Positions 1 through 64,000 of a stretch of 64,000 nt of DNA are shown here, in pieces. Numbering within the stretch: position 1 is the stretch's first letter; each line of letters starts with the position of its first letter. The DNA lies in assembly GCA_963765765.1 (NCBI GenBank), contig CAVXYC010000007.1, forward strand, positions 1 through 64,000. The letters run 5' to 3'. The notes below the pieces were generated by a model. The model ran no database searches. It saw only the letters and a program-made list of their open reading frames with translations, and was not told the DNA's origin. The stretch comes from an uncultured Chloroflexia bacterium (lineage in GTDB: Bacteria > Chloroflexota > UBA6077 > JACCZL01). A program made the translations under genes and the position numbers.

Positions 1-16
1 TATTTCCCGGTAAATG
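1..16. mobile_element. Candidate attL of an island integrated at the dnaN 3' end
   Basis: TATTTCCC|GGTAAATG shares the core TATTT-x-CCGG with 13327-13342. Swapping halves gives a perfect 14-bp palindrome and an in-frame recombinase C-terminus. Confidence 0.65.
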
Positions 17-120
17 AAAATCGGGTGACGGGCCTGCCCTTCGCGGTAACCGTGACGTTGTAGCGACACCAAGACGACTGGGCTTCGTGAATGGCGGACT
101 CAGCGATCACACCATAGCCT

Positions 121-190
121 CCTTGTCAAGTCTGCTGGCCTGACCGGAAACGGTTCCGATAACCACGTCAATGGTGACTTATCTGGAACC
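121..190 (-). repeat. Terminal element, inverted homologue of 45159-45226
   Basis: The reverse complement reads GGTTCCAGAT...GGTTATCGGAACC-N21-CTTGACAA, the same layout as 45159-45226. Confidence 0.6.
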
Positions 191-226
191 AGGGAGATTT
201 GAACCAGCCTCGAGTTGGCCCGGTTC

Positions 227-252
227 GTTCCGATAATGGCCGTTATCGGAAC
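227..252. repeat. dif-like site
   Basis: GTTCCGATAA-TGGCCG-TTATCGGAAC. Confidence 0.85.
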
Positions 253-270
253 ATCGACCGCCCCGGGTGA

Positions 271-1294
271 CTACTGGATGACTTCGGTTGCTTGCAGGAG
301 GACCGACTGCGGGATGGTCAGCCCCAGGGCCTGCGCTGTTTTGAGATTGATGATGAAGTCAAAATCCGTGGGCCGCTCCATCGGCAGGTCGCCGGGTCGG
401 GCACCTCGCAGGATTTTGTCCACGTACGGTGCTGCACTCCGGTAGATCGCGGCTCGACTCGAGCCATATGTCAGCAAGCCTCCCGCCCGAGCGAACTCCG
501 GAACTTCCGCGATCGACGGCAGCCGATACTGGAGCGCTAACTCGGCGATGCGTTCCACGCAGAGTCGAACCTGGCGTTGCGGAGAATATTGAGGGCATCA
601 GCGCCGGCTGTGGACATGGCCGCGAACGCGTCGTCGAGGCCGCTGATGTTCGGCATGGCGACCACGTGAAGGTGTACCCCGGGCCGGGCGCGGCCTCCTG
701 GAGCGCCCGCACGCGTCGCACATCCGAAGCCGAAGGGTTCTCTGCGCTGCCTGGACGGAGCACGGCTACACGGGAGGCGTGCGGGACCGCTTCCTTCAAT
801 AGTTGCAGCTGCTTGCCTACCAGTTGCGGCCCGCTTATGCCGGCCGTCCCCGTGATGTTCCCGCCGGGCCGCGCGATGTTGTCGACGAGCCCGATCTCGA
901 TTGCATCCTCGCTGACCAGGATCGCCACGAGCGGGACGGTGGCGGTCACCTGCTTGGCGGCGAGGATCCCGTCGACGACGCCACTACAATCAGCTCGACC
1001 TTCTGCTGGACGAGCTCGGTCGCGAGCGCCCGATACCGTTCGGTGTCTCCTCGGTCCAGCGGGACTCCACGGCGAGGTTCGGCCCTCCACCCAGCCCAGC
1101 TCCCGCATTCCATCCAAGAACGCGTTCCAACGCCCGCCAGGCGCGTCGCCGAGGACCCCGATCAGGCGCACCCGCTCGGACGTTGGGGCCTGGGGAGGGA
1201 GCAGTCCGCAGCCGGCCAGCAGACCGAGGCTGGCCACGGACAGGCCAGCCCTCAGGAATCGGCGACGGGTGCTCGATGGTTCGAGTGGCGTCAT
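271..1294 (-). CDS. Orphan ABC transporter substrate-binding protein (ABC_sub_bind / Trp-Tyr type), frameshifted
   Basis: Tat/lipoprotein-like leader RRRFLR...LLAGC, motifs NIARPGGNITG and YVDKILRGARPGDLPMERPTDF; split across frames. Confidence 0.85.
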
Positions 1295-1412
1295 GATGGC
1301 GCTAGTGTACGCCCGCGTGGTGCTACAAGGCAGTGACGGTGTCGTCAGCAAGGACCAAAGATGTGAAACCGAGTCTGGGCTGCCCTTCTTTCGCTGAGTC
1401 CTAGGCAGGCAC

Positions 1413-1436
1413 GGGCCGACAATGGGTTATCGGCCC
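1413..1436. repeat. dif-like site (variant, short spacer)
   Basis: GGGCCGACAA-TGGG-TTATCGGCCC; flanking DNA is homologous to the site at 35901. Confidence 0.7.
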
Positions 1437-1629
1437 GTGCGCTTCCCAAGAGGCGCGCGTCCTCATGCATCTGATGCGCGCCGGCCCGCCCACGAGGTTG
1501 GCGATGGGCCCTCGTCGTCAAGGACGGGCGATCCGGCACCAATTCGGTACGATTCCGAGCGCCGACTCTGTCCCGAGGACGTTTCGACAGGCTCGGGGAT
1601 TCTGAAGCGGCAGGTCGTTAAGATCGCGC

Positions 1630-1652
1630 TGACCGCCAATACTCACGGGAAC
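1630..1652 (+). promoter_or_regulatory. Repeated promoter/leader motif
   Basis: TGACCGCCAATACTCACGGGAAC, identical to 2633-2655. Confidence 0.6.
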
Positions 1653-1678
1653 CCGATCTCAGTGCGGGGAGCACCGGC

Positions 1679-2635
1679 ATGACCGAGTATCTCTTCGACA
1701 ACGCGGCGCCCGAGGTGGCCCGGCGAATTGACGCCCTGGCCTCGCTCTACGACCCGATCACCGCGCGGCATCTCGAGGCGCGCGGTGTGGCCGATGGCTG
1801 GCACTGCCTGGAAGTCGGGGGCGGCTCCGGCTCGGTGGCCGCCTGGCTCGCCCGGCGGGTGGGGCCGACCGCAGGGTCGTCGTCACGGACATCGACCCGC
1901 GGCATCTGGAGGCGCTGCAGGGGCGGCCTCGCGAACGTCGAAGTGCAGCGCCACGATGTCACCGCGGACTCGCTGGAGGACGGCGCCTTCGACCTGGTGC
2001 ACGCGCGGCTCGTCCTTGGACACGTGCCGGCCCGGCGCGAGGCGCTCGGCCGGATGGCCGCGGCGCTGCCGGCCGGGCGGGTGGCTGGTGGCCGAGGATT
2101 TCGACCTGCGCTTCGCCGACCCGACCTGGGCCACCGAGGCCGGGCGTTCGCCGCGCTCTATGCGAAGATGCAGGACGCGCTGATCCGACTCCTGGAATCG
2201 CGCGGCGCGGACCCCGAGTGGGGTCGCCAGCTCCCGGCGGCCCTGCGCACCGTGGGAATGTGGGACGTCGGGGCGGAGGGGCGCATCGCGCTCGCGCCGG
2301 GCAGGTCGCCCTCGGCCGGGCTCTATCGGGCGAATATCGAGCAGGTCCGGGCGGAGGCGGTGCGGGCGGGACTCATCGCCGACGAGGAGGTGGACGAGCT
2401 GCTCGACGGCCTGGACGATTCGAACATCGCAGGGAGCACCCGTGTGATGATCAGCGCGTGGGGCCGACGACCGCCCGGCGGGACACGGTGGCGGCGGATG
2501 CTGCACCCCCGGTGCTGGTATGCGAGTACGGGAACCGCGAAGGATCGTCTGATAAGGCGGATTATCGGAAGTTCCAACTCTTGGAGGTCTGCTAGGAGGA
2601 GCCGCGGCGGCTGCATGTTGACAGTCCTGCGATGA
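1679..2635 (+). CDS. Class I SAM-dependent methyltransferase, frameshifted (homology probably ends near 2480)
   Basis: CLEVGGGSGS motif I, FDLVHARLVL and C-terminal MISAWGRRP. Confidence 0.8.
   Translation: MTEYLFDNAAPEVARRIDALASLYDPITARHLEARGVADGWHCLEVGGGSGSVAAWLARRVGPTAGSSSRTSTRGIWRRCRGGLANVEVQRHDVTADSLEDGAFDLVHARLVLGHVPARREALGRMAAALPAGRVAGGRGFRPALRRPDLGHRGRAFAALYAKMQDALIRLLESRGADPEWGRQLPAALRTVGMWDVGAEGRIALAPGRSPSAGLYRANIEQVRAEAVRAGLIADEEVDELLDGLDDSNIAGSTRVMISAWGRRPPGGTRWRRMLHPRCWYASTGTAKDRLIRRIIGSSNSWRSARRSRGGCMLTVLR
2546..2571. repeat. dif-like site
   Basis: CGTCTGATAA-GGCGGA-TTATCGGAAG. Confidence 0.7.
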
Positions 2636-2655
2636 CCGCCAATACTCACGGGAAC
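2618..2655 (+). promoter_or_regulatory. Sigma70-like promoter TTGACA-N17-AATACT
   Basis: Exact -35 box and 17-bp spacer upstream of the hydrolase ATG at 2677. Confidence 0.6.
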
Positions 2656-2676
2656 TTGATCTTCGGGAGGCTGGGC

Positions 2677-2793
2677 ATGGCCACCTTTGTCCTCGTCCAT
2701 GGCTCGTTTGGTGGCGGCTGGTGCTGGAAAAAGCTCGTGCCGCAGCTTCGCAATGCGGGGCACGAGGTGTACGCTCCCACGCTCAGTGGCCTG
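2677..2793 (+). pseudogene. Alpha/beta hydrolase (esterase) N-terminal fragment
   Basis: MATFVLVHGSFGGGWCWKKL...YAPTLSG, truncated after about 39 aa. Confidence 0.8.
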
Positions 2794-2796
2794 CTC

Positions 2797-2902
2797 CAGA
2801 GAGCAGAATCGGGCATCGTCAGTCCGATCGCCTGAGCTGTTCTAAGATTGATGGTGAAATCGAATGTACTGTGCTGCTCAACAGGAAGGTCCGCAGGCGT
2901 AG
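2797..2902 (-). pseudogene. C-terminal remnant of an ABC substrate-binding protein
   Basis: PADLPVEQHSTFDFTINLRTAQAIGLTMP matches the SBP C-terminus. Confidence 0.75.
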
Positions 2903-2906
2903 CACA

Positions 2907-3923
2907 ATGTCTCAGCTCCAAGACGTACGCAGGCGAGATTTCCTGAGAGTCAGTCTGGCCGCGGCGACTGGCTTGCTGGCTGGCTGCGGGCTGGTATCAC
3001 CACTCTCCTCGCCGCGCCAGCCGGCGAGAGTCCATCGCTTGGGCTGGCTGTCCGGCGGCGGGGCGGACACGAATACGCCATCGCTCGAAGCCTTCCGACT
3101 GGGGATGCGCGACCAGGGCTACGTCGAGGGCCGCGACTTCACCCTGGAGACGCGCTGGGCCATGGGGCAGCTCGTTCGCCTTCCCGAGCTGGCCGCCGAG
3201 CTCGTGGGCATGCCCGTCGACGTGATCGTGACCGCCGGGGCCGGCCCTATCCGCGCCGCGATGCGTGCAACCACTAGCATCCCCATCGTGATGGCAGAGA
3301 CGAACGACCCGGTGGAGGACGGCTTGGTGGCCAGTCTCGCACGGCCGGGAGGGAACGTCACCGGGCAGACCAGCATTGCCCGCGAGCTGATCGGGAAGCG
3401 ACTGGAAGTCCTGCGAAGGACACTCCCGTCCGCGTCACGAGTGGGCGTTTTCTGGAACCCCGAAGCCAACCAGGCCGGCCAGTTGCAGATAGCGGAGGCC
3501 GCGGCCGGCCCCCTGGGGCTGACGCTGGTGCCGCTGGAGGTGCGTGAGCCCACCGCCATCGAGGGCGCGTTCCAGCGGGCGGTGCAGGAGCGGGTGGATG
3601 CGCTGACCCTGGTAGACAATCTCGTGCTCTCGAGCAATGTGGCGCGTGTGGGCGGGCGGGCGCTTGCGCACCGGTTGCCGATGGTGTCGACCGTCCAATT
3701 TGTTGAGGCCGGCGGACTGATCGCCTACGGGGCGAGCTTTGAGGAGCTGTTCCGCCGCTCGGCGTCGTACGTGGACAGGATCCTGAAGGGCGCCAATCCG
3801 GGCGATCTGCCCGTGGAGCGGCCGGAGAAATTTGACCTGGTGATCAATCTCACCACCGCACAGGTGCTGGGCCTAACAATTCCTCAGTCGGTCCTTGCCG
3901 AGGCGACGGAGATCATCCAGTAA
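2907..3923 (+). CDS. Orphan ABC transporter substrate-binding protein (ABC_sub_bind type)
   Basis: RRRDFL leader, LLAGC, SLARPGGNVTG and YVDRILKGANPGDLPVERP. Confidence 0.9.
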   Translation: MSQLQDVRRRDFLRVSLAAATGLLAGCGLVSPLSSPRQPARVHRLGWLSGGGADTNTPSLEAFRLGMRDQGYVEGRDFTLETRWAMGQLVRLPELAAELVGMPVDVIVTAGAGPIRAAMRATTSIPIVMAETNDPVEDGLVASLARPGGNVTGQTSIARELIGKRLEVLRRTLPSASRVGVFWNPEANQAGQLQIAEAAAGPLGLTLVPLEVREPTAIEGAFQRAVQERVDALTLVDNLVLSSNVARVGGRALAHRLPMVSTVQFVEAGGLIAYGASFEELFRRSASYVDRILKGANPGDLPVERPEKFDLVINLTTAQVLGLTIPQSVLAEATEIIQ

Positions 3924-3975
3924 CCCCACGAGTCTTTCTTTCTACGTCTCTTTGCTCGTTCAGCTAGGTTGGCTC

Positions 3976-4001
3976 GTTCCGATAATGGGGGTTACCGGAA
4001 C
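3976..4001. repeat. dif-like site
   Basis: GTTCCGATAA-TGGGGG-TTACCGGAAC. Confidence 0.85.
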
Positions 4002-4041
4002 TTCAAAAGCATCACCTATCTGACCGCTGCTGGGTCGCAGG

Positions 4042-4902
4042 TTATTGCTCCACCCAGCCGAGAGCCGTCACGCCGAATCCAGCCAGAAAGGCGTCCGGGT
4101 GGTTCCCCCAAGCCTGAACTTCCGCTGCAAGGAGGTCCATCCTGTCCCGATCAGCCCAGCCCTGAGTGGTCACGAGCTCGATGAACGCGGGCGTCGTGAT
4201 CTGCTCAACAAACCAGGCCGCGAAGTCGTGGGTGTGCTCGTCGGTCCCGTACACGCCGATGCACCCGAGACTGGCCCCTGCGACCGGACGCGCAAACCCG
4301 GCTTCGCGGAGAAGTCGGCGGTGGTGCCGTGGGCGGTACGGATCTCCCCCGTGGTGTTCCACGGCGCGGCGAAAAATGCGCTCGACCTCTACAAGGCGCG
4401 GTGTGCTCGGCTCCCACAGCCACGTTCCCATGTCGTCGTCGGCAATGCCGACTACCCCGCCAGGGCGAAGTACCCGACGCATCTCCTGAACCGCCCGTGA
4501 CGGATTAGCAAGGTGCACAAGCAAGTTGTGGGCGAAGACGGCGTCCATGCTCCCGTCAGGGAAAGGAAGCTCGTATACCGAGCCGCGCTCGAGTCGCAGA
4601 TTCGAAATGCCCTGACGCGCCGCCAATGCTCCAGCGCGCTCGAGCTGTTCAGCCTGCAGGTCCAGTCCGATCACCTCACCCGGAGCAACCAGCGTCGCCA
4701 GTCCGACCGTGATGGAGCCGGGGCCGCAGCCGCAATCGAGCAGGCGCATGCCAGGGCTGAGATGTGGGGCCAGGAAGCCCGCGGAGGTTTCGGCAGTGCG
4801 GCGCTCGAGCCGTCGCTGTTCGGCGGCGGTGGTCGAGTGCACATACCGAAGCTTGCGCCCGTCGGGCGAACCTTCGTCCGATATGGACTTTGATCGGCTC
4901 AT
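4042..4902 (-). CDS. UbiE-like SAM-dependent methyltransferase
   Basis: LLDCGCGPGSIT, LPFPDGSMDAV and RRVLRPGG. Confidence 0.9.
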   Translation of the reverse strand: MSRSKSISDEGSPDGRKLRYVHSTTAAEQRRLERRTAETSAGFLAPHLSPGMRLLDCGCGPGSITVGLATLVAPGEVIGLDLQAEQLERAGALAARQGISNLRLERGSVYELPFPDGSMDAVFAHNLLVHLANPSRAVQEMRRVLRPGGVVGIADDDMGTWLWEPSTPRLVEVERIFRRAVEHHGGDPYRPRHHRRLLREAGFARPVAGASLGCIGVYGTDEHTHDFAAWFVEQITTPAFIELVTTQGWADRDRMDLLAAEVQAWGNHPDAFLAGFGVTALGWVEQ

Positions 4903-5016
4903 TGCACCCTCCCCCAATCACCATCGCTGGGTCACTCGGATGGACCCCAGCATAGCTCACGGGCGATCGCAAGGGTCAACTTCACCAAATGGTCGTCCAT
5001 CGTGGTCGGCCGGGCC

Positions 5017-5043
5017 CTTCCGATAATCTGGAGGTATCGGAAC
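5017..5043. repeat. dif-like site (7-bp spacer)
   Basis: CTTCCGATAA-TCTGGAG-GTATCGGAAC. Confidence 0.7.
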
Positions 5044-5084
5044 GAGCCGTTTCCAGTAAACCGGTTGTGGACTCTGCCCTGATG

Positions 5085-5113
5085 TTGACAGGCCAGTGCT
5101 GATCGCCAATACT
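5085..5113 (+). promoter_or_regulatory. Orphan copy of the TTGACA-N17-AATACT promoter
   Basis: TTGACA-GGCCAGTGCTGATCGCC-AATACT with no downstream + strand gene. Confidence 0.5.
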
Positions 5114-5189
5114 CTCGGAGACCGGCGGCGCCGCGGTAAATGACGATTGCCGAACGGACAGCATGACGAGCGATTGCCGCGGCTACGAG

Positions 5190-5963
5190 TCAGATTGACG
5201 AACTCGCCAACCATCTATCGAGAAGGGCGCCATCGCCGAAGATCTGCAAGCGCTCATGGTGGGGCTTGCGCCTCCCGTACAGCAGCAACAGCATGTTGGA
5301 AGCGGTAGCCCGTACTGCCACATCGCCCTTCGCGTGGCCATGCTCCCAGCTAAACCCATCGGGATTCAACTGAATCAGCCACTCGCCATCGGCATCGGTG
5401 CAATGAAAGTGCAGAGTCTCGCCGGCACCCTTTAGGTTCTTGATGACGGGTGAGAAGGTTGCGAAGGGAAGGTTTTCCAGGAATTCGTCGACGCCGTCTA
5501 CGGCCACCACTGCATCAAACTCCGGCTCCAACCCGAGCGCCAGCTCGGCATCGGCCCGGTGTACCGCGGTCTCGTGGAGTTGGCGACGTGACCAGAACCT
5601 GGCGTGCTGGTCAGCACCCCAGGACCACGTGGGTTGATCGGGATCGGCCTTCCGTAACGCGTCCTGGAGTGCCTTACCGCCGGACCTGAACCAGCCCACG
5701 ATCTCGCTCGGCTCGTCCGGAAAGCGCAAGTCCAGATCCCCATGACTTAGTCGGCGAGTCATGCCCTCCGCGACCATCCGGCCCGACCAGCGATGAATCC
5801 CACCCACGTGCTTCACCAGACCGGCCAGGTCCCACGGCGGGCATGATGGTACGGTTGCCGCCAGATCCGCCCTGTCAAGGACAGTCGCGAAGCGCTCCAG
5901 CTCGGCTGCCAGGGCATCACAGCACTCCGTGTGGTTCACGCTGAAATCCTCCCATCGAGGCAT
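5190..5963 (-). CDS. Maleylpyruvate isomerase family (MDMPI, DinB-like) protein
   Basis: VPSCPPWDLAGLVKHV, RRQLHETAVHRADA and LLLYGRR. Confidence 0.85.
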   Translation of the reverse strand: MPRWEDFSVNHTECCDALAAELERFATVLDRADLAATVPSCPPWDLAGLVKHVGGIHRWSGRMVAEGMTRRLSHGDLDLRFPDEPSEIVGWFRSGGKALQDALRKADPDQPTWSWGADQHARFWSRRQLHETAVHRADAELALGLEPEFDAVVAVDGVDEFLENLPFATFSPVIKNLKGAGETLHFHCTDADGEWLIQLNPDGFSWEHGHAKGDVAVRATASNMLLLLYGRRKPHHERLQIFGDGALLDRWLASSSI

Positions 5964-6447
5964 TACGCGATCTCTGCGACGTTCACCAGGTCCTGTCGGC
6001 GACGGCTGTAGTCGAGTATGAAGTTGAGGCTTGCCAACATTTGCACGTCGGTCGGCTTTAAGGGCATGCGCAGTCCTTGCGGTATGGCACTGTGTTCAAC
6101 GGGCTCAATTGGGTGTTCCCATTGTTCAGTGCAGATTACGGCCGGGCACCGTCGGAGTCAATCTAGCGAGGAGCCTAGTCTCTACCCGCCCGTTAACGTG
6201 ACGATGGTGCGGCGCGTTCACTTTTAGAGGAGCTGCCGGCGCCAAACCTTGCAGACGGAGCCGACCCGCTCATCTGCAACGTTCTCGGCTTCCTGTTTGG
6301 CATCCGGCGCACCCTCACCAACGAGGCCACGGGGCCGACAAGCGGCGACCAGACGCTGGCGGCGACCCGGGGTACGTGAGCGTAAACCGAAGATAGTGTC
6401 TTGAGCGAGATCCGTCATAGCGTTCGAATCAGTGACCGTAGCCTGTA

Positions 6448-6732
6448 TTAGTGGCTGCCGCAGTGCGCGCGAAAGCGTGCTTGAACCGTGCCCGCACCGC
6501 CATGCGTGAGCACGACCTCGCACCGCGGGAGCAGGAGCGACTGTGGAATGCAGCGTGCCACATGCGCATTCGCCGGCACGGAGCCGAGCGCAGCCGGTTT
6601 GGCGTCCGGGCCCAGGGTCAGGATTTGATTTGAGGAACAGAGTGAGGATGCGGAGGCGGTTGCACAACTCGCTGCGGCGCTGGCCCAGGTGAACGATGAG
6701 ATGGATCGCCGGATCGCCGAGGGCTGAGGCAA
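6448..6732 (-). pseudogene. GT1/UDP-glycosyltransferase C-terminal fragment
   Basis: PANAHVARCIPQSLLLPRCEVVLTHGGAGT signature without an intact N-terminus. Confidence 0.7.
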
Positions 6733-7033
6733 CCGCCCTCACAGCGTGACGAGAAACGGCCTCCGCAGGGCGGGGTGGTGTCCCGAACCTGTGGGCATGG
6801 CGCTGGGGCGACGAGCGATCCTGGAATAGGAACGGTGGATGCTCCATGCGCGTCTGGCTAAAGAGTGGTACACCTGGCCTTCCGCACGGGCCAGGGTGAC
6901 CGCCTCCAACAAAGAGCGCCACGCTCGTCCCAAGCGTGGCGCTCTTTCGACGCCGACCGCTGAGCTTTCCCCATCGTCAATGAATCTCAGCGATCGCATC
7001 AGCTCGGCCCGTAGACCGGTAAAATTGTGCTGT

Positions 7034-7125
7034 ATGTGTGGACGCTCCACGCTGGGTGATCCCAGCCCCCTGATGCGCCGGTTCGGCCTCGAAGAGTCTG
7101 CCGAGACGGACGTGAGGCCGCGTCG
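7034..7125 (+). pseudogene. SRAP N-terminal fragment
   Basis: MCGRSTLGDPSPLMRRFGLEESAET, a near copy of the start of the gene at 12084. Confidence 0.8.
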
Positions 7126-7241
7126 CATCTGTACCGGAGTAAACGAGCTGCGTGTGCCGGGCGTTTAAGAGATGGGCCTCTGGACGGATGCGAGAGGCCG
7201 GATGCTTGTACACCTGCTGATACAGGAGGATCGACGGACCG

Positions 7242-7889
7242 ATGGACCAGCGCCTCCCTAAGGCCGTCTATTTCGCCGGCCTGGTTGCCGAGATCGTGGT
7301 GCGCATTCCCCACGAGCGGCGCCGCCGACGCATCCCGAAAACCGACCAGCGCATCACGCACGCCGAACGGGGCCTGTTCGCGGCGCTGTCGCTGGCGACG
7401 GGTGCGCTGCCAGCGCTGTACAGTCTGACCCCGTGGCTCGCCTTCGCCGACTACCCACTGTCGCAGCGCGCGAAAGCTGAGGTTGGGAAGGTCGGCACCG
7501 TGCCCCTCGCCGCGGCGGTCTGGCTCTTCTGGCGGGCCCACCGCGATCTGGGGACCAACTGGTCGCCGTCGTTGGAGATCAGCGCGCAGCACAGCTTGAC
7601 CACGGGAGGGGTCTACCGAACGATGCGCCACCCGATGTATACCTCCCAGCTCGTGTGGGGGGTCGCACAGGCACTGCTGCTGCCGAACTGGATCGCCGGC
7701 CTCGGCGGTCTGGTTACGTTCGCCCTCTTGTGCACCGTACGCGTCCCGCGCGAAGAGCAGATGATGCTCGATCACTTCGGCGACGCCTATCGGGCCTACA
7801 CGGCACAGACCGGCCGCATCGTGCCGCCACTCCGTAGCTCACGCCGTCTTCGCCCGCTGCGGCACGATGCAGGTGGTAGCTCAGCGTAA
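7242..7889 (+). CDS. Isoprenylcysteine carboxyl methyltransferase (ICMT) family membrane protein
   Basis: LGTNWSPSL, GVYRTMRHPMY and REEQMMLDHFGDAYRAY. Confidence 0.9.
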   Translation: MDQRLPKAVYFAGLVAEIVVRIPHERRRRRIPKTDQRITHAERGLFAALSLATGALPALYSLTPWLAFADYPLSQRAKAEVGKVGTVPLAAAVWLFWRAHRDLGTNWSPSLEISAQHSLTTGGVYRTMRHPMYTSQLVWGVAQALLLPNWIAGLGGLVTFALLCTVRVPREEQMMLDHFGDAYRAYTAQTGRIVPPLRSSRRLRPLRHDAGGSSA

Positions 7890-7979
7890 GAGCGAAAGGT
7901 CCATCGAAGCGCCGCTGGCCCGTGACAGGGAGGATGTCCACCCATTGCAGCGTGCAGATTGCGGGTCGACCAGTCCATC

Positions 7980-8203
7980 GTCTCCCCAACCCCACAGTGA
8001 CACGCAGGCGACGAGGGCCAAGGCCCAGACGGGGTGCATGTCGCCCTGACCCACGCGGTAGCCGGCGAGGAGCATTGCCATGTCGCCGGGCAACGGCAGC
8101 GGGAAACCGGTCTCCTCGATGAGCAGCCAGAGGACACGGTCTGATGATCGTACCGGTCGATCAGCCAAAGCATCAGCTCGGCCGCCCGCTCCCAGATCTC
8201 CAC
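7980..8203 (-). pseudogene. DedA family membrane protein fragment
   Basis: IEETGFPLPLPGDMAMLLAGY motif, truncated. Confidence 0.7.
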
Positions 8204-8290
8204 CCGGCCACCCCCGACGCGCCAGATCTTCGTGACCTTGCCATCCCGGTACGGCGCATGCTCGATCAGGTCGTGGCAGCATCGCAGTCG

Positions 8291-8525
8291 TCAATCGACC
8301 GGCTCGAGCTCTTCGGGGATGTAGGGGCCGGCGCGCTCGAGCTGGTTGTACGCGGTCTCGGCGTCCGTGCCTGACTCGGATGGAACCCGCGCTGCGGTAT
8401 CAAGCTCCACGAAAATCGCCCCCTCGTCCGTGATCCCGTCGACCGAGATGACCGTGCCTGGTCCTGTCGAGCGTGAGGATCTTGACTCGTTGACCCACCG
8501 ACGGGGTCCAGTCACTTCGCACCAT
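8291..8525 (-). CDS. Small hypothetical protein (about 78 aa, one frameshift)
   Basis: GGAGG RBS then MVRSDWTPSVGQRVKI...GTVISVDG...EELEPVD. Confidence 0.5.
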
Positions 8526-8895
8526 CGGTTCCTCCTCCGTCTTGCGTCCCAGAACCCGTGAAGCACATCGCGCCGGATCCCGCCGCGGCGAGGGGCACGG
8601 TGCCGAGGCTCCGCCTGTGCCCTGCCGAAGCGCCGCCGGGCATCACGGTACTTCCGCTGGCCCACCTGGAGCGACTGCCGGATGATGACACGGAGCGCCT
8701 GCTCGAGGGTGCCCGTTAGTGCGAGCAGCTCGCAACGGAGGCCAACGCCCGCACGGCGGATCGGCACTACGGCGAACGGGGCATGAAAGCTCGGCCGAGC
8801 TAGGGGCGCTGGGGCTCCTCGATGTCACGGGCACGAACGGCCCGCGGCCCCCGACCGCGCCCGGTTCGGTGGACCAGGTAGGAGTAGTGACTCCC

Positions 8896-9225
8896 CTACT
8901 TCAGATTCTTGACGATTCCGTCCTCGGTCTTGCCGATCTTCGTCCGGATGGTGCCGAGCGTGCCGATAACTTTCGCGCGCCGCTCCATCGCCTTCCGGAG
9001 GCGGAGCGCGTCCATCTCGCACGTCTCGCTCAGCGAGTCGAGCATGCAGGTGAGGGCGTCCTCGGCTGCGCGCACCTCGTCGGCCAAGGACGAGAGGGAG
9101 TTGGGCGAAGACCCCTGAATGTAGGCCCGCCGCGGTCGCGAGCTCAGCGCTACGGCATGCGCGAGTTCGCAAACATCAAGACGGTTGTCGGGAGCGCAAG
9201 GCTTCGATCGGGGCTGATGCAACAC
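8896..9225 (-). CDS. Hypothetical helical protein with a T3SS needle-like C-terminus
   Basis: LDSLSETCEMDALRLRKAMERRAKVIGTLGTIRTKIGKTEDGIVKNLK; start uncertain. Confidence 0.5.
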   Translation of the reverse strand: MLHQPRSKPCAPDNRLDVCELAHAVALSSRPRRAYIQGSSPNSLSSLADEVRAAEDALTCMLDSLSETCEMDALRLRKAMERRAKVIGTLGTIRTKIGKTEDGIVKNLK

Positions 9226-9289
9226 GACGCGTTCCGCCCAAGTCTAATGGAGTAGTGGGGCTTATGAAGGCTGAGACCTGGGGGTAGAC

Positions 9290-9928
9290 ATGCACCGCGA
9301 GAGCGCTCACGCTCCGACAACGACCGGCCGTGTGCTTCACAGTCACGCCCACTGGTACGACTGGATGGGCACCATCATCTCGTTCGGACGGGACAGGGCG
9401 GTCCGCGAGGAACTCATAGAGCTGGCCGCGCCCGAGCCCGGGGAGGAGGTGCTCGACGTTGGGTGTGGCACTGGCACGCTCGCCCTCGAGCTTGAGTCGC
9501 GGGTCGGGACGGGCGAGGTGCATGGCATTGACGCTTCGCCCGAGATGATCGAGGTCGCCAGGGAGAAGCTGGCGAAGACAGGCTCAGGTGCGGACTTCCA
9601 GGTAGCGCTGATCGAGGCGATCCCATTTCCCGATGCGACGTTCGACCTCGTGACAAGTAGCCTCATGCTGCATCACCTGCCAGACGATCTGAAGCCCACC
9701 GGACTGGCGGAGATACGTCGTGTTCTGAAGCCGGGAGGCCGATTCATGGCGATGGACTTTGCGGCGCACAGCCATTCTCCCATCGGTCACCTGATGGCGA
9801 TCTTGGGGCACTCGCACGGAGAAAGCACGGTTGATCGTTTGACGCCGATGCTGAGGGATGCCGAGTTCACCGTCGTTGAGAGTATTCCCACGCGCCACAA
9901 GAACTTCGCATTCATCCGCGCGCACTGA
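9290..9928 (+). CDS. Class I SAM-dependent methyltransferase
   Basis: VLDVGCGTG, IPFPDATFDLV and RRVLKPGG. Confidence 0.9.
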   Translation: MHRESAHAPTTTGRVLHSHAHWYDWMGTIISFGRDRAVREELIELAAPEPGEEVLDVGCGTGTLALELESRVGTGEVHGIDASPEMIEVAREKLAKTGSGADFQVALIEAIPFPDATFDLVTSSLMLHHLPDDLKPTGLAEIRRVLKPGGRFMAMDFAAHSHSPIGHLMAILGHSHGESTVDRLTPMLRDAEFTVVESIPTRHKNFAFIRAH

Positions 9929-10352
9929 CACACCAAGCGCCGCCGGTGGACGCCCGAAGGAGAGTCTAGGGTTTGACCCTTTCAGAAAACCGCCTGGACG
10001 CTCTGTAATTAAGGGGGACGGACGCGACAATTGAGGTACGGATCGCCTTGGGAGCTAGCGGGTCCGAAAATCATTCTTGAGCACCACCATCGCCAACTGC
10101 ATCATGGCGGGTGGCGAGCTTGATCGACGTGAAATCAGAGGTAGTCCGAGAGCGAGAAGCTCCGGGCTGGTCATAGTTCGCGTGTGCTCCGCCCAACCGG
10201 AACTGGCAAATGAGCAGGTTGGGAAGTCGTAGGAATCACGGTGTCGACGTCATGCATCGCCAGCCGGGATTTCTTACTACGGTCAGCAGTCAGGAGTCAG
10301 GACACAGATGACGCTTCCGCGTGCTTCCAGCCCGGGTCTATAGTCAGGAACC

Positions 10353-11898
10353 ATGGACGGCTTAGCACCCAGGTTCGCCATCATCGCAAACCGAGGTCCC
10401 AACGATTTCATCTGGAAGAATGGCGATTGGGTCTGCCGACCGGCGGCCGGCGGGTTGGTCAGCATGCTTGCGCCGTTGGCGCGCCAACCCAATGTCACCT
10501 GGATTTGTTGTGTTTCGGAGCCGCCTGATGCCCGGTCCGCACGCGAAGGTCTGTTCACTACGGCGGCCGATCAGAGCGATCCTAGGCTGCACGTGGTGCC
10601 CGTGCCACTACCCGGCGGACGTTTACGGCGACTATTACGGTCGCATCAGCAATGAAGTACTTTGGATGCTCCACCACCAGGTCATCGGGCATGGTGGCTA
10701 CGAGCAGATTGACGAGCAGCGCCACCACGCCTGGACGAAGGGCTACCTGGAGGCCAACCACAGACTGGCCGTCGCCGTTTCGGAGACTTGTCCGGAGGCG
10801 AAGGGCTTCCTCGTTCAGGACTACCACCTGTATCCGTTGCCGGCCCTGCTCCGGACCAGGTTCCCGCGCGCCCCGATCCTGCACTTCACCCACATCCCGT
10901 TCCCCGAACCGTCCGTGTTGAAACTGATCCCGAGCGCCTGGCGAGAGACAATCCTGAGAGGCATGCTCGGAGCCGATGTCGTCGGCCTTCAGACTCCCGC
11001 CGACGTTGAGGCGTTTCTCGCCTGTTGTACCAACGTATTGGGCATGGCAATAGACCCTATCCGGTCAACGGTCATGGCAGAGGGACGGCGGGTTCGCGTG
11101 CGGGCGTACCCTGCAAGCGTCGACTTCCGGGGGCTGCAGCGACTCATGCAGTCGAATGCGGTGATGGTGGCCCGCAGGCGATTGGAGCCGCGTCTAAAGT
11201 CGCTCAACATCATTCGCGTTGATCGCCTGGATCCCAGCAAAAACCAGCTCATTGGATTCCGTGCGTTTGCTCGCCTGCTTGAGCTGCGACCGGATCTGCG
11301 TCCGAGTGTCCGCTTCCTCGCGTTTCTGATACCGTCACGAACCGACTTAGACATTTATCGGGCCTACCGCGATGCCGTCTATCAGTGTATCGATGAGATC
11401 AACTCGCAGTACGCCGACGAGTGCGGCCGTCCGCCGATCGAGGTCTTTTACACGAACGATCGCGATCAGGCGCTGGCGGCAATGGAATCCTGTGATGTGC
11501 TCATGGTCAACTCACTCAAGGACGGGATGAATCTGGTAGCCAAGGAGTGGGCGGTGGTCTCTCAGCGCCCCGGTGTCCTGATCCTCTCCGAGACAGCGGG
11601 CGTGGTAGAGGAGGCCTCCGACAGCGCTCTGCTGGTGTCGCCGCTGGATGTCGAAGGGACAGCTAAGGTCATGGCCGAGGCCCTTGAAATGCCGGAACCG
11701 GAGCGCGCCGAGCGTCTCGCGCGTTTTCGCGATCGGGTTGCTCGCTGGACCGCCCAGAACTGGCTATCAGCGCAGCTCGACGACTTGGGGCTCGGAGCCG
11801 TGTTTCCCGGGCGACCGGTCGGTCGACCAGGTCCACGAGGCTGGGGCCGCAAGGCGAGCGAGAGATTCGCGGGTGAAGGAAGTCCACCCGCCGAGTAG
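10353..11898 (+). CDS. otsA: Trehalose-6-phosphate synthase (GT20), frameshift near 10610
   Basis: IIANRGP, AAGGLV, VQDYHL, HFTHIPFP, RVDRLDPSKN and DGMNLVAKE. Confidence 0.85.
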
Positions 11899-12083
11899 AG
11901 GTCGCCCACGACGTATCGATCCTGCTCTAGGAATCGCAACAACCGAGCTGTCGTGGTCTGGCGCATGCCGCAACAGCGCTACGTATCCACAGAGCGTAGC
12001 GGCGATAGCCAGGACAGCAACTATGGGCCACGGTTCGAGTGGGATTACCAGCCAGAGTCTAGCGAAGTGCTACCCTGACTTCG

Positions 12084-12732
12084 ATGTGCGGACGATACAC
12101 GCTGGGTGACCCCAGCCCCCTCAAGCGCCGGTTCGGCCTGGAGGAATTTGCCGAGACGACGATCACGCCCCGGTTCAACGTGGCGCCGTCGCAGGACATC
12201 CCCATCGTGGTGCAGCACTCGAATGGACACTCGGGAGCTGCGGATGGCCAAGTGGGGCTTTGTGCCGCACTTCATGGACGGGAAGCCGGGCAAGCGCCCG
12301 CCCCCGATCAACGCGCGCGCCGAGACCCTCGCTACCAGTGGCATGTTTCGCGGGAGCATCGCCAAGGGGCGCTGCATCATCCCCGCGGATGGCTTCTACG
12401 AGTGGAAGATGATCGATCCCGACAAGAAGACCAAGCAACCGATGTACATCCAGCTCCAGGACACGAGCCTGTTCGGCTTCGCGGGGATCTACACGACGCC
12501 GACGAAAGCGCACCCGGCGGGAACGGCCGCGATCATCACCACTACGCCGAACGAGCTGATGGCGTCAATCCACAACCGGATGCCGGCGATCCTCCTGCCG
12601 GCCCTGGAAGACGTGTGGCTCGATCCGAAGATGACCGACACCTCGGAGGCACTCACGCTGTTGACGCCCTACCCGGCGGATGCCATGATCGCCACACCCG
12701 TCAGTACCAGGGTGAACACCGGCTGCGAATGA
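12084..12732 (+). CDS. SOS response-associated peptidase (SRAP/YedK), frameshift near 12225
   Basis: MCGRY N-terminus, PRFNVAPSQ, INARAET, ADGFYEW and IHNRMP. Confidence 0.9.
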
Positions 12733-13029
12733 GGGCGCAGAACTGATTCTGCCCACCAGCTTCGCCTAAGGGGCGTGCGCTTTACAGATCCAGTGCCAGC
12801 CCCATACTCCGCTGTGCTTCCGCTGCTCATTGCCCCAATGATCATGAGACACCAGCCCAGGCTGGTGCCTCATGATTGGGCAGTCCCTCGTTCCTACCAA
12901 GGAGGGAGCCAGGGTGTATCTATCTCAGCGTTCCGCTTGCCCGCGCGTGAGGTCGTCCAGCGCCCAGTCGAGCGGCTTGCCCACGAAGCTGGCGGGCGGG
13001 TGCGCCCGGCGCTCATGCTCGATCGCTCG

Positions 13030-13335
13030 GCGTTGTTCACTCTCGGGGCGGTCGACGCTGATATTGTGCAGGCACAGGGTACTCAACTCAAGCAGCGACG
13101 GGTGGCGCTCGAGAGGAACCTCGTCGAATTACGGAAGGACGTTGACGCACCGACGAGTTCGGTTGATCAGGCCCAACTTGACCGAATCTGCAATGCCATT
13201 GGGGCATGGGTAGACCGCGCCGACGATCAGGAACGCATACAGATTTTGGAAGCACTCCAGATCGCGGTTCGGGCAACGCCGGAGTACGCGGAAGTGACCG
13301 GAGTCATCCCCAACCAGGTAGAAGGCTATTTACCG
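13030..13335 (+). pseudogene. C-terminal remnant of a large serine recombinase/integrase
   Basis: Coiled coil then ADDQERIQILEALQIAVRAT..AEVTGVIP, typical of LSR tails; reads into the dnaN end; no catalytic domain. Confidence 0.65.
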
Positions 13336-13342
13336 GGCAATA
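13327..13342. mobile_element. Candidate attR overlapping the dnaN stop codon
   Basis: TATTTACC|GGGCAATA; the island half supplies the dnaN TAA. Confidence 0.65.
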
Positions 13343-14481
13343 TGCATCGGCATAACAACGTGGAAGTAGTTGTCCGCGTCGGGGCCGACGGGGCGGAGGA
13401 TTCCGGGGCTGGTGGGACCGGTGAGCTGGAGAGTGACCTGGCCGGTGTCGATGGCGTCGAGGGCCTCGCGCAGATAGCGGCCGTTGAAGGCGACTTCCAT
13501 GGTGTCGCCGTCGATGCTCGCGTCAAGCTCTGTGGTATTGTCACCGATCTCGGCGGCGCTGGAGCTGACAACCACCTGACCGATAGCAAGTGACTCTTCG
13601 GGCGGCTTGATGGCCAGGCGGACAATCATGGCATTATCGCGCGCGAATACCGAAGCGGCGCGGGTCGCCTGGAGGAGGTCGGTGCGGCCCAGGACAACCT
13701 TGGTGTTGGCCTGTTGGGGGATGATGCGCTGATAGTCTGGGAACTGTCCTTCTACTAAGCGGCCCGTGACTTCGATGGTGCCGAAGCTGAATTGGATCTG
13801 GTTCTGAGAGGGCGTGGCGGCGACCTGAACGTGCTCGTTCTCGATGTCGGGCAGGACGCGCGCCACTTCGCCGAGCGTACGGGCGGGGACGATCATGTTG
13901 AGCTCTTCCGGAGCGGCGCCCTCGGGGAGCATCATTCCGCGCACGGCCAGACGGAATCCGTCCGCCGCGGCCAGCGTCAAAATGCCTTCCTTAACCGTCA
14001 ACAGCACGCCCGCGAGCACCGGACGGCTATCGTCCTGTGCCGCTGCCAGAGCAACCTGACCGATGCACTTCTTGAGCAGGCTTGTCTCCATAATGAAGCC
14101 CGACTCACCACTCACGCTGGGGACGGGCGGAAAATCTTCTGCATCGATCCCGGCGAGGTGCGCTTCCTGTCGGCCACAGACGAGGTGAACGCGACGCGAG
14201 CGGGCGTCAAGCTCCAGATCGATCTTCTGACCTTTCTGGAGCAGACCGACGTACTCGGAGAGGACTCTGGCCGGAAGGGTAATCGCGCCTTCGGCCTGAA
14301 TCTGCGCACCGATGTAGCAGGTCATGGCCATCTCGAGGTTGTTGGCCACCAGCTTGAGGCGGCCGCCCTCGGTCTCGAGCAGAATGTTGGACAGCACGGG
14401 GAGCGTCGTGCGGGTAGGCACTACTCGACTCAGTGAGGCGAGTGCCTCGGCCAGGTTCTCTTGAAGACACGAAAGTTGCAT
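13330..14481 (-). CDS. dnaN: DNA polymerase III subunit beta
   Basis: MQLSCLQENL, AADGFRL, EGQFPDY, AFNGRYL and VVMPM. Confidence 0.97.
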   Translation of the reverse strand: MQLSCLQENLAEALASLSRVVPTRTTLPVLSNILLETEGGRLKLVANNLEMAMTCYIGAQIQAEGAITLPARVLSEYVGLLQKGQKIDLELDARSRRVHLVCGRQEAHLAGIDAEDFPPVPSVSGESGFIMETSLLKKCIGQVALAAAQDDSRPVLAGVLLTVKEGILTLAAADGFRLAVRGMMLPEGAAPEELNMIVPARTLGEVARVLPDIENEHVQVAATPSQNQIQFSFGTIEVTGRLVEGQFPDYQRIIPQQANTKVVLGRTDLLQATRAASVFARDNAMIVRLAIKPPEESLAIGQVVVSSSAAEIGDNTTELDASIDGDTMEVAFNGRYLREALDAIDTGQVTLQLTGPTSPGILRPVGPDADNYFHVVMPMHIAR

Positions 14482-14817
14482 GAAGCCCCCGTAGGCGATA
14501 TGCCGGCACGCAGGCCGGGATGATTGGACTGATAGGTAGTTTGCCTATTCTACCGGTGGGTCTCTGTAACGTGCGTCAGGCTGATAATTTGGAGGTTATG
14601 TCGCCGTCGAGGCGCGGCTGATCCCTCGGCCGTCGAAGCAGGATCCGGATTTCCCAACGGCTCTCAATGACACTGCGAAGTCGTCTCGCCCGCGAGGTCA
14701 GCGCTGCGTACTGCTGAGATCGTCTGGAATGTCCTCAGCCGAATGGACAGGGCGATGGAGGATATCGCGAGTCCCTATCCTAACCGTCTCCCATGGAGAG
14801 AGGAAACTTTCCCGTAG

Positions 14818-15579
14818 CTACAACTCGATGGTAAGACCGTCGTAGGCGCACTGGATGCCGGTTGGGAGACGAGCGTTCATGGCGGCGTGGTCGACCTCGT
14901 GCGTGAGGTGGGTGAGATATGCCTGGCGCGGCTGGAGATCCTGGATGACCTCCACGGCCTGGGAGATACAAAAGTGGGTTGGGTGCGGCCGCTCGCGCAG
15001 CCCGTCGAGCACCAACACATCAAGCCCTCGAAGAAGCTTGCGCGAGGCATCCGAGACGCCATTGCAGTCAGTCAAGTATGCCGCGTTACCCACGCGGTAC
15101 CCGGTGGATCGGATTCGCCCGTGCTCCAAGGGTATGGGGGTAATCGAGACACCGCCCACCTCGAATGGCTCGCGATCGATAGTCGTGTACTCAATATGCG
15201 GAATGGCGCCGATCCACTGAGTTCCCGCCAATGCATAGGCGTAGCGCTCTTTCAGTGCATCGTACGTTCCCTCATCGCCATAGCAACTTAGCGGACCTCC
15301 GGCAACGGCGTTGAATGCTTTCACGTCGTCCAGTCCGCTCACATGGTCAGCGTGGTAGTGCGTGAACAGGATCGCATCGACGCGCTTGATGTGGTTTGCC
15401 AGTGCCTGGAGCCGTAGCTCAGTGGATGTATCGATCAGCAGATTGACGCCGTCCACCTCGAAGTATGCTGAGCAGCGCATCCTGCGATTGCGACTATCGG
15501 TCGATGTACAGACAGGGCATTCACAACCAATCATCGGAACGCCAAAAGACGTCCCGGTGCCGAGAACGGTGAAGCGCAT
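14818..15579 (-). CDS. MBL-fold metallo-hydrolase (PhnP-like)
   Basis: LGTGTSFGVP.IGC.C..C, THYHADH and AYDGL. Confidence 0.9.
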   Translation of the reverse strand: MRFTVLGTGTSFGVPMIGCECPVCTSTDSRNRRMRCSAYFEVDGVNLLIDTSTELRLQALANHIKRVDAILFTHYHADHVSGLDDVKAFNAVAGGPLSCYGDEGTYDALKERYAYALAGTQWIGAIPHIEYTTIDREPFEVGGVSITPIPLEHGRIRSTGYRVGNAAYLTDCNGVSDASRKLLRGLDVLVLDGLRERPHPTHFCISQAVEVIQDLQPRQAYLTHLTHEVDHAAMNARLPTGIQCAYDGLTIEL

Positions 15580-15659
15580 GAGAGTTTCAGTATACGTTCT
15601 AAGCGACAGCGTTCAGGGGATCGGGTTGAGATGCGTCAGTCGACCTCTACCTCGCACCT

Positions 15660-15959
15660 CTAGCGCGGAACGCTCAGCAGGAAGACAGGCCAGGGAGAGG
15701 CTAGGAGGGCGGTACCGATGGCGGCAACGACCTGACCGCGAGTGCGGCGCATGGCCAGGACCCAGCGTGCCAACGCGAAGCCCGTGACACCCATGATCAG
15801 GGCAGGAATGATAAACAAGTCAACCCGTGATCCAAACCAGAGTACCTCCATGGCCGCGGTGGCCAGGAATATCGGCGTCTGGATGAGGGCCGCGATGAGG
15901 GTGGTCCTAACCGAGAAAACCCGAATGAGGCGAACCGTGAGCTGCAGACAGGCGAGCAC
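15660..15959 (-). CDS. Small membrane protein (start probably upstream)
   Basis: Several hydrophobic segments, co-oriented with neighbours. Confidence 0.5.
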   Translation of the reverse strand: MLACLQLTVRLIRVFSVRTTLIAALIQTPIFLATAAMEVLWFGSRVDLFIIPALIMGVTGFALARWVLAMRRTRGQVVAAIGTALLASPWPVFLLSVPR

Positions 15960-16026
15960 GGCGAAGTTCCAGAGGAACGCCAGCGCCAGACCTAAGGGTG
16001 AAAAAAGCGCCGCCAGCCCCTGAGTC

Positions 16027-16470
16027 TCAGGATTCAGCGGCCGTCACCATGCGCTCCACCTGCGGGCCCACGCCTTTAAGCAGCTTGCGTGTGTTCTTAA
16101 AGGTCAGCAGGTTCCTTGCCCAGCCTACGGGCACGGGAAATGTATCGATGCCCAGGTGCTCATCGATCTCGTCAGTCTCGCCGGTCACCTTCATCACATA
16201 AAAGGTAACACGGCGCATTGAGTGCCCCTTCTTGAAGGCGATTGCGCCGGCAACGCCGACGGTCTCCGTCCGAAGGCCGCATTCTTCCTCAATCTCACGA
16301 ATCGCCGTCTGCTCGGGTGTTTCGCCGGCTTCGATATGGCCCTTTGGAAATACAAGGTGCCCGGCCTTGGTGAGGCGCAACACCACCTTGTCGCCCCAGA
16401 CGACGATGCCACCGGCCTGTTCAGCAATCGGCAAGTCTCGGCTCTTCTTCGGCTTGTCGTGGAAGGACAT
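16027..16470 (-). CDS. NUDIX hydrolase
   Basis: PKGHIEAGETPEQTAIREIEEECG Nudix box. Confidence 0.9.
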   Translation of the reverse strand: MSFHDKPKKSRDLPIAEQAGGIVVWGDKVVLRLTKAGHLVFPKGHIEAGETPEQTAIREIEEECGLRTETVGVAGAIAFKKGHSMRRVTFYVMKVTGETDEIDEHLGIDTFPVPVGWARNLLTFKNTRKLLKGVGPQVERMVTAAES

Positions 16471-16587
16471 GACCTAGGAGTTATGATACGCGAGCGCCGC
16501 GTCGGAGAGGCAGACGCGGCGCTCGATGAAATAGGTTGTTGCTCATTAGAGAAGCGGGCGCAGGGCGTGAGTAGTGGAGTCTCAGGT

Positions 16588-16984
16588 CTAACAGCGAGAT
16601 GACGTGGATGGCTGGTCGAGGAGATCGTAGATCTTGTCAAGCAGGACAACCGGGGAAAACGGCTTTACAAAGTAGTCGTCGGCACCCAGAGCCATAGCCT
16701 TCTCACTATCTTCAGAATTCCCGCTGGCGGTGAGCATCACCACCTTGGTGTGGCGCAACCGTTCGCACCCTTGATTGCTCCGCACACTTCCAGACCGCTC
16801 AGACCCGACATGTTGAGGGTCAAGCAAGACCAGCTCCAAGCGTTCAGCCTTTGCAATAGCGAGCGATTCCTCACCATCGCCCGCCTGGAAGAGCGTGAAG
16901 CTCTCCGTTCCTAGCGTCATGAAGCCCACAAGCTGACGCAGACTCGGATCGTCGTCCGCACAGCAGCACTTTACGGCTGTGCAT
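16588..16984 (-). CDS. Single-domain response regulator (CheY-like), frameshifted
   Basis: ADDDPSLRQL, VVMLTA and GADDYFVKPFSP. Confidence 0.8.
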
Positions 16985-17041
16985 GTGTGCCTCCTTCCGG
17001 GTGCTCGAGCGTCGACCGATTATTCAAGTCCATAAAGATCA

Positions 17042-17238
17042 CTAATCACCCTGATTCGAGGCCGCGCGCATCTGCTCAATCTCGGTTTCGAGATCGCGTA
17101 TGCGCGCCGCGGTCTCGGCAAACGGCGCACCGCTGCCGTCACGCAGAGTCGCGCTGGGACCCGATGAGTGCGTGGAGAACCCCGGGGAGGGGCGGGCCAA
17201 GGAATAACCTCCGCCAAGCTGAGCCAATCCGTTGTCAA
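17042..17238 (-). CDS. Small hypothetical protein, frameshifted
   Basis: AGGAG RBS downstream of the GT-C gene; C-terminal coiled coil RIRDLETEIEQMR. Confidence 0.35.
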
Positions 17239-17245
17239 CTCCTAC

Positions 17246-18844
17246 TTAACGAAATGGAGCCTCCGGGGCTTGAGTGACTGGCGCAACCGACCCGGACGGG
17301 AACTGGCGACTCCGCCGAACCCATTGCACGGCCATCGCGCCCAATGGAATGACCAGCGGCGCCAGGTAGAACGCGTAGTACTCGTCGGGCATCCGGTCCA
17401 TCAGAAAATGGTGATAGTAGATCACCGTCATGGCGCTATAAGTCATGCCAATAACGGCCAGTTTCAGCCGACCGGCTGACGGAATGACGGCCACCATGGC
17501 GAGCGACCAGGTGAAGTACCAGGCCAGCACCCAGGTGTTCACCAGGAGCAGGAACGCCAGGAAGATACGCGCGCACGCAGCCGGCAGGTCCGCTAGCTTA
17601 CGCAAGTACCACAGCTCACCCAGAAAGTAGGTGACAAAGATGAGGCGCGTTGCCAGCTTCACGCGCTCGCGCGCGTCTAGCCAGGCCTGCTCCCAGGGAA
17701 CACCGTTCAGGATCATGCGCTCAACGAGGCGCAATGAAAGAAAATCTGGCACGTAGTTGATGTACATCGGCGAAATTGTGGACCACAGGATCACAGGACC
17801 AAAGGTCTCTGGGCCCTGGTACCACGGCGCGTACATCAGTACAGCCAGGCCCAGCATGAGACCCGCGCTGGCCAGAAAGGCGCCAATCCGGCCCTTCCAA
17901 TCTGGCTGCTGACGCACCCATAGCCACACGAAAAGCGGCAGCACTAGCACCGCGGCGGGCTTAATGAGGGTGGCAAACGTGACCAGAACTATGCCGAGAC
18001 TGAGATGCACGGCACGCGCAGCCAGCAGCGCGGTCAGAATGAACGTGAGCATCACCGCGTCGTTGTGACCATTCGCGGCGAACTCAAACGCCACCATCGG
18101 GTTCCAGGCATAGAGTACAAACCCGGCAGCCACGGTACGCATGCCATACGGCCGCAGCAGAGCAAGTATCAGGACGGTGTTCAGCACATGCGCCACGTTG
18201 GCTGTGACACGATAGAGAAAAATCTGATCAGCGGGTGACAAATTTGCGCTGATGCGTGCCATCCATACGGAAAAGTCGATCCACAGCGGACCGTACACTG
18301 ACGGCGCGTAATGCCAGACCGGGTGGATCCACGAGGCGATCGTGTCATATGGGATGAGAGCCGGATAGTGGATGAAGGGATTCAGCCCGTAGATCGCCGG
18401 CATTCGCCCGTACGTCGCGTATGAGAAGAGGTCCGTGGTGAAAAGCCCGGGCATCAGGATGAGCGTTGCTTGATGGATCAACGCCCAGACCATGGCTACT
18501 GCCAGGAGCAGATGGCTTCCAATCCGCTGGCCGGACCAGATCGCTACTCCGTACGCCAAGTAGGCTCCCGTGAAGAGCAGCACGAGCACATTGGTCAGCG
18601 CCTCAGTCTGGCCCATCTCCACGGGCCACCGAAGCTGCGCCGCCTCTAGAAGCGGCCGGAACGCATCCCACAAGTTCTGGTGTTGCGTCAGAAACGCCAC
18701 GCTCCAGTCCGGAGCCTGGCTGATGGGATAACCGAACACCCAGAGTGCCAGGTACACTCCCTCAAGCAATGCGCCTGCGAGGATGAAGACTAGTATTGGG
18801 CCCCATTGGAGTTGCTTTGGGGCTCGTCGATGCTCGGCTGTCAT
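17246..18844 (-). CDS. GT-C membrane glycosyltransferase (MptA/MptB-like mannosyltransferase)
   Basis: TDLFSY..YGR, SVYGPLW, YAWNP and NGHND; multi-TM. Confidence 0.85.
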   Translation of the reverse strand: MTAEHRRAPKQLQWGPILVFILAGALLEGVYLALWVFGYPISQAPDWSVAFLTQHQNLWDAFRPLLEAAQLRWPVEMGQTEALTNVLVLLFTGAYLAYGVAIWSGQRIGSHLLLAVAMVWALIHQATLILMPGLFTTDLFSYATYGRMPAIYGLNPFIHYPALIPYDTIASWIHPVWHYAPSVYGPLWIDFSVWMARISANLSPADQIFLYRVTANVAHVLNTVLILALLRPYGMRTVAAGFVLYAWNPMVAFEFAANGHNDAVMLTFILTALLAARAVHLSLGIVLVTFATLIKPAAVLVLPLFVWLWVRQQPDWKGRIGAFLASAGLMLGLAVLMYAPWYQGPETFGPVILWSTISPMYINYVPDFLSLRLVERMILNGVPWEQAWLDARERVKLATRLIFVTYFLGELWYLRKLADLPAACARIFLAFLLLVNTWVLAWYFTWSLAMVAVIPSAGRLKLAVIGMTYSAMTVIYYHHFLMDRMPDEYYAFYLAPLVIPLGAMAVQWVRRSRQFPSGSVAPVTQAPEAPFR

Positions 18845-18993
18845 GAGACGGCGATTACGTGACGTCAGATCCAGCAAACTGCATTAACCCTCTCAAAATC
18901 GCTCGCTTCCAAAGGAGCGCTCCCACCTGTGGAGGGTCTGGGTGAGGAGAGCGAATGCTCAATCCAGACGGCTAATGTGTGAAGGCGGTCCAG

Positions 18994-19941
18994 TTACGCT
19001 TCGCGCTTTCGCGCGAACATGAGGAAGAGGTCGCCCAAATCAACGGTGATGAGCTTATCGCCAAGCCCGAATGAGTCAAGCGCCGATTCAGCCAAGCGCG
19101 CAGCCGGGGGAAAATACCCTGCCAGTCTGGAGGCCAGGTAGTCCGCGCGCACCACGCGCTTGTGCGGCGCCGTCCCAAGGACGTCATAGCCGGCAGCGTC
19201 CAGCATGGCTGCTAACGTCCGTTTGGAAAAGTAGATCAGGTGCATCTGCATGTACCAGGGCCACCGCCGACGGGTGACTCGCGGGAACAGGGCTTCCACG
19301 TCCATCGTGCACACCGCGATAACGCCGCCCGGCTTGAGCAGCTCGCGACATCGCTTCAGCGCCCCCAACGGGTCAGAGAGATGCTCAATGACGTCCCACA
19401 TCGTGACAGCATCGAAAGATTGTGGCTGCAGGTCAGCCTCATCCAGTGGACCATGGATCACTTGGAGCCCGCGCGTGCGGGCACGCTCGGCCGCCCAGTT
19501 GGAAGGCTCGATACCCCAGGCGTCCCAACCTTCTTCTTGTGCAATCTCCAGAAAGAGTCCTATGTGACAGCCGACGTCAAGAACACGCCCGGGCGCCATG
19601 TACCGCTGAAGCTCCGCGAGATCACGACCAAAGGTATGAACTCGACCGATGCGCTCCTGCTCGTAGCGCTCATCCACCACCTCTTCATAGGCGTGGATGA
19701 TCTCCGACGGCGGGGGAACCGGACTCTGGAACACGAGCCGACATTTTTGACACCGAACGATGGGACCGCAAAGCCCGTAGGCGTTACTGGTGCAAGCGTA
19801 GATCTCCGTGGCTGAGTGCTGGCCATTGGAGCGATCTACTTTGGCGGGATAAAGCTCGCGGACATCGTGCCCGCCGCAGAGATTGCAGGGCACTGCCTCG
19901 GCGCCCTCGGTGGGGGACGGCGACTGGAGCTCAGCCGTCAT
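18994..19941 (-). CDS. Class I SAM methyltransferase with an N-terminal Zn-ribbon
   Basis: CNLC...CQKC, VLDVGCHIG and WDVIEHL. Confidence 0.9.
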   Translation of the reverse strand: MTAELQSPSPTEGAEAVPCNLCGGHDVRELYPAKVDRSNGQHSATEIYACTSNAYGLCGPIVRCQKCRLVFQSPVPPPSEIIHAYEEVVDERYEQERIGRVHTFGRDLAELQRYMAPGRVLDVGCHIGLFLEIAQEEGWDAWGIEPSNWAAERARTRGLQVIHGPLDEADLQPQSFDAVTMWDVIEHLSDPLGALKRCRELLKPGGVIAVCTMDVEALFPRVTRRRWPWYMQMHLIYFSKRTLAAMLDAAGYDVLGTAPHKRVVRADYLASRLAGYFPPAARLAESALDSFGLGDKLITVDLGDLFLMFARKREA

Positions 19942-20110
19942 GCAGGTCCACTCGAAACTCAATATCCAACCCGCTCAATGGAAACCCCGTCGATATCGTA
20001 TAGCTGGCATCGTTCGCACCTCTAATGAGACGCAGCGACTGAACACCAGAATTCATTTCAGTATGAACTTCCTACTTTAGCGCAATTCGAGAAGCCCGAA
20101 CGGACCATCC

Positions 20111-21662
20111 TCATGAATAACTGTACTCTCCGAGCCACTGGCGGACCTCGTTCAAGCGTGGCTGCTCCAGCCAGATGTAGCGAATTTGATATCGGGCGAC
20201 GAGCATCTCCAAGGCTTCGCGCGGATAGCCGGTTGAGTTGATTACCAGCGGCTGGCGGGCCAGTGAGTAAAACAAATGATCGCCAAGAACCGTGCCAGGT
20301 CCGTTCGAGCGGATCACCTCCGCGGCGCGGGCGATCCGACGGGCATCCTCTGCCCAGACAGTTTCGCCCTGCTGGCCAAAATTGTCAGTCACCACGCCGC
20401 CGTCGTAGTAGTACGTATGTGAGGGGATAACGGCCCAGGTCCACGCGCCGACAAAGATGAGCGCGGCAGTTGAGAGTGAGCCAAGCAAGGCGCGCATCCA
20501 CACTGGCTGCACTTTTGTGAGTAGCCAGGCTCCCAGAACCAGCACCAGCGGGAATATGGGCACAAGGTAGCGAAATTTCGTGGTTGGCCAGAACAGTGCG
20601 AGCGCCGCATGACACAACAGCACTGCCACGACCGGAGCCAGTCGACGCGCACCTTCCTCACCCGCGAACGGACCCCGACCAAGATAAGCAAGCCCCAGGA
20701 TCAATAGTGCCCCTACGGTAAAGCCATTGAGTATTGGGGCCAGCGCTAGCATCTGTCGTGCCAGAAAGCCGAGGTTGCCGTAGAGATTCGCTGCCGTGGT
20801 GCGTAAGCGAGCTGTTGGCGTGGCTGCCTCCAGACGGTTGACCTTGATCACGTCGCCGTCTACCACCCGCACGTCCACGCGGGTGTCGCCCCCGCCAAGC
20901 TGGCGCTGGAGCGGCTGGCTCCAGAGCGGGTTACCGTGAAGTGATGAATTGAAGGCGAACCAGGGCAGAGCCACGAGCAGTGCGGCTGCCGCGGCGATTG
21001 CAATGCCACGAATCACTGTTGCTGAAATCGCCTTGTGACCAAATTGAAGGAGAGCGGTGAGCACGAGCGCCGGAGCAAGGACGCCTGCGGGATAGTTCAC
21101 CAGGAACGCCAGACCAATAATGATGCCCAGCACCACGGCGTTGCGCGGCTGTGTGATGGGCGCCGCCGCCGCTCGCCAGACAAACAGGAGATAGAACGCC
21201 GTGATCAGGATCCAGAGCGATCCATTGCCGGAAAAGTCAATCAGCAGATACGCCGTGGCAACAAGGCCCGCCACCCACAGAGCGGCGCCCTGCCCCAGCG
21301 AGGGGCGAAACGCCAGATAGCTCAGCGGAATCACCAGCACGCCCAGCATCACGCTCCAGATCCTGAGCGCCGTGTAGCCATCACCCGCCAGCCCGGTGAG
21401 GCTTGCTCCCATCAGCGGCCAGAGCGGTGGATGCTGATCGGGTGGATAGCCAAAGCCGAACCGGCTCGATAGGGTAATAACGCACGTCAACAATCGGCAC
21501 CAGCATGCGGCCTGTCCATGCCAGAGACTCCGCGATAGCCGCGTCCAACACCACGTCACCATGCGGCCAGATGTTGAACCGGAACGACGCGATCCGAGCG
21601 AGCGCGCCGATGACCGTGAGGACAATCAGAGTTGTCCACGGGCGCTTTTGTAGCGGAGTCAT
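20111..21662 (-). CDS. ArnT/PMT-type GT-C glycosyltransferase, frameshift near 21470
   Basis: WPHGD, HPPLWP and RYLVP; multi-TM. Confidence 0.75.
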
Positions 21663-21687
21663 TAAGCGATGCCGAGCAGTTCAGCCA

Positions 21688-22536
21688 CTACCGCATGTCC
21701 GGAAAGAGAGGCGGCTGCAAAGGCTCCTCGCCGGGGATGGCGCCGGGCATCGCGAGGCCCAGGCGCTCTCCCAATGCCCGAACTGAGGCCGGGGCGTGCC
21801 CGGCCCACGTGTCGCTGACGTAACCGTATACGCGCTCTGCGCGAAAACTAAGATCGCGTAGCGTCGCGGACCAACGGTCGACATTATCTGCGCGATCGAC
21901 CTCGGCAATGTCGGAGAGCTGATTTAGATTGCGATCACCGAGCCAGCGGACGTACGCGAAGTCAGTGGTTACTTCAGGGACCGTGGGCATTCCTACCATG
22001 TCCACAATGGTCCACGCGACACCATGCTGGCTGAGGAGATCGAATACATCCGGGTGAATCCAGGAGCGGTGACGTACTTCAATGGCCCAGCGATACCGAT
22101 TAGAAAGCTGCGGTAAGAATGCTTCCAGTGTCGGACGCTCATCGCTGTGGAAATCAGGCGGAAGCTGCACCAGCAGTACACCCAATCGATCACCCAGCGG
22201 TTCCATCGCGTAGAGAAACGACTCGAGATCAGACTCAATGCCGCGTAACCGCTTCATATGTGTGATGACCCTGGGAAGTTTGGCAGAGAAAAGAAAGTCA
22301 TCCGAGACAGCGGCTCGCCAAGATGCCACGATATCGCGCCGAGGGATTGCGTGAAAGGTGGTGTCCAGCTCAACGGTGTTGAACGCTCGAGCGTACTGAC
22401 GAAGCAGATCAGTCTGCCGGGTACCGGGCGGGTAGAACGGACCCACCCATTCTGAGTAGCTCCAGCCCTGCGTGCCGAGTCGAATTTCGCCAGGCTCCAG
22501 CGCCGCGGCGCCAGCCCAGCCCGACTGTAAGGTCAC
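21688..22536 (-). CDS. DUF72 family protein
   Basis: LGTQGWSY..W.GPFYP, VELDTTF, AKLPRVITH and AIEVRH. Confidence 0.9.
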   Translation of the reverse strand: MTLQSGWAGAAALEPGEIRLGTQGWSYSEWVGPFYPPGTRQTDLLRQYARAFNTVELDTTFHAIPRRDIVASWRAAVSDDFLFSAKLPRVITHMKRLRGIESDLESFLYAMEPLGDRLGVLLVQLPPDFHSDERPTLEAFLPQLSNRYRWAIEVRHRSWIHPDVFDLLSQHGVAWTIVDMVGMPTVPEVTTDFAYVRWLGDRNLNQLSDIAEVDRADNVDRWSATLRDLSFRAERVYGYVSDTWAGHAPASVRALGERLGLAMPGAIPGEEPLQPPLFPDMR

Positions 22537-22571
22537 GCTGGGGAGTCTAGCAGATAGGGGTTTGGGACCAT

Positions 22572-22658
22572 ACGAAAGGTCAGAGGCTAGAGGTCAAGGA
22601 CAGACTCCGATCTCCACGACTCCCCTTGACTTCTAGCCTTTGACCTCTGACCTCTCGT
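22572..22658. repeat. Intergenic hairpin built of heptamer repeats (REP-like)
   Basis: AGGTCAGAGGCTAGAGGTCAAGG ... CCTTGACTTCTAGCCTTTGACCT. Confidence 0.6.
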
Positions 22659-22913
22659 GTCTGTTAGAACAGTCTAACGGACCCTCTTCGCCCTACGGTT
22701 GACTCAGTCTTGGCGTCCTGGTCAGATCGCGTCCGCGCTAATCGGGAGCAGGTGAACCGGTATCGTGAGATGCCGGATGGGACGGATTTTACGCGCCGAT
22801 GGCGGCGCGTTTTCCAGACGATTCACGGCGTACCGGCGATGCTGGTCTGGATTTCCTGAGATCGCTCGACCAACCCGAGAGACCTGGCGGCCGAGCTAGG
22901 AGGAGGTCTTTCA

Positions 22914-23531
22914 ATGGATATCTTCGATGTCATAAATACGAATCGAGCGGTGCGACGATTCAAGTCGGACCCGGTTCCGCAAGACGTGTTGGACCAAGTA
23001 ATGGACGCAGCCGTGCGTGCCCCAAGCGGCGGAAACTCGCAGCGCTGGCATTTCGTCATCGTGCGTGATCCGGAGGCTCGGGCAAAGGTGGGCGGCTGGT
23101 ACCGCCAGGCGTACATGGAGCACTACGATCCAATCGCCGCGGCCGCCGCGGCAGAGAGTCCGGCGCGAGCACGCATTTACCAATCGTCACGCTATCTTGC
23201 CGAGCACATGGGCGATGAGCCTCCTGTGCTTATCCTGGTGTGCAGTGACAAACCGCCCGGTGGTCTAGACGCCGGTCGGATGGCGGGAGCCTCGGTCTAT
23301 CCCGCGATTCAGAACCTGATGCTGGCGGCGCGGGCACTTGGGCTGGGCACGTGTCTGACCACGATCCACCAGCACAACGAGGCAAGCATCAAAGAATATC
23401 TTGATATACCGACTTCGGTTGACACATACGCACTCATTCCGTTGGGCTACCCACAGGTCAGTTTCGGTCCGCTCACACGCAAGCCTGCCAGTGAGGTCAC
23501 GTCCTACGACAGGTGGGGACAGGCTCTGTAG
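22914..23531 (+). CDS. Nitroreductase family protein
   Basis: RAVRRFK, RAPSGGNSQRW and QNLMLAARALGLG. Confidence 0.9.
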   Translation: MDIFDVINTNRAVRRFKSDPVPQDVLDQVMDAAVRAPSGGNSQRWHFVIVRDPEARAKVGGWYRQAYMEHYDPIAAAAAAESPARARIYQSSRYLAEHMGDEPPVLILVCSDKPPGGLDAGRMAGASVYPAIQNLMLAARALGLGTCLTTIHQHNEASIKEYLDIPTSVDTYALIPLGYPQVSFGPLTRKPASEVTSYDRWGQAL

Positions 23532-23572
23532 GCAGCTCCGAACCGTCGCGCTCCAAGGCAAGTAGTGAGCGC

Positions 23573-25186
23573 TCAGGCTCCGTTCAGCAGGTCGTTGAAC
23601 CGAGCGCGCAGCACTTTCTTGTCGAACTTCCCAACGCTGGTCTTAGGAACTTCATCGATGAAGGTGACGCGATCGGGCAGCCACCACTTCACGACCCGGT
23701 CACTCAAGAAGGCCTTAAGGTCGTCTTCTGAGACGCTCGGTGCACCGGCGCGCTGCACCACGCAGGCCACCGGCCGCTCTTGCCAGCGGGCGTGCGGAAC
23801 GGCGATGACGGCTGCCTCCTGAACGGACGGGTGAGCCATGAGGTGGTTCTCTATGTCCACGGATGAGATCCACTCTCCCCCGCTCTTGACCATGTCCTTG
23901 GTGCGATCGGCAAGCTGCAAATAGCCTTCGGCGTCCACCGTTCCCACGTCACCAGAGAAATACCAGCCGTCACGGAATGTCTCGGCGGTGCGTTCGTCGC
24001 GATAATACTCCGTGGTCACCCAGGGACCACGCAACGCAAGCTCGCCCAGCGTCTCACCGTCCCAGGGCACGTCCGCACCATCCTCGGCAACCATCCGCAT
24101 CTCGAGCCCGGGCACCAGGATACCTTGCTTCACGCGCAGTTTATAGCGGGATTCTTCGTCCAGCTCGTCGGCGGAGGATCGCAGCCGACCAACGTGGGTA
24201 AGCGGCGCCGCCTCGGTCATTCCATACGCGTGCATGACCGGTATGCCCATCGCGTCATACGCCTCCATGAGCGCTCGCGGCAGCGCCGCGCCACCAATCT
24301 CGAGCGCTCGGATCGAGCTGAAATCTCTGGGACGCACTCGAATCTCGTCCAGTACACCCATCCATACCGTAGGCACGCCGGCGGCTAAGTGTCACGCGTT
24401 CTGACTGAATCAGATCGGCGAGCGACGACAGCATCCGGCCGCGGCCCTACCAGCACGAGCGACGCGCCGCTGAACGCCGCGGCCCAGGGGAGGCCCCAGG
24501 CGTTCACATGGAACATCGGCACCACGGGCATCATCGTGTCCCGCTCAGAGACGGCCACCGAATCGGCCAGGCACTTCGCCATCGTGTGAAGGAAGGAGCA
24601 TTCGGTGACTGTATTGGACCCCCTTGGGATTGCCCGTGGTCGCGGACGTATAGCACATCGATGCCGGGCTGTTTTCATCGAGATCGAGAGGAAACGGGTA
24701 GTCAGTAGACTCCGCTTCGACGAGGTCCTCGTAGCACAATGCAGCTGGGAGCGAGGTGGAGGGCATCGTATCCCGATCGCACATGATCACGTACGCTCGA
24801 ACTGACCTCAGATGTCCGTGCAGGGCTTCGAGAATCGGCACGAGGTCCGGATCAAGAAATATGACGCGATCCTCGGCGTGGTTAATGATGAAGGAGATCT
24901 GATCCGGGAAGAGTCGGATGTTTACGGTGTGGAGCACTGCGCCCATGCATGGCACCGCGAAATACAACTCCAGGTGGCGATAGTGATTCCAACCGAATGT
25001 GGCGACGCGGTCACCGGTTTCAACGCCAAGGCGTTTGAGAGCGTACGCGAGCGCGCCGGCACGTTCGGCCATCTGGGCGTAGGTATAGCGGTGTATTCCC
25101 GAGTCGGTTCGGGTGATGATGGACTTATTGGGCGAGAATTGGCGGGCTCGGTCCAGCACGCCGCGCAACAGAAGCGGATAGGTCAC
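23573..25186 (-). CDS. Long/medium-chain fatty acid-CoA ligase, frameshifted
   Basis: CYTSATTGNPKG, AYGMTE and DRTKDMVKSGGEWISS. Confidence 0.9.
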
Positions 25187-26037
25187 CGTTCACCTCCACC
25201 ACGAGCGCATGGTAGGCCCTGAGTGGGAGGCGCGCAAATGATGTGGTGATCGGGCGAGTGCCTTAGAGCGTGGTGAAGTAAAGCGCTCCGGGCAACGGCC
25301 CGTTCATGAGACGTAGTCGGTCCGGGCATGCCTGGAGCTGGCTCCAACCGCAGACTTCGGCTCCGATACCAGTCGCGCGTCGCCCGTAGGTCCTGCACTC
25401 GAAGCGTCACGGCTCGTGGACCCTCCATTGAATCTTCGATGAGCAGGCGCTGAAAGCCACTCACCGATTCCACGCCCATGGATTGGTACCAGGCATCCGC
25501 AGTCCGAAGATCATTGACCCCGATCTCAATACCGGACACTCCTACAGACCCATTTGGATGTTTACCCGCTCGCTCCATCTTCATGCGCTCCGAGTCAGGC
25601 TGGTCCCACTGGATGAAGAACGGCCACATCTGGAAATACTGATCTCCGCCGGGAACTAAGAGCCGCCAGCTCAGTCGCGAACCGTCCGGTCTTCGACGGT
25701 TCATCGCGAACGGCCCTGTAGATTCAATACCCACTTGAAGCGCCAGGCTTGCCAGCGAATCCAGGTCGTCCGTCGCAACGGCGTAAGCACACAGCCCGAT
25801 CTGATGCTTCGCAAGGAACCGAACCAGCGCACCGCGGCTACTTTGTAGCGCAAGCCGCTCATCCTCCACCGAGATGAGCTCCAAATAGTCAAGCCCAAAT
25901 CGAGCAATGGCATTGCGAGTCCCAAAGGCCTCATGACGCCCGCCCATCTGAGCATCAAAACCGAGCACGTCCCGGAACTCTGCAACCGCGCGCTCCAGGT
26001 CTCGGACCGCTATGACCAGGTGGTCAAAGCGAAGCAT
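25183..26037 (-). CDS. VOC/glyoxalase-like family protein
   Basis: FDHLVIAV, GGRH..GTRN, YLELI and PFFIQW. Confidence 0.85.
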   Translation of the reverse strand: MLRFDHLVIAVRDLERAVAEFRDVLGFDAQMGGRHEAFGTRNAIARFGLDYLELISVEDERLALQSSRGALVRFLAKHQIGLCAYAVATDDLDSLASLALQVGIESTGPFAMNRRRPDGSRLSWRLLVPGGDQYFQMWPFFIQWDQPDSERMKMERAGKHPNGSVGVSGIEIGVNDLRTADAWYQSMGVESVSGFQRLLIEDSMEGPRAVTLRVQDLRATRDWYRSRSLRLEPAPGMPGPTTSHERAVARSALLHHALRHSPDHHIICAPPTQGLPCARGGGER

Positions 26038-26106
26038 AGTGGCTAGTAAGGGACAAATCGGACCCAGGGGACGACCGCTGATCTACTAAGTGTTCGCCTT
26101 GAAGCC

Positions 26107-26986
26107 TCACCCGGGCCGCGCGTCCGCTGGCAGTAGGGAGTCCGCGGATTCCTCGCGAGGAGACCAGCGGCCCTGCTCCACAGCCATCAGAAAGTCCTGA
26201 ACGGTACGGTTGAACAACGCGGGCTCTTCCAGATTAAGTGTGTGGCCGGATTTCGGAAACATCACCAACCCCGCGTTGGGCATGAGGCGCTTCATAACGA
26301 AGCTCGGCTCGATGCACAGTGAGTCCTCATCCCCAACGATGATCAGGGATGGTAAGTCGATGCTCCCTAAGCTGATCCTGAATCTGGAGGATCGAGGTGC
26401 GCCGAGCCTGGACACCACGCTGGGTCATCGCAGAGCCATGCGCTGAATGCTCGCCCAGCATCTGCACGAATTCGTCAAAGGCGCGTCGATCTTTCTGCAT
26501 GAATCGCAGTCGACCTGGCCCACGCGAGTACATCCGAGAGAAACGCTCCATGCCCTCGCGCTCGATCGTAGACGCCACGACCTCACACTCGGCCGGGAAC
26601 TTATCTGGAATCGTGGCGCCAGATCCCGCGCCGGCGATCACCAGGGAACGGCAAACCTCCGGGTGTCGCAGCCCCAATTTGAGCGCTGCCGACCCGCCCA
26701 TCGAAAGTCCGACCACGTGCGCCGACCCCTCACCAACGCTGGTGACGATGCCGAAGAGGTCTTCTACCGCCAACTCCTCCGAATAGTCGTTGACGCTCTC
26801 CGGAACGCTCGATGGCGGATACCCCCGATGGCAATAAGTGATGCAACGATAGAAGCGTGAGAAGAACCGCATCTGCGGCTCCCAGCTCCGATAATCGCCC
26901 GCGAACTCGTGACTGAAGACCAGCGGCGTGCCCTGGCCGGCCTCTTCGTAATACAGCTCCACACCATTAACGGATACGGTTGGCAT
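26107..26986 (-). CDS. Alpha/beta hydrolase, frameshift near 26390
   Basis: SHEFAGD, GLSMGG, GDED and SGHTLNLEEP. Confidence 0.85.
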
Positions 26987-27168
26987 GAGACCTCCATGGC
27001 TGCGAGACAACACACTTCCAGGCTGCGCAAGCCCTAGCAGAGCGAGGCCGATTGTAGCAAGCCCAATCCGCTCTGTTCAGTGCGCACATCCGGCACGCCT
27101 ACTCTGACGTATGGATCATGCCAATATGGCGCGCGGCTACAATTCGGTTTCGCGTCTCGAGGTTGCTC

Positions 27169-28002
27169 ATGTCTGATTTCCCAACGATCTCCCGTGGCCC
27201 ACGCCGAGGCTTCCCCCTGGGAACGCTTGTCTTGGGCCTCGTGTTGGGAGCGCTTCTGGCTGGAGGCCTCGTCGCCTGGGTGGCCGCGAGCTCGCTCCAA
27301 CGACGCGTTGACCTGCCCATGGAACAAATCTTTGCGGGGTTCGCGAAAGATCTTGCCATTCCGTCTTCAGCATCCGGTCCGACGCCACCGGGACCGTTGG
27401 ATGATCGCCGTCTACTAGGCCGCGGTCGAGAAGCCTTCAACGGCTCGTGCGCCGTCTGCCATGGGGCAGATGGAAGCGGCCAGGGTAGATTTGGCGCGGC
27501 AATGTACCCACCCGCCAGCGATCTGCGCACGGCCAACGTTCAGAAGCGCTCAGACGGACAGCTCTACTGGGTGGTCAAGAACGGACTGTCATTTGTAGGA
27601 ATGCCGGCATTCGGTGAGCAGTACAACGACGAGGCGATCTGGGCCATAGTCGGCTACGTGCGGGCGTTGGGGCGGGGCGACGCTCCAACGGGAAGCGTCA
27701 CGCCACTGCCCACCGATGAAAATCTCGCTTTAGCGCATCCGTTTGCGCCGGAAGCCGAGCGGCGCGGCGCCGCGATCTTCTTTGAACAAGGATGCCACAT
27801 GTGCCACGGTCCACGCGGTGACGCGGTGGGAAACATGGCACTACGTCCTACCAAACGCGCACTAGCGAACCTGGATAGCTTCGAGAAAAATCTCCGAGAG
27901 CCGCCGCTCGGGATGCCGACGTTTTCGGCTGATCGTGTGGACCAGCGCGAAGCATCGGATCTGTTCTCCTACATCAGGACGCTGTATCCGCGACCGGCGT
28001 AG
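27169..28002 (+). CDS. Membrane-anchored di-haem cytochrome c
   Basis: TM anchor, CAVCH and CHMCH, GMPAF. Confidence 0.85.
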   Translation: MSDFPTISRGPRRGFPLGTLVLGLVLGALLAGGLVAWVAASSLQRRVDLPMEQIFAGFAKDLAIPSSASGPTPPGPLDDRRLLGRGREAFNGSCAVCHGADGSGQGRFGAAMYPPASDLRTANVQKRSDGQLYWVVKNGLSFVGMPAFGEQYNDEAIWAIVGYVRALGRGDAPTGSVTPLPTDENLALAHPFAPEAERRGAAIFFEQGCHMCHGPRGDAVGNMALRPTKRALANLDSFEKNLREPPLGMPTFSADRVDQREASDLFSYIRTLYPRPA

Positions 28003-28079
28003 AAGTGACGGGTGGCGCATCTGGCAAAGTGCAGTTTCCCACCATATCCCTACGGCTCGAGTTCTCTTCCCGATCAACA

Positions 28080-28222
28080 GAGCCGCGCACGTGACTAAGC
28101 GGTTCCTCTCGCAATATCGGCCTGCACAGTTGTCCGCGAGAGGAACCGCTTAGTCACGTGCGCGGCTCGAAAGCTGGTTGTAGATTTCCTGAGGGGACCG
28201 CACACCTATGAGATGCGGCTCT
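28080..28222. repeat. Long hairpin repeat, copy 1
   Basis: 33-bp perfect IR (28080-28112 / 28136-28168) plus a small second hairpin; homologous to 51560-51722. Confidence 0.8.
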
Positions 28223-28234
28223 GTTTGGCGGAGG

Positions 28235-29533
28235 TCACTCGCGGATGCGGGCAGCGCCGACGAATCGGCTGGCCCAGTAATCCTCATCGAGGCGAGAGAC
28301 AACGACGCCTGTGCGCTCGTTGTTCGCGTGAACGAACTTGCCGTCGCCGATGACGATGCCCGCATGACTGAGACCAGGCATGTACGTATTGGCGAAGAAC
28401 ACCTCATCGCCAACCTGGAGCTGGCTCTTGGCCACTCGCGGGCCGGCGTTGAACTGCTGCCATAGCGTGCGGCCAACAGCGACGCCGGAGCTCTTGTGGA
28501 CGAAATAGGCGAAGCCCGAGCAATCGAACCCTGAGGGTGAGGTACCGCCAAAGACATACTTAGAGCCGATGTACTTCAGCGCTGTCGAGGCGATCAGCTG
28601 GCCTTTATCACTGCCAGGGGCCACAAGCTCACTCGAGATAATCGATGCCGCTGAGACCTGAGTCTTCGACATGGAAGGCGCCATGTTGGCTGCCGTCTCT
28701 GGCGGTTGCCCGGGTTTCGCGTTTGTCTGAGGGATCACGATCCGCGCACCCGCCTTAGCGACGTCGGGTGAGTCGAGCTGGTTGTAATCCATGAGGGCGC
28801 CGAGATCGATCTGATACCGAGCCGCGAGGTCCGATATCGATTCCCCCGACTTCAGCACAACCGATTCGACGCCTTTTGCGGGAAGAATTCGAAGTCGTGA
28901 TCCCGCCACCACAGCCTTCGGATCATTGATGTCGTTATCCATCATGATGACCGTTGGCTCGACACCAAATCGCGTGCTGACCGTCCAGAGCGTGTCACCG
29001 GGCTGAACCTTGTAGGTTCGCGGGTCTGCCTTTGCGTCGGAAGCGCTGTCTGACGTGGAATCTGAGCGCGCGCTTGCGGGGATAAAGAGAACGCGGCCGT
29101 TATCGAGTTTGTCCGAGTCGAGCTTGTTGGCATCTTTGATCGACTCAGACTTCACGCTGTACCGATCAGCTAACTTTTGGAGATTCTCTCCGGCCTTCGC
29201 GACGTGAACAACACCGTCACCCGGAAGAATAATCAGGACCTGACCAACCTCGAGGCGATCGGCGGTAATCCCGGGGTTCGCGGCCTTCAGCGTATCAAGA
29301 CTGAGGTTGTACGTCTTGGCGATCGAGGCGAGAGAATCACCATCCGCAACAGTGTGCGAAAGGGATTCAATGGGACTATCGGCTGAAGAGACATCCGTCG
29401 ATTGCAGAGCCGGCGTGGCAAGGGCCACAGACGGAAGGAGACAGACCGCGCTCAGAACGCTGACTGTCGCGAATCGGACGATGACTCGCTGGAGACTCGA
29501 CGCCTCCAGGCGGTTGCAAGGCCTATCGGACAC
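28235..29533 (-). CDS. LysM-repeat NlpC/P60 peptidoglycan endopeptidase
   Basis: Multiple LysM repeats, GFDCSG and SHAGI...FVHAN. Confidence 0.9.
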   Translation of the reverse strand: MSDRPCNRLEASSLQRVIVRFATVSVLSAVCLLPSVALATPALQSTDVSSADSPIESLSHTVADGDSLASIAKTYNLSLDTLKAANPGITADRLEVGQVLIILPGDGVVHVAKAGENLQKLADRYSVKSESIKDANKLDSDKLDNGRVLFIPASARSDSTSDSASDAKADPRTYKVQPGDTLWTVSTRFGVEPTVIMMDNDINDPKAVVAGSRLRILPAKGVESVVLKSGESISDLAARYQIDLGALMDYNQLDSPDVAKAGARIVIPQTNAKPGQPPETAANMAPSMSKTQVSAASIISSELVAPGSDKGQLIASTALKYIGSKYVFGGTSPSGFDCSGFAYFVHKSSGVAVGRTLWQQFNAGPRVAKSQLQVGDEVFFANTYMPGLSHAGIVIGDGKFVHANNERTGVVVSRLDEDYWASRFVGAARIRE

Positions 29534-30007
29534 GGGCGGCAGTGTAATTGAACCGCGGAAGTCATGTCCAGAGGCGCTTCGACTAACGACCTAACAGGCC
29601 ATCACAGCCTCGTACCAACGTCCTCGTTGCAGATCGAGGCCTACTCAGTGGATAGCCATTTACATCCGATAGGGGATACCCTGGCATGCCACTCATTCGG
29701 ATGGGGGCCGTTTCATGAGTCACCTCTTCACGAAGCTCGTCATCCTGGCTCTCATCACGTTGACGGCGTTTGCTCCTCGCGGAGCTGCCTCAGCGCAGGA
29801 ATCCTTCGTTCTCACCGTAGCCGGGCTGACGGCGCACTCTGGCCGCTGCCGCAAGGCCAGGCGCCAAGCAGGTGCCAATTCTGGATCAGCAGGGACATTG
29901 TCTGATGCACATGAGCGGTCAGGACGCTGCTTGCGCGACTGAAGCGATTTAACTACGCTCCTGTCCACGGTACCTTGTAAGCATCACATCAGCGCGGAGT
30001 CGACACC

Positions 30008-30901
30008 ATGTCCATCACTACTGTTGCGATCCTAAGCCCCGGTGACATGGGGCACAGCGTGGGAGCGGTCCTTAAGGAAAACGGAATAAGAATCGTGACC
30101 TGCCTTAAAGGCCGTAGCGAGCGGACAGCCGAGCTCGCGGCTAAAGCAGGTTTTGAGGATCTTTCAAGCCTTGAGGACGTGGTGACCGAATCGGACCTGA
30201 TCATGAGCATCCTGGTGCCTGGCGCCGCGCGCGCGATCGCCAGCCAGGTCGCTGACGCATTGCGCGCTACCAGTGCGGATGTCCTCTTTGCCGATTGCAA
30301 CGCCGTAGCGCCGAGCACGGCGCGTGATGTGGCCAAGATCATCGAATCGGCTGGGGGGCGGATGGTGGACGCCGGCATCATCGGCCCGCCGCCTACGCGC
30401 CCAGGCAATCGCTTCTACGCTTCCGGTCCGGGTGCTGAGGAGTTTGCCACGCTCAACCAGCACGGGCTGGATATACGACCTTTGCCGGGCGAGGTGGGCC
30501 AGGCATCTGGTTTGAAGGTTTGCTACGCCGCGATGACGAAGGGCATCCAGGCGCTTGGCCTCGAGCTGTTAGTAGCCGCGGACGCTATGGGCCTGCACGA
30601 CGAGCTAGCGGCGGAGCAGGCGGAGAGCATGTCCGCGGTGCGCGGCTGGATCGAGCGCAGCATCCCGACGATGCCTCCCAAAGCGCATCGCTGGGTGAGC
30701 GAGATGGAAGAAATTGGTCAGGCCTTTGCGGACCTCGGAATGACACCAAAGCTCTTCCAGGGCGTGGCAGATATGTATCGGCTGGTTGCGGAGACGCCCA
30801 TTGGTCGAGAGACGCCCGAGAACCGCGACACCTCGCGTGACGCCAACGGCGTCTTCGCTGCCATGGCGGAGTCGCTCAAAGTCCCCACCAGCGGTCACTG
30901 A
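30008..30901 (+). CDS. NAD(P)-dependent oxidoreductase (6PGDH-like, DUF1932)
   Basis: ILSPGDMG, DAGIIGPPP, ASGLKVCYA and RWVSEMEEI. Confidence 0.85.
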   Translation: MSITTVAILSPGDMGHSVGAVLKENGIRIVTCLKGRSERTAELAAKAGFEDLSSLEDVVTESDLIMSILVPGAARAIASQVADALRATSADVLFADCNAVAPSTARDVAKIIESAGGRMVDAGIIGPPPTRPGNRFYASGPGAEEFATLNQHGLDIRPLPGEVGQASGLKVCYAAMTKGIQALGLELLVAADAMGLHDELAAEQAESMSAVRGWIERSIPTMPPKAHRWVSEMEEIGQAFADLGMTPKLFQGVADMYRLVAETPIGRETPENRDTSRDANGVFAAMAESLKVPTSGH

Positions 30902-31092
30902 TCAGAGTGTGGCTCTCAAAGCAGGCGAGTGTGGCGGCGTGAGAGCCGGTTCGTCGACGTAGAACAGCCCCGCTCCCATCACCGGAGATCGCAAGCATTT
31001 CGAAGTCTTGGGTATCATCTGGCCACCGGATAACGAACACACCTGGGCCCGTGACATCACCTCAGCGATGCTCGCGGGAGAGTAGGTTCTCC

Positions 31093-31734
31093 ATGTCGCC
31101 AAGCCTGAATTTCATTCCGCGCAACGAACGCTTTTTTGACATGTTCAATCGCAGCGCGGCCAATAATCTGGAGGCGGCTACACGCCTGGTAGAGCTCCTG
31201 GACTCTTGCGATGACATCGATCGCAAGGCTCGGCGGTTGAAAGACATAGAGCACGCCGGTGACGAGATCACTCACGAAGTTTTTGCCGCGCTGGCCCGTA
31301 CCTTCGTGACTCCGCTGGATCGCGAAGATATCAGCAACCTTGCCGCGTCGCTTGACGACGTTGTGGATTTCATCGAGGAAACGGCCCGACGCATGCGTCT
31401 CTACCACATCACTGAGGCGACCCCGTTGGCAAAGCAGTTCGGTCTGGTCATCCAGGAACAATGCGAACAGATCGCGATGGCCGTGCCATACCTGGAGGCG
31501 CGGAAGTTCGGCGCTGACCTGGACAAAGTTGCTAACGAAGTGCACCGACTCGAGAACGAGGCTGACGATCTCCTCGCGGACGCCGTTGCCGCGCTCTATG
31601 ACGGCGTGACCGAGGTACCCCAGCTCATCGAAGCCATACGCTGGGGAGACATCTATCAACTTCTGGAGGACGCAACCGACCGCGCCGAGCATGTAGCGGT
31701 CGTGCTGCAAAACATCAGTTTGAAAAACGCATAG
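31093..31734 (+). CDS. DUF47 phosphate transport regulator (PhoU-like)
   Basis: IEHAGDEITH, TFVTPLDREDI and LENEAD; upstream of pit. Confidence 0.9.
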   Translation: MSPSLNFIPRNERFFDMFNRSAANNLEAATRLVELLDSCDDIDRKARRLKDIEHAGDEITHEVFAALARTFVTPLDREDISNLAASLDDVVDFIEETARRMRLYHITEATPLAKQFGLVIQEQCEQIAMAVPYLEARKFGADLDKVANEVHRLENEADDLLADAVAALYDGVTEVPQLIEAIRWGDIYQLLEDATDRAEHVAVVLQNISLKNA

Positions 31735-31736
31735 TC

Positions 31737-32738
31737 GTGGACACCGCATTTCTGCTGCTTGTACTGATTGTTGTCCTCGGTCTCGCCTTCGACTTCATAA
31801 ACGGCTTTCACGACACCGCCAATGCCATCGCCACCTCGGTTGCCACGCGCGTGCTCTCACCGATACAGGCGGTCAGCATGGCAGGGGTTCTTAACTTTGT
31901 GGGCGCGCTTAGTGGCACCGCGGTGGCCGCTACTGTAGGCAAGGGCATCATCCCCCCCGAGTATTCAACCCAACAGCTCGTCATCTCGGCGCTGCTGGCG
32001 GCCATTACGTGGAACTTGATCACGTGGCACCTGGGACTTCCGTCCAGCTCCAGCCATGCGCTGGTCTTTAGCATCGTTGGTGCCGGCGTCGCCTCAGGCG
32101 GTTGGAGGATCATCGATATTGATGGCGTGGAGAAGACGTTTCAAGGTCTCGTCTTTTCCCCCCTCCTGGGTTTCGGCGGCGCGTTTATTCTGATGCTCTT
32201 CCTGCTGAACTTCTTTGCTAGGCACACGCCAGTCTTTGTGACTCGGTTCTTCGGTAAAGCCCAGCTTGTGTCTGCCGCGTATATGGCGTTCTCACACGGA
32301 TCGAATGATGCCCAGAAGACGATGGGCGTTATTACGATGGCGCTGGCAGCTTACTACGGTTGGGAGGGCGCAGAATGGGCCGTTCCGACCTGGGTGATCA
32401 TAGCGGCGGCCACGGCGATGGGGTTGGGCACCATGGTCGGTGGATGGCGAATCATCAAGACCATGGGGCTCAAAGTGGTGGAGCTTCGACCGATCCATGG
32501 GTTCGCAGCGGAGACAGCCGCGGCCACGGTCATTGATATTGCCGGTCGGCTTGGCATCCCGGTGTCCACCACGCACACCATCAGCACCGCCATCATGGGT
32601 GTGGGCGCCACCAAACGACTCTCGGCGGTGCGCTGGGGCGTAGCCTGCGACATCTTCATGGCCTGGGTGTTCACCATCCCCGCGTGCTTTATGCTGGCCT
32701 GGGCAATCCAGTCAGTCCTCAAGCTGCTTGGATTCTAA
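31737..32738 (+). CDS. pit: Inorganic phosphate transporter
   Basis: NGFHDTANAIAT, GLPSSSSHAL, HGSNDAQKTMG and PVSTTH. Confidence 0.93.
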   Translation: MDTAFLLLVLIVVLGLAFDFINGFHDTANAIATSVATRVLSPIQAVSMAGVLNFVGALSGTAVAATVGKGIIPPEYSTQQLVISALLAAITWNLITWHLGLPSSSSHALVFSIVGAGVASGGWRIIDIDGVEKTFQGLVFSPLLGFGGAFILMLFLLNFFARHTPVFVTRFFGKAQLVSAAYMAFSHGSNDAQKTMGVITMALAAYYGWEGAEWAVPTWVIIAAATAMGLGTMVGGWRIIKTMGLKVVELRPIHGFAAETAAATVIDIAGRLGIPVSTTHTISTAIMGVGATKRLSAVRWGVACDIFMAWVFTIPACFMLAWAIQSVLKLLGF

Positions 32739-32809
32739 TCGAGACGACTTAGAGACACGCGAAACGCCCACGGGCGATCCACCCGAGTGGATGTCCACTT
32801 AGCCTTCCA

Positions 32810-32960
32810 CTAGCCCGGATTATTCACGGTATTGAGACCGCCTCGCAATAGACTTCTCGGACGCCGTCTGGTGCCGCTGTTGCGGAATGGGGCGGGGTGT
32901 CGCACGGCGCGATTCGGGCGAGTTCGCCTATTGCGAACCCCGGTGAATAATCCGGGCTAG
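32810..32960. mobile_element. MITE-like element with 18-bp terminal inverted repeats
   Basis: CTAGCCCGGATTATTCAC ... GTGAATAATCCGGGCTAG, non-coding interior. Confidence 0.7.
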
Positions 32961-33166
32961 AGGCCGCAAGCCGCCTGACGATCCTGATCCTGGTGCCCAA
33001 TGCGCTTTAAGCCAGCTGAAGCCGCTGTCCCTAGAGCGGCATCCTTTTGTCGATTCCGGTGCTTGCGCGGTGTCTAACGCAGGTCGCACCATTTCCTAAA
33101 TTCAAGAAATTGTCCTGATGCTGTTATGTAGCATGACATCAGATGAGAAGGATTGAGGAGGCCTGA

Positions 33167-33865
33167 GTGGCCAAGGTGCTCGTCGTGGACGACGAACCAA
33201 ATCTACTGCACACGCTGCGGTACAACTTGAAACAGTCTGGTTATGACGTGGTCATGGCGGCCACCGGTGATGAGGCCATTACCGTTGCCAGCCACGAGCG
33301 TCCAGATATCGTCATTCTGGACGTGATGCTGCCCGGGGTAGATGGATTCGAGGTCTGCCGCCGAATTCGTGCGGACTCCGCGGTACCGATTCTGATGCTG
33401 ACCGCGCGCACCGAGGAGATTGACCGAATTGTAGGACTCGAAGTGGGCGCGGACGACTACTTGACCAAACCGTTCTCCACGCGGGAGCTGCTTGCGCGAG
33501 TCAAAGCCATGCTGCGTCGACGCGAGATGATTCGGCGCGAGCTCACGGAGGCGCCGGCGGGTTCGGAGCGATTGGTGAGTGGTGACCTCGAGCTCGACGT
33601 GGCCGCCCACCGAGTGATGTTGGGAGATAGAAGTGTGGCACTCAAGCCGCGCGAATTTGAGCTTCTGACGTTCCTGATGAGGAATCGCGGACACCTCTTC
33701 TCAGCCGAGCAGCTTCTGGAACAAGTCTGGGGCTACATCGACACTAGTGATCCACGCACGGTTCCAGTACACATCCGCAGCTTGCGCGAGAAGATCGAGG
33801 AGCAGCCATCCCAGCCGCGACGAATTGAGACGGTCCGCGGCGTCGGATACCGATTCGTCGCGTGA
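33167..33865 (+). CDS. OmpR-family response regulator (PhoP/PhoB-like)
   Basis: Receiver plus winged helix (IETVRGVGY); pit and phoX context. Confidence 0.9.
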   Translation: MAKVLVVDDEPNLLHTLRYNLKQSGYDVVMAATGDEAITVASHERPDIVILDVMLPGVDGFEVCRRIRADSAVPILMLTARTEEIDRIVGLEVGADDYLTKPFSTRELLARVKAMLRRREMIRRELTEAPAGSERLVSGDLELDVAAHRVMLGDRSVALKPREFELLTFLMRNRGHLFSAEQLLEQVWGYIDTSDPRTVPVHIRSLREKIEEQPSQPRRIETVRGVGYRFVA

Positions 33866-35676
33866 ACGCTCCACGCGGCATGCAGTGGCGCATTGCCCTG
33901 AGCTATGTCACGCTGCTGGCGGTGGTCATGCTGGTGCTGGGCGCGTATCTCGTCCGATTTCTGCGCGAGCAGGAGTTCCGAAACCTCGAGGCGCAGCTCA
34001 CCCGGGAAGCCCAGGTCGTCGCCGCGGACGCGGTCTATCGCCTGGCAATGGGCGGCCCTGAGGCGCTCGATCCTTTCGCCAAGCAAATTGGGGACGTGAC
34101 CGAGCTGCGCGTCACGCTCATCGCACTTGACGGCCGGGTGCTCGGTGACTCCGATGTAGACCCCGCGCTGACCGAAAACCACGCGAGTCGGCCAGAATTC
34201 GTCGACGCGCTCCGGACAGGCCTCGGCGAAACGCAGCGTCACAGCGCCACGGTTGATCGCGACTTGCTGTATTTGGCTGTGCCCATGCGGGACGGAGATC
34301 GCTTGATGGGCGTGGCTCGCGTGGCACTGCCCAGCGTCATGCTTGAGGCGTCCATCAATCGCGTGGTGGTTGCCGTTGCCGCTGCCCTCTTTGCCGCGGC
34401 GTTGCTCGCCGTGGCGCTCGCTATGATCATCGCGCGAGCCATTGCGTTGCCGATTCAAGCTCTGACCGCCTCGGCCCATCGCCTCGCCCAGGGACTTCCC
34501 CACCGGCCATTGCCGGTTCACGCCGGTGGAGAGGTTGGTGAGCTAGCGGCAACCTTTAACGACATGGCTGAACGCGTTCGCGACAACGTGCGATCGATCG
34601 AGCAGCAGCGGGCTCAGCTGGCAGCCGTGCTGGCCAACATTCCGGATGGCGTCGTCATGCTGGATGACGAAGGCACGATCATGCTCATGAACTCAGCGGC
34701 CAAGCGCCTCCTTCACGTGAGTGGAAAGACGGTGGATGGACATACGCTCATTGAAATAACTCGTGACCATGAGCTGTCTGATCTCGGACTCAGCGCCATT
34801 CGACTCCATGCTCCCACCCGGCCGACACTTATTGAGCACGGGTCCGGTGAAGCTCGTCGCTCAATTCAGGCCGTCGGTGCACCGCTGCCCTCCGAGGCGT
34901 CGCCCAGTGCCGCCGCGCTGGTCGTCCTGCAGGACGTCACCGAGCTGCGACGCACCGAGATGATGCGGCGCGATTTCGTTGCGAACGTCTCGCATGAGCT
35001 CAGAACGCCCGTCGCCTCCGTCAAGGCCATGGTAGAAACGCTGGAAGAAGGTGCCCTCGCGGACCCTGGCGCCGCTCGCGATTTCCTGGCCCGTATCCAC
35101 GTGGAAGTGGATGACCTGACGCGATTGATCGAGGAGCTGCTCGAGCTGAGCCGCATTGAATCGGGCCGCGTTCAACTTTCCCGCGAGCCGCACGATCTTC
35201 GAAACACCGTTCGATCGGCTCTCCAGCGCCTTCAGGCACCCGCTGAACGACAGGGCGTGACCTTGACTCAGTCTGATCATGCCCAGCCGGCAATTGCTCT
35301 CATTGACGATGAACGAATTCAGCAGGTGTTGATGAACCTGATTCACAACGCGATCAAGGTGACCGAGCCCGGTGGCACAGTAAACGTCTCGATCATGGCT
35401 ACCGAGAATCGGGTCCAGGTCATCATTCGTGATAACGGCATAGGTATCGACCGGCAGGATCTCGGTCGGCTCTTTGAGCGGTTTTACAAAGTGGACAAAT
35501 CCCGCTCCAGCGGTGGGACAGGCCTAGGTCTGGCCATCGCGAAGCATCTCACACAAGCACACGGTGGACGCATCTGGGCCGAGTCCGCGGGACGCGGCCA
35601 GGGAGCTACGTTCACAGTGGAGCTTCCAGCGATGCGCTTGGCCCCTGCCAGGCGGAAGGCGGCCGCGGCATCGTAG
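33862..35676 (+). CDS. phoR: PhoR-like sensor histidine kinase
   Basis: ENHASRPE cache, HAMP, PAS, FVANVSHELRTP, FERFYKVD and GTGLGL. Confidence 0.85.
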   Translation: MNAPRGMQWRIALSYVTLLAVVMLVLGAYLVRFLREQEFRNLEAQLTREAQVVAADAVYRLAMGGPEALDPFAKQIGDVTELRVTLIALDGRVLGDSDVDPALTENHASRPEFVDALRTGLGETQRHSATVDRDLLYLAVPMRDGDRLMGVARVALPSVMLEASINRVVVAVAAALFAAALLAVALAMIIARAIALPIQALTASAHRLAQGLPHRPLPVHAGGEVGELAATFNDMAERVRDNVRSIEQQRAQLAAVLANIPDGVVMLDDEGTIMLMNSAAKRLLHVSGKTVDGHTLIEITRDHELSDLGLSAIRLHAPTRPTLIEHGSGEARRSIQAVGAPLPSEASPSAAALVVLQDVTELRRTEMMRRDFVANVSHELRTPVASVKAMVETLEEGALADPGAARDFLARIHVEVDDLTRLIEELLELSRIESGRVQLSREPHDLRNTVRSALQRLQAPAERQGVTLTQSDHAQPAIALIDDERIQQVLMNLIHNAIKVTEPGGTVNVSIMATENRVQVIIRDNGIGIDRQDLGRLFERFYKVDKSRSSGGTGLGLAIAKHLTQAHGGRIWAESAGRGQGATFTVELPAMRLAPARRKAAAAS

Positions 35677-35900
35677 CATCGCCCTTAGCGTAGATTCGGG
35701 GACGACCCCACCTCAGCCCTCCCGCGCGGCAGGGAGGAGCCGGATTCTCCGTTTTCTAAGACACGAGAGGGCTCGGTTTCGCCGAGTCCTCCTCTGGATC
35801 TCGAATTCAGTGCATCGACACCAGCTTCTCGAACGCCGCCCTAACGTACTATCCGCCACGACCCCTGGGAGCGCTGTCCGGCCGCACGCTTCCGCGCCAA

Positions 35901-35926
35901 GTTCCGATAACCCCCATTATCGGCAC
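35901..35926. repeat. dif-like site
   Basis: GTTCCGATAA-CCCCCA-TTATCGGCAC. Confidence 0.85.
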
Positions 35927-36022
35927 CGGTGCCTGCCTAGGGGCTCAGCGAAAGACTGGGCAGATTGCTCGAGCGAGCTCACTCTGCGTTGTGGCACCAC
36001 GCGGGCGTACACTAGCGCCATC

Positions 36023-37047
36023 ATGATGCCACTCGGTCCGCCGGCACCCGTCGCCGCTTCCTGAGGGGTGGCCTGTCCGTGGCCGGCCTCGGTCTGCTGG
36101 CCGGCTGCGGGCTGCTCCCTCCCCAGGCCCCAACCTCCGAGCGGGTGCGCCTGATCGGGGTCCTCGGCGACGTGCCTGGCGGGCGTTGGGACGCGTTCTG
36201 GGATGGACTGCGGGAGCTGGGCTGGGTCGAGGGCCGGAACCTCGCCGTGGAGTCCCGCTGGGCCGAGGAGGAGACACCCAACGGTATCGGGCCCTCGCGA
36301 CCGAGCTCGTCGAGCGGAAGGTCGAGCTGATTGTAGTAGGGGCCTCGGTGGTGGCGGTCGCCGCCAAGCAGGCGACCGCCACCGTCCCACTCGTGGCGAT
36401 CCTGGTTAGCGGGGAGGCAATCGAGAGCGGGCTCGTCGACAACATCGCGCGGCCCGGCGGGAACATCACTGGGATTGCCGGCATAAGCGGGTCGCAACTG
36501 GAAGGCAAGCAGCTGCAACTCTTGAAGGAAGCGGTCCCGCACGCCTCCCGTGTAGCCGTGCTCCGCGGGCAATCCCGAGCCTTCTTCGAGCTCAGAGCGC
36601 CGCGTGCGGGCGCTCCAGGAGGCCGCGCCCGGCCTCGGGGTACACCTTCACGTCGTCGCCGCGCCGAACATCAGCGGCCTCGACGACGCGTTCGCGGCCA
36701 TGTCCACAGCCGGCGCTGATGCCCTCAAGATTCTCAACCACACCCAGTTCGGGACTGCGTTGGGACGCATCGCCGAGTTAGCGCGCCAGTATCGGCTGCC
36801 GGCTATCAGCGAATATCCGGACTTCGCTCGGGCGGGAGGCTTGCTGGCCTATGGCTTGAGTCGAGCCGAGATCTACCGGAGTGCAGCACCGTACGTGGAC
36901 AAAATCCTGCGAGGTGCCCGCCCTGGCGACCTGCCGATGGAGCGGCCGACGGACTTCGAGTTCGTGATTAACGTCGGGACAGCGCAGGCCCTCGGTCTGA
37001 CGATTCCTCAGCCGCTCCTTGCTGAAGCGACCGAGCTGATCCAGTGA
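36023..37047 (+). CDS. Orphan ABC substrate-binding protein, frameshifted; close paralogue of 271-1294
   Basis: Shares GLLAGCGLLPPQAPTSERVRLIGVLGD and YVDKILRGARPGDLPMERPTDF. Confidence 0.85.
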
Positions 37048-37153
37048 CCTCGTTCCAGTCCGGACTAACCGAGATCATCCATGAGGCGCATGCCTGATCC
37101 GCGCCGAAGCGGGCGGTATGGGCGTCGGGAAATGAGCTATCCACGCATCATTC

Positions 37154-37179
37154 GTTCCGATAACCCCCATTACCAGAAC
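37154..37179. repeat. dif-like site
   Basis: GTTCCGATAA-CCCCCA-TTACCAGAAC; possible degenerate second copy at 37185-37210. Confidence 0.8.
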
Positions 37180-37233
37180 CGCCGGATCCTGTAGCCCCTA
37201 TTACGAGACCAACTTGGCTGCAGCCCGTCATAG

Positions 37234-37872
37234 CTAAACGCGACAAAGCAGGGTCAACGACGCCAGAAGCAATTTGACTCGGCCCTGGATGTCATCTCGG
37301 ATCTCGCGTACCTGCTCGATTGGCAATCCTTCGGGATCGGCAATCTCCCAATCTTCGTAGCGCTTGAACGGGTACACCGGGCAGGCATCGCCGCACCCCA
37401 TCGTGACGATCACGTCGGCCACCTGGACGACTTCGTCCACCAATGGCTTCGGAAACTCGCGCGACAGGTCGAGCCCTACTTCAGACATAGCGCGGACCAC
37501 CACGGCATCGAGCTCCTCGGCGGGGGTGCTGCCAGCAGAATGCACACCCACGACTCCGTTGCTTAGATCGCGCAGAAAGGCCGCGGCCATCTGGGACCTA
37601 CCGGCGTTGCGGCTGCAGATGAACAGCACGTCGGCGCTTTCTTTCTCAAGAGGCTTCGCAAGACTTACGAGCGCTTTCAGCCGTTCGCGCGTGAAGCGGT
37701 AGACGAACATAGGGACGTAGTTCACGATCCGAACTTGTCCCAGGCATCTCTGGGACTCATAAGCACATTGTTCGATGGTCTCTTCCGAGAATGTCCCTCG
37801 AAATTCGTATGACAACCGCTCAATCTCCGCCTGGATCGCACGCTCGAGATGGAATTGGAACGGCTCGTTCAT
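37234..37872 (-). CDS. arsC: Arsenate reductase (LMW-PTP fold) with an N-terminal helical extension
   Basis: FICSRNAGRSQMA, TMGCGDACP and DPEG. Confidence 0.9.
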   Translation of the reverse strand: MNEPFQFHLERAIQAEIERLSYEFRGTFSEETIEQCAYESQRCLGQVRIVNYVPMFVYRFTRERLKALVSLAKPLEKESADVLFICSRNAGRSQMAAAFLRDLSNGVVGVHSAGSTPAEELDAVVVRAMSEVGLDLSREFPKPLVDEVVQVADVIVTMGCGDACPVYPFKRYEDWEIADPEGLPIEQVREIRDDIQGRVKLLLASLTLLCRV

Positions 37873-37926
37873 CGTTCCGTCCTCCCGCCGAGACACTTCG
37901 GCAAGCAGCCCTTCACTCCCATGGCA

Positions 37927-38351
37927 TCACTCCGACCCCAGAAACTCATCCGTGATCCGCTGGCGGATGGCATCGCGAACAGCGCGGTACATCTGCATCT
38001 GCTCCGCTTCGTTTCCCGTCGCTTTTGACGGATCCGGAAAGCTCCAGTGCAGTCGTCGCTTGGCGCCGAAAAACACGGGCAGGCCTCGTTGGCCTGATCG
38101 CACACCGTGATTACCGCGTCGAATGGCTGGTCGAGATAGCGGTCGAGTGTCTTGCTCTCCTGAGCGCTGATGTCGATATCCAGCTCGCCCATGGCCTTGA
38201 TGGCCAGCGGTCGCACGCGCGTGGCTTCCGTCCCCGCGGAATACACGTCAAACTGCTCCCCGCCGAGTCCTCGCAGGAGCCCCTCGGCCATCTGGGAGCG
38301 CGCCGAATTGTGGGTGCAGAGAAAGAGCACACGCTGTTTGGTACTCATCAT
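37927..38351 (-). CDS. arsC: Thioredoxin-type arsenate reductase, frameshift near 38080
   Basis: [26 protein letters not shown] and HWSFPDP in the second frame. Confidence 0.88.
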
Positions 38352-38383
38352 GGCTCACCTCCGTTCGTGACTCTGAACCGCGC

Positions 38384-39241
38384 CTATGCTGCGCGGATTG
38401 CATTGAGCTCATCGGTTCCTCCATTGCCTCGTCCGCCGTATGCGGCAGGAGCGATCTGATTCCGTACTGGTAGAGAGCTGCCCCCGCTACGGCCCCTAGA
38501 CATGGGCCCACAAGGTAGATCCAGAACCCGCCGCGGGGGCCAGGAATCGCGATGCTGCCAAATCCCACGGCCCAGGCGACCAGCCGGGGGCCAAGATCGC
38601 GGGCTGGATTCCATCCCGCCTGGGTGATGGGCGCAAAGAGGCAGATCAACAACGCCACTGTGAAGCCGATGAAGAACGGCACCATGCCCTCCGGCGTGAC
38701 GCGGTTCTTTGGATCCGTAAGGGCGAAGATCACCAACACCAGAATCGCCGTTCCGAATGCTTCCACAAGCATCGCCTCGAGCGGCGATGTCAACGCCTGG
38801 GCGTCGAGGCCCGTGCCGAAGATTGCTGGATTCGGGAAGTACTGGCCAAAGATCATCGCCGCGCGCTCGCTGCCTGGCGCTCCGCGGGTGAGCCCCTCCT
38901 TGGCCTCGAAACGCGCAAGGATACGGCCCCCAGACAACGAAAACAACCAGTCCGGCGGCGATGGCGCCCACGAACTGCGCGAGCCAGTACGGAAGCATCC
39001 GTCGGGCCGGGAAATCATCGCGACGGAATAGCGCAACTGCCAGCGTCACCGCCGGATTCAAATGAGCGCCCGAAAGCGTGGCTGAGCAATAGATCGCCAG
39101 GGACACGCCAAAGCCCCAGACAACGGCCACCTGCCACAACCCCTGGAGCGCTCCCGTGAGCACGGCCGTGGCCACGGAGCCGATCCCGAACAAAACCATC
39201 AGAAAGGTGCCCAGGCACTCGCCTGTCAGCGCGGCTCGCAT
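38384..39241 (-). CDS. MIP-family aquaglyceroporin (GlpF/AqpS-like arsenite channel), frameshifted
   Basis: SGAHLNPAVT and NPARDLGPR motifs; lies between arsR and arsC. Confidence 0.88.
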   Translation of the reverse strand: MRAALTGECLGTFLMVLFGIGSVATAVLTGALQGLWQVAVVWGFGVSLAIYCSATLSGAHLNPAVTLAVALFRRDDFPARRMLPYWLAQFVGAIAAGLVVFVVWGPYPCAFRGQGGAHPRSARQRARGDDLWPVLPESSNLRHGPRRPGVDIAARGDACGSIRNGDSGVGDLRPYGSKEPRHAGGHGAVLHRLHSGVVDLPLCAHHPGGMESSPRSWPPAGRLGRGIWQHRDSWPPRRVLDLPCGPMSRGRSGGSSLPVRNQIAPAAYGGRGNGGTDELNAIRAA

Positions 39242-39311
39242 AGCACCGACGCATCAATGGGTGTTGATATATGAGCCCGAAGAAAGCGGATGGCACTCAT
39301 TTGGTCTATAC

Positions 39312-39676
39312 CTACGAACAACCCGCCGGCCCGCACTCGGCCGTGCGGTCGCCAATCGTGGCTGGATCGAACAGCCCGGTCAGCTCCTGGTGGATCAGGG
39401 CGAGCCGGTCAGCGTCAACGCGGTAATAGATCCAGCGCTGATCCACTGGATCCCGTCGTCCTTGCACCAGGCCGGCATTGCGGAATTGGCGCAGGTGGTG
39501 GCTTATCAGATTCTGCGGCAGCTCGAGCTGTTCGGCCAGTTCACAGTTGCAGATTTCACCCGCCATAAGCGCGAGGAAAATACGGCGCCGCGTCGGATCG
39601 CTGATCAGCCGCAAGAACTCTGCGGAGGTCGGCGAAGCATCCGGCCGCTGGGTAGTGAGACGGGTAATTCAACCAT
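39312..39676 (-). CDS. arsR: ArsR/SmtB family regulator
   Basis: SDPTRRRI, EICNCEL, QNLISHHL and WIYY; N-terminal frameshift. Confidence 0.85.
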
Positions 39677-39736
39677 TATTGATATTGTGCGCCGAATCAC
39701 AGCTAGAGTGCAAATCACCTGACCTTGACCGCTCTT

Positions 39737-39756
39737 ATATAGACATTCATCGATAT
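39737..39756. promoter_or_regulatory. Candidate ArsR operator
   Basis: Imperfect palindrome ATATAGACATTCATCGATAT upstream of arsR. Confidence 0.55.
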
Positions 39757-39797
39757 TATCCCCTTGAAGGCGGTATAATTTGACCAACAGGGACGCA

Positions 39798-40592
39798 TCA
39801 GCTACGCCATGCGACCTCTCTGATGACGTCTTCTACGCATCGGAGTTGTTCACGCAAACAATCGGGGACCGGCTCGTTCGGGGCAAGTCCCTCGCTGAAG
39901 GCTACGCCCAGCGTCACTATGGGCTTCATATCCACTTGGCCCCTGCTACCGAACTGAAACAGCAGTTCTGGTGTATTCAGCTTGAGCGGTCCTCCGGGAT
40001 GGACATACTCCCAGTCCGGGAGGATGGCGGCTCCATCGTGGCCGACAGCGAGGTTTTCAAGATCGATGACCGCCAGATTCAGATTCTTGTGCTTGTCGTC
40101 GATGTCCATCGAGTGAAGCTGGGCGAGTCGTTCTCGGCTGGGCAGGAAAGCATCCGCATCGGAAAACTCTTGATACGGCTGCAAGCTCTCGATGAATGCT
40201 TGTACGGCATCGGGAAGCAAGCGGACCGCGTACTTGCCGCATGTTCGTTGCAGGGCACCCTTCTTGTCCCGTTTCTCCCAATTACCTTTGTGGGACAGGA
40301 TTGGAAACGCTGTCCACTCGGGGGCAGATTCCCGCCTGCTCGAAATTTCGTAGACGATGTGATCCAGAGCGGATCGCATGTTGTGGACGGCATCGCCGGC
40401 GGCCAGAGCGATGTGATCGGGCAGTTCCTCCGAGAGCTTGATCCACACGCGCAATTTCCCCGGCTCACTCTCGGTATCCGGGATGATTTGGCAGGGTTCT
40501 CCTTGGATGAACTCGGTGGCTGCGGTTACCGCGTCCGTGAAGTGCTTGTATGCCCGATTGACCTTGAGTCGCCACGAAGGTACGGTGCTCAT
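39798..40592 (-). CDS. Hypothetical protein, possibly HEPN-like
   Basis: LKVNRAYKH, GDAVHNMRSALDHIVY, IESLQPY and DIDDKHK motifs. Confidence 0.7.
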   Translation of the reverse strand: MSTVPSWRLKVNRAYKHFTDAVTAATEFIQGEPCQIIPDTESEPGKLRVWIKLSEELPDHIALAAGDAVHNMRSALDHIVYEISSRRESAPEWTAFPILSHKGNWEKRDKKGALQRTCGKYAVRLLPDAVQAFIESLQPYQEFSDADAFLPSRERLAQLHSMDIDDKHKNLNLAVIDLENLAVGHDGAAILPDWEYVHPGGPLKLNTPELLFQFGSRGQVDMKPIVTLGVAFSEGLAPNEPVPDCLREQLRCVEDVIREVAWRS

Positions 40593-40633
40593 GCTTTGAT
40601 GTGTCTCGCATCGTGAACGGGGTGGAGTTTGCG

Positions 40634-40863
40634 ATGTCCCAGCAAGTCATAGTGTATTCACAACCGGGTTGAATGTTCTGTAACAAGGTGAAAGAGTTTC
40701 TTCCCAACGAGGCGTGAATTACGTTGAACGAAACGTCGCGGAAGATGAGCAGGCGCTGGAAGAGCTGACGGCGCTTGGCTATATGACGACTCCGGTGGTG
40801 AAAAATCGACGACCACTTAGTGATCGGCTTCGATCGTGCTCGTCTCGAGGAATTGCTCGCTAA
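40634..40863 (+). CDS. Glutaredoxin/NrdH-like protein with in-frame UGA (probable selenoprotein, UxxC)
   Basis: MSQQVIVYSQPG-TGA-MFCNKVKEFL...YMTTPVV.IDDHLVIGFDRARLEELL; two homopolymer indels; absent from the ORF track. Confidence 0.8.
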
Positions 40864-40986
40864 GAGGGCTTCCCTCGCTTTCTGTGGCGGTCGCGGTCGT
40901 GGTCGCGACAGATCGTAGTCTCCAAAACGGAAGCATCTAATTTCTCTGTCATCCAACTATCCGCGCCTGTCGAATACTTACTGTCC

Positions 40987-41194
40987 GCGCCGCCGTACGC
41001 GGCATACACTCGTCCGAAGTCGGGTCGGACTGGAATGTCGGGATGACTCCGTAGGCGACCAGTACCATGGCCCCTATAAGCCCAAAAGGCCATGGGCGTC
41101 CTTCCCGCAACCACTGCCACACCAGCCAGCCGCCGCCGATTTCCGCGAGGCCCGCCAGCGCGAAGAGCGCCAGGGCGCGGGCAATGTCAGGCAT
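40987..41194 (-). pseudogene. ynfA: YnfA/UPF0060 membrane protein, 3'-truncated
   Basis: [19 protein letters not shown]...[10 protein letters not shown], then homology is lost. Confidence 0.75.
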
Positions 41195-41592
41195 GGTGGC
41201 CGAGCTGCTGCATGCGGTCCCAGGTGTCTTCCAGGCTCCAAACCTCTGATAAGCGCCCGTCCAGCACGCGGAAGATGAAGATTTCGTGCACTCGCTCCAT
41301 GCGCTTGCCCGTCGCAGGCTGGCCGATGAATGGTCCCCGCCTGGGTCCCCGAGCATGTGCAATGGGCCACGACCCGATCGCCTTCCACGATGAGTTCGAC
41401 GATGTCCTGACGCCAATCTGGAAACGCTTGAAGGAATTCGGTAAACGCGTCTCTGAAACGGTCTGCAAGCGCCGGCGCGCATAGTTCCTCGAGCACTTCG
41501 AATCGTCGCTCGTTCATTGCCTCCTGAACCAAGCGGCGGACAAGGGCCTTATTTGACTCGGTTTCCAACATCTCTCGCTCAGGAGTGTTCAT
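41187..41592 (-). CDS. SnoaL-like ester cyclase, frameshifted
   Basis: NKALVRR, AFPDW, EGDRVV and PATGK. Confidence 0.85.
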
Positions 41593-41624
41593 GCGCCTAT
41601 TGTTGCCTATAGCTACTGTGGTTC

Positions 41625-41650
41625 GTTCCGATAACCCCCATTATCGCAAC
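41625..41650. repeat. dif-like site
   Basis: GTTCCGATAA-CCCCCA-TTATCGCAAC. Confidence 0.85.
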
Positions 41651-41795
41651 GTGTCGAGCGTGGGCGAGAGCTCGGCGTTCTTGCCTTGAGACCGTGAGCC
41701 AGATGAGCGGCGAGAGAGCCCACCCACGAGGCGCCTTGTTGGCGCGAAGTGGAGGGCCCTTCGTCGAGCTCGGTGGGGCTCGGGCGCGGTCGAGA

Positions 41796-42740
41796 TCAGG
41801 CCGAGAGGGCCTGGGCGGCGCTGCGGATCTTTCCGGGCCATCCCGCGTGATCTCTTCCACGAGCTTGACCACCTGCGGATGCTCCAGACCCGAGACCAGG
41901 AAGGTCCAGCGCCAAGCGTGCAGCGTCTTGGCGCTGATCTCCTGACGCTCGGACTCGGTGAACCCGCGCCCGGTCGCTGCCTTGTAGCGCGTCGATATTC
42001 AGGGCGATCTGCTGCTGCAGCAAGCCATCGATGGCACCACCCAGCTCGAGCACCTCGTCGATCGCTGCCTCGCGCTGCGCCAGCGGCATGTCCTCGACCA
42101 TCTCGGCGATGAGCATCGTGTCGATCTTGGCGTGCTGCGCCTCGTCCAGCCAGTGATGCCGCAGCAGGTCGCGGAACAGATCGTCGAGGTCGGTCTTGTT
42201 CCGGACATGCTCCGTGTAGTGGACCTGCACGAACCACTCGATGATGTTGATCAGGAGCAGCACCGCGAGGTCGGACTTGCTCCGGACCACCTCCGCGACC
42301 GCTTCGCGCCCGGGGATCAGCCCTGGGGTGGCGCCGAACTGCTCGGTGAACAGGTCGATCGAGCGACGGAACATCTCCTGGTGCTTCAGCTCCTCCTCCG
42401 AAAAGCGCAGGAGTGAGCGCTGTCGCACCTCGTCGCCGTAGGGATTCTGCAGAACTTCTTCGGTGACGGTAGGAACGATGAACTCCTCCACGAAGGCAAA
42501 GAGGTGGCAGTACGCGTTGCCCATGATCTGGTTCAGCATGCGCTTCTCATCGTCGTCGAGGCAGGCGATCGCGTCAACACCGCTGAGGCGGTCGGGCAAA
42601 AAGCGCTTCGAGAGATCGAAACGCCGACCGTTGAGGACCTCGTCTTCCTGCCAGGCAACCTTCTTCGAATTCTCGAGCACGTTCCCAAACGTGTAGTTGT
42701 GGGTGACCATCGGGGTCGGTGCCAGTGTGGTGGTTGTCAT
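41796..42740 (-). CDS. Ferritin-like diiron protein (AurF-like), frameshift near 41985
   Basis: VEEFI, EELKHQ, IEW and HWLDEAQHA ExxH ligands. Confidence 0.75.
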   Translation of the reverse strand: MTTTTLAPTPMVTHNYTFGNVLENSKKVAWQEDEVLNGRRFDLSKRFLPDRLSGVDAIACLDDDEKRMLNQIMGNAYCHLFAFVEEFIVPTVTEEVLQNPYGDEVRQRSLLRFSEEELKHQEMFRRSIDLFTEQFGATPGLIPGREAVAEVVRSKSDLAVLLLINIIEWFVQVHYTEHVRNKTDLDDLFRDLLRHHWLDEAQHAKIDTMLIAEMVEDMPLAQREAAIDEVLELGGAIDGLLQQQIALNIDALQGSDRARVHRVRASGDQRQDAARLALDLPGLGSGASAGGQARGRDHAGWPGKIRSAAQALSA

Positions 42741-43532
42741 GATGTGGATGTCCTTCCCTCGGGCCCGCGGCGCGGGACCGGAATGCGCTCGGTGGTCGTC
42801 ATGCCCTGTGCGATCGAATCGACGGCCGTGGTCGCCGATGAGTGGAGCCTCGCGGCGGGCGTCCAGGCCGTCGCGATGATTTCCTCCGGGATGAAGATCG
42901 GACGGTCCTGCCGGTCGCTCTCTTCGGTGGCGGCTCAACCGTTCGTCACCGTCACTCTAGGGAGCGTCCGTCTCTTACTCGTCCCCCGGCGCGTCCCCTA
43001 CCGTGTCCTTTGCGAGGAATTTCGAAATTGGTCTGGAATTCCTTGGTGAGGACCTTGACATCAAGTGGTTGCCATAGGGCCTGCTCCTTTCTGGCCAGTG
43101 GCCGGTCGCACGAGGTAGAGCCCGCCTTCCGGATTGGCGGCTGGTCGCGTACCTGACCGTGCGGCGCGCCCCGCGGTTCGGTTTTCCACGAGCCAACCCA
43201 GGGAACTCGCGTCCCCGGGGATTCCCTCCACGCGCGGCAAGCCAAGCAACTCCGTGGTCATGTCCGGGCGATCATCCGTCTCGTCGTCGGGCTCGCCCTG
43301 GTAGACGAACGGGACCCGCGATGGACGCAAAGGCGGCGCATGGCACACCGGAACGGCCATCTGGCCCGCGCGCTTCGACGCCGGCCCGCCACATCGGGCG
43401 CGGTTGGTGCGGCGCGGTCTCTCGGCGAGGCCCGAATCGACCGGCCGATGTGGCCCGAACGCGGCGACGAGCGTGCATCCATTTCGGGTCGGCGTCGTCT
43501 ACAGGAGCGAATCCGACCGAAAAGGAGCCACC

Positions 43533-44154
43533 ATGACCACACCGACGACCAGCCAGCCGACCAGAGAGTTGCAGATCGACTTCTTGTTCCTCGATCTCGA
43601 CACCTGCACCCGCTGCCGAGCCACCGATGCGACGTTGCTCGAGGCAATCGAGCGTACCCGCCCCGCTCTCGAGGCCGCCGGTGTGGTGGCCCGCGTGACC
43701 AAGACCCTCGTCTCGAACGAGGCGGCGGCACACGAGCTCGGATTCGTCAGCTCGCCCACGATCCGGTCGATGGCGTCGACATCGCCGACGAGCTGGTCGA
43801 GAGCGCCTGCGACACGTGCAGCGAGGCCTGTGGCTGTCCCGGTGGTGTCGACTCCAGGGACTGGGTCTACCGAGGCGAGCGGAGCACCGAGCCGCCGCTG
43901 GGTCTCATCGTCGAAGCGATCATGCGCCGAGCGCTCGGCGCCGACCCCGCCGGCTAACACACACCAGAGCCGGGACCCCGCCACGTGCCGACGAACCTCC
44001 GCCGGCTATTTCGCGGCTGCGGCGGCTGCCACACCGGCATCCGACTGTTGCCCACCGGGACGTCCAAGCCGACTGCTGCATGCCCGAGGACAAGGCCGCC
44101 TGTTGTGGCAGCGGGGCGGGGTCGTCATCCTGCGGCTGCGGCGCTGGGCACTGA
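43533..44154 (+). CDS. DUF2703-like thioredoxin-fold protein with a Cys-rich tail, frameshifted
   Basis: IDFLFLDLDTCTRC, GFVSSPTIR and tail DCC...ACCGSG..SSCGC. Confidence 0.75.
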
Positions 44155-44160
44155 AGTATC

Positions 44161-44826
44161 ATGAGTGCCATGATGGCCGCCCCCACGGAGCTGACTGATG
44201 CGCGCAACGAGGCGCTGCAGGCTATGCGCGCGCGACTGCGCGCATTCATTGAGCGCAGGGTCGGGGATCCCGATGTCGCCGAGGATCTCACGCAGGACGT
44301 GTTACTCCGCCTGCTGATGAACGACGACCGCCAGATCGAGAACCCCACAGCATGGCTCTACCGAGTCGCGCGAAATGCGATCATCGACCACTACCGCACT
44401 CGCCGCGACTGGCGTCCGCTTGAGGCCGATGCCCCGACCCCGCCGAGCCTGGCCGAGGACCCGTTTGCCGACGACTCGCAAGAGGCCAACGCGAGCTCGC
44501 GGGATGTCTGCGCTCGCTCGTGGACCAACTCGCCGAGCCCTACCGATCGGCGTTGATCGACGCTGACCTCACCGGACAGACCCAGGCCGAAGCCGCCCGA
44601 TCGGCGGGTGTGAGCGTCTCCGGGATGAAATCGCGGGTGCAACGTGGTCGCCGCTCGCTGCGCCAGCTCCTCACCGAGTGCTGCCGCGTGTACACCGGGC
44701 CCGCGGGCGGAATCAGGGGCTACGAACCGGCGCCGGCTGTGGAGAGTCGCCGCAGGGCGGGGGCGGCGTCCCGGGCCACTGCGGATGCGCGGGCACACCG
44801 CCGTGAGCCGAGGGAGCGCCGGCTAG
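44161..44826 (+). CDS. ECF RNA polymerase sigma factor (SigZ-like), frameshift near 44490
   Basis: AEDLTQDV, WLYRVARNAIIDHYR and SVSGMKSRVQRGR..L..LL..CC. Confidence 0.85.
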
Positions 44827-45094
44827 GCCTTCCGGGGTCGAGCACGCCCGAGCGGCGGGATCGTCGGCGAGGCGTTCATCGAGCGCCGGGCGCACCGCCT
44901 GGGATCAAGTCGCGCCGGGGGCGGCTCGATTTGGAACGACTGGCAGCTTGCACCTTCCCAGCGTCGCGCGGTCAACGTGAGCTGCATCCGGAAGGCCATT
45001 CGCTCCTAGGCACCCGGCGTCGATCCGGACTGAGCATCAGGGCCATCGGGCGTGACCGCAACGCCCATCGACCCACCAGAGACTTTTGAAACAG

Positions 45095-45120
45095 GGTCCG
45101 ATAATCCCCATTCTCGGAAC
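45095..45120. repeat. dif-like site
   Basis: GGTCCGATAA-TCCCCA-TTCTCGGAAC. Confidence 0.8.
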
Positions 45121-45158
45121 TACCCGCCAATGATTCGATCTCGGAGTCGATCTTCGTT

Positions 45159-45226
45159 GGTTCCAGATGTGGCCCGCGACCGCGGTTATCGGAACCGATT
45201 TGGACCAGACTATAGGGCTTGACAAC
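45159..45226 (+). repeat. Terminal element, homologue of 121-190
   Basis: GGTTCCAGAT...GGTTATCGGAACC-N21-CTTGACAA. Confidence 0.6.
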
Positions 45227-45350
45227 ACCGCTCCTCCGCCGGCCGCCCTGTTCCAGCCACTCCGGAGCGGACCAGGTGCTGTCTCTCCAACGCCACCGTC
45301 ACCTGGAATGGGAGACACGTGGGATATCCCGGCATATCACCGGACAATAC

Positions 45351-45387
45351 GCAAAGCCCCTCCCGGAGTGATCCCGAGGGGCCTTGC
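45351..45387. terminator. Stem-loop, probable terminator
   Basis: GCAAAGCCCCTC...GAGGGGCCTTGC. Confidence 0.5.
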
Positions 45388-45428
45388 TCGCTCTGGCGGC
45401 GCCTGCGAGGCTCTCGTTCACTACATAG

Positions 45429-45512
45429 GTTTAGTGCCGCGGAGTCAGGCGTTTAGCGTTTGTTCAACAAGCTCTTACTCTGCGTTAAACGGCATGTTAG
45501 GACCAACTCACC
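45429..45512 (+). promoter_or_regulatory. Candidate PHO-box array upstream of phoX
   Basis: GTTTAGT, GTTTAGC, GTTCAAC, GTTAAAC and ACTCACC at 45429, 45451, 45462, 45484 and 45506 (11-bp phase). Confidence 0.55.
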
Positions 45513-45572
45513 GTGCATCCATACCCTGGACAGGTCGGCATTCGACCGGCGTGTGAGGAGGGGTACCACAAT

Positions 45573-47520
45573 ATGTCCGGGAAGCAACAAAAGCCGGCAG
45601 CACTCGAGACAACGACGAACACCTTTCACGACATCATGGAGCGGCGGGTCAGCCGCCGCGGCATTCTGCGGGGCACCGCGGCATTGGCCGCCCTGGCGGT
45701 AACCGGGCCAGTCATCGGCAACGCTTCGTCCGCGTCGGCTCAGGGAAGTGTTCAACCGAGCATCGCCGCCCAGCTCGGCGGGCTCACATTCACGCCCGTT
45801 CCACTTGGCACCGCGGATGAGATCGTGACGCCGCCGGGATTCAGATCCAAGCCGCTCCTTCGCTGGGGTGACCCCATTCTCCCCAATGGCGCGGCGTTCG
45901 ATCCGTCGGCTGTGTCGGCGGCGGCGCAGGCTACGCAGTTCGGCTACAACAACGATTTCCTGATGTTCATGCCGCTGCCACAGGGCTCGAACACGCCGCA
46001 TCATGGTCTTCTCTGGGTAAATCACGAGTACACAAATCCGGAGCTGATGTTCGTGGGGTACGACAAGACCAACCCACAACCAAGTCAGGAGATTGTGGAT
46101 GCCGAGCTGGCTGCCCATGGTGGCTCTGTCGTGGAGATCGCCCGCGACGAGCGAGGAGAGTGGGGCATTCGGCAGAGCTCGATGTTGAACCGCCGCATCA
46201 CCGGCATAACGCCAGTCGGATTCACCGGGCCGGTTGCAGGCCACGAGTGGCTCAAGACTAGCGCTGACCCTACAGGTACAACGGCCATGGGCACGCTGAA
46301 CAACTGCGGAGGCGGGCTAGACTCCCTGGGGCACCATCTTGACCGCGGAAGAAAACTTCCATCAGTACTTCTCGAACGTGAGCAACCTGCCAGATACTGA
46401 CCCGCGCAAGGCCGTCCATACTCGCTATCGTCTGCCCGCTGCGGACTCGGAGCGGCACTGGGAGCAGGTCTACGATCGATTCGACGTGTCGAAGGAGCCC
46501 AACGAGCCGTTTCGCTACGGGTATATCGTCGAGATCGATCCCTACAATCCGAATTCAGCCGCACGTAAGCACACAGCGCTCGGCCGTTTCCTCCACGAGG
46601 CGGCTACCACGGTCATCGCGCCAAATGGGAAGGCTGTGGTCTACAGTGGCGATGACGAGCGCTTCGAGTCGGTCTACAAGTTCGTCAGCGCCGGCACGTA
46701 CGATCCGAACAATCGCGCCGCGAACATGAACTTGCTGACCGAGGGCACACTCTACGTGGCCCGCTTCAACGAGGATGGAACTGGCCAATGGCTTCCACTG
46801 GTTTACGGTGAAGGTCCACTGACGGAAGCTAACGGCTTCACGTCACAAGCAGACGTTCTCATCAAGACGCGCCTAGCGGCTGAGCTTGTCGGAGCCACCA
46901 AGATGGACCGACCAGAGGACATCGAGACGAACCCGGTCAATGGCAAGCTCTACATGGCGATGACCAACAATAACCTTCGTGGCCAGGAGGGGCGGCCCGC
47001 GCCTGACCGAGCCAACCCGCGCGCGGACAATCGCTGGGGCCACATCATTGAAGCCACCGAGTCCAACAACGATGCGTCGGCCACGACATTTATGTGGGAC
47101 ATCTTTATGCTCTGCGGCGAGAACACAAACGAGTCCACCTACTTCGCAGGCTACCCAAGGGAGCAGGTGAGCTCGATCAGCGCGCCGGACAACATCACCT
47201 TTGACGCGGCTGGGAACCTCTGGATTGCCACAGACGGGCAACCGTCCGCGATCAAGGCGAATGACGGAATCTACGCGGTTCCCACTTCCGGCCCAGAGCG
47301 CGGATTTGTACGGCAATTCATGTCCGGCGTCCTGGGCGCGGAAATGGCGAGCCTCGCGTTCAATCCTGACAGCACGGCGATCTTCGTATCCGTCCAACAT
47401 CCCGGTGAAGGCGGAACGCTAGAGGCGCCGGTGAGTTGGTGGCCCGATGGTGGCCAGCCGCCCCGTCCAAGCGTCGTGGTCGCCTGGTCCGAGACAGGAA
47501 AGCTGATCGGCGAAGCTTAG
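45573..47520 (+). CDS. phoX: PhoX alkaline phosphatase, frameshift near 46320
   Basis: Tat motif SRRGIL, VNHEY, NNCGGG, ALGRFLHE, MDRPEDI, PDNI and VQHPGE. Confidence 0.93.
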
Positions 47521-47587
47521 CTTTCGAGCCCTCTCGTAATATCGACCAGCGGTGAATCGATTGAGGAGAAAGCGGTTGCCTGTGGTG

Positions 47588-47899
47588 CTACTTCCTCCAC
47601 CTCACCATCGGCGGCCCTTCGACGCGCGGGCGTATGAAGCCCATCACATCGCCGAGCCGCACGTGGCTCAGCGTGGGATGCTGAAAGTGTGCGTCCGGAT
47701 TGATCTCGTAGTGCTTGCGCACACCCACCCGTGTGGACGTGAGCATGCCCGCCTCCTCGAGGTCATGAAGGACGGTAATGACCCGGCGTTCGGAGAGTCC
47801 GAGCGCCGCCGTGATCTCCCGGCCAGTAGCGTCCGGCTCCGTCGCCAGGTAGAAAAGAACGTGACCGTGGCTGGTGAGCAATGTAAACTGAGCACCCAT
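47588..47899 (-). CDS. Winged-helix (MarR/AsnC-like) DNA-binding protein
   Basis: FTLLTSHGHVL, LSER.V..VLHDLEEAG and HFQHP. Confidence 0.8.
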   Translation of the reverse strand: MGAQFTLLTSHGHVLFYLATEPDATGREITAALGLSERRVITVLHDLEEAGMLTSTRVGVRKHYEINPDAHFQHPTLSHVRLGDVMGFIRPRVEGPPMVRWRK

Positions 47900-47983
47900 A
47901 CGTACGTCCGCTCCTGCGTCCGCTCCCGCGCACGTCTTGCCAGTAGCCTGATTCTACGCGCAGGTGCACATTGAAATGCACTA

Positions 47984-50179
47984 TTACGATGAGCGATCCG
48001 CCTCAACGATGCTCGTGGCGGCGGTCGACGCTGGCACTTCAGGGCGGTCGACCGGGGCGAGACCAGGCGGAGTCTCCGCCTGCTGACGAGACAAACCGGT
48101 GACTCTCAGGATCTCCGCTTCGTCCAGCGTCTCATGCTCCAGGAGTGCGACCACGAGCGCATCCAAAGCAGGGCGCCGAGAACGAAGCTGGTCCAGGGCT
48201 ATCTGATAGCAGTCATCAAGAATCAGCCGTACCTCCGTGTCCACCATGCGCGCGGTAGCCTCACTGAACGGCCGTGGGCCTGGCATGCCCCACATCTCCG
48301 ATTGGCCGAGATAGCCCTGGTCACGGGGAGCCAGCGTCACCGGACCAAGCCGCTCGCTCATGCCCCATCGCGTCACCATTGAACGTGCCAACGATGTGGC
48401 CACCTCCATGTCATTCTCGGCGCCGGTGGTACGGGTGCCGTAGACCAGCTCCTCCGCTGCGCGACCGCCGAGCGCTCCAACGATGCGGGCCCTGAGGTAC
48501 ACCTCATCGTAGTTGTGTCGGTCGTCCTCAGGACGCTGATACGTCACCCCCAGGGCTTGGCCACGCGGCGTTATAGTGACGCGGTTCACGGGATCGGCAC
48601 CCTTGACCACGAGTCCGAGCACCGTGTGTCCGCCCTCGTGGTAAGCAACCTTCTCCCGGTCGGCCGGGCTCAAGACGAGGTCTCGCGCCGGTCCCAGAAT
48701 CGCCTTCTCGAGGGCATCCATGAAGTCGCGCTGAAAAACGTACTCCGCATTGCGGCGGGCAGCGCCCAACGCGGCCTCATTAACGAGATTCCGCAGATCA
48801 GCGCCCACCAGACCCGGTGTTGCCTTTGCTAACGCCACCAAATCTACGTCTTTGGCGAGAGGAATAGAACGCGTGTGCACACGCAAGATCGCCTCGCGTC
48901 CTGCGCGATCTGGGGGATGGACGATGACACGACGATCGAATCGGCCCGGCCGAAGCAAGGCTGCGTCCAGCACATCGGGGCGGTTGGTCGCCGCCAGAAT
49001 GATGACGCCCTCGCGAGAGCTGAACCCGTCCATCTCCGTGAGGATCTGGTTGAGCGTCTGCTCCTGCTCAGAATGCGCGCCGCTCATGAAACCGCCGCCG
49101 CGCGACCGCCCTATGGCATCCAGCTCATCGATGAAGATAATTGCCGGAGCTGCCTCACGAGCCTGGCGGAACAGATCGCGCACGCGACTGGCGCCAACGC
49201 CCACAACCATTTCCACGAACTCCGATGCGCCCATACTGAAGAACGGTACTTCCGCTTCGCCTGCCACTGCGCGAGCTAACAGCGTCTTCCCAGTACCCGG
49301 CGGTCCAACAAGCAATACTCCCTTGGGCGCGACGCCGCCAAGGCGGGTGTACTTGAGCGGGTCCTTGAGGAAGTCAACGATCTCCACAAGCTCCCGCTCG
49401 GCTTCCTCGATCCCAGCCACATCCTGGAACGTGACTTTATCCTGGACCGTATTCTGGTCATAGCGCTTGGCACGGCTCTGGCCGAGACCCATGGCGCCGC
49501 CGAGGCCCGCGGACGCTCGCCGCGAGAGCCAGAGGAACGCCCCAATGAGCAGGATCGTGGGGCCAAAGCTCAGCAACAGGTTCATCCACCAGCTTCGCGG
49601 CTCTTCCAGCGGGCGGGCATTGATGACTACGCCGCCGTCAATCAGAAGGCGCTCCAGTCCTGGGTCCGCGAAGATAGGCAGGTGGGTGGTGAAATCCTTG
49701 TGGGCACCGCTGTCCTGAGCCTCCGTCGGGTTCTTCACCGCCTCACGGAATGTCCCCTGAATCGTGTCGCCGCGCGTGGTGACCTCGATCACGTTTCCGG
49801 CTTCCACCTGTTGCCGAAACAGCGTGTAGGGAATCTCGGGACGGTCGGCCTGGTCAGGAACAACGCGGGCAATGACAAAGTAGTTGAAAAGGAGAAGACC
49901 GAGAAAGAGCATCCAGGAGCGCCGGGCAGAGCTGCCCGGTGGTCGCTTGGAACGATCCCCCTGCTCAGTCGTGGTGCTCGTTGAGCCGCGCCGGAAGAAA
50001 TCAGTAATGGAGCGGCGGCGTTTCGCGGGCTCCGCGCTTCCACCTGGACCAGGTGGCGTGGATGATGCCGTCGTTGGCTCTGCCGGCCTTGGCCCGCCGC
50101 TGCCCGTAGCCGGCAAGGACCTATCCGCGGGCGGTGGCTGGCCGGAAGACTGGTTGTTCGATTCGATATTCACATTCAT
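47984..50179 (-). CDS. ftsH: ATP-dependent zinc metalloprotease FtsH
   Basis: [24 protein letters not shown] and HEGGH. Confidence 0.96.
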
Positions 50180-50507
50180 GCTCCGAAAGGTGACTACTGC
50201 ACGGATCAGGCCGTCCGAAGAACGGTTTCGGCGGTCCCGTGAATCGATGTAAAGCCTTGTGATTTATCGATGTCGTGATACTAAGCTCATCATAACCCTG
50301 GTACGGGCGCACCCCTTGCATTTCCGACACGAGAGCAAGACGGGCAGCGCCGGCGAGGAATTTCAATACATCCATCGTCGACGTGCCTTCAACTCACGAT
50401 GCAAGTCGAAAGTCTTGGCGGCGAACTTTCCCACTCAACCGAGACTCCAATTCCCCAATCGGGTGATGGGACGGGCCAGGGAGAGCTGTGCTCGGGTGAA
50501 CATTCGG

Positions 50508-50807
50508 CTAGTCAAAGTCGAACAGATTGCCGAGCCAGCCACGGTTCCGCCGCTGGCCGAAGCGATCGTCATCATCTCGGTCGTCGTCAAAGGGATCGTA
50601 GTTCCGTCGATCCTGAAATCGCTCTCGTTGGGGATTTGGCGAATAGGGTGCGTATTGAGAAGGTTCGGAAAATGCGGCCTCTCGTTCAACGAGCTTATCG
50701 ACCTCACCGCGGTCCAGCCAGACTCCGCGACATTGAGGGCAATAGTCGACTTCCACCCCCTGCCGGTCAGTCATCATCAAGGTGACGTTACAACGCGGGC
50801 ATTGCAT
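50508..50807 (-). CDS. zf-TFIIB-like zinc-ribbon protein
   Basis: MQCPRC...VDYCPQCRGVWLDRGE...WLGNLFDFD. Confidence 0.85.
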   Translation of the reverse strand: MQCPRCNVTLMMTDRQGVEVDYCPQCRGVWLDRGEVDKLVEREAAFSEPSQYAPYSPNPQRERFQDRRNYDPFDDDRDDDDRFGQRRNRGWLGNLFDFD

Positions 50808-51155
50808 GCTTCGGTACTCCAGAAATTGAAGGTCAAGATGACACGGAACACGATGGGTCACAAGTGACACTTCCGTGCCTGTAAACGGTCAAGCAGTGAG
50901 CTTGAGACTTGGTCATCACGGGAACAAAAAACCTCCAGCCGATTCAAGAATCAGCCGAAGGTCTTCCAAACCGTCTCCGCATCATGACCGTAGGCCCATA
51001 AGCGGATCTCGATCGACGCCACCGGGCCTACACCCTGTAGGCCGTGCTGACGGTGGCGTCCAATAGAGGTACTCCCCCTCGGATACAAACATCGTATCAG
51101 CGGGCGGTACGGACGTCTACATTTTGTCTGTCTCCCCGGTGTACCGGCACACCGA

Positions 51156-51471
51156 TCAGTCTCTTAGCGTGACCTTGCCAACGTCGCCATTCACCTCGAG
51201 CATCTGGTCGTCGCGCACACAGGTCAGCACACCAGGGATGTTCACGACCGCCGCCTCAACGGTCTCCACCGTCACCGAGCTCAGCCATTCGCCGGGCGAT
51301 CTGTCCGTCGGAGATCACCTGGCGATACACGTCCGAGGTGACGACTCCGCCGCGCGGGACAGGGAAACCAAAGCGATGGAGTCGGCTGAGGTTCCAGCCC
51401 TTCCCGCCGAAACATTCTGGCCCGGCGATCCACGCCTGCTCATAACGAAGTACCGATTGCGGCACGGGCAT
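51156..51471 (-). pseudogene. PEP-utilizing/PPDK-like enzyme with a large internal deletion
   Basis: N-terminal GGKGWNL..L..GFPVP joined to C-terminal AVVNIPG...VNGDVGKV. Confidence 0.7.
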
Positions 51472-51559
51472 CCTTGAGAGAGTATGGCGGACCCGTCGGT
51501 GATATCCAATCGACGATACCGCCGCATGCAACGGTAGAGCCGCAGTCATCAAGATCCTT

Positions 51560-51722
51560 GAGCCGTGCACGTGAGTAAGCGGTTCCTCTCACGATATCTC
51601 CGTTCTAGTTGGGCGCGAGAGGAACCACTTACTCACGTGCACGGCTCGGAGGAACTTATGAATGTGATCGGAGTCCAGAGTTGTTCGCGGGAGGAGCCGC
51701 ACCCTCACGGAGATGCGGCTCT
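51560..51722. repeat. Long hairpin repeat, copy 2
   Basis: Homologous to 28080-28222 with compensatory stem changes. Confidence 0.8.
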
Positions 51723-51835
51723 GATGCGGGTTGACGCCTGCAATCTGAATCAAGGAAGGCGAGAGAGAACCGGTTATCACTGCGGTCCCCATACATGGCG
51801 CTTCCTCTATAGTCATTGAGCATTTCTCTCTCAAC

Positions 51836-53686
51836 ATGGTCTCAGGAGCCGCGGAGCTAACTCAATTCAGATCTCGTAAAAGGCCGGATTTCACCGGATT
51901 TCGACGCTGGCCGCTCGCATATGCATTAGCCGCGTCAGTGGGAGCCTATCTCGCCTCCGCCGGCAATACATTCAGGCTAAACGGAATTGCAGCCTGGCTC
52001 GTAGCCATCAGCTGCTGGATCTATGCCTGGTGGCCTCGCGATCAGCAGTTGATCCAGCGTGGGGAAACCATCGCGAGCGGCCCGCGAAAATCGGTGCTCA
52101 TTCCACTTGCCGCCATCGTGCTCGTCGGCATCTTCGTTCGGTACTACCGGCTGGCGGAAACGCCCTATGAGCCTACCAGCGACCATGCCGAAAAGCTCCT
52201 CGATGTTCAGGACATCCTTGATGGGCAACGGCCGATCTTCTTCATTCGAAACACCGGTCGTGAGCCTGCGCAGTTCTATGTAATCGCGGGGATGGTTCGT
52301 TTTCTGGGCCTACCGCCGAACTTCGACACGATGAAGCTCGGCACGGCGGCCATCGATGTGCTCACCATTCCGGCCATCTATTTACTTGTCGCTGAGCTTG
52401 GTGGCCGAGGCGCCGGGCTCGCGGCCGCCCTGGCGTACAGCATCTCTGCCTGGCCCGTGGGCATCGCCCGCGCCGGATTGCGCTTTCCGTACGCACCCCT
52501 CCCCACGGCACTAGCGCTGTGGCTGCTGTTTCGATACCTCCGCCGTGGCGATCGGCGCGACGCCCTGCTCCTCGGTCTCACGCTAGGCGTTGGCCTTTAT
52601 GGGTACAGCCCATTTCGGGTGGTGCCGCCGCTATTGCCGTTAGCGTTTGGGGTGGCCTGGCTCCGCGACCCGACCTGGCGAGCGCGAGGATTGCAGCTTC
52701 TCTATGACGGACTGTTAATTGTCCTGACTGCTGTGGTGGTGTTCATCCCACTGGGGCGATACATGCTGGAGCAGCCGAATAACTTCTGGTATCGCGCGGC
52801 AAGTCGCGCGGTCGGAGATCAAGGCCTGGCGCCATCCGCAACAGACGTGATTTTCGATGGCCTTCGGGTCTTTTTGATAAACAATTGGAACGCGGCGCTG
52901 GCCTTCAACATTCGAGGCGATTCCACCTACGTGAATGCCGAGCGGTGGGCGCCGTTTCTGGACACGATCACGGGAGTGCTGTTCCTGATAGGCGCCGGGT
53001 TAGCCATCCGGGCAATAGTGGTTCACCACGATTGGCGCTGGTTGATTGTTCTCCTTTCGTTTCCGGTGCTCTTTCTCTCGTCCACACTGGCCCTCAGTTT
53101 CCCGATTGAGAATCCCAGCGTCAATCGAGCGGGGCCAGTGCTGCCTGTGACGTTCGCTCTCGTAGGCCTCGCCGTTGCCAGCGTCGCGCAGTGGGCATTC
53201 CGTCAGCGCGGGCTGAGTACACGCATCGTCGCTGCCGTGCTGCTCGTCGCTGGATTCGCGGTGGGGGCAGCCGAAAATTACGAGCGTTACTTTGTACGGT
53301 TTGACGCACAGTACAGGGACTTCGTGCTCGATGCCACAGAAGTAGCCCGAGCGGTGAAGGCCGAGATGGGCGATGATCTTCCACTGGATAGAGTCTACGT
53401 GGTGACCTGGCCGTACTGGTTTGACACGCGACTCATGGGGATCTCGCTTGGTGATATCCGCTGGGCTGCCAGGCACTCGATTGCATCAGCTCGCGAATTG
53501 CCAGGCTCGAGCCGCGGCGACATCATCGTGGTGCTCAATCACGAAGATCAGCGTGACTTGCAGGAGATCGCCGAGCGTTGGCCAAGCTCAACAGCCAAGC
53601 TCATTCCATCCGCCCACAAGGGTCGGGACTTTTTCGTGGTACGCATATCGGAACCGGAGTTGCGCTCAGCTCAATCCGGACCCTAA
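51836..53686 (+). CDS. ArnT/PMT-family GT-C glycosyltransferase
   Basis: SDHAEK, NTGREP and LGVGLYGY; multi-TM. Confidence 0.8.
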   Translation: MVSGAAELTQFRSRKRPDFTGFRRWPLAYALAASVGAYLASAGNTFRLNGIAAWLVAISCWIYAWWPRDQQLIQRGETIASGPRKSVLIPLAAIVLVGIFVRYYRLAETPYEPTSDHAEKLLDVQDILDGQRPIFFIRNTGREPAQFYVIAGMVRFLGLPPNFDTMKLGTAAIDVLTIPAIYLLVAELGGRGAGLAAALAYSISAWPVGIARAGLRFPYAPLPTALALWLLFRYLRRGDRRDALLLGLTLGVGLYGYSPFRVVPPLLPLAFGVAWLRDPTWRARGLQLLYDGLLIVLTAVVVFIPLGRYMLEQPNNFWYRAASRAVGDQGLAPSATDVIFDGLRVFLINNWNAALAFNIRGDSTYVNAERWAPFLDTITGVLFLIGAGLAIRAIVVHHDWRWLIVLLSFPVLFLSSTLALSFPIENPSVNRAGPVLPVTFALVGLAVASVAQWAFRQRGLSTRIVAAVLLVAGFAVGAAENYERYFVRFDAQYRDFVLDATEVARAVKAEMGDDLPLDRVYVVTWPYWFDTRLMGISLGDIRWAARHSIASARELPGSSRGDIIVVLNHEDQRDLQEIAERWPSSTAKLIPSAHKGRDFFVVRISEPELRSAQSGP

Positions 53687-53761
53687 GCTGGCTCATCGTC
53701 CAGGGCATCGATCGCTGACTACACGTCAGCATGCCAGGCCGGGTGAAAGGCTGCACAGCCG

Positions 53762-55763
53762 ATGACCGCATCGCCGTTCCGCGTCACACGCCGTCAATTC
53801 GTCGCAGGGATTGGCGCTGCATCGCTCGGCCTGATCGCTGCTCCAAGGCTTCCCGCCGCAGCCGCCATTACGGATGAGGCGCAGGCGCCCATCAAGGTGC
53901 GAGTTGGACGACTGGTTCATTCCGGCCTTGCCTTTCGCGAGGGTACCTCTTTAGGGATGGCGATCCCTGCGCAGGGCGGCGGGAGCGCGACGCTGACCAA
54001 TACCGAGCGCGGTGGCCAATTTGTCTCGCAGCCACTAAAGCTCGAGTTTCCGGCCTCGCACGCCGGCGTCTACTGGGCGAGTGAGGGAGAGCTTCGCCAG
54101 CTCAACGTCGCTCTACGGTCGAGCCGCAATGGGACCGCTTGGTCAGCCTGGCAAGCGGCACCGGTGGACCACCACGGCCGTGAGGTCGCGGGTCGAGAGA
54201 CTTTTTCAGCGTTGCTTGGACTACGGAGCGCAGAGTGGGTGCAGTATCGACTTACTTTCGAGGACACCCCGGCGGCCGGCAGCATCTCGAGCGTTTCGAT
54301 TGCGTACCTCGACGCCGGCGTCACTCGCTCGTCGAGTGCGGACCTTCGCGCCTTCAATGCTAATCGGGGACCTTCCTCGCTGCTGGATCGAGTGATCACG
54401 CGCGAGCAATGGGGCGCCGACGAGTCCATTCGGTTCAGCGACGGCCAAGATCTCTGGCCGCAAGCGTACGTGACACCCAAGCTTCTGGTGGTCCACCACA
54501 CGGCCACGGACAACGAATACGCTGACCCGGCGGCGGAAGTGCGCGCGATCTATACCTATCACACGGTGGTGCAGGGATTTGGCGACATCGGCTACCACCT
54601 ATTGATCGACAATCGCGGGCAGGTTTACGAGGGCCGACGTGGCCGTGAGGTTGACCCGCTTCAGCCGAGCATGCGCGAGATCGTCAGCGCGAACGTCGTG
54701 GCCGGGCACACGCTCGGCTTCAACTACGGGTCTGCCGGAATTGCTCTGCTCGGAAACTTCGTGGATACCGAGCCCAGTGATGCGGCGATCAGCACGTTGA
54801 GCGAGGCACTGGCATTCGAGGCGCAACGCGCTGGCCTGGATCCCCTGGCACGCACCGACATGCAGCGCATGCGAGGCACCGACGGATCAAACGTATTCTG
54901 GCGTGACGATCTCGGCGTTGTCTCCGGACATAGAGACTGCATTGAAACTGAGTGCCCGGGAGACCACCTTTACGGCCAATTGCCCGAGCTACGCCAGGCA
55001 ACGGTGAACCGGCTGGGCGCGGCCGGTCCTTCGGCTCGACTCACTCGGGCCCCGGCTCTTCGCAATCTCTGGCCTGAAGATTTGGTATTCACGTGGGAAG
55101 CTCTCGACGGGGCCGCTGAGTTCAGCACACGTCTGGAAGGATTCAGGCTTTCGACTACTCCGGACTTGATTGTCCCACTCAGTGGCTACACGGAAGACGA
55201 GCGTGAGCTCTGGAGCGAATGGTCCACGTCGCGATCGCTCAGTGTACCGCTTCATCCGGACGCGGGCGGGGTCTATACGATGTTGATCCGCGCTCGGGAT
55301 GCGCGCGGGCGAGAAGGTCGTCTTTACACGCGCCGCGCCTATATCGTTGGACCTCACGTGTGGGCCGATAATGAAGATCAAGAGGCTACGCGTCGCGTTG
55401 GATCCTGGCAACGCGTGGCTCAGCCAATGCATTTCAACGGCCGCGGGTATGAGCAGGCGGACCTATCCCACGGGCCAGCGTGAATTCACCTGGATACTCC
55501 GCGCACCATTGACGGGCACCTACCGCGTGCAGGCTTGCTGGACCAGCGACGATTCCAGGGCTAGCAACGCTGAGTATCGAGCGAGCGTGAATGGGGTCGA
55601 GCAGCTTCGCGTCGCCGTGGACCAGAGCGAGCGCGGCGGAAACTGGGTGGATCTCGGCCAAATTTCGCTGGGTGAAGGTAACGTCTGCGAGGTAAGCCTA
55701 AACGGCGAGGCGGACGGTACGGTGTCGGCCGACGCAGTGCGTCTGAGCATGGTGAGCTCGTGA
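53762..55763 (+). CDS. Tat-exported N-acetylmuramoyl-L-alanine amidase (Amidase_2) with a C-terminal carbohydrate-binding-like domain, frameshift near 55478
   Basis: TRRQF, ITREQWGA, VVHHTA, DIGYH, GHRD...CPG and VDQS..GG.WV.LG...ADAVR. Confidence 0.85.
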
Positions 55764-55946
55764 TTGGTACGCGTTGCCAGCACTAGAGCCAATGCTCCGC
55801 CGGACCAAGTGGCCGGGGTCAGCGGAGCATTGCGGGTTATGGACAGTGACTCTGCCCTCACGCTTACTGACATGAGCTACCGGATCAACGTGTAGCCGTC
55901 CTCCCGCGCCTCATCCACTGATCAGGGACTTGGGCACACAGTTTGC

Positions 55947-56229
55947 CCCGGGGCATTGGCCGACATTTGTAAATACCGTATAAAGACGGCGGTAAAAGGA
56001 GCATCGATGGATACGGGAACAACAACGAAACGATGGACCGCTGGTGTATGCCAGCGCGTCGCGGCCCTCTCTACGACCGCGGCACTAAGCCTCATCATTG
56101 CCGCGTGCCAGCCCGGCCGCCCCGCCATCTCCCACCGCCCCGCCTGCCAAGCCCGCGGCCAGCCCCGCAGCGAGTCCCGCGGCCAGTCCCGCAGCGAGTC
56201 CGGTTGCACCGGCTGCGAGCCCCGCGGCA
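55947..56229 (+). repeat. Inverted duplication, left copy (promoter, RBS, lipoprotein leader, PAAS linker)
   Basis: Near-identical to the reverse complement of 59876-60132. Confidence 0.9.
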
Positions 56230-57039
56230 CCCGCGGCCTCTCCCGCCGCTTCACCGGCAGCTTCTCCGGCGGCCGGAGGTGCAGCGCCCCCTGTCGTTCA
56301 AATCGTCGCACGTGATTTCGCATTTGATGCTCCCGACACCATCGCTGCTGGTCTTACGACTATTGAGCTCAGAAACACTGGCAATGAGTCGCATCACGTA
56401 CAGATGCTGCGACTCAACGACACCGTGACGATCGAGCAATTCACAGCGGCGTTAGCTCAGGGCGAGGGGCCGGCCCTGGCTCTCGTGAGCCTTGACGGCG
56501 GAGTCGGGGCGTTAGGGAACGGCGGCTCCGGTGAGGTGATAGTAGATCTACGCCCAGGCACGTTTATGCTCGTTTGTTTCATCCCCAGCCCCGACGGAAT
56601 ACCGCACCTGGCAAAGGGCATGGTGAAACCAGTTCGCGTGGCGGCCGCGCCAGCGGTGGCAGTACCCGTGGCGGCACCCGCGGTTGCTGGCATCGTGACA
56701 ATGAAGGACTTTTCTTTCGACCTCCCTGCGAGGTTAGGCACAGGGCGGCAAACGTACCGTGTCGTGAACGAAGGCCCACAGCAGCCTCACGAAGCCAATA
56801 TCGTACGTCTGAGCGCCGGCAAAGTAGCCGCTGATGTCTCCAGTTTCTTCCAAGCACCCGCGGGACCACCGCCATTTACTCCTGAAGGTGGCATGCAAGG
56901 GCTCAGCGTGAATTCATCCGGCTTCATGGTGACGCAGTTCACGCCCGGCAACTACGCCGCGATCTGCCTCATTCCCGATCCGGCCAGCGGCAGGTCACAC
57001 TTGGAGCTTGGCATGATCAAGGAATTCACGGTTCAGTAA
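56007..57039 (+). CDS. Lipoprotein with two cupredoxin-like domains, frameshift near 56115
   Basis: IIAAC lipobox, Pro/Ala/Ser linker, CFIP..GIPHLAKGM and CLIP..GRSHLELGM. Confidence 0.8.
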
Positions 57040-57069
57040 CTCCCAAGACGGGAGAACGCAGTGCCGATT

Positions 57070-57145
57070 CCCGTAGGGGTGCGGCTCTCCTAGAACACTT
57101 CGCGCTCAAGGAGTAAGGTCATCTAGGGCAACCGCACCCTCTGGG
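57070..57145. repeat. REP-like hairpin
   Basis: GTAGGGGTGCGG..CCTAGA ... TCTAGG..CCGCACCC. Confidence 0.55.
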
Positions 57146-57224
57146 TATCTGCTCTGTGCTCTACCGCAACCCGAGGTAGAGTGCTCGCGTACCATAAATG
57201 CGAGACTCTTCTGAGGAGACGCTA

Positions 57225-57419
57225 GTGGCAATCAACCGAGGACTCTACCGTTCGCGTAGCAATCGCGTCATAGCAGGCGTTGCAGGTGCGTTGGCCGAGC
57301 GTTTCGGCTGGCCTGTCTGGATCGTGCGGCTCGTGTGGCTTCTATTGCTCCTGCCAGGCGGATTTCCGGGGCTGATCTCCTACTTGTTTTTCTGGATCGT
57401 CATACCGTCCGAATCGTAA
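57225..57419 (+). CDS. pspC: PspC domain protein
   Basis: LYRSRSNRVIAGVAGALAE...YLFFWIVIP. Confidence 0.85.
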   Translation: MAINRGLYRSRSNRVIAGVAGALAERFGWPVWIVRLVWLLLLLPGGFPGLISYLFFWIVIPSES

Positions 57420-58264
57420 GAACTCCGGCTTGCGTCCCGTTGGCTTGCTTGCGGAGTCTGCGCTCCCGTGCGATCGTGGGGCGGGACGTCCGCGCTTGCA
57501 GCAAGTCCATGACGGGCGCTTGCAACGGTGCCTGCCTCGGCCGCGATGCGGGTTCGCACGGAATCTTCCGTGCTCTGGAGCTCGATGCGTCGACTCAAGA
57601 GCGATAGCGAGAAATTGACGACGAAATACATGGATGTCGCGACGAATAGCGCCTGGATGGGTCCAGTCTCGAAACCACTGTAGAGAATCTTCGCCTTTTG
57701 TAAGAGCTCCGTCGTTCCGATTACGTACGTCAGCGACGTGTCCTTGATGAGCGTAATGAGCTGACTCACCTGGGGTGGCACCATGCGGCGCAGCGCTTGC
57801 GGCAAGACTACGAGCTGCATCATCTGGACGTAGCCGAGGCCGAGCGCGCGCGACGCTTCAAACTGCCCCTTGTCAATGGATACGATTCCGGCGCGAACGA
57901 TCTCTGCATTGATGGCGCTGGTGTAAATCGTGAGCGCAAGAATCGCTGCCACAATGGGGTCTTCCCAGCTCAGTCGCACACCGAGAATGGTGAAGCCTTT
58001 GGCTCCGCCAAAAAACATGAAGAAAATGATGAGGAGGACGGGCAAGGCGCGAATCGTCTCGATATAGAGCGACGCGGGCAGCCGAATTACGCGGAATCGA
58101 CTGAGACGCGCCATGGCCAGGAGCGTTCCAAAAATTAGACTGAGGATGATGGCGAAGAACGCGATGATCAGCGTCGTCTGAAATCCCGTCAGCAGGAAGA
58201 CCCATATCTCCCACTCCAGGAACGCCTTCCAGTAACGGTATTCGAAGAGTTTGGCGATATCCAC
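57380..58264 (-). CDS. Polar amino acid ABC transporter permease
   Basis: AEIVRAGI..IDKGQFEASRALG and IKDTSL. Confidence 0.9.
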   Translation of the reverse strand: MDIAKLFEYRYWKAFLEWEIWVFLLTGFQTTLIIAFFAIILSLIFGTLLAMARLSRFRVIRLPASLYIETIRALPVLLIIFFMFFGGAKGFTILGVRLSWEDPIVAAILALTIYTSAINAEIVRAGIVSIDKGQFEASRALGLGYVQMMQLVVLPQALRRMVPPQVSQLITLIKDTSLTYVIGTTELLQKAKILYSGFETGPIQALFVATSMYFVVNFSLSLLSRRIELQSTEDSVRTRIAAEAGTVASARHGLAASADVPPHDRTGAQTPQASQRDASRSSYDSDGMTIQKNK

Positions 58265-58265
58265 G

Positions 58266-58916
58266 TCAGGCGCCCCTGAAGCGGTTGAGTCGCGCTTCAA
58301 GCACGTTCACGCCGTGTGCTAATGGCACTGTGAGAACCAGATACAGGAGTGCAACAAGCGCGAACGTCTCAAATGTAGCGAAGGTCCGAGCGTTCACCAC
58401 CTGCCCCTGATACATCAGCTCCATGACGAGCACAGACGAAGCCACGCTCGTATTCTTGGTAGCCGCGATGGTCAAGTTGCCTATTGGCGGGACGGTGATG
58501 GCCAGCGCCTGTGGCAAGACGACGCGCTGCATCGTCTGCAAATATGAGAGTCCGAGCGAGCGAGCTGCCTCTATCTGCCCGCGGTTGATGGAGAGAATTC
58601 CCGCGCGAACGGCCTCAGCTACGAACGCCGATGTGTAAAAACCTAGTGCGAGAAGCGCGCCTGTGAACTCGGGGAGTCGGATGCCAAGAAATGGCAGTCC
58701 AAACACCCAGAAGAACATGTGCGCCAGAAGCGGTGTATTCCGTAGGAATTCGACATACGCCGCGCCAATGAAACGGATGGGCGGAGGACCACCGACCCGC
58801 AGCACCGCCACGAGCACACCGAGAACCAGCGCCAGTGCCACGCTCCCCACGGCGAGCTGCAGCGTAACTCGCAACCCATCCAGTAACAGCGGGAGACTAG
58901 CGAGAACTGGGCTCAA
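58266..58916 (-). CDS. Polar amino acid ABC transporter permease
   Basis: YVEFLRNTP and AEAVRAGI..I.RGQ.EAARSLG. Confidence 0.9.
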   Translation of the reverse strand: MSPVLASLPLLLDGLRVTLQLAVGSVALALVLGVLVAVLRVGGPPPIRFIGAAYVEFLRNTPLLAHMFFWVFGLPFLGIRLPEFTGALLALGFYTSAFVAEAVRAGILSINRGQIEAARSLGLSYLQTMQRVVLPQALAITVPPIGNLTIAATKNTSVASSVLVMELMYQGQVVNARTFATFETFALVALLYLVLTVPLAHGVNVLEARLNRFRGA

Positions 58917-59027
58917 TCAAGTGAACAATGGTTAGGGAGCAGTGGACAGCAGCGGGCGGTGCAACCTGGAACAGGAGCTCCGCCCCAGCTGCAGCCTACT
59001 ATTCACTGTCCACTGCTCACTTCGAAG

Positions 59028-60073
59028 CTAAATTGCCGCGTCCGCCGCGGTGCGACTGGGTGGGGCTGGCGTTTGGATGTATTTGCCAAGCCACTGTTTG
59101 TGGATCTCCGCCCAACGACCACTGTTCTTGAGCTGTGTCAGCGTCGCATTGATGAGGTCCACGAATTCAGGGTGGCCCTTGGCAATGCCAATCCCGTACG
59201 GCTCCTGGGTGAACGGCGGCGAAAGAAGCTTGGTGGACGGATCCTGCTCCGCGAGACCCAGAAGGATTACGTCGTCCGTGCTGATCGCGTCGGTGCGGCC
59301 CTGCTGCATGGCCAGGAGGCACTCACTGTAGACGTCGGCCTGTACGACAATCGCTTCGGGCGAGAATTTGGTGATGTTCGTCTCGCTTGTGGAGCCTTTG
59401 GCGGCACAAACGCGCTTGCCCGCGGTGTCCTGAATCCCGGTGATCTCGCTATTGCCCGGTACCAGAATCATCTGACCCGATTCGTAGTAGACGTCGGCGA
59501 AGTCGATTTGCGCCATTCGCTCTTTTGTGATGGTCATGGTGGAGACGACGATGTCGACCGTGCCCTCGGTGAGTGACGGAATACGAGCGGCGGAAGCCAT
59601 GCCGCGGAGATCGACCTTCTCAGGGTCACCGAGAACAACGCGGGCGATCTCCTTGGCGATGTCCACGTCGAAGCCCTCGATCTTGTTCGTCCGAGGGTTG
59701 AGGTATCCGAATAGCAGCACATCCTGCTTGACGCCAGCGCGCAGCACGCCGCGATCCTGGATCGCCCTCATAAAGCTGCCTGCCGGACTCGCAGCCGATG
59801 CAACCGGGCTTGCCGCGGGGCTCGCAGCCGATGCAACCGGGCTTGCCGCGGGGCTCGCGGCGGTGCAACCGGGCTTGCCGCGGGGCTCGCAGCCGGTGCA
59901 ACCGGACTCGCCGCGGGGCTGGCCGCGGGCTTGGTAGGCGGGGCGGTGGGAGATGGCGAGGCGGCCGGCTGGCACGCGGCAATGATGAGGCTTAGTGCCG
60001 CGGTCGTAGAGAGGGCCGCGACGCGCTGGCATACACCAGCGGTCCATCGTTTCGTTGTTGTTCCCGTATCCAT
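59028..60073 (-). CDS. Glutamate-type ABC substrate-binding lipoprotein, frameshift in the linker
   Basis: IIAAC lipobox, GFDVDIAKEI, TMTITKER, STDDVIL and EPYGIG. Confidence 0.9.
59780..59915. repeat. 33-bp tandem repeats encoding an ASPAASPVASA linker
   Basis: GCAGCCGATGCAACCGGGCTTGCCGCGGGGCTC repeated. Confidence 0.8.
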
Positions 60074-60132
60074 CGATGCTCCTTTTACCGCCGTCTTTAT
60101 ACGGTATCTTCAAATGTCGGCCAATCCCCGGG
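59876..60132 (-). repeat. Inverted duplication, right copy
   Basis: Near-identical to 55947-56229. Confidence 0.9.
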
Positions 60133-60358
60133 AAGTCCGACATCTGTGCCCGGACCGAAACGGTGAGGCCGCCCGACACGATCGGGGCGGACGAAGCCGC
60201 GAGCACGGGCTGCGCCACCAGCAGAACCTCCTCGATCGAACGATGTCCTAATGAGACAGCGTGCGCGGCATCACGTCGAATGAATAGCCGTGCAGATCGG
60301 TGGCGCGGTCTTAACACGGACCGAACCGTGCAAGCAATGGACCGGCCGACCGAGAGCA

Positions 60359-61123
60359 TCAGTGCCGCAGGATTTGCGAAAGAAACTGTCGGGTGCGCTC
60401 CTCGCGGGGATTGTTGAAGAACTCGGCGGTGCGGTTCTCCTCCACGACGGACCCTTCGGCCATGAAAACGACCCGGTCTGCGACCTCGCGGGCAAATCCC
60501 ATCTCATGCGTGACGATGAGCATCGTCATCCCCTGCGTGTGCGCCAGCTCGCGCATCACGTCCAGCACTTCTTTGATCATCTCGGGGTCCAACGCCGAGG
60601 TTGGCTCATCGAAGAGCATGATCTTGGGATTCATAGCCAGGCCTCGGGCAATGGCGACGCGCTGTTGCTGACCGCCTGAGAGCTGCGCCGGAAAGACATC
60701 CGCCTTTTCCGGGATGTCAACCCGCTCCAGGAGCTCGCGCCCCCGTTGGGCAGCCTTATCCTTGGGCATTTTCAATACATGGACGGGTGCCAGCGTCACA
60801 TTCTCCAGGACGGTGAGATGCGGGAAGAGATTGAATTGCTGGAAGACCATGCCGATTCGAGAGCGCAACGCGTTTACGTCGGCTTTTGGATCGCTAACTC
60901 GAATGCCGTCGACTGTAAGCTCTCCCTTATCGATCGGCTCGAGGCGATTGATGCAACGGATGAGCGTGCTTTTACCCGATCCGCTTGGCCCTGCAATCAC
61001 CACCTTCTCGCCCTCATCGATGCTCAGATTGATGTCCTGAAGCACGTGTAAGCGCCCAAACCACTTATTGACGTCCGCGAAGTCGATGATGCGCTTGGAG
61101 CCATCGGTCATCGGTGCACTCAT
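60359..61123 (-). CDS. Polar amino acid ABC transporter ATP-binding protein (GlnQ-like)
   Basis: [17 protein letters not shown] and FDEPTSALD. Confidence 0.95.
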
Positions 61124-61341
61124 GGCGCGATGATACTGGAAGAATCACACCGTAGTAACTCATAGGGAAATGTTCTGGAAGTCGATGCGTTGGCTCACGA
61201 GGCAACCTTCTGGAACTGCGCGCTCACAGAGAATGCACCCGTCAGCGCTCGATCGTGGCGGCACGTTGATACCGCGCTCGCACCGTCGCAAGCATAGTCA
61301 TTGCACGCCTGGGGCCGTCCCGTTGGAGAAGAATTGTTCCG

Positions 61342-61724
61342 ATGCAACGATTCTCCATACGAGAAGATGCGATCACGTCGTGGCACATCACCAACGGGCA
61401 GGTGCGCGGAATTGACGTCACGGGCATGGCTTTTCTAGGCGTTGCCAAGATTCCCGGCAACGTGTTCGCTGGCAACTGGAAGCTCGTGGTCTACATGGAC
61501 GATTGGGCCACGCAGGAGCAGCGCGACGCACTGATATGGAGCCGTACCGCGGCCCGCATGGTGAGCCCACCCGTCTGGTCGACAGCGTCTTCTCCACGAT
61601 CCCCGGCTCCCCCGGGTACGTCTCCAAAGCTTCAGGCAGCCGCGTAAACCTACCGGAGTTCGGGATGAACTGGGAGTACAACGGCAAAAACGCTATCCAG
61701 GGCCATTTCGACCTACATCCCTAA
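61342..61724 (+). pseudogene. DUF1326 family remnant
   Basis: WHITNGQVRGIDVTG, IPGNV..GNW, A.QEQRDAL and DSVFSTIPGSP; internally deleted; upstream of DUF2182. Confidence 0.65.
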
Positions 61725-61803
61725 CTCAATCCACCGATGATCTCCGCAGCCGGTTGAGGGGGCAAAGCCGCCGCGAGCACGCCTGCTCTCCGACCCGCGG
61801 TGG

Positions 61804-62522
61804 ATGGTGTGGCTTGTGGCCGCGGTTGCCTGGCTCGTGGCGCTGGGGTTGACCATCGTCGGTCCAGGGCTGGGTGATCACCGTGTGCTTGACGCCACTG
61901 GTGGTTTGAGCACCAGCGGCGTACTCGGCTTCCTCACAGGCTGGCAGGTCATGATCGCCGCGACGATGCTGCCAACCACGATCCCCATGGTCCAGTACTT
62001 CGGTCGGGCAAGCCTAGATCAGCCCAACGGTCGTTCTGCGCTATTCGTATTCCTGCTGGCGTACGTGCTGCTCTGGACGGCGTTCGGAATCACCGCGCTC
62101 ATGCTGGATTCCGGTCTGCACTGGCTTGCCTGGCAAACCCCATGGCTCGCCGAGCGAGGCTGGATCCTCGCGGGTGCGACCCTGATGCTCGCGGGAGCGT
62201 TTCAGTTCAGCCCAATCAAAGGCCGCTGCCTCCGAGAGTGTCGCCATCCGATGAGCTTCATGCTGCACTACTACCGTCACGGCTACCGGCCGGCGTTCGA
62301 GATCGGCATTCGCCAGGGCCTTCACTGCCTGGGCTGCTGCTGGGCGCTGATGCTGGTGATGTTCGGCGTGGGTGTCGACAATCTCGCCTGGATGGCCGCC
62401 ATCGGCTGGGATCATGCTGCTGGAAGACATCACGGATGGGACGTCGTCTGGTGCCTTACGTGGGCGGAGCGCTGATCTGCTGCGGTTTGTTGGTGCTTGT
62501 ACGGGGAGCGGTGACAAACTGA
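61804..62522 (+). CDS. DUF2182 membrane protein, C-terminal frameshift
   Basis: GWQVMIAATMLP, FQFSPIK..CL..CR.P and CLGCCWALM. Confidence 0.85.
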
Positions 62523-62588
62523 AAAGGGCACGTCCGGCGCAGTTGTACAATCGTGTCCAGGATGCGCACCGCCTATAGAGCCAGATCA

Positions 62589-62696
62589 CATCGACGTAGT
62601 GGCGTCCCCTCACGGGGGCCACCTGGACATCCGGGATACATTCGGCGATAAGGATATTCAGGTGGCGCCCGTAAAGGGGACGCCACTACGTCGATG
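62589..62696. repeat. REP-like long hairpin
   Basis: CATCGACGTAGTGGCGTCCCCT ... AGGGGACGCCACTACGTCGATG. Confidence 0.75.
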
Positions 62697-62735
62697 CCAA
62701 TTTAGACCAGTACAGCCGCACGATCTCTGATCTCA

Positions 62736-64000
62736 TTGTTTGACCTGCTCATCTCCAACGGCGCCCTGGTCACACCGTCCGGCCGCGTTACGGCACAGAT
62801 CGGCATCCTGAACGGGCAGATCGCGGCAATCGGCTGCGATCTGGGCGAGGCCAACGAGAACGTCGACGCGAACGGGCTGATCGTTTTCCCCGGCCTCATC
62901 GATATTCACGTGCATTTCCGTGAGCCGGGCCACACTTATAAGGAAGACTTCGAGTCAGGAACGAGAGCCGCCGCGGTCGGTGGCGTGACAACCGTGCTGG
63001 ACATGCCCAACAACGCCACGGCGATCAGCACTGCCGAGCTGTTTCGGGCGAAGCGGGACGTGGTAGCTCCAAAAGCATTAGTTGACTTCGGACTCTACGG
63101 AATCATTCTCCAGGGAAACGCTGCTGAGCTGAAGCCAATGGCCCAGGAAGGCGCGATTGGGTTCAAGCTCTACATGGGCGAGACGACTGGCCACAATCCT
63201 TGTCCCGACGATGGTGCGATCTTCAACGCCTTTCGGATCGCCGCGACGCTCGGGGTGTTCGTCGGCATTCACGCCGAGAACAATCCGGTGATGCAGATCC
63301 TCAAGCGGGAGCTACGTGAAAGCGGGCGCACGGATCCCCGCGCTCATCTCGACTCGCGCCCGCCGTTCATCGAAGCGGAGGCGATCAGCCGCGCGGCTTA
63401 TCTTGCAGAGGCAGCCGGGAATAAGCTGCACGTACACCACCTCTCCACGCGTGATGGGTTGCAAGCGGCACTTTCGGCGCGCGCACGCGGCGTTCCACTG
63501 ACGATAGAGGCGCTGGTCGGCCATTTGCTCCTGGATGACACGGCCTACGACCGGCTTGGCAACCTGGTGGAGATCAATCCGCCCATCCGCGAGCGGGAGC
63601 ACGCCGAGGCGCTCTGGCAAGCGCTGGCTCGCGGCCAGATCGATTGCCTGGCGACAGATCATGCACCGCACGCCGCCGATGAGAAAGCCCGAGAAAACGT
63701 CTGGGAGTGTCCTGGCGGTTTCATCGGTGTGGAGACAATGCTGCCGTTGTTGCTTACACAAGTCGCATCCGGTCGCTTAACGATGGAGCAGCTCGTTTCC
63801 TTAGCCAGCGAGCGGCCAGCGAAGCTCATGGGGCTCTATCCCCGCAAGGGAACTCTGATTATTGGCGCTGATGCGGACATCGTCCTTGTTGATCCGGAGC
63901 AGCGCTGGACGCTAGATGCTTCGAGGCTGCATTCCAAGCACCCGATCTCGCCATTCGATGGCTGGGAGATTGTCGGCCGTCCGGTCGCTACGTATTTGCG
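62736..64000 (+). CDS. Dihydroorotase/allantoinase family amidohydrolase (partial, runs off the window)
   Basis: PGLIDIHVHFREPG, GGVTTVLDMPN, IHAEN, INPPIR and ATDHAPH. Confidence 0.9.
   Translation, partial: MFDLLISNGALVTPSGRVTAQIGILNGQIAAIGCDLGEANENVDANGLIVFPGLIDIHVHFREPGHTYKEDFESGTRAAAVGGVTTVLDMPNNATAISTAELFRAKRDVVAPKALVDFGLYGIILQGNAAELKPMAQEGAIGFKLYMGETTGHNPCPDDGAIFNAFRIAATLGVFVGIHAENNPVMQILKRELRESGRTDPRAHLDSRPPFIEAEAISRAAYLAEAAGNKLHVHHLSTRDGLQAALSARARGVPLTIEALVGHLLLDDTAYDRLGNLVEINPPIREREHAEALWQALARGQIDCLATDHAPHAADEKARENVWECPGGFIGVETMLPLLLTQVASGRLTMEQLVSLASERPAKLMGLYPRKGTLIIGADADIVLVDPEQRWTLDASRLHSKHPISPFDGWEIVGRPVATYL

Follow-up and report, generated by a model that had tools for sequence, protein, structure and literature searches.

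The 3' end of dnaN in the window (the whole stretch of 64,000 nucleotides analysed here, from an uncultured Chloroflexia bacterium) is probably best explained as the right-hand junction of an element carried by a large serine recombinase (LSR) that targets dnaN, with the left end of the window belonging to another unit and a mosaic accretion zone lying between them. The junction itself, at 13328–13350, is real, and marks the boundary of an integrative element on its dnaN side. The features are collected in Table 1.

Table 1. Features of the left end of the window, the dnaN junction and the DNA between them.
Feature	Position	Strand	Remarks
End (8 bases) of a dnaN-3'-end-like core, truncated at the contig start	1–8	+	Identity ambiguous
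LSR C-terminal tail coding segment, PVNEN class	9–63	+	Homologous to tails in 5 further units of this genome; matches the P0137 C-terminus
Spacer repeat	117–252	+	Also after the tail at C6:36599, C1:3159, C1:191176 and C23:468755
ABC_sub_bind (substrate-binding protein) pseudogene	271–1351	-	Two frames, 271–558 and 359–1351
Accessory cargo-like genes (block)	1679–12746		Pfam
Methyltransferase	1679–2635	+	Pfam
ABC_sub_bind	2721–3923	+	Pfam
Methyltransferase	4042–4917	-	Pfam
MDMPI-family gene	5190–5963	-	Pfam
ICMT-family gene	7242–7889	+	Pfam
Methyltransferase	9290–9928	+	Pfam
GT20/OtsA-like gene	10420–11898	+	Pfam
SRAP gene, frameshifted	12084–12746	+	Pfam
3' fragment of host-type gene	12925–13032	-	Paralogues at C14:109484 and C20:363404; fused to truncated LSR
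C-terminal LSR remnant, 101 aa	13033–13335	+	Aligns to residues ~407–515 of full-length homologues
23-bp core CCGATGCATATTGCCCGGTAAAT (dnaN strand)	13328–13350	-	Last dnaN codons, stop codon and AAT
dnaN (beta sliding clamp)	13330–14481	-	383 aa, intact, ends MPMHIAR-stop

The remnant was identified as the C-terminus of an LSR, as the first-pass annotation had proposed. Its only near match among longer proteins is P0071 (64% identity, E 8.5e-29), a full-length LSR of 552 residues with Resolvase, Recombinase and Zn_ribbon_recom domains; by tblastn the identity is 63% over 167 residues, including the read-through into dnaN antisense. It is 61% identical over 109 residues to P0108, a homologue with a continuous ORF, and 40% identical over 93 residues to the 514-residue LSR of G007, which carries three LSR domains (PF00239, PF07508 and PF13408). 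The homology lies in the C-terminal region after the zinc ribbon, where 89 representative proteins match at E ≤ 1e-3 and 10 at E ≤ 1e-10. The + frame across 13300–13335 reads ...GVIPNQVEGYLP, and the LSR frame continues through 13336–13593, antisense to dnaN.

The recombinase domain PF07508 and the zinc β-ribbon PF13408, which are present in the G007 LSR, in P0071 and in all of the 120 homologues listed, are absent locally (no Pfam match for 12775–13593), and no N-terminal resolvase catalytic domain with its serine nucleophile was found upstream of the remnant. Judged from the sequence, 13032/13033 is a deletion or rearrangement junction at which the remnant is fused to an unrelated gene fragment, and the deletion that made this fusion would have removed its first ~400 residues. 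The local element is dead, its catalytic part having been deleted, and no self-mobility is expected here because of this loss, in line with the immobilisation suggested earlier. The assembly contains no other LSR body except a 37-residue piece, and the genome has no paralogues of the remnant. A search of the class for closer YLP-type LSRs gave matches at E ≤ 1e-6 in 7 of 66 genomes, and, the window itself aside, none of these exceeds 41% identity; the YLP-type subfamily has three database members, one of them in continuous-ORF form.

The full-length homologue in G007 adjoins dnaN, and in 45 of 79 family loci the dnaN 3' end adjoins an LSR convergently, as the first-pass annotation had anticipated. 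The remaining loci comprise 24 without dnaN despite at least 400 nt, 6 with too little downstream sequence and 4 in which the LSR match falls short of the C-terminus. The comparisons indicate a large LSR clade of Chloroflexota that targets the dnaN 3' end. A tyrosine-recombinase-type island had been considered on account of the long common core, and was dropped in view of the LSR gene that lies next to dnaN in those 45 loci.

The attachment core copies the last codons of dnaN and is located within the 3' end of the LSR gene itself; after it comes a C-terminal tail with the conserved motif G-[LIV]-P-F-x-V-T-[VI]-x-L. This arrangement of core inside the gene and then tail is found at the C-termini of P0137 (HPDAYCPVNEKRALGVPFQVIVALA), P0046, P0028, P0044, P0085, P0108, P0149 and L166. 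It bears out the earlier proposals that the attachment site lies within the 3' end of the recombinase gene and that the C-terminus is removed on integration. The attachment site of the clade would be a copy, of about 23–30 bp, of dnaN's last codons and stop, placed in the LSR 3' end in sense or antisense so that the reading frame passes through the core into the tail. Integration would recombine this core with dnaN's own end, leaving dnaN with a complete C-terminus. For the antisense type, the integrated LSR would converge on dnaN, and its tail would end up next to a direct core repeat, at the opposite end of the island. In two complete chromosomes, G066 and G068, the whole core recurs as a direct repeat at the distal junction, at +78.6 kb and +58.7 kb respectively, with a different, split-off tail after it, and another LSR also converges on each of these copies. 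Downstream of dnaN, G070 has three more core copies in the same orientation, and G067 has one. Repeated insertions would drive older islands outward and scatter units of core plus tail; C-termini that seem unsplit may also be internal junctions of tandem arrays and not true attP forms. We keep as a caveat that the tail could be a mere DNA-binding arm and non-coding, since some units (of the TGATAAACCGG type) break the frame; counter to this, the tail peptide motif ends diverse database LSRs.

Such units are numerous in the present genome, which carries at least 12 copies of the dnaN-end mimic plus tail, 11 of them full and one truncated at position 1. The 23-bp core is common to units elsewhere in the genome, and 8 of the 11 other full units carry a 16-bp stretch of it, CGATGCATATTGCCCGG, without change. 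Together with the one LSR remnant, all of these units would be relics. They are spread over 8 contigs in both orientations, some of them mid-contig in large contigs, so that simple accretion at dnaN would need extra rearrangements or secondary insertion into existing cores. In four units there are tails on both strands, as expected if an antisense-type island entered a dnaN that was already trailed by a sense-type tail. No recombinase was found beside four other units, among 28 ORFs scanned. The units of the C15 region sit in DNA that is missing from the same-genus genome G001, with an imprecise boundary.

The left end of the window resembles these units. Frame 1 of 1–63 reads YFPVNENRVTGLPFAVTVTL-stop, with TAG at 61–63. 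Tails of its PVNEN class come after a sense-oriented dnaN-end mimic in 5 other units of this genome and in P0137 and P0046, and CCGGTAAATGAAAA is preceded by the core at all four of the other exact sites and at one near-exact site. A gene of the ABC_sub_bind family also trails other units. Positions 1–63 would most simply be the start of another unit, made of sense core, PVNEN-class tail, spacer and ABC_sub_bind module, and standing as an inverted repeat relative to the dnaN core. That 1–63 resembles a recombination site by chance, being unrelated to such sites, is scarcely credible: a 14-nt exact string with a tail of ~45 nt is common to four other sites, the tail is conserved at the protein level with database LSR C-termini, and the spacer repeat recurs after other units. 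We regard the recurring core-plus-tail units and the LSR tail homology as refuting a chance origin, even though the direct match between the two ends is, taken alone, of the kind expected by chance.

That match was assessed against 100 Markov-1 resamples of the window. Positions 1–16 (TATTTCCCGGTAAATG) and 13327–13342 (TATTTACCGGGCAATA) agree as direct repeats at 12 of 16 bases, for which 1.15 matches are expected per window, and as inverted repeats at 14 of 16, for which 0.02 are expected. The relatedness of the two sites that the first-pass annotation had claimed is real, both containing parts of the multi-copy core; it does not come from the direct match on which the claim was built.

That annotation read the two sites as attL (1–16) and attR (13327–13342) of a single LSR island at 9–13334, with crossover at a central CG. 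Excision would join 13334 to 9 (...GGCTATTTACC|GGTAAATGAAAA...), giving an attP ATTTACC|GGTAAAT, an LSR C-terminus ...EGYLPVNENRVTGLPFAVTVTL and an attB TATTTCCC|GGGCAATA. The letters of both sites, the frames, the dnaN end and the TAG were all as given there, and the arithmetic of the half-site swap is correct. The join preserves the reading frame and leads into the tail motif conserved in the family, closing with a stop, and the family includes a short-linker C-terminus (P0201). The tail and the LSR lie on one strand at opposite ends, like those of validated family islands. This topology also counts against our preferred explanation: the left tail reads rightward and the right LSR reads into dnaN, as in an antisense-type island, which favours some pairing of the two ends. 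The 8 visible bases do not separate the readings: 7 of 8 positions agree with the sense core TATTGCCC, and 6 of 7 with the LSR-side ATTTACC, which suits both readings about equally.

We nevertheless consider a single island unlikely. Validated islands have a direct repeat of the whole core (~21–23 bp) at the distal end, and window positions 1–30 contain no direct repeat of the core followed by a split-off tail of the kind seen in G066 and G068, there being no GCAATATGCATCGG after CCGG; the remnant's true partner may be located elsewhere. The PVNEN tail belongs with a sense core, which argues against 1–16 as the matched attL of the remnant. The fusion ...EGYLP|VNEN... is likewise disfavoured: [YF][LF]PVN occurs in none of 210 homologues, and the continuous ORF of P0108 continues differently after YLP, as CNMHRHDN-SASNKTDAGYSVPFFITLDL. 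With only three YLP-type members and one continuous ORF, the missing YLP|VNEN form is weak evidence. A crossover at the central CG finds no support. The core is identical on both recombination partners, and the palindromic dinucleotide of the 14-bp palindromic attP would abolish site polarity. To our knowledge, natural LSR sites avoid palindromic central dinucleotides for this reason. Finally, the fusion of the LSR at 13033 to a foreign gene fragment means that the DNA on its left need not be its own cargo.

The composition of the intervening DNA is in part as expected for an island. GC is raised, at 63–67% in five 2-kb bins of 1–10000 as against 59–61% from 14001 to 30000, and synteny with G001 ends at 13331. 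The block 1679–12746 is mostly without a DNA match in G001, and by Pfam it contains no phage or conjugation genes. No empty attB was available for comparison in the same genus, where the G001 contig stops 411 bp past dnaN; this 411-bp stretch has no match in the present genome (blastn and tblastx, 1e-3) and resembles another accessory gene. The findings do not support the 13 kb beside dnaN as a single island able to excise cleanly, the recombinase being truncated and the two ends not pairing convincingly as attL and attR. On the preferred explanation it would be mosaic accessory DNA in the accretion zone downstream of dnaN, and may have been flipped by recombination between the two inverted cores.

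Such a flip is a special case of the preferred explanation, and one that we regard as doubtful. The 13.3 kb between the inverted cores would have been inverted by recombination of the LSR's own core, at the time unsplit and downstream of dnaN, with the dnaN core; the flipped state would read dnaN, core, PVNEN tail, spacer and ABC module on the one side, and LSR, core and SASN tail on the other. The 14 of 16 inverted match argues for it, and flipping would restore the canonical arrangement of dnaN with a sense-type tail, seen in the units and in G023, where such a tail directly follows dnaN. A two-sided unit would be predicted at the left end, comparable to those at C32:296891 and C1:3510, and the complete chromosome G070 does contain inverted core copies. 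In Thermococcales, a mobile-element integrase is reportedly the cause of chromosomal inversions. A model for the frequent large inversions of that group has been put forward (PMC5495485). Against this, the sequence left of position 1 would have to supply a SASN-type tail and the remainder of the core, an unsplit antisense-type element is required 13 kb from dnaN, and the contig is unbroken through the right junction, with no sign of two orientations in the sample.

Contig C7 begins at window position 1, in an assembly of 33 contigs that is 91.8% complete and 6.9% contaminated; the host flank is therefore missing from the assembly itself, not just beyond the window. The contig end lies 8 bp from the crossover proposed for the single island, which would suit that reading. 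No other contig of the assembly overlaps C7 to extend it leftward. A sense core, if continued left of position 1, would read ...CCGATGCATATT. In 5 public runs only 5–7% of sampled words were present, and four of these runs, mapped to the window, gave no cover of 1–300 and no joints. The exact 27-mer of the tail had no matches in metagenomes. With a degenerate 20-mer that covers the window form, the unit form and the predicted attP, there were 28 metagenome matches; all fell in AT-rich DNA of no relation, and the unit form was not among them. The assembly contains neither the predicted attP and attB strings, which again speaks against a single island, nor a circle or empty-site junction. Rfam and tRNA scans of the region found nothing.

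Several known systems share parts of this arrangement. In the integration-dependent immunity of mycobacteriophages, attP lies in a coding region and integration alters the C-terminus and behaviour of the protein. The LSR tail may be analogous, with the differences that the split gene there is the repressor, the integrase is a tyrosine integrase, and a degradation tag is removed. SCCmec elements integrate through CcrAB at the 3' end of orfX (rlmH), leaving the gene intact, and form composite and tandem elements. They are likewise serine recombinase islands at the last codons of a conserved gene (a system mentioned in PMC3146451); they differ in using another recombinase subfamily with two proteins and an attachment site outside the recombinase gene. 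A likeness within the phylum is to the ssrA-specific islands of Dehalococcoides, where an LSR (DsiB) targets the 3' end of an essential gene present in single copy, each island boundary carries a direct repeat (~20 bp) of that 3' end, and tandem islands accrete downstream, many without an integration module (PMC3146451). Here, by contrast, the target is protein-coding, the recombinase converges on and overlaps it, the core is inside the recombinase ORF so that integration swaps the C-terminus, and repeats occur on 8 contigs in both orientations, whereas those of ssrA are described as confined within 100 kb (PMC3146451). Archaeal tyrosine integrases of the SSV type also have attP inside the int gene, which is split on integration (PMC8371274); the chemistry differs, the split near the 5' part partitions the gene, and the targets are tRNA genes. 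In our literature search, which covered main texts, we met no title or abstract that describes dnaN as a target of LSRs, though it may be listed in the supplementary tables of large LSR surveys.

The window's own element is a relic, and the excision product proposed for it is without support. The interest lies in the family. As an essential, single-copy gene with a highly conserved C-terminus, dnaN would offer a stable landing site, like ssrA or orfX. Tentatively, the free integrase may be tailed and the integrated one tail-less, so that the tail could sense the state of integration and thereby set stability or directionality, while each integration re-supplies dnaN's last codons; the clade could be widespread in Chloroflexota with the core in either orientation, and the same cores might drive both accretion and local inversions beside dnaN, close to the region of replication genes. 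Hundreds of LSRs in one clade, sharing a conserved and predictable bacterial target, would help to annotate islands in Chloroflexota MAGs and to explain assembly breaks near dnaN, and would be a source of new integrase/att pairs for engineering. It would also be a natural case of an attachment site within an integrase ORF, and if the tail swap proves functional, it would couple integrase activity to integration state in a new way.

The peptide encoded by the large serine recombinase (LSR) remnant beside dnaN, 101 residues long, has a single near relative among longer proteins, P0071 (E 8.5e-29, 64% identity), which is 552 residues long and carries Resolvase, Recombinase and Zn_ribbon_recom domains. 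Aligned to the window by tblastn, P0071 matches at 63% over 167 residues, including the stretch antisense to dnaN, and we therefore conclude that it adjoins a dnaN in the same manner as the remnant. The remnant's own frame ends ...GVIPNQVEGYLP and continues antisense to dnaN as far as 13593. A second homologue, P0108, is 61% identical to the remnant over 109 residues. A full scan of 1.84 billion representative proteins with the remnant gave 89 matches at E<=1e-3, of which 10 reach E<=1e-10; the majority of the matches are C-terminal fragments of such recombinases. One relative (G007) has a 514-residue LSR with all three domains, convergent on and overlapping dnaN. To the left of the remnant, which starts at about residue 407 of its homologues, is the 3' end of a gene unrelated to it, and the catalytic part has therefore been removed by deletion or rearrangement; the first-pass annotation had held that the local copy is immobile because its catalytic domain is lost, and this is borne out. 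Apart from a 37-residue piece on contig C10, the host assembly contains no further LSR body of the family. DNA synteny with a genome of the same genus (G001) spans dnaN and the genes upstream of it and breaks at 13331.

We note some features of the flanks. The unrelated gene left of the remnant belongs to a three-copy family (the others being C14:109484-109561 and C20:363404-363481) with the C-terminus ...HPPASFVGKPLD(R/W)ALDDLTRGQAER; the window copy is a 3' fragment only, fused to the remnant. There is no dnaA ahead of dnaN in 14482-14820, where a gap of about 330 bp is followed by an MBL-fold hydrolase gene. Directly after dnaN in G001 (locus L044 on its contig C157, 3542-3952) there is an unrelated open frame (...DDYQDIVALDLLVELLEHPSRYEYVEVEADDAGALDD...), and the slot downstream of dnaN is therefore variable in that genome too.

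A profile built from 14 members of the family found 79 loci in species-representative genomes, nearly all from Chloroflexota (Dehalococcoidia, Tepidiformaceae, Anaerolineaceae). In 45 of the 79, the LSR 3' end is convergent with an abutting dnaN 3' end, which bears out the proposal of a dnaN-targeting LSR clade. At 24 loci dnaN is absent from at least 400 nt of downstream sequence, at six the downstream sequence is too short, and at four the LSR match stops short of the C-terminus. Among 39 genomes of the order to which the window belongs, 11 have a homologue at E<=1e-30, and the host genome has none. G007 has a second LSR (L119, C73:346176-347714) with 76% identity to the one beside dnaN. It is located far from dnaN and terminates in a dnaN-end fragment of 13 codons; this end is either an unsplit site or an internal junction.

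The C-termini of 210 LSR homologues were compared and fall into recurrent forms. Integrated forms either run antisense into dnaN (...SPLNKHRHDDVHVAV..., ...YLPCDMHRHHHVKV...) or stop within it (...FFILQRASA, ...IEQTSA). Continuous forms have only about 8-10 codons of dnaN-end sequence, followed by the tail G-[LIV]-P-F-x-V-T-[VI]-x-L and a stop. This core, a copy of the last dnaN codons and stop (sense letters ...CCGATGCATATT), is antisense in P0108 (YLP-CNMHRHDN-SASNKTDAGYSVPFFITLDL), P0149 (...RASA-CTFNTAKLFDRPGIPFRETIALA) and L166 (...IEQTSA-WTFNNHKPESSYVPFRRTIT), and sense in a shifted frame in P0137 (...NSHPDAYC-PVNEKRALGVPFQVIVALA) and likewise in P0046, P0028 and P0085. Since the continuous forms pass through dnaN-end sequence to the tail, the integrase gene of the element holds a copy of dnaN's last codons, and the suggestion that the attachment site lies in the 3' end of the integrase is upheld. 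The C-terminal residues of the beta clamp are functionally important, which would explain retention of the copy.

Extra copies of the dnaN 3' core were sought in five complete or near-complete chromosomes (G066-G070). G066, G067 and G068 each have one, in the same orientation, 78.6, 187 and 58.7 kb downstream of dnaN respectively. G070 has three in the same orientation at 53, 68 and 98 kb, and four others far off, two of them inverted; the search of the G069 chromosome found no extra copy. Read on the LSR strand, the distal copies of G066 and G068 show the core in reverse complement and, after it, a tail which makes up the missing C-terminus of the LSR next to dnaN, giving RTSA-WTFSNHKPDQDPVHFRRTF and SPLYEHRHD-CSPVTNGGSEFLPFRRTF respectively. 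The general idea that the tail is regained on excision holds. In both genomes a second LSR converges on the distal copy, and islands have thus accreted in series. A parallel is found in Dehalococcoides, whose tandem ssrA islands are bounded by 20-bp ssrA repeats and carry the serine recombinase DsiB (PMC3146451).

The host genome contains CCGGTAAATGAAAA at five sites. The four other than the window start have ...CCGATGCATATTGC, a sense dnaN-end copy, ahead of it and a tail of about 45 nt resembling window 17-63 behind. A wider pattern scan gave 21 matches, of which 12 are units (core plus tail) or dnaN itself and 9 are unrelated; it identified 11 full units and the truncated unit at position 1, spread over 8 contigs. 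The units form two sub-types, TAAATGAAAA and TGATAAACCGG, and their sense frame resembles sense-type LSR ends, as in C32, where NSHPDAYCPVNEKRASSLPFQVTVAF-stop resembles P0137. Four units also encode (H/S)(L)PGNMHRDDYYASNSNEARSGSLPFSFTF... on the opposite strand, which is the tail class of P0108. These two-sided units are the leftover expected from an antisense-type island inserting into a dnaN already trailed by a sense-type tail. A scan of 28 ORFs around four units of the whole set found no recombinase. The units on C15 sit in DNA absent from G001.

The eleven further units, on 7 other contigs, include several 0-15 kb from contig ends and three direct-oriented pairs spaced by 12-18 kb; the set may record former island boundaries and account for breaks in the assembly. 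The spacer and convergent ABC_sub_bind gene that follow the window's tail are also found after other units. This conserved spacer lies between tail and gene and carries an inverted repeat, GGTTCCGATAAC ... GTTATCGGAAC; the window copy has no Rfam match.

Coordinates of features in the window and of units elsewhere in the host genome
Feature	Position	Strand	Remarks
Truncated unit	1-63		frame 1, YFPVNENRVTGLPFAVTVTL-stop
Spacer	117-252		e.g. also C6:36599-36646, C23:468755-469043
ABC_sub_bind family 3' end	271-400		about 25 other places in host genome
SRAP gene	12084-12746		one frame has 1-56, the second 40-205
3' end of unrelated gene	12925-13032	-	left of remnant; paralogues on C14 and C20
LSR remnant	13033-13335	+	
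Core	13328-13350		
dnaN	13330-14481	-	383 aa, C-terminus MPMHIAR-stop
MBL-fold hydrolase gene	14818-15579	-	same strand as dnaN
Unit	C1:3357	-	
Unit	C1:3510	+	two-sided
Unit	C1:21252	+	two-sided
Unit	C1:191050	+	two-sided
Unit	C6:22426	+	
Unit	C6:36485	+	
Unit	C15:595852	-	
Unit	C15:607825	-	
Unit	C20:11297	-	
Unit	C23:468627	+	
Unit	C32:296891	+	two-sided

The first-pass annotation had read 1-16 and 13327-13342 as the ends of a 13.3-kb island excising between them. The letters given for both ends are exact. As direct repeats the two 16-mers agree at 12/16, which is chance level (1.15 expected per window; 3 such matches found besides self and the pair), and as inverted repeats at 14/16 (0.02 expected). 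The expected partner of the remnant junction is a direct 23-bp core repeat with a SASN-type tail; window 1-30 is without a core past CCGG, its 8 visible bases match the sense core at 7/8, and the tail in 1-63 belongs to the sense-core class. The predicted LSR fusion [YF][LF]PVN is found in 0/210 homologues, and neither the predicted attP nor the predicted attB string occurs in the host assembly; a metagenome scan gave only 28 unrelated matches. Three points weigh on the other side: tail and LSR lie on the strands expected of a true island, database members of the YLP subfamily number only three, and position 1 is the first base of the contig (the window being C7:1-64000), leaving the DNA to its left unseen (the source MAG, from Chloroflexota, has 33 contigs and is 91.8% complete and 6.9% contaminated). 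This excision is not supported. Inversion between two inverted cores is a plausible history, and would convert the present state to the canonical order dnaN, core, sense tail, which occurs directly after dnaN in the relative G023. The same order is seen in G006, an unpublished genome on which no conclusion rests. We conclude that what is present locally is a relic unit and a decayed junction, and not a demonstrably excisable 13.3-kb island: the original observation is confirmed and its interpretation partly supported.

In 64-12900 there are two ABC_sub_bind copies, one intact and one a pseudogene, as well as three methyltransferases, MDMPI-family, ICMT-family and GT20 (OtsA-like) genes, and a frameshifted gene for SRAP (SOS-response associated peptidase). 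The interval is free of phage, conjugation and replication genes, and neither an Rfam family nor a tRNA was found in it. GC content is 63-67% over 1-10 kb compared with 59-61% over 14-30 kb. Window 1-400 has 39 matches in the host genome, mostly to the highly repeated ABC_sub_bind 3' end, a large paralogous expansion of this family. The SRAP gene is split over two frames and is likely to be a frameshift pseudogene or an assembly error.

In searches of main texts, no publication was found to present, in title or abstract, an LSR targeting dnaN. LSR islands that accrete at an essential gene's 3' end are known already; what is new here is dnaN as the target, a core lying within the integrase ORF in both orientations, and the tail swap that results.

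Follow-up and report, generated by a model that had tools for sequence, protein, structure and literature searches.

The architecture of about 130 bp that closes both cassette arrays of the window (the whole stretch of 64,000 nucleotides that was analysed, from a soil Chloroflexota) is probably copied from the conserved region 5′ of an Xer-like tyrosine recombinase gene, the two copies in the window being orphan platforms without the gene. The evidence comes from the layout of the two array ends, from recombinase loci in other genomes and from further copies elsewhere in the same genome.

Layout of the two array ends

The relevant features of the window are as follows.

1..64, minus strand: conserved block (TACAACG..ACGGTTACC..) and start of the reverse copy of the dnaN 3′ end, cut by the contig end
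123..130, minus strand: CTTGACAA of copy A, 21 bp past the wide inverted repeat; by alignment, the counterpart of the -35 box that intact loci have in their recombinase promoter
152..190, minus strand: wide inverted repeat (IR) of copy A, GGTTCCAGAT-N16-GGTTATCGGAACC (ATAA-N16-TTAT), composed of dif-arm half-sites
227..252, minus strand: terminal dif-like site of island 1 (copy A), 11-6-11, with arms GTTCCGATAA and TTATCGGAAC and centre CGGCCA
2547..5042, no strand given: dif-like sites inside island 1 (2547-2570, 3977-4000, 5018-5042), flanking methyltransferase and ABC_sub_bind cassettes
13327..14481, minus strand: dnaN, the sole full copy in the assembly; its last codons (..VVMPMHIAR and stop) are what the platform modules copy in reverse
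35902..41649, no strand given: dif-like sites inside island 2 (35902-35925, 37155-37178, 41626-41649)
45095..45120, plus strand: terminal dif-like site of island 2 (copy B), with two arm mismatches relative to the consensus
45159..45196, plus strand: wide IR of copy B, N15, spacer one base shorter; left arm degenerate (GATG for GATAA)
45218..45225, plus strand: CTTGACAA of copy B, 21 bp past the IR; homologue of the -35 box
45283..45349, plus strand: conserved block of copy B, with the dnaN 3′ end copied in reverse and truncated; similarity ends past ..CCGGACAATA

The original prediction of a shared end was borne out. Both arrays terminate in a dif-like site followed, after 36 bp in copy A and 38 bp in copy B, by the IR and, 21 bp further on, by CTTGACAA. 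Each IR pattern matched exactly once in the window as compared to not at all in 100 shuffles, and the dif-like pattern gave 14 strand matches (7 sites) against a shuffle mean of 0.07. Having the form ATAA-N16-TTAT, the IR is therefore 10 bp wider than the dif-like site. The N15 spacer of copy B differs from N16 by one base, which may be an indel error in an assembly rich in frameshifted genes. The claimed agreement in orientation likewise holds: sites 228, 2547 and 3977 of island 1 have an ATGGGGG-type centre as in copy A, and the four of island 2 (35902, 37155, 41626, 45096) have the CCCCCAT-type centre of copy B. The internal sites of island 2 bound an ABC_sub_bind cassette, an ars-like cassette (ArsR, MIP, two LMWPc) and an AurF-like/DUF2703/ECF-sigma cassette, and the cassette genes beside the window platforms are not co-oriented with the platform.

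The conserved sequence extends approximately 170 bp past CTTGACAA, reaching 1-64 and 45283-45349; contig C7 starts at window position 1, within this repeated stretch of copy A. Among the genes of the window, no recombinase gene was observed beside either copy, and a promoter scan of both strands did not return a complete consensus promoter in either of them.

The same layout precedes Xer-like recombinase genes

On contig C30 of the same genome the order is ABC_sub_bind cassette, dif-like site, IR and a recombinase gene that reads away from the cassettes. The gene follows the dif-IR unit by approximately 130 nt and encodes Phage_int_SAM_1 and Phage_integrase domains. Its best NCBIfam matches were XerC, XerD and XerA, all under their cut-offs, and each of these models scored higher than the integron integrase model TIGR02249 (109.9 bits, cut-off 265). 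It is the only recombinase of its family in the genome and is split by a frameshift; many other genes of the assembly are split in the same manner.

Recombinase-first sampling of loci (66 genomes from the class, 401 from the phylum and one metagenome scan) revealed the IR and a TTG box upstream at eight of the ten assessable loci (C30, L088, L089, L090, L091, L092, L093 and L094). A clear dif-like site was present as well in seven of those eight (7/10 assessable), 100-250 nt upstream. A ninth case, L050, was found via the IR pattern, and the N-terminus of its downstream gene is 42% identical to the C30 protein. The layout hence lies directly upstream of Xer-like genes at one array of this genome and at eight loci elsewhere, and the two window copies are therefore probably recombinase-less platforms. 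The gene was present in only 7 of the 401 sampled phylum genomes, so it is not a housekeeping gene. Metagenomes encode roughly 1,800 further homologues. The closest ortholog of the C30 recombinase, at 87% identity in G001, has no platform upstream.

The homology and the fixed geometry are evident from an alignment of 23 IR regions, in which the arms align in every case; 19 regions share one spacer length, and in the other 4 the spacer is a base shorter. The distance from the IR to the TTG box is constant, and the T and G of the box reach at least 90% conservation. In a second alignment (A2), which compares the G112 recombinase loci with six modules of the present genome, the dif arms, the IR arms and TTGAC are invariant. 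The arms of the IR are dif-arm half-sites and form putative recombinase-binding sites, as originally suggested; dif and IR half-sites covary, both having changed in L093 and both carrying CCGAACC in L088. A promoter scan of L094 placed TTGACC-18-CATAGT exactly at the TTGAC of the platform. The suggested -35 box thus has a counterpart in the predicted promoter of an intact locus, but the window copies contain only the box and not a complete promoter.

The original prediction tied the motif to cassette arrays, and this part fails: in G089, G112 and G121 platform and gene occur outside any array, beside one dif-like site only. The platform is thus a recombinase-gene front first of all, and marks array ends in the genome studied here alone.

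A search for the IR pattern in genome contigs returned nine loci, where a rough estimate would give about six by chance. L047, L048, L051, L053 and L054 were judged by eye to be chance matches within coding sequence, and in L052 the IR is present with no recombinase downstream. The viral contigs searched contained neither an IR match nor a relative of the recombinase.

Copies across the genome

A genome-wide search for further copies yielded about 16, most of them at one and the same end of the dif-site array concerned. The IR pattern itself matched 10 times, further copies being diverged or truncated; the truncated ones at C1:19790 and C27:48703 diverge within the IR spacer. The dif-like sites (about 48 loose matches) are clustered in islands, all site centres within one island pointing the same way, and the arrays are found on at least nine contigs. 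The ABC_sub_bind module recurs in many contexts. A platform or a truncated form of it was observed at the expected end in nine of the approximately ten clusters with two or more dif-like sites, and no platform end was seen at the seven-site array of C23:452-457k. The notion of a dedicated array end consequently stands for most arrays of this genome, though not for every one, and the element is primarily the region upstream of an Xer-like gene.

Nine full modules align from the dif-like site through to the dnaN copy. In these gene-less modules (the two of the window and seven others) the homology to intact loci ends just past the -35 box, and is followed by about 170 bp that end in a reverse copy of the last 11-13 dnaN codons. 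This stretch with its dnaN tail is unexplained. By eye, about half of the dif-like sites adjoining platforms are degenerate, which fits decay rather than use.

In a first alternative the copies have no present function. They would be pure relics of a single ancestral deletion of the recombinase gene, the resulting junction of about 290 bp having been copied around the genome along with the arrays. In favour of this reading, the breakpoint past the -35 box is common to all nine full modules, as is the foreign 170 bp; degeneration has affected many of the dif-like sites and left IR arms, and the window copies have no complete promoter. However, CTTGACAA, the right arm of the IR and the spacer length are nearly invariant where the linkers have diverged to about 60% column identity, in line with the original observation that motifs and spacing are kept. 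The contexts of the copies are moreover unrelated and both borders sharp, for which a site-specific copying process is needed. We consider a purely relic origin rather unlikely.

Under a second alternative, the module would be an arm of the attachment site of an integrative island that inserts at the dnaN 3′ end. Its dnaN copy would serve as an att core that keeps the essential gene whole after insertion, and the IR and conserved blocks would be arm sites. The last 11-13 dnaN codons are indeed copied at the far end of the module, with frame and stop codon kept in five copies. The border is uniform, and two junctions, that of the C23 tandem and that at window 45349, break at one shared position, ..CAATA. 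At C20:13k and C1:184k a phage-type integrase is located 2-6 kb past the dnaN copy, and a similar CCGGTTTATCA segment follows the native dnaN in G008 and in the unpublished G006. Conversely, there is no module at the real dnaN, whose downstream flank is unrelated. In relatives, neither a dif-like site nor an IR was present within 1.5 kb of dnaN at any of 11 loci. The same distance around homologues of the phage-type integrase, at 30 loci, contained no dnaN, and dnaN was not found near the Xer-like gene in other genomes. An island of this kind is accordingly judged improbable.

It is even less plausible, and indeed very unlikely, that the module is a promoter and operator for an outward-reading small RNA or leader starting from CTTGACAA, with an unrelated regulator binding the IR. 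The conserved -35-like box and the 110-170 nt or so of partly conserved sequence downstream would suit such a transcript, but no conserved -10 box follows, and inspection by eye revealed no conserved small ORF past CTTGACAA. RNAalifold predicted no pairs over nine copies, and Rfam gave no match at gathering score over the window, with one chance-level match (E = 3.1) in 44900-45600. That the sites are REP/BIME-like extragenic palindromes or terminators unconnected to recombination is barely credible: they are short perfect palindromes at gene ends, but the palindromes have no T-run, only about 48 loose matches exist and these in island clusters, the layout is the ATAA-N6-TTAT of dif with co-oriented centres within each island, and the sites are tightly linked to a tyrosine recombinase gene.

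The public record offered little further information. Eleven runs were available, none on record as RNA, and four DNA runs gave only low-depth contigs of approximately 150-460 nt; a dif-like site was present at none of the four read joints listed. An empty-site comparison for island 2 was precluded, G001 being too fragmented and diverged and G007 not syntenic.

Proposed roles of the platform parts

Under the preferred reading, a copied recombinase-gene front, the flank would comprise three parts. The first is the dif-like core site (11-6-11), which would be the joining point of cassettes and the site of crossover. The second repeats the half-sites of the core as a pair with a spacing of 16 rather than 6 bp, and is thus wider by one helical turn. 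Recombinase subunits could bind here, with the arms too far apart for a normal crossover, and the wide IR would then serve as an accessory or operator site through which the gene may be autoregulated. We know of no crossover geometry with a 16-bp spacer, so the role of the IR is a guess. The third part, 21-23 bp beyond the IR, would be the -35 box of the recombinase promoter. In its complete form the order would be cassettes, core site, accessory half-sites, promoter and a recombinase reading away from the cassettes, as in attI and intI.

The two window copies and the seven others would have lost the recombinase gene. Such orphan platforms would mark the fixed end of each array and could act in trans, as docking or insertion points for the C30 enzyme, the last recombinase of the family in the genome. 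Several observations count against the preferred reading, namely the degenerate left arm of the IR in copy B, the incomplete consensus promoters of the window copies, the frameshift in the one recombinase of the family, the platform-less ortholog of G001 and the array-free genomes G089, G112 and G121.

More broadly, and tentatively, these features would be consistent with integron-like gene capture in Chloroflexota built on an Xer-family enzyme. The composite platform might combine a dif-like crossover site, a wider half-site pair that loads or orients the enzyme and ties expression to occupancy, and a promoter of its own. Gene-less satellite copies would be docking sites served in trans, and the dnaN-mimic cap may recruit a second integrase.

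Comparison with known systems

An integron platform consists of intI, attI and the cassette array, attI carrying extra IntI-binding repeats, and arrays without an integrase are known as CALINs. The C30 locus shows the same succession of cassettes, core site, additional putative binding sites of recombinase type, promoter region and a gene reading away, with an attI-like position between recombinase gene and first cassette. The analogy to attI accordingly applies to the geometry at C30, and less so to the window copies, where the gene is missing. Most arrays here have no recombinase gene, as in CALINs. In contrast to integrons, the recombinase is Xer-like, with the integron-integrase model far under its cut-off. 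The cassette sites are double-stranded dif-like palindromes of 26-28 bp instead of folded attC, and no Pc-type promoter facing the cassettes was found in the window copies, scanned on both strands.

In the XerS/difSL and XerH/difH systems a single Xer gene sits beside its site. The present loci likewise have one Xer-family gene with a cognate dif-like site directly upstream, and the near-palindromic dif-like arms suggest a single enzyme. The differences are that the site here is multi-copy, in clusters, and that a second, wide half-site pair lies between site and promoter. At cer and psi, the core site is flanked on one side by additional conserved DNA, about 180 bp bound by PepA with ArgR or ArcA, which could give directionality. 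The conserved DNA beside the core could act similarly here, but the accessory element consists of recombinase-type half-sites and apparently not of PepA, ArgR or ArcA sites, and overlaps the promoter region. The arrays differ from IMEX in being spread over several contigs rather than stacked at a single chromosomal dif at the terminus.

To our knowledge, no fixed platform for collecting gene cassettes other than that of integrons has been studied well. The Xer-site modules we know of are mainly those of Acinetobacter plasmids, for which we know of no dedicated platform or enzyme. The present element is a defined, conserved platform for an Xer-family enzyme in several Chloroflexota lineages and in metagenome contigs, and exists naturally in three forms: gene-bearing, gene-less and array-free. 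Its parts (core site, wider half-site pair and promoter) are directly testable. How an Xer enzyme is turned into a cassette collector is thereby experimentally approachable, which bears on the origin of integron-type systems from dimer-resolution machinery.

The dif modules of Acinetobacter are gene modules bounded by Xer-type 11-6-11 pdif sites, acted on by XerC/XerD (PMC6449649, PMC11705084). As far as these accounts describe them, the resemblance extends to Xer-type 11-6-11 sites bounding gene modules, here with a recurring ABC_sub_bind module. Within the same scope, the sites differ in that the arms here are alike and all sites of an array co-oriented, with no alternation between separate XerC-type and XerD-type arms. 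The arrays are carried on long genome-assembly contigs, not on demonstrated plasmids, and are closed by a dedicated platform that probably derives from the front of a recombinase gene. Other Xer-like genes of the genome are located at C29:41451 and C10:277094, and at C10:277k a different, canonical-looking dif lies upstream of the Xer gene.

Array ends and cassettes in the window

The window comprises the opening 64 kb of contig C7, in an assembly of 6.49 Mb and 33 contigs. Re-reading of the two array ends returned the sequences and spacings originally described for them:

Copy A, minus strand: dif-like site 227-252, 36 bp, inverted repeat (IR) 152-190, 21 bp, CTTGACAA 123-130
Copy B, plus strand: dif-like site 45095-45120, 38 bp, IR 45159-45196, 21 bp, CTTGACAA 45218-45225

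Each IR pattern matched once in the window and in none of 100 shuffles, and the dif-like pattern gave seven sites against 0.07 expected matches. The sites are grouped in two islands (228-5042 and 35902-45119), and in both the asymmetric site centres share the orientation of the terminal unit, as had been claimed. The cassettes encode ABC_sub_bind proteins, methyltransferases, an ars-like set (ArsR, MIP, two LMWPc) and an AurF-like/DUF2703/ECF-sigma set.

The ars-like genes (ArsR, MIP channel, two LMWPc phosphatases) share a 4.4-kb cassette (37178-41626), bounded on each side by a dif-like site, with SnoaL and UPF0060; several genes of this cassette are frameshifted. The ABC_sub_bind (PF04392) cassette (273-1351 and 35902-37178) recurs in at least 10 other places at 83-91% identity (e.g. 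C27:48904, C1:192562, C17:130765, C20:550854, C30:95128), usually with dif-like sites at its borders and often as the first cassette beside the platform. Parts of the last cassette, 41788-42716 and 44586-45012, are repeated at C1:99841-100769 and C15:594858-595292 with 95-96% identity, and look like recent copies.

Single frameshifts split many genes, including ABC_sub_bind, MIP, SnoaL, DUF2703, an ECF sigma factor and PhoX; PhoX (45513-47517) is read as two overlapping frames, as are many others. Such widespread splitting suggests indel errors throughout the assembly, and one-base differences consequently call for caution.

Copies across the genome

The loose dif pattern matched 48 times in the genome, mostly in clusters on nine contigs, and the IR pattern 10 times. 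Nine full modules, i.e. the unit (dif-like site, IR and TTG box) plus about 170 bp beyond, could be aligned from the dif-like site onward:

C1:3.1k, C1:191k, C23:468.6-469.1k (two in tandem), C6:22.6k, C6:36.6k, C15:607.6k and both window copies: full modules
C10:49k, C27:88k: only dif-like site and IR retained
C30:95k, C20:552k: diverged type of unit
C23:204.7k: another diverged type
C1:19790, C27:48703: divergence begins inside the IR spacer

A unit or truncated unit stands at the expected end of nine of about ten clusters of at least two sites; the expectation that every array is capped failed at C23:452-457k, a seven-site array with no such unit at its end. The terminal unit is real and general in this genome. 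In the tandem modules (C23:468619-469087), ..CACCGGGCAATA runs straight into the following module's linker, and no dif-like site intervenes.

Association with a Xer-like recombinase gene

On contig C30, a gene with Phage_int_SAM_1 and Phage_integrase domains starts about 130 nt after the unit. The best NCBIfam models for its protein were XerC, XerD and XerA, all under cut-off, and its score with the integron-integrase model was far under that model's cut-off. In this assembly a frameshift, possibly a sequencing error, splits the gene.

Recombinase loci were sampled starting from this protein, and their upstream regions were then read. Of 66 genomes sampled from the class, 3 carried relatives, as did 7 of 401 from the phylum (nine places) and two metagenome contigs; one G112 copy, cut by a contig end, was left out of the assessable loci. 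The IR, with a TTG box at the same distance from it, lies upstream of the recombinase in eight of ten assessable loci (C30, L088, L089, L090, L091, L092, L093, L094), seven of them also with a clear dif-like site. No unit was present upstream of the G001 recombinase (87% identical) or of the G029 gene, which lacks its N-terminus. A further locus, found via the IR pattern in a Tepidiformaceae assembly, has a dif-like site, IR and TTGCAA-N18-TATAAA; the encoded N-terminus of the gene that follows shares 42% identity with the C30 protein. Metagenomes contain many members of the family: of 8,000 candidates scored, 1,785 proteins reach E <= 1e-40. Since three other genomes have gene and platform with one dif-like site and no array, arrays are not a general property of the unit.

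Another Xer-like gene (C10:277094-277561) is preceded by a canonical-looking dif with unlike arms and the centre TGCTAA, which lies about 60 nt from the open frame; an IR is absent there.

Geometry and promoter

Across 23 aligned IR regions the arms align in every sequence, the spacer is of identical length in 19 and one base shorter in 4, and the TTG box, with T and G at least 90% conserved, lies 21-23 nt past the right arm. The arms read ATAA-N16-TTAT, as against ATAA-N6-TTAT in the dif-like site, and are thus wider by ten base pairs, or one helical turn. Homology between the regions in front of the G112 recombinases and this genome's modules covers the stretch from dif-like site to TTGAC and ends there. 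In L094 the predicted promoter is TTGACC-18-CATAGT, with the platform's TTGAC as its -35 box; the suggested -35 function gains from this, but in the window copies the promoter scan found no complete promoter. By eye, several intact loci carry an extra TTGACA-type box between dif-like site and IR, with TATAAT inside the left IR arm, a reading that the scan did not call.

Putative function

The dif-like site would serve as the crossover site, and the IR as a pair of extra recombinase-binding half-sites beside a promoter; the IR could be an operator, an accessory site for orienting or loading the enzyme, or a combination of the two. The recombinase gene points outward from the cassettes. It is absent from the window copies, which, if active at all, would act in trans through the C30 enzyme. 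The attI-like reading of the array end is partly supported by comparative evidence; its function is what we infer. By analogy, the layout may work like attI/intI, and gene-less copies resemble CALINs (integron arrays without integrase). An integron proper was rejected, given the Xer-like enzyme and the double-strand, dif-like palindromic sites. Unlike Acinetobacter dif modules, the present sites have arms that are alike, all point one way and come with a dedicated platform. The system differs from XerS/XerH modules in copy number, in how rare the gene is among genomes and in the additional IR. The listings and abstract openings of the literature searched record Acinetobacter dif modules and Pseudomonas integron-like elements, and contain no description of such a platform in Chloroflexota.

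Far end of the module

Beyond CTTGACAA, the nine full modules continue for about 170 bp. This stretch includes a conserved block, and its terminal motif on the other strand equals the last 11-13 codons and stop codon of dnaN. The tblastn matches are individually weak (E = 0.21-31); the 24-base motif matches 10 times in the genome, where a full dnaN occurs only once, at window 13333-14481. Reverse copies of this end (last 11-13 codons), about a dozen in all, are scattered over the genome, several with frame and stop codon intact:

Window 13327-13350, 1-20, 45329-49; C1:3336, C1:3508, C1:191048, C6:22424, C6:36483: dnaN end and copies
C15:676289, C20:11276, C23:468625, C32:296889: further copies

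Contig C7 begins inside one copy, and those at C15:676k, C20:11k and C32:297k lie away from any platform.

Insertion of an island targeting dnaN would explain this far end. Phage-type integrases lie 2-6 kb past two of the copies, two junctions break at an identical ..CAATA position, and in G008 and G006 a short segment of similar sequence comes after native dnaN, a point resting partly on the unpublished G006. Against such an origin, no module adjoins dnaN, and in other genomes no integrase homologue or Xer locus was found near dnaN. Of the whole module, the dnaN part alone has matches in relatives, in 4 of 40 other genomes.

At C1:3336-3531 two dnaN-end copies in inverted orientation enclose a segment of about 150 bp, which is found again at C32 (296.7-296.9k) and partly at C1:191k, and has the look of a small repeat element. 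Near arrays or dnaN-end copies there are also three phage-type integrases (Phage_int_SAM_3 and Phage_integrase; C1:183950-185300, C20:13350-14750, C20:548300-549450), which are paralogues with 45-57% identity and are all split by frameshifts.

Follow-up and report, generated by a model that had tools for sequence, protein, structure and literature searches.

The window analysed here is the first 64,000 nucleotides of a contig (C7) from an uncultured Chloroflexia bacterium, a soil-type organism, and it holds two islands, each 3-6 points higher in G+C than the backbone, in which genes for substrate-binding proteins (SBPs), methyltransferases and other products lie between copies of a short palindromic element. 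In island 1, at the left end of the window, all five sites are oriented on the minus strand, opposite to island 2, and the gene order is SBP, methyltransferase, SBP and methyltransferase; Pfam matches bear out the first-pass annotation on this content, as the sites do on their orientation.

1-123, minus: conserved blocks ('leader') downstream of the composite site, cut off by the contig end
124-129, minus: TTGACA hexamer, 21 bp beyond the second half-site pair, pointing from the array to the contig start
152-190, minus: second half-site pair, GGTTCCAGATAA-N14-GGTTATCGGAACC, 36 bp beyond core site 227
227-252, minus: the final core site of island 1, with which its composite site begins; both arms perfect, minus-strand spacer CGGCCA
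271-1351, minus: SBP cassette gene (ABC_sub_bind), broken frame
1413-1436, minus: degenerate site, a 24-bp relic GGGCCGATAA-CCCA-TTGTCGGCCC with a 4-bp spacer
1679-2635, plus: methyltransferase cassette gene, its open frame extending into the site region and probably broken
2546-2571, minus: variant site, four mismatches, spacer TCCGCC, right arm TTATCAGACG
2618-2646, plus: promoter-like TTGACA-17-AATACT that reads into the following cassette and lies 47 bp from site 2546
2721-3923, plus: open frame encoding an SBP (ABC_sub_bind) in its 274 C-terminal residues and, N-terminally, the putative 'hydrolase fragment' of the first-pass annotation
3976-4001, minus: core site, one mismatch, spacer CCCCCA on the minus strand
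4042-4917, minus: methyltransferase cassette gene
5017-5043, minus: site with a 7-bp spacer and two mismatches, where the backbone meets island 1; first site of that island
5085-5113, plus: second copy of the promoter-like TTGACA-17-AATACT, at 42 bp from site 5017

The SBP gene at 271-1351 is 85-94% identical to about eight paralogous cassettes on other contigs, the degenerate site at 1413 is followed by a conserved 55-bp right-flank block, and the variant class of site 2546 recurs at C23:455253 and in the metagenome contig L015. Island 2 carries four sites whose spacers read CCCCCA or TCCCCA on the plus strand, as had been proposed.

35901-35926, plus: core site, first of island 2, right-arm variant GGCAC
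36000-37047, plus: SBP cassette gene, broken frame
37154-37179, plus: core site
37184-37210: weak second site-like relic after core site 37154
37234-41482, minus: multi-gene module with low-molecular-weight phosphatase/ArsC-like, MIP channel and YnfA-like genes
41625-41650, plus: core site, one mismatch
41796-45089, both strands: multi-gene module with AurF-like (minus), DUF2703 (plus) and sigma-70 region 4 fragment (plus)
45095-45120, plus: the final core site of island 2, with which its composite site begins
45159-45196, plus: second half-site pair of the composite
45219-45345, plus: TTGACA hexamer directed into the PhoX gene, and the conserved blocks that follow
45513-47520: PhoX gene, split over two frames

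On the 3' side of site 35901 lie the 55-bp flank block and then the SBP gene, which is 88-93% identical to paralogous cassettes. The single-gene units of island 1 do not extend to island 2, where the intervals 37154-41625 (4.5 kb) and 41625-45095 (3.5 kb) hold several genes each, the former also including frames without a family.

The putative core site and its composite form

The repeated element is an oriented 26-bp palindrome, (TC)GTTCCGATAA-YCCCCA-TTATCGGAAC(GA), that resembles a tyrosine-recombinase crossover site. Searching the window for GTTCCGATAA-N6-TTATCGGAAC with up to three mismatches allowed gave six matches, each with 0-2, at 227, 3976, 35901, 37154, 41625 and 45095; shuffled windows gave a mean of 0.01 matches and none of 100 shuffles attained six. 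Nine copies had been listed by eye, and the remaining three, at 1413, 2546 and 5017, are degenerate. No site had been found by eye in about 40 kb of backbone, which contains no additional match to the 26-bp pattern, and the two extra matches from a looser 14-base core search, at 4878 and 11342, are at chance level (1.54 expected). Across the genome, sites with a 6-bp spacer and at most three mismatches number 26, against none in a block-shuffled genome, and the loosest scan settings returned 45 matches against nine in the shuffled control. From two such scans a catalogue of about 56 sites was curated by hand, some of which may be false, chiefly those with at least four mismatches.

The spacer is asymmetric and as well conserved as the arms. 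Among the 34 sites with a 6-bp spacer, the consensus at positions 12-16 is kept by 28-32, and the spacer reads CCCCCA in 15 and TCCCCA in three. In the same sites, 65 arm departures from consensus are one-sided and nine two-sided, only four of the latter being complementary; left-arm departures affect 25 of 340 positions, right-arm departures 58 of 340. The arms change independently, and hairpin covariation between them is absent. No T tract lies 3' of the sites, and none was called a terminator. An open frame of at least 200 codons spans 12 of the 56 sites, compared with 1569 of 2000 random places, and many sites are located 3' of stop codons or between convergent genes.

The outermost site of both islands is composite: the core site is followed at a fixed distance by a second half-site pair (the pairs at 152-190 and 45159-45196 are absent from the first-pass annotation) and then by an outward promoter-like TTGACA. 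In all seven arrays that have two or more sites and a full composite, the composite is the last site. In seven composites the distance between site and hexamer is a constant 97-101 bp, and in two variants it is 92 and 56 bp, so a fixed promoter position, earlier taken as a mark of an operator or REP, is found for a subset; an outward TTGACA within 200 bp is present at only 13 of the 56 sites. Downstream of about ten standard composites the genes are unrelated (for example, PhoX and amidohydrolases) and include no recombinase, and the conserved downstream blocks gave neither a conserved RNA fold nor an Rfam family match. In the sister species G001, no composite lies upstream of PhoX. The composite may represent an array end of attI or cer type that carries accessory binding sites.

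Arrays, module joints and recombinase genes

Genome-wide, the sites cluster in islands, in keeping with what was expected of a cassette system, with 45 of the approximately 56 falling in 14 arrays; the array regions, at least 14 in number, are chromosomal, on contigs of up to 893 kb. All 29 pairs of neighbouring sites no more than 6 kb apart agree in spacer orientation. Modules span 0.4-4.5 kb, the commonest being SBP cassettes of about 1.2 kb, while others contain methyltransferases or an arsenic-type gene set; cassette genes occur in both orientations, and several cassettes have their own promoter-like sites. Frame breaks are numerous among the island genes of this assembly, and contamination is about 7%.

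The flanks of the sites are mosaic. To the left lies either an SBP 3' end or the 250-bp 5' region of a reversed SBP, to the right either the 55-bp block or a composite, and these classes meet at a site in many combinations. The left-arm variant GGTCC accompanies one left class in five of seven cases and occurs once elsewhere, and the right-arm variant GGCC accompanies the 55-bp block in five of seven and occurs three times elsewhere. As arm variants are linked to their own flanks and the flanks are variously combined, the joins lie between the arms. SBP paralogues adjoin about 22 of the 56 sites, so part of this pattern could reflect the duplication of a gene family along with its flanking DNA; paralogues without sites also exist (for example, C23:67740-68793).

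Between strains, the evidence comes from one 2.4-kb metagenome contig, L015, which is 92% identical to C27:45650-45864 and C27:88419-89285. It retains a homologue of site C27:45973, and homology ends where the site ends; beyond it L015 has one 0.9-kb cassette absent from this genome, plus degenerate arms, where C27 has 42.4 kb between site 45973 and the composite at 88178. Strain breakpoints had been expected within spacers, and the left one does fall at the end of a site, whereas the right one lies 70-140 bp beyond the composite, outside any spacer. No recombination product was seen, neither circle junctions nor alternative joints; the public runs consist only of short soil-metagenome contigs. 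Sites were found in three of 401 genomes of a phylum sample, and a species-representative collection, from which this genome's own records were possibly excluded, gave only two chance-like partial matches. Metagenome contigs with the same site range from 42 to 65% G+C, no viral contig contains it, and relatives have no conserved single-copy version of it.

The window encodes no tyrosine recombinase, as the first-pass annotation had stated: PF00589 has 21 matches genome-wide, none of them on C7. A Xer-like gene is found elsewhere, at C30:93979-94930 (XerC model, 1.5e-47). It is located at an array end, directly behind a site and a variant composite, from beside which it starts and reads away from the array, and it has a small Cys-rich neighbour. 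Close homologues (E <=1e-30) occur in three of 39 genomes of the order (G000, G001 and G029), all of which contain sites or composites. The composite adjoining the C30 enzyme differs in its arms (GTTCGCATAA type) and in its first spacer (CGCTTC), and may thus serve another site class. Furthermore, the C30 gene spans two overlapping frames, and its homologues have an internal TAG in G001 and a missing N-terminus in G029, so the candidate may be dead or the assembly wrong. The only strong housekeeping-type Xer of the assembly is on C29 (XerD model 268 bits, below cut-off), and no canonical dif was found in this assembly. In L022, a tyrosine recombinase of 324 aa begins 38 bp after a site two times, transposase and antitoxin-like frames lie between the two copies, and a site abuts a TTGACA just upstream of the recombinase gene.

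Probable mobile modules and alternative readings

On the sequence evidence, we think it rather likely that the sites are recombination core sites bounding mobile modules. A Xer-family tyrosine recombinase would then most likely act on the 26-bp core site, in which two inverted binding arms of 10-12 bp would flank the 6-bp asymmetric crossover region, and the ends of a module would be the right arm of one site and the left arm and spacer of the next. Because array sites are direct repeats with near-identical spacers, binding and strand exchange at a pair of them would release the intervening DNA as a circle with one site, and integration of that circle could occur at any other site; excision and re-entry would account for the shuffled flanks and for one SBP cassette in many arrays. 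The favoured candidate enzyme is the C30 Xer-like paralogue with its Cys-rich neighbour, the alternative being the single XerD-like housekeeping gene on C29.

The sites could instead bind a regulatory or architectural protein (as an operator, upstream activating site or insulator) and have been copied with the SBP family and its promoters, the arrays arising by ordinary tandem duplication instead of site-specific exchange. We consider this unlikely, although the fixed composite-TTGACA geometry, the promoter-like modules 42-47 bp from sites 2546 and 5017, the many SBP neighbours and the L022 site, whose position would fit autoregulation, all speak for it. Against these stand the small share of sites with an outward TTGACA, the many that follow stop codons or separate convergent genes, the G001 PhoX gene and the SBP paralogues that do without sites, the segregation of arm variants with their own flanks and the between-strain breakpoint at a site; moreover, a dimeric regulator bound to a palindrome needs neither a conserved spacer nor uniform orientation. 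It is improbable that the sites were left behind by ordinary integrative elements (prophages or islands, each with its own integrase) that repeatedly used one host sequence for attachment, with no cassette system as such. Two phage-type integrase genes in broken frames are indeed found at 0.9-1.2 kb from sites (C1:184026-185158 and C20:548291-549479), the C20 array is followed by a frame resembling a terminase small subunit, and the L022 transposase and antitoxin-like frames would also fit, but most intervals are about 1.2 kb with one metabolic or transport gene, far below the size of integrative elements, 11 of the 14 arrays have no integrase in the stretches examined, and the site is absent from viral contigs.

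It is very improbable that the element is a selfish repeat of REP/BIME or MITE type, dispersed by a transposase among intergenic sequences that tolerate it, or a hairpin (for instance, a terminator) formed in RNA or DNA. The element is a short, mostly intergenic, lineage-restricted palindrome, its conserved flank blocks recall the mosaic motifs that BIMEs carry, and the genome has three Y1-transposase (Y1_Tnp) genes, yet none of the three is at a site or array, the copies are clustered at about 1.2-kb spacing in uniform orientation rather than scattered, complementary arm changes are few and T tracts lacking, and the G+C range of the metagenome contigs is unlike that of a young selfish repeat. 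Both the operator and the REP-like readings are weaker than that of a recombination core site.

Relation to known Xer and integron systems

On Acinetobacter plasmids, pdif (XerC/XerD) sites split accessory DNA into modules that occur in different combinations (PMC6449649, PMC13141974, PMC11705084), and one of these studies states that the A. baumannii plasmid sites 'do not allow excision', cointegrates being formed instead (PMC11705084). The sites described here are likewise short and of Xer type, with an arm-6 bp-arm plan and ATAA/TTAT at the inner arm ends, and their modules occur in varied combinations, most without an adjacent dedicated integrase. They differ in having the same arm on both sides and no XerD-type arm, and their array sites are all direct repeats with one spacer, whereas pdif sites alternate in orientation. 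Further differences are their chromosomal location in an unrelated uncultured lineage, their number, the composite site at array ends and the co-occurring Xer-like paralogue.

Integrons (IntI, attI and attC) share with these arrays the mostly single-gene cassettes between recombination-type sites, a special compound site with additional binding motifs at one array end, a recombinase gene that (on C30) begins beside the compound site and reads away from the array, and the presence of the same cassette in many arrays. The integron-like reading of the first-pass annotation is partly supported. The elements behave as core sites of a tyrosine recombinase, with a set orientation, and not as hairpins, terminators or chance matches, but the arrays depart from the integron picture in several ways. 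Integron attC sites form hairpins of 57-141 bp, whereas these are 26-bp duplex-type palindromes; the C30 recombinase scores far below integron-integrase models (79.6 bits, cut-off 265); genes lie in both orientations, several with their own promoter-like sites; and the arrays end, rather than begin, in the compound site, whose promoter faces away from the cassettes.

IMEX elements have no integrase of their own, stack in tandem at a Xer site and leave repeated dif-like sites much as seen here, but their arrays are at a single chromosomal dif, in contrast to the multiple loci of this genome. Use of one recombinase on two similar near-palindromic arms, with only one strong housekeeping-type Xer in the assembly, recalls XerH/difH, XerS/difSL and archaeal XerA/dif, although those sites are single-copy, resolve chromosome dimers and do not bound cassettes. 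The cer/psi sites of plasmid multimer resolution have a core with about 180 bp of accessory sequence and an internal promoter for the small RNA Rcd; the composite similarly has a core with regularly spaced motifs of protein-binding type on one side only, beyond which come a promoter-like hexamer and conserved blocks, but no conserved RNA fold was seen in these blocks. If the sites are indeed recombination core sites, the islands would represent a variant of Xer/dif-module or integron-like systems, and may constitute a cassette system distinct from integrons.

Distribution of the sites across the genome

The window forms the first 64 kb of contig C7 in a 6.49-Mb assembly of 33 contigs of 39 to 893 kb (the C numbers below), with a completeness of 92% and a contamination of 6.9%. 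When searched with the pattern GTTCCGATAA-N6-TTATCGGAAC and up to three mismatches, it gives matches at 227, 3976, 35901, 37154, 41625 and 45095, the mean for shuffled sequence being 0.01, and zero copies in the backbone outside the two islands, as the first-pass annotation had judged by eye. Nine copies had been named there, of which these six are matches to the pattern and the remaining three are real but degenerate:

Window 2546, degenerate site with four mismatches
Window 5017, degenerate site with a 7-bp spacer
Window 1413, degenerate site, a 24-bp relic

The G+C content of both islands is 3-6 points above that of the backbone (~60%). In island 1 (sites 227-5043), Pfam returns the gene order first described, namely a substrate-binding protein (SBP; ABC_sub_bind), a methyltransferase, an SBP and a methyltransferase. 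The pattern of one gene per interval holds there and fails in island 2 (sites 35901-45120), where two modules are multi-gene:

Island 2, a single SBP cassette
Island 2, window 37234-41482, 4.5-kb module with a low-molecular-weight phosphatase/ArsC-like gene, a MIP channel and YnfA(-like)
Island 2, 3.5-kb module with an AurF-like gene, DUF2703 and a sigma-70 region 4 fragment

From its genes, the module at 37234-41482 resembles a set for the handling of arsenic or metalloids, enclosed as one interval between two sites. Many island genes (SBP, methyltransferase) are broken over two frames, as is the PhoX alkaline phosphatase gene beside island 2 (overlapping frames at window 45513-46400 and 46339-47520), with the long backbone genes intact; these breaks represent either decay to pseudogenes or assembly indels in repeated DNA. 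A promoter-like module, TTGACA-17-AATACT, lies 42-47 bp from a site at window 2618-2660 and 5085-5120, and in weaker form at 1613-1655, within the conserved word GA.CGCCAATACTC.CGG.A.C just inside the cassettes.

Across all contigs, a scan allowing spacers of 4-8 bp and up to four mismatches gave 45 matches compared with 9 in the block-shuffled genome, and a 6-bp spacer with up to three mismatches gave 26 compared with 0. A second scan, using the left arm plus spacer, gave 97 matches compared with 22 for the reversed pattern and gained variants and half sites. From both scans we curated by hand a catalogue of 56 sites, the weakest members of which may be false. The clustering predicted from the window is seen genome-wide, with 45 of the 56 grouped in 14 arrays, gaps of mainly 0.7-1.6 kb and 11 sites solitary, and the spacer is on the same strand in all 29 neighbouring pairs within 6 kb. 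The sites avoid long open frames: frames of at least 200 codons span 12 of the 56, compared with 1569 of 2000 random places.

Several contigs break within or next to arrays, at the start of C7, the start of C1 (site at 3097) and the end of C6 (SBP at 38917-39029). The true arrays may therefore exceed those seen; repeated SBP cassettes probably limit assembly. Half sites at C1:182022 (-), C10:138639 (+) and C32:217233 (+) keep the left arm and CCCCC and have the right arm replaced, in two of the three by the identical sequence GAGCCTGTTGAAAA, as though a shared sequence that is not a site had been joined on where the spacer ends. A half site is also found between genes in copies, 94-97% identical, of a dehydrogenase, lactonase and carboxymuconolactone-decarboxylase cluster at C4:~21000-26000, C5:~22700-27700 and C11:~69400-74400; this three-fold repeat was rejected as a mobile element, as the copies are probably strain variants or come from a recent duplication of the metabolic cluster in the assembly.

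Site anatomy and the shuffling of flanking modules

Among the 34 catalogued sites whose spacer is 6 bp long, ATAA at positions 7-10 and TTAT at 17-20 are kept in 27-33 cases, which is the arm geometry of Xer/dif sites, where a centre of 6-8 bp separates two inverted arms of ~11 bp. Departures from consensus affect 25 of 340 positions in the left arm and 58 of 340 in the right, and spacer positions 12-16 are conserved like the arms (28-32 of 34). The spacer is CCCCCA in 15 sites and TCCCCA in three (together 18/34), most of the others being single changes, so that the central region is both asymmetric and matched between partner sites, which, with the common orientation of the 29 pairs, is the polarity of Xer/dif sites. 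Spacers of 5 or 7 bp are mainly C-run length variants (CCCCA, CCCCCCA) and may be homopolymer errors. A change affects one arm alone in 65 cases and both arms in nine, four of these nine being complementary. Because most changes are one-sided, pairing between the arms is not under selection, which counts against an RNA or single-stranded DNA hairpin, REP-type elements and attC-type sites; the pattern fits two protein-binding half-sites on duplex DNA. Certain variants recur:

Variant arm class GTTCCTGTAA
Variant spacer class TCCGCC or CCCGCC
Variant arm class GTTCGCATAA

Sites of different classes stand in tandem runs of two or three at C23:455221/455253, C23:456163/456194 and G001:C155 (G001 being the sister species), and a hybrid at C27:84750-84777 pairs a standard left arm with a right arm of the GTTCGCATAA class (GTTCCGATAA-CCCCCCTG-TTATGCGAAC).

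The element is not chromosomal dif proper, which is a single-copy site at the replication terminus whose XerC and XerD arms differ; it has ~56 copies with like arms, and, as the first-pass annotation had remarked of the window, no XerD-type arm was found in the assembly. A search of the assembly for the canonical dif pattern gave none, and neither the GC-skew extremes nor the cumulative GC skew of the contigs singled out a site. A lone site with the same spacer and other arms (C14:35932-35961) was considered as a conserved dif and rejected, being present in 0 of 40 relatives.

Modules bounded by Xer-type sites, a feature of the Acinetobacter type, are evident in the flank classes, the Pfam content and the recurrence of the SBP cassette. 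A co-directional SBP gene supplies the left flank with its 3' end at ~10 sites; at four the flank is the 250 bp upstream of a reversed SBP gene (84-90% identity; shorter in three more) and at three it is a block ending ...ATCC.G.CATCATTC. The right flank is either a 55-bp block followed by the start or end of an SBP gene (seven sites) or a composite (see below), and left and right classes are combined in many ways across the site. A left arm GGTCC occurs at 5/7 sites of the reversed-SBP class and one other, and a right arm GGCC(C/G) at 5/7 sites with the 55-bp block and three others, the opposite arm varying freely inside each flank class. Since the arm variants track their own flank and leave the opposite arm free, the joins lie between the arms. 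The SBP cassette at window 271-1315 is found again, from site to site and at 85-94% identity, in six or more arrays distributed over six contigs. Some SBP and AurF-like paralogues lack sites, and the site is thus not simply part of those genes.

An exact site scan of public metagenome contigs gave 11 loci. One of these contigs, L015 (2431 bp), comes from a close relative; one of its ends matches C27:45650-45864 at 92.6% and the other C27:88419-89285 at 91.7%. The homologue of site C27:45973 is retained, its left arm unchanged and its right arm and spacer different, and homology runs out at the site end; ~0.9 kb unmatched in this genome follows, and degenerate arms precede the second backbone piece. 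In our assembly 42.4 kb separates these two pieces, with site 45973, which opens an array, at one edge and the composite at 88178, which closes an array, at the other. The proposal that synteny breakpoints coincide with sites is favoured by this one contig, exactly on the left and within 70-140 bp on the right. Contigs L016/L021 have a site between convergent genes, the paralogue in this genome being without one, and L018 was set aside as a strain comparison, being a mosaic of IS-like pieces. The sister species (73-79% identity, 650 contigs) loses synteny past window 35624.

Within the order, sites with up to two mismatches occur in this genome and two relatives (G007 and G029) and degenerate sites in the sister species; a phylum sample of 401 genomes has sites only in the former three. 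Contig L017, of 42% G+C, carries at 2974-2999 a perfect 26-bp site beside OsmC-like and methyltransferase-like genes, and the site therefore occurs far outside this lineage. Viral contigs yielded none with the site, and species-representative genomes only two chance-like partial matches. The 11 matching public runs are all DNA soil or rhizosphere metagenome contigs (best share 0.27). For runs X1, X2, X3 and X5, only short pieces (mostly 150-400 nt) fit window 32001-50000, one X2 piece spanning 35844-35997; the joints listed from those short pieces include none at 35901, 37154, 41625 or 45095 and are uninformative on excision.

Composite sites and candidate recombinases

About a dozen core sites continue into elements in a fixed order, namely 36-38 non-conserved bp, the pair GGTTCCAGATAA-N14-GGTTATCGGAACC, 20-22 bp, TTGACA and ~120 bp of conserved blocks. 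Arrays of protein-binding sites typically look like this, with conserved spacing and variable sequence in between.

Full composites: C1:3097, C1:191289, C6:22653, C7:227, C7:45095, C10:48970, C23:469079, C27:88178
Decayed composites: C6:36599, C15:607634, C23:204639
Variant composites: C30:95083, C20:551909, after the last standard site, with GTTCGCATAA-type arms and their own first site (spacer CGCTTC)

Seven arrays have at least two sites and a full composite, and in every one the composite comes last when the array is read in the CCCCCA direction; the partial composites C1:19789 and C27:48702 are not last. The promoter-like hexamer faces away from the array, towards the contig start for island 1 and towards PhoX for island 2. 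A fixed promoter position, which the first-pass annotation had named as the mark of an operator, is found in the composite subset (TTGACA 97-101 bp from the site in seven), is suggested at 2546 and 5017 and is absent for 43 of the 56 sites.

The conserved blocks past TTGACA, or leader, contain ..TTACAGCGAAACGGTTACC.GGAATGGAAG.. and ..CCGGTTTATCACCGGGCAATATGCATCGGGATGAC:

Window 1-123 (-) and 45225-45345 (+), leader blocks
C1:3225-3370, C1:191188-191010 (-), C6:22555-22400 (-), C6:36576-36450 (-) and C23:468700-468610 (-), leader blocks on other contigs

These blocks have no Rfam match, and RNAalifold on six copies gave -2.4 kcal/mol without convincing covariation or a conserved fold; a strong single-copy fold was discarded, being due only to a long inverted repeat at C1:3350-3540. 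As they hold half-site-like words, they may be further protein-binding sites, not RNA. An Rfam gathering search of 146 kb found only one tRNA, and a search of one composite at E-values up to 10 found nothing. The 3' block of the leader (ATCACCGGGCAATATGCATCGG...) also stands alone, off composites, at window 13332-13350, C1:21240-21268 and C32:296879-296907, and has an inverted copy at C1:3498-3536, in the region of that repeat. A tRNA gene, C6:22070-22143 (L007:2971-3044), lies ~300 bp past the conserved blocks of the C6:22653 composite.

The genome has 21 matches to PF00589, none on C7, which confirms that the window encodes no tyrosine recombinase. The only strong housekeeping-type Xer is at C29:40995-42026 (268 bits on the XerD model, under the model cut-off). 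A Xer-like gene at C30:93979-94930 (XerC model 1.5e-47 for the C-terminal frame) begins ~40 bp behind the variant composite at the C30 array end and reads outward, the one case of a recombinase after a composite and the same topology as integron intI and attI. It is read in two overlapping frames and is followed by a 95-aa Cys-rich frame of no Pfam family, found at three loci:

L001:5658-6089 (-), equal to C30:93657-94088; L038:1229-1516; L036:4914-5231, small protein of ~95 aa with a C-terminal C..H....W.C motif set

This small protein is conserved beside the Xer-like recombinase in our genome and the sister species; in the latter, identity is 87% for the recombinase, which has an internal TAG, and 72% for the small protein. 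In G029 it lies directly behind a full composite (41%, E 4e-29), and the recombinase homologue (69%) is N-terminally cut and elsewhere in the genome. Homologues of the C30 enzyme at E <=1e-30 occur in 3 of 39 genomes of the order, namely these three. By position and co-occurrence the C30 paralogue is an attractive candidate for the acting enzyme, yet it sits at a variant composite and is perhaps broken, and the symmetric arms would also suit the single XerD-like host enzyme on C29. Coding prediction by GC3 did not discriminate reading frames, and the protein atlas gave generic integrase clusters only.

On metagenome contig L022 an unrelated 324-aa tyrosine recombinase twice begins 38 bp after a site, the second site having symmetric C-to-T and G-to-A changes in both arms:

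L022:620-1658 and 4552-5087, copies of site, TTGACA and 324-aa tyrosine recombinase, with antitoxin-like and transposase-like frames between

On C1 and C20, phage-type integrase genes with broken frames are found ~1 kb away from sites.

Proposed mechanism, alternatives and known systems

The simplest reading of these patterns, and one we consider probable, has four parts. The element would be a Xer-type core site whose asymmetric 6-bp centre sets polarity; from direct-repeat arrays any interval could be excised as a one-site circle and re-inserted at any other site; the cassette would consist of a right arm, the gene or genes, and a left arm with its spacer; and the compound end site would hold accessory binding sites. 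The evidence is wholly computational and draws on a single error-prone assembly of metagenome type, together with one foreign contig that is informative.

If the sites were instead bound by a regulatory or architectural protein, the fixed geometry of the composite promoters and the promoter-like sequences at 2618 and 5085 would be accounted for. We think this unlikely, as it leaves unexplained the constrained and oriented spacer, the sites behind stop codons, the linkage of arms to flanks and the L015 breakpoint, and PhoX of the sister species has no composite upstream. The relic attachment sites of ordinary integrative elements would suit two arrays but are at odds with 1.2-kb single-gene intervals, making that origin improbable. 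That the palindromes are hairpins of the REP/BIME, MITE or terminator type is most improbable, being contradicted by the missing arm covariation, T tract and RAYT association. An intrinsic terminator, which has a G+C-rich stem and then a T run, was rejected with 0/5 island-1 sites called, the inner part of the stem being A+T-rich and the T run missing, as was a REP/BIME with RAYT, with none of three Y1_Tnp matches at a site.

An integron-like system had been proposed at the outset, and for the favoured Xer-type reading the array architecture agrees with it, whereas the tests for an integron integrase and attC do not. The C30 enzyme scores 79.6 bits on TIGR02249 (cut-off 265) and the others at most 93.8; attC is a folded single strand with paired R and L boxes, whereas the arms here have 4 compensatory and 65 one-sided changes in a site of 26 bp. 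A compound attI lies beside the integrase at one array end; here the composite is the last site in 7 of 7 arrays with a full one, and only that of C30 has a recombinase behind it. The sites of Acinetobacter-type dif modules have XerC and XerD arms, alternate in orientation and lie on Rep_3 plasmids. The present system differs in its symmetric arms, its chromosomal multi-array layout, its composite end site and its co-occurring Xer paralogue. These plasmid modules are the nearest described system (PMC11705084, PMC6449649, PMC13141974, PMC7399989, PMC12907356). The sites here are uniformly direct and spacer-matched, a geometry permitting excision, whereas the plasmid sites are reported not to permit it (PMC11705084). 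The literature searched contained neither this site nor a chromosomal direct-repeat array of Xer-site cassettes, and of 49 papers containing either 10-mer, the 10 listed were unrelated by title.

A more ambitious proposal, which we advance tentatively and regard as possible, is a second cassette-capture system independent of integrons, with a dedicated Xer-derived recombinase, a small Cys-rich partner, an attI-like composite and 26-bp double-stranded sites. With such sites, single genes carrying their own promoters could be cut out, amplified and inserted again at many chromosomal arrays, and the expansion of one SBP family would be the visible product. If the sites recombine, gene-cassette arrays would not be exclusive to integrons and single-stranded attC chemistry, and a plain Xer-type duplex site would suffice for many chromosomal arrays. 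The 'dif module' idea would then apply to chromosomes as well as to Acinetobacter plasmids, and in a lineage that is both unrelated and uncultured. The 26-bp site and its recombinase would form a compact pair that might serve as a tool, and there would be a mechanism by which transporter binding-protein genes could multiply rapidly, module by module, in soil bacteria.
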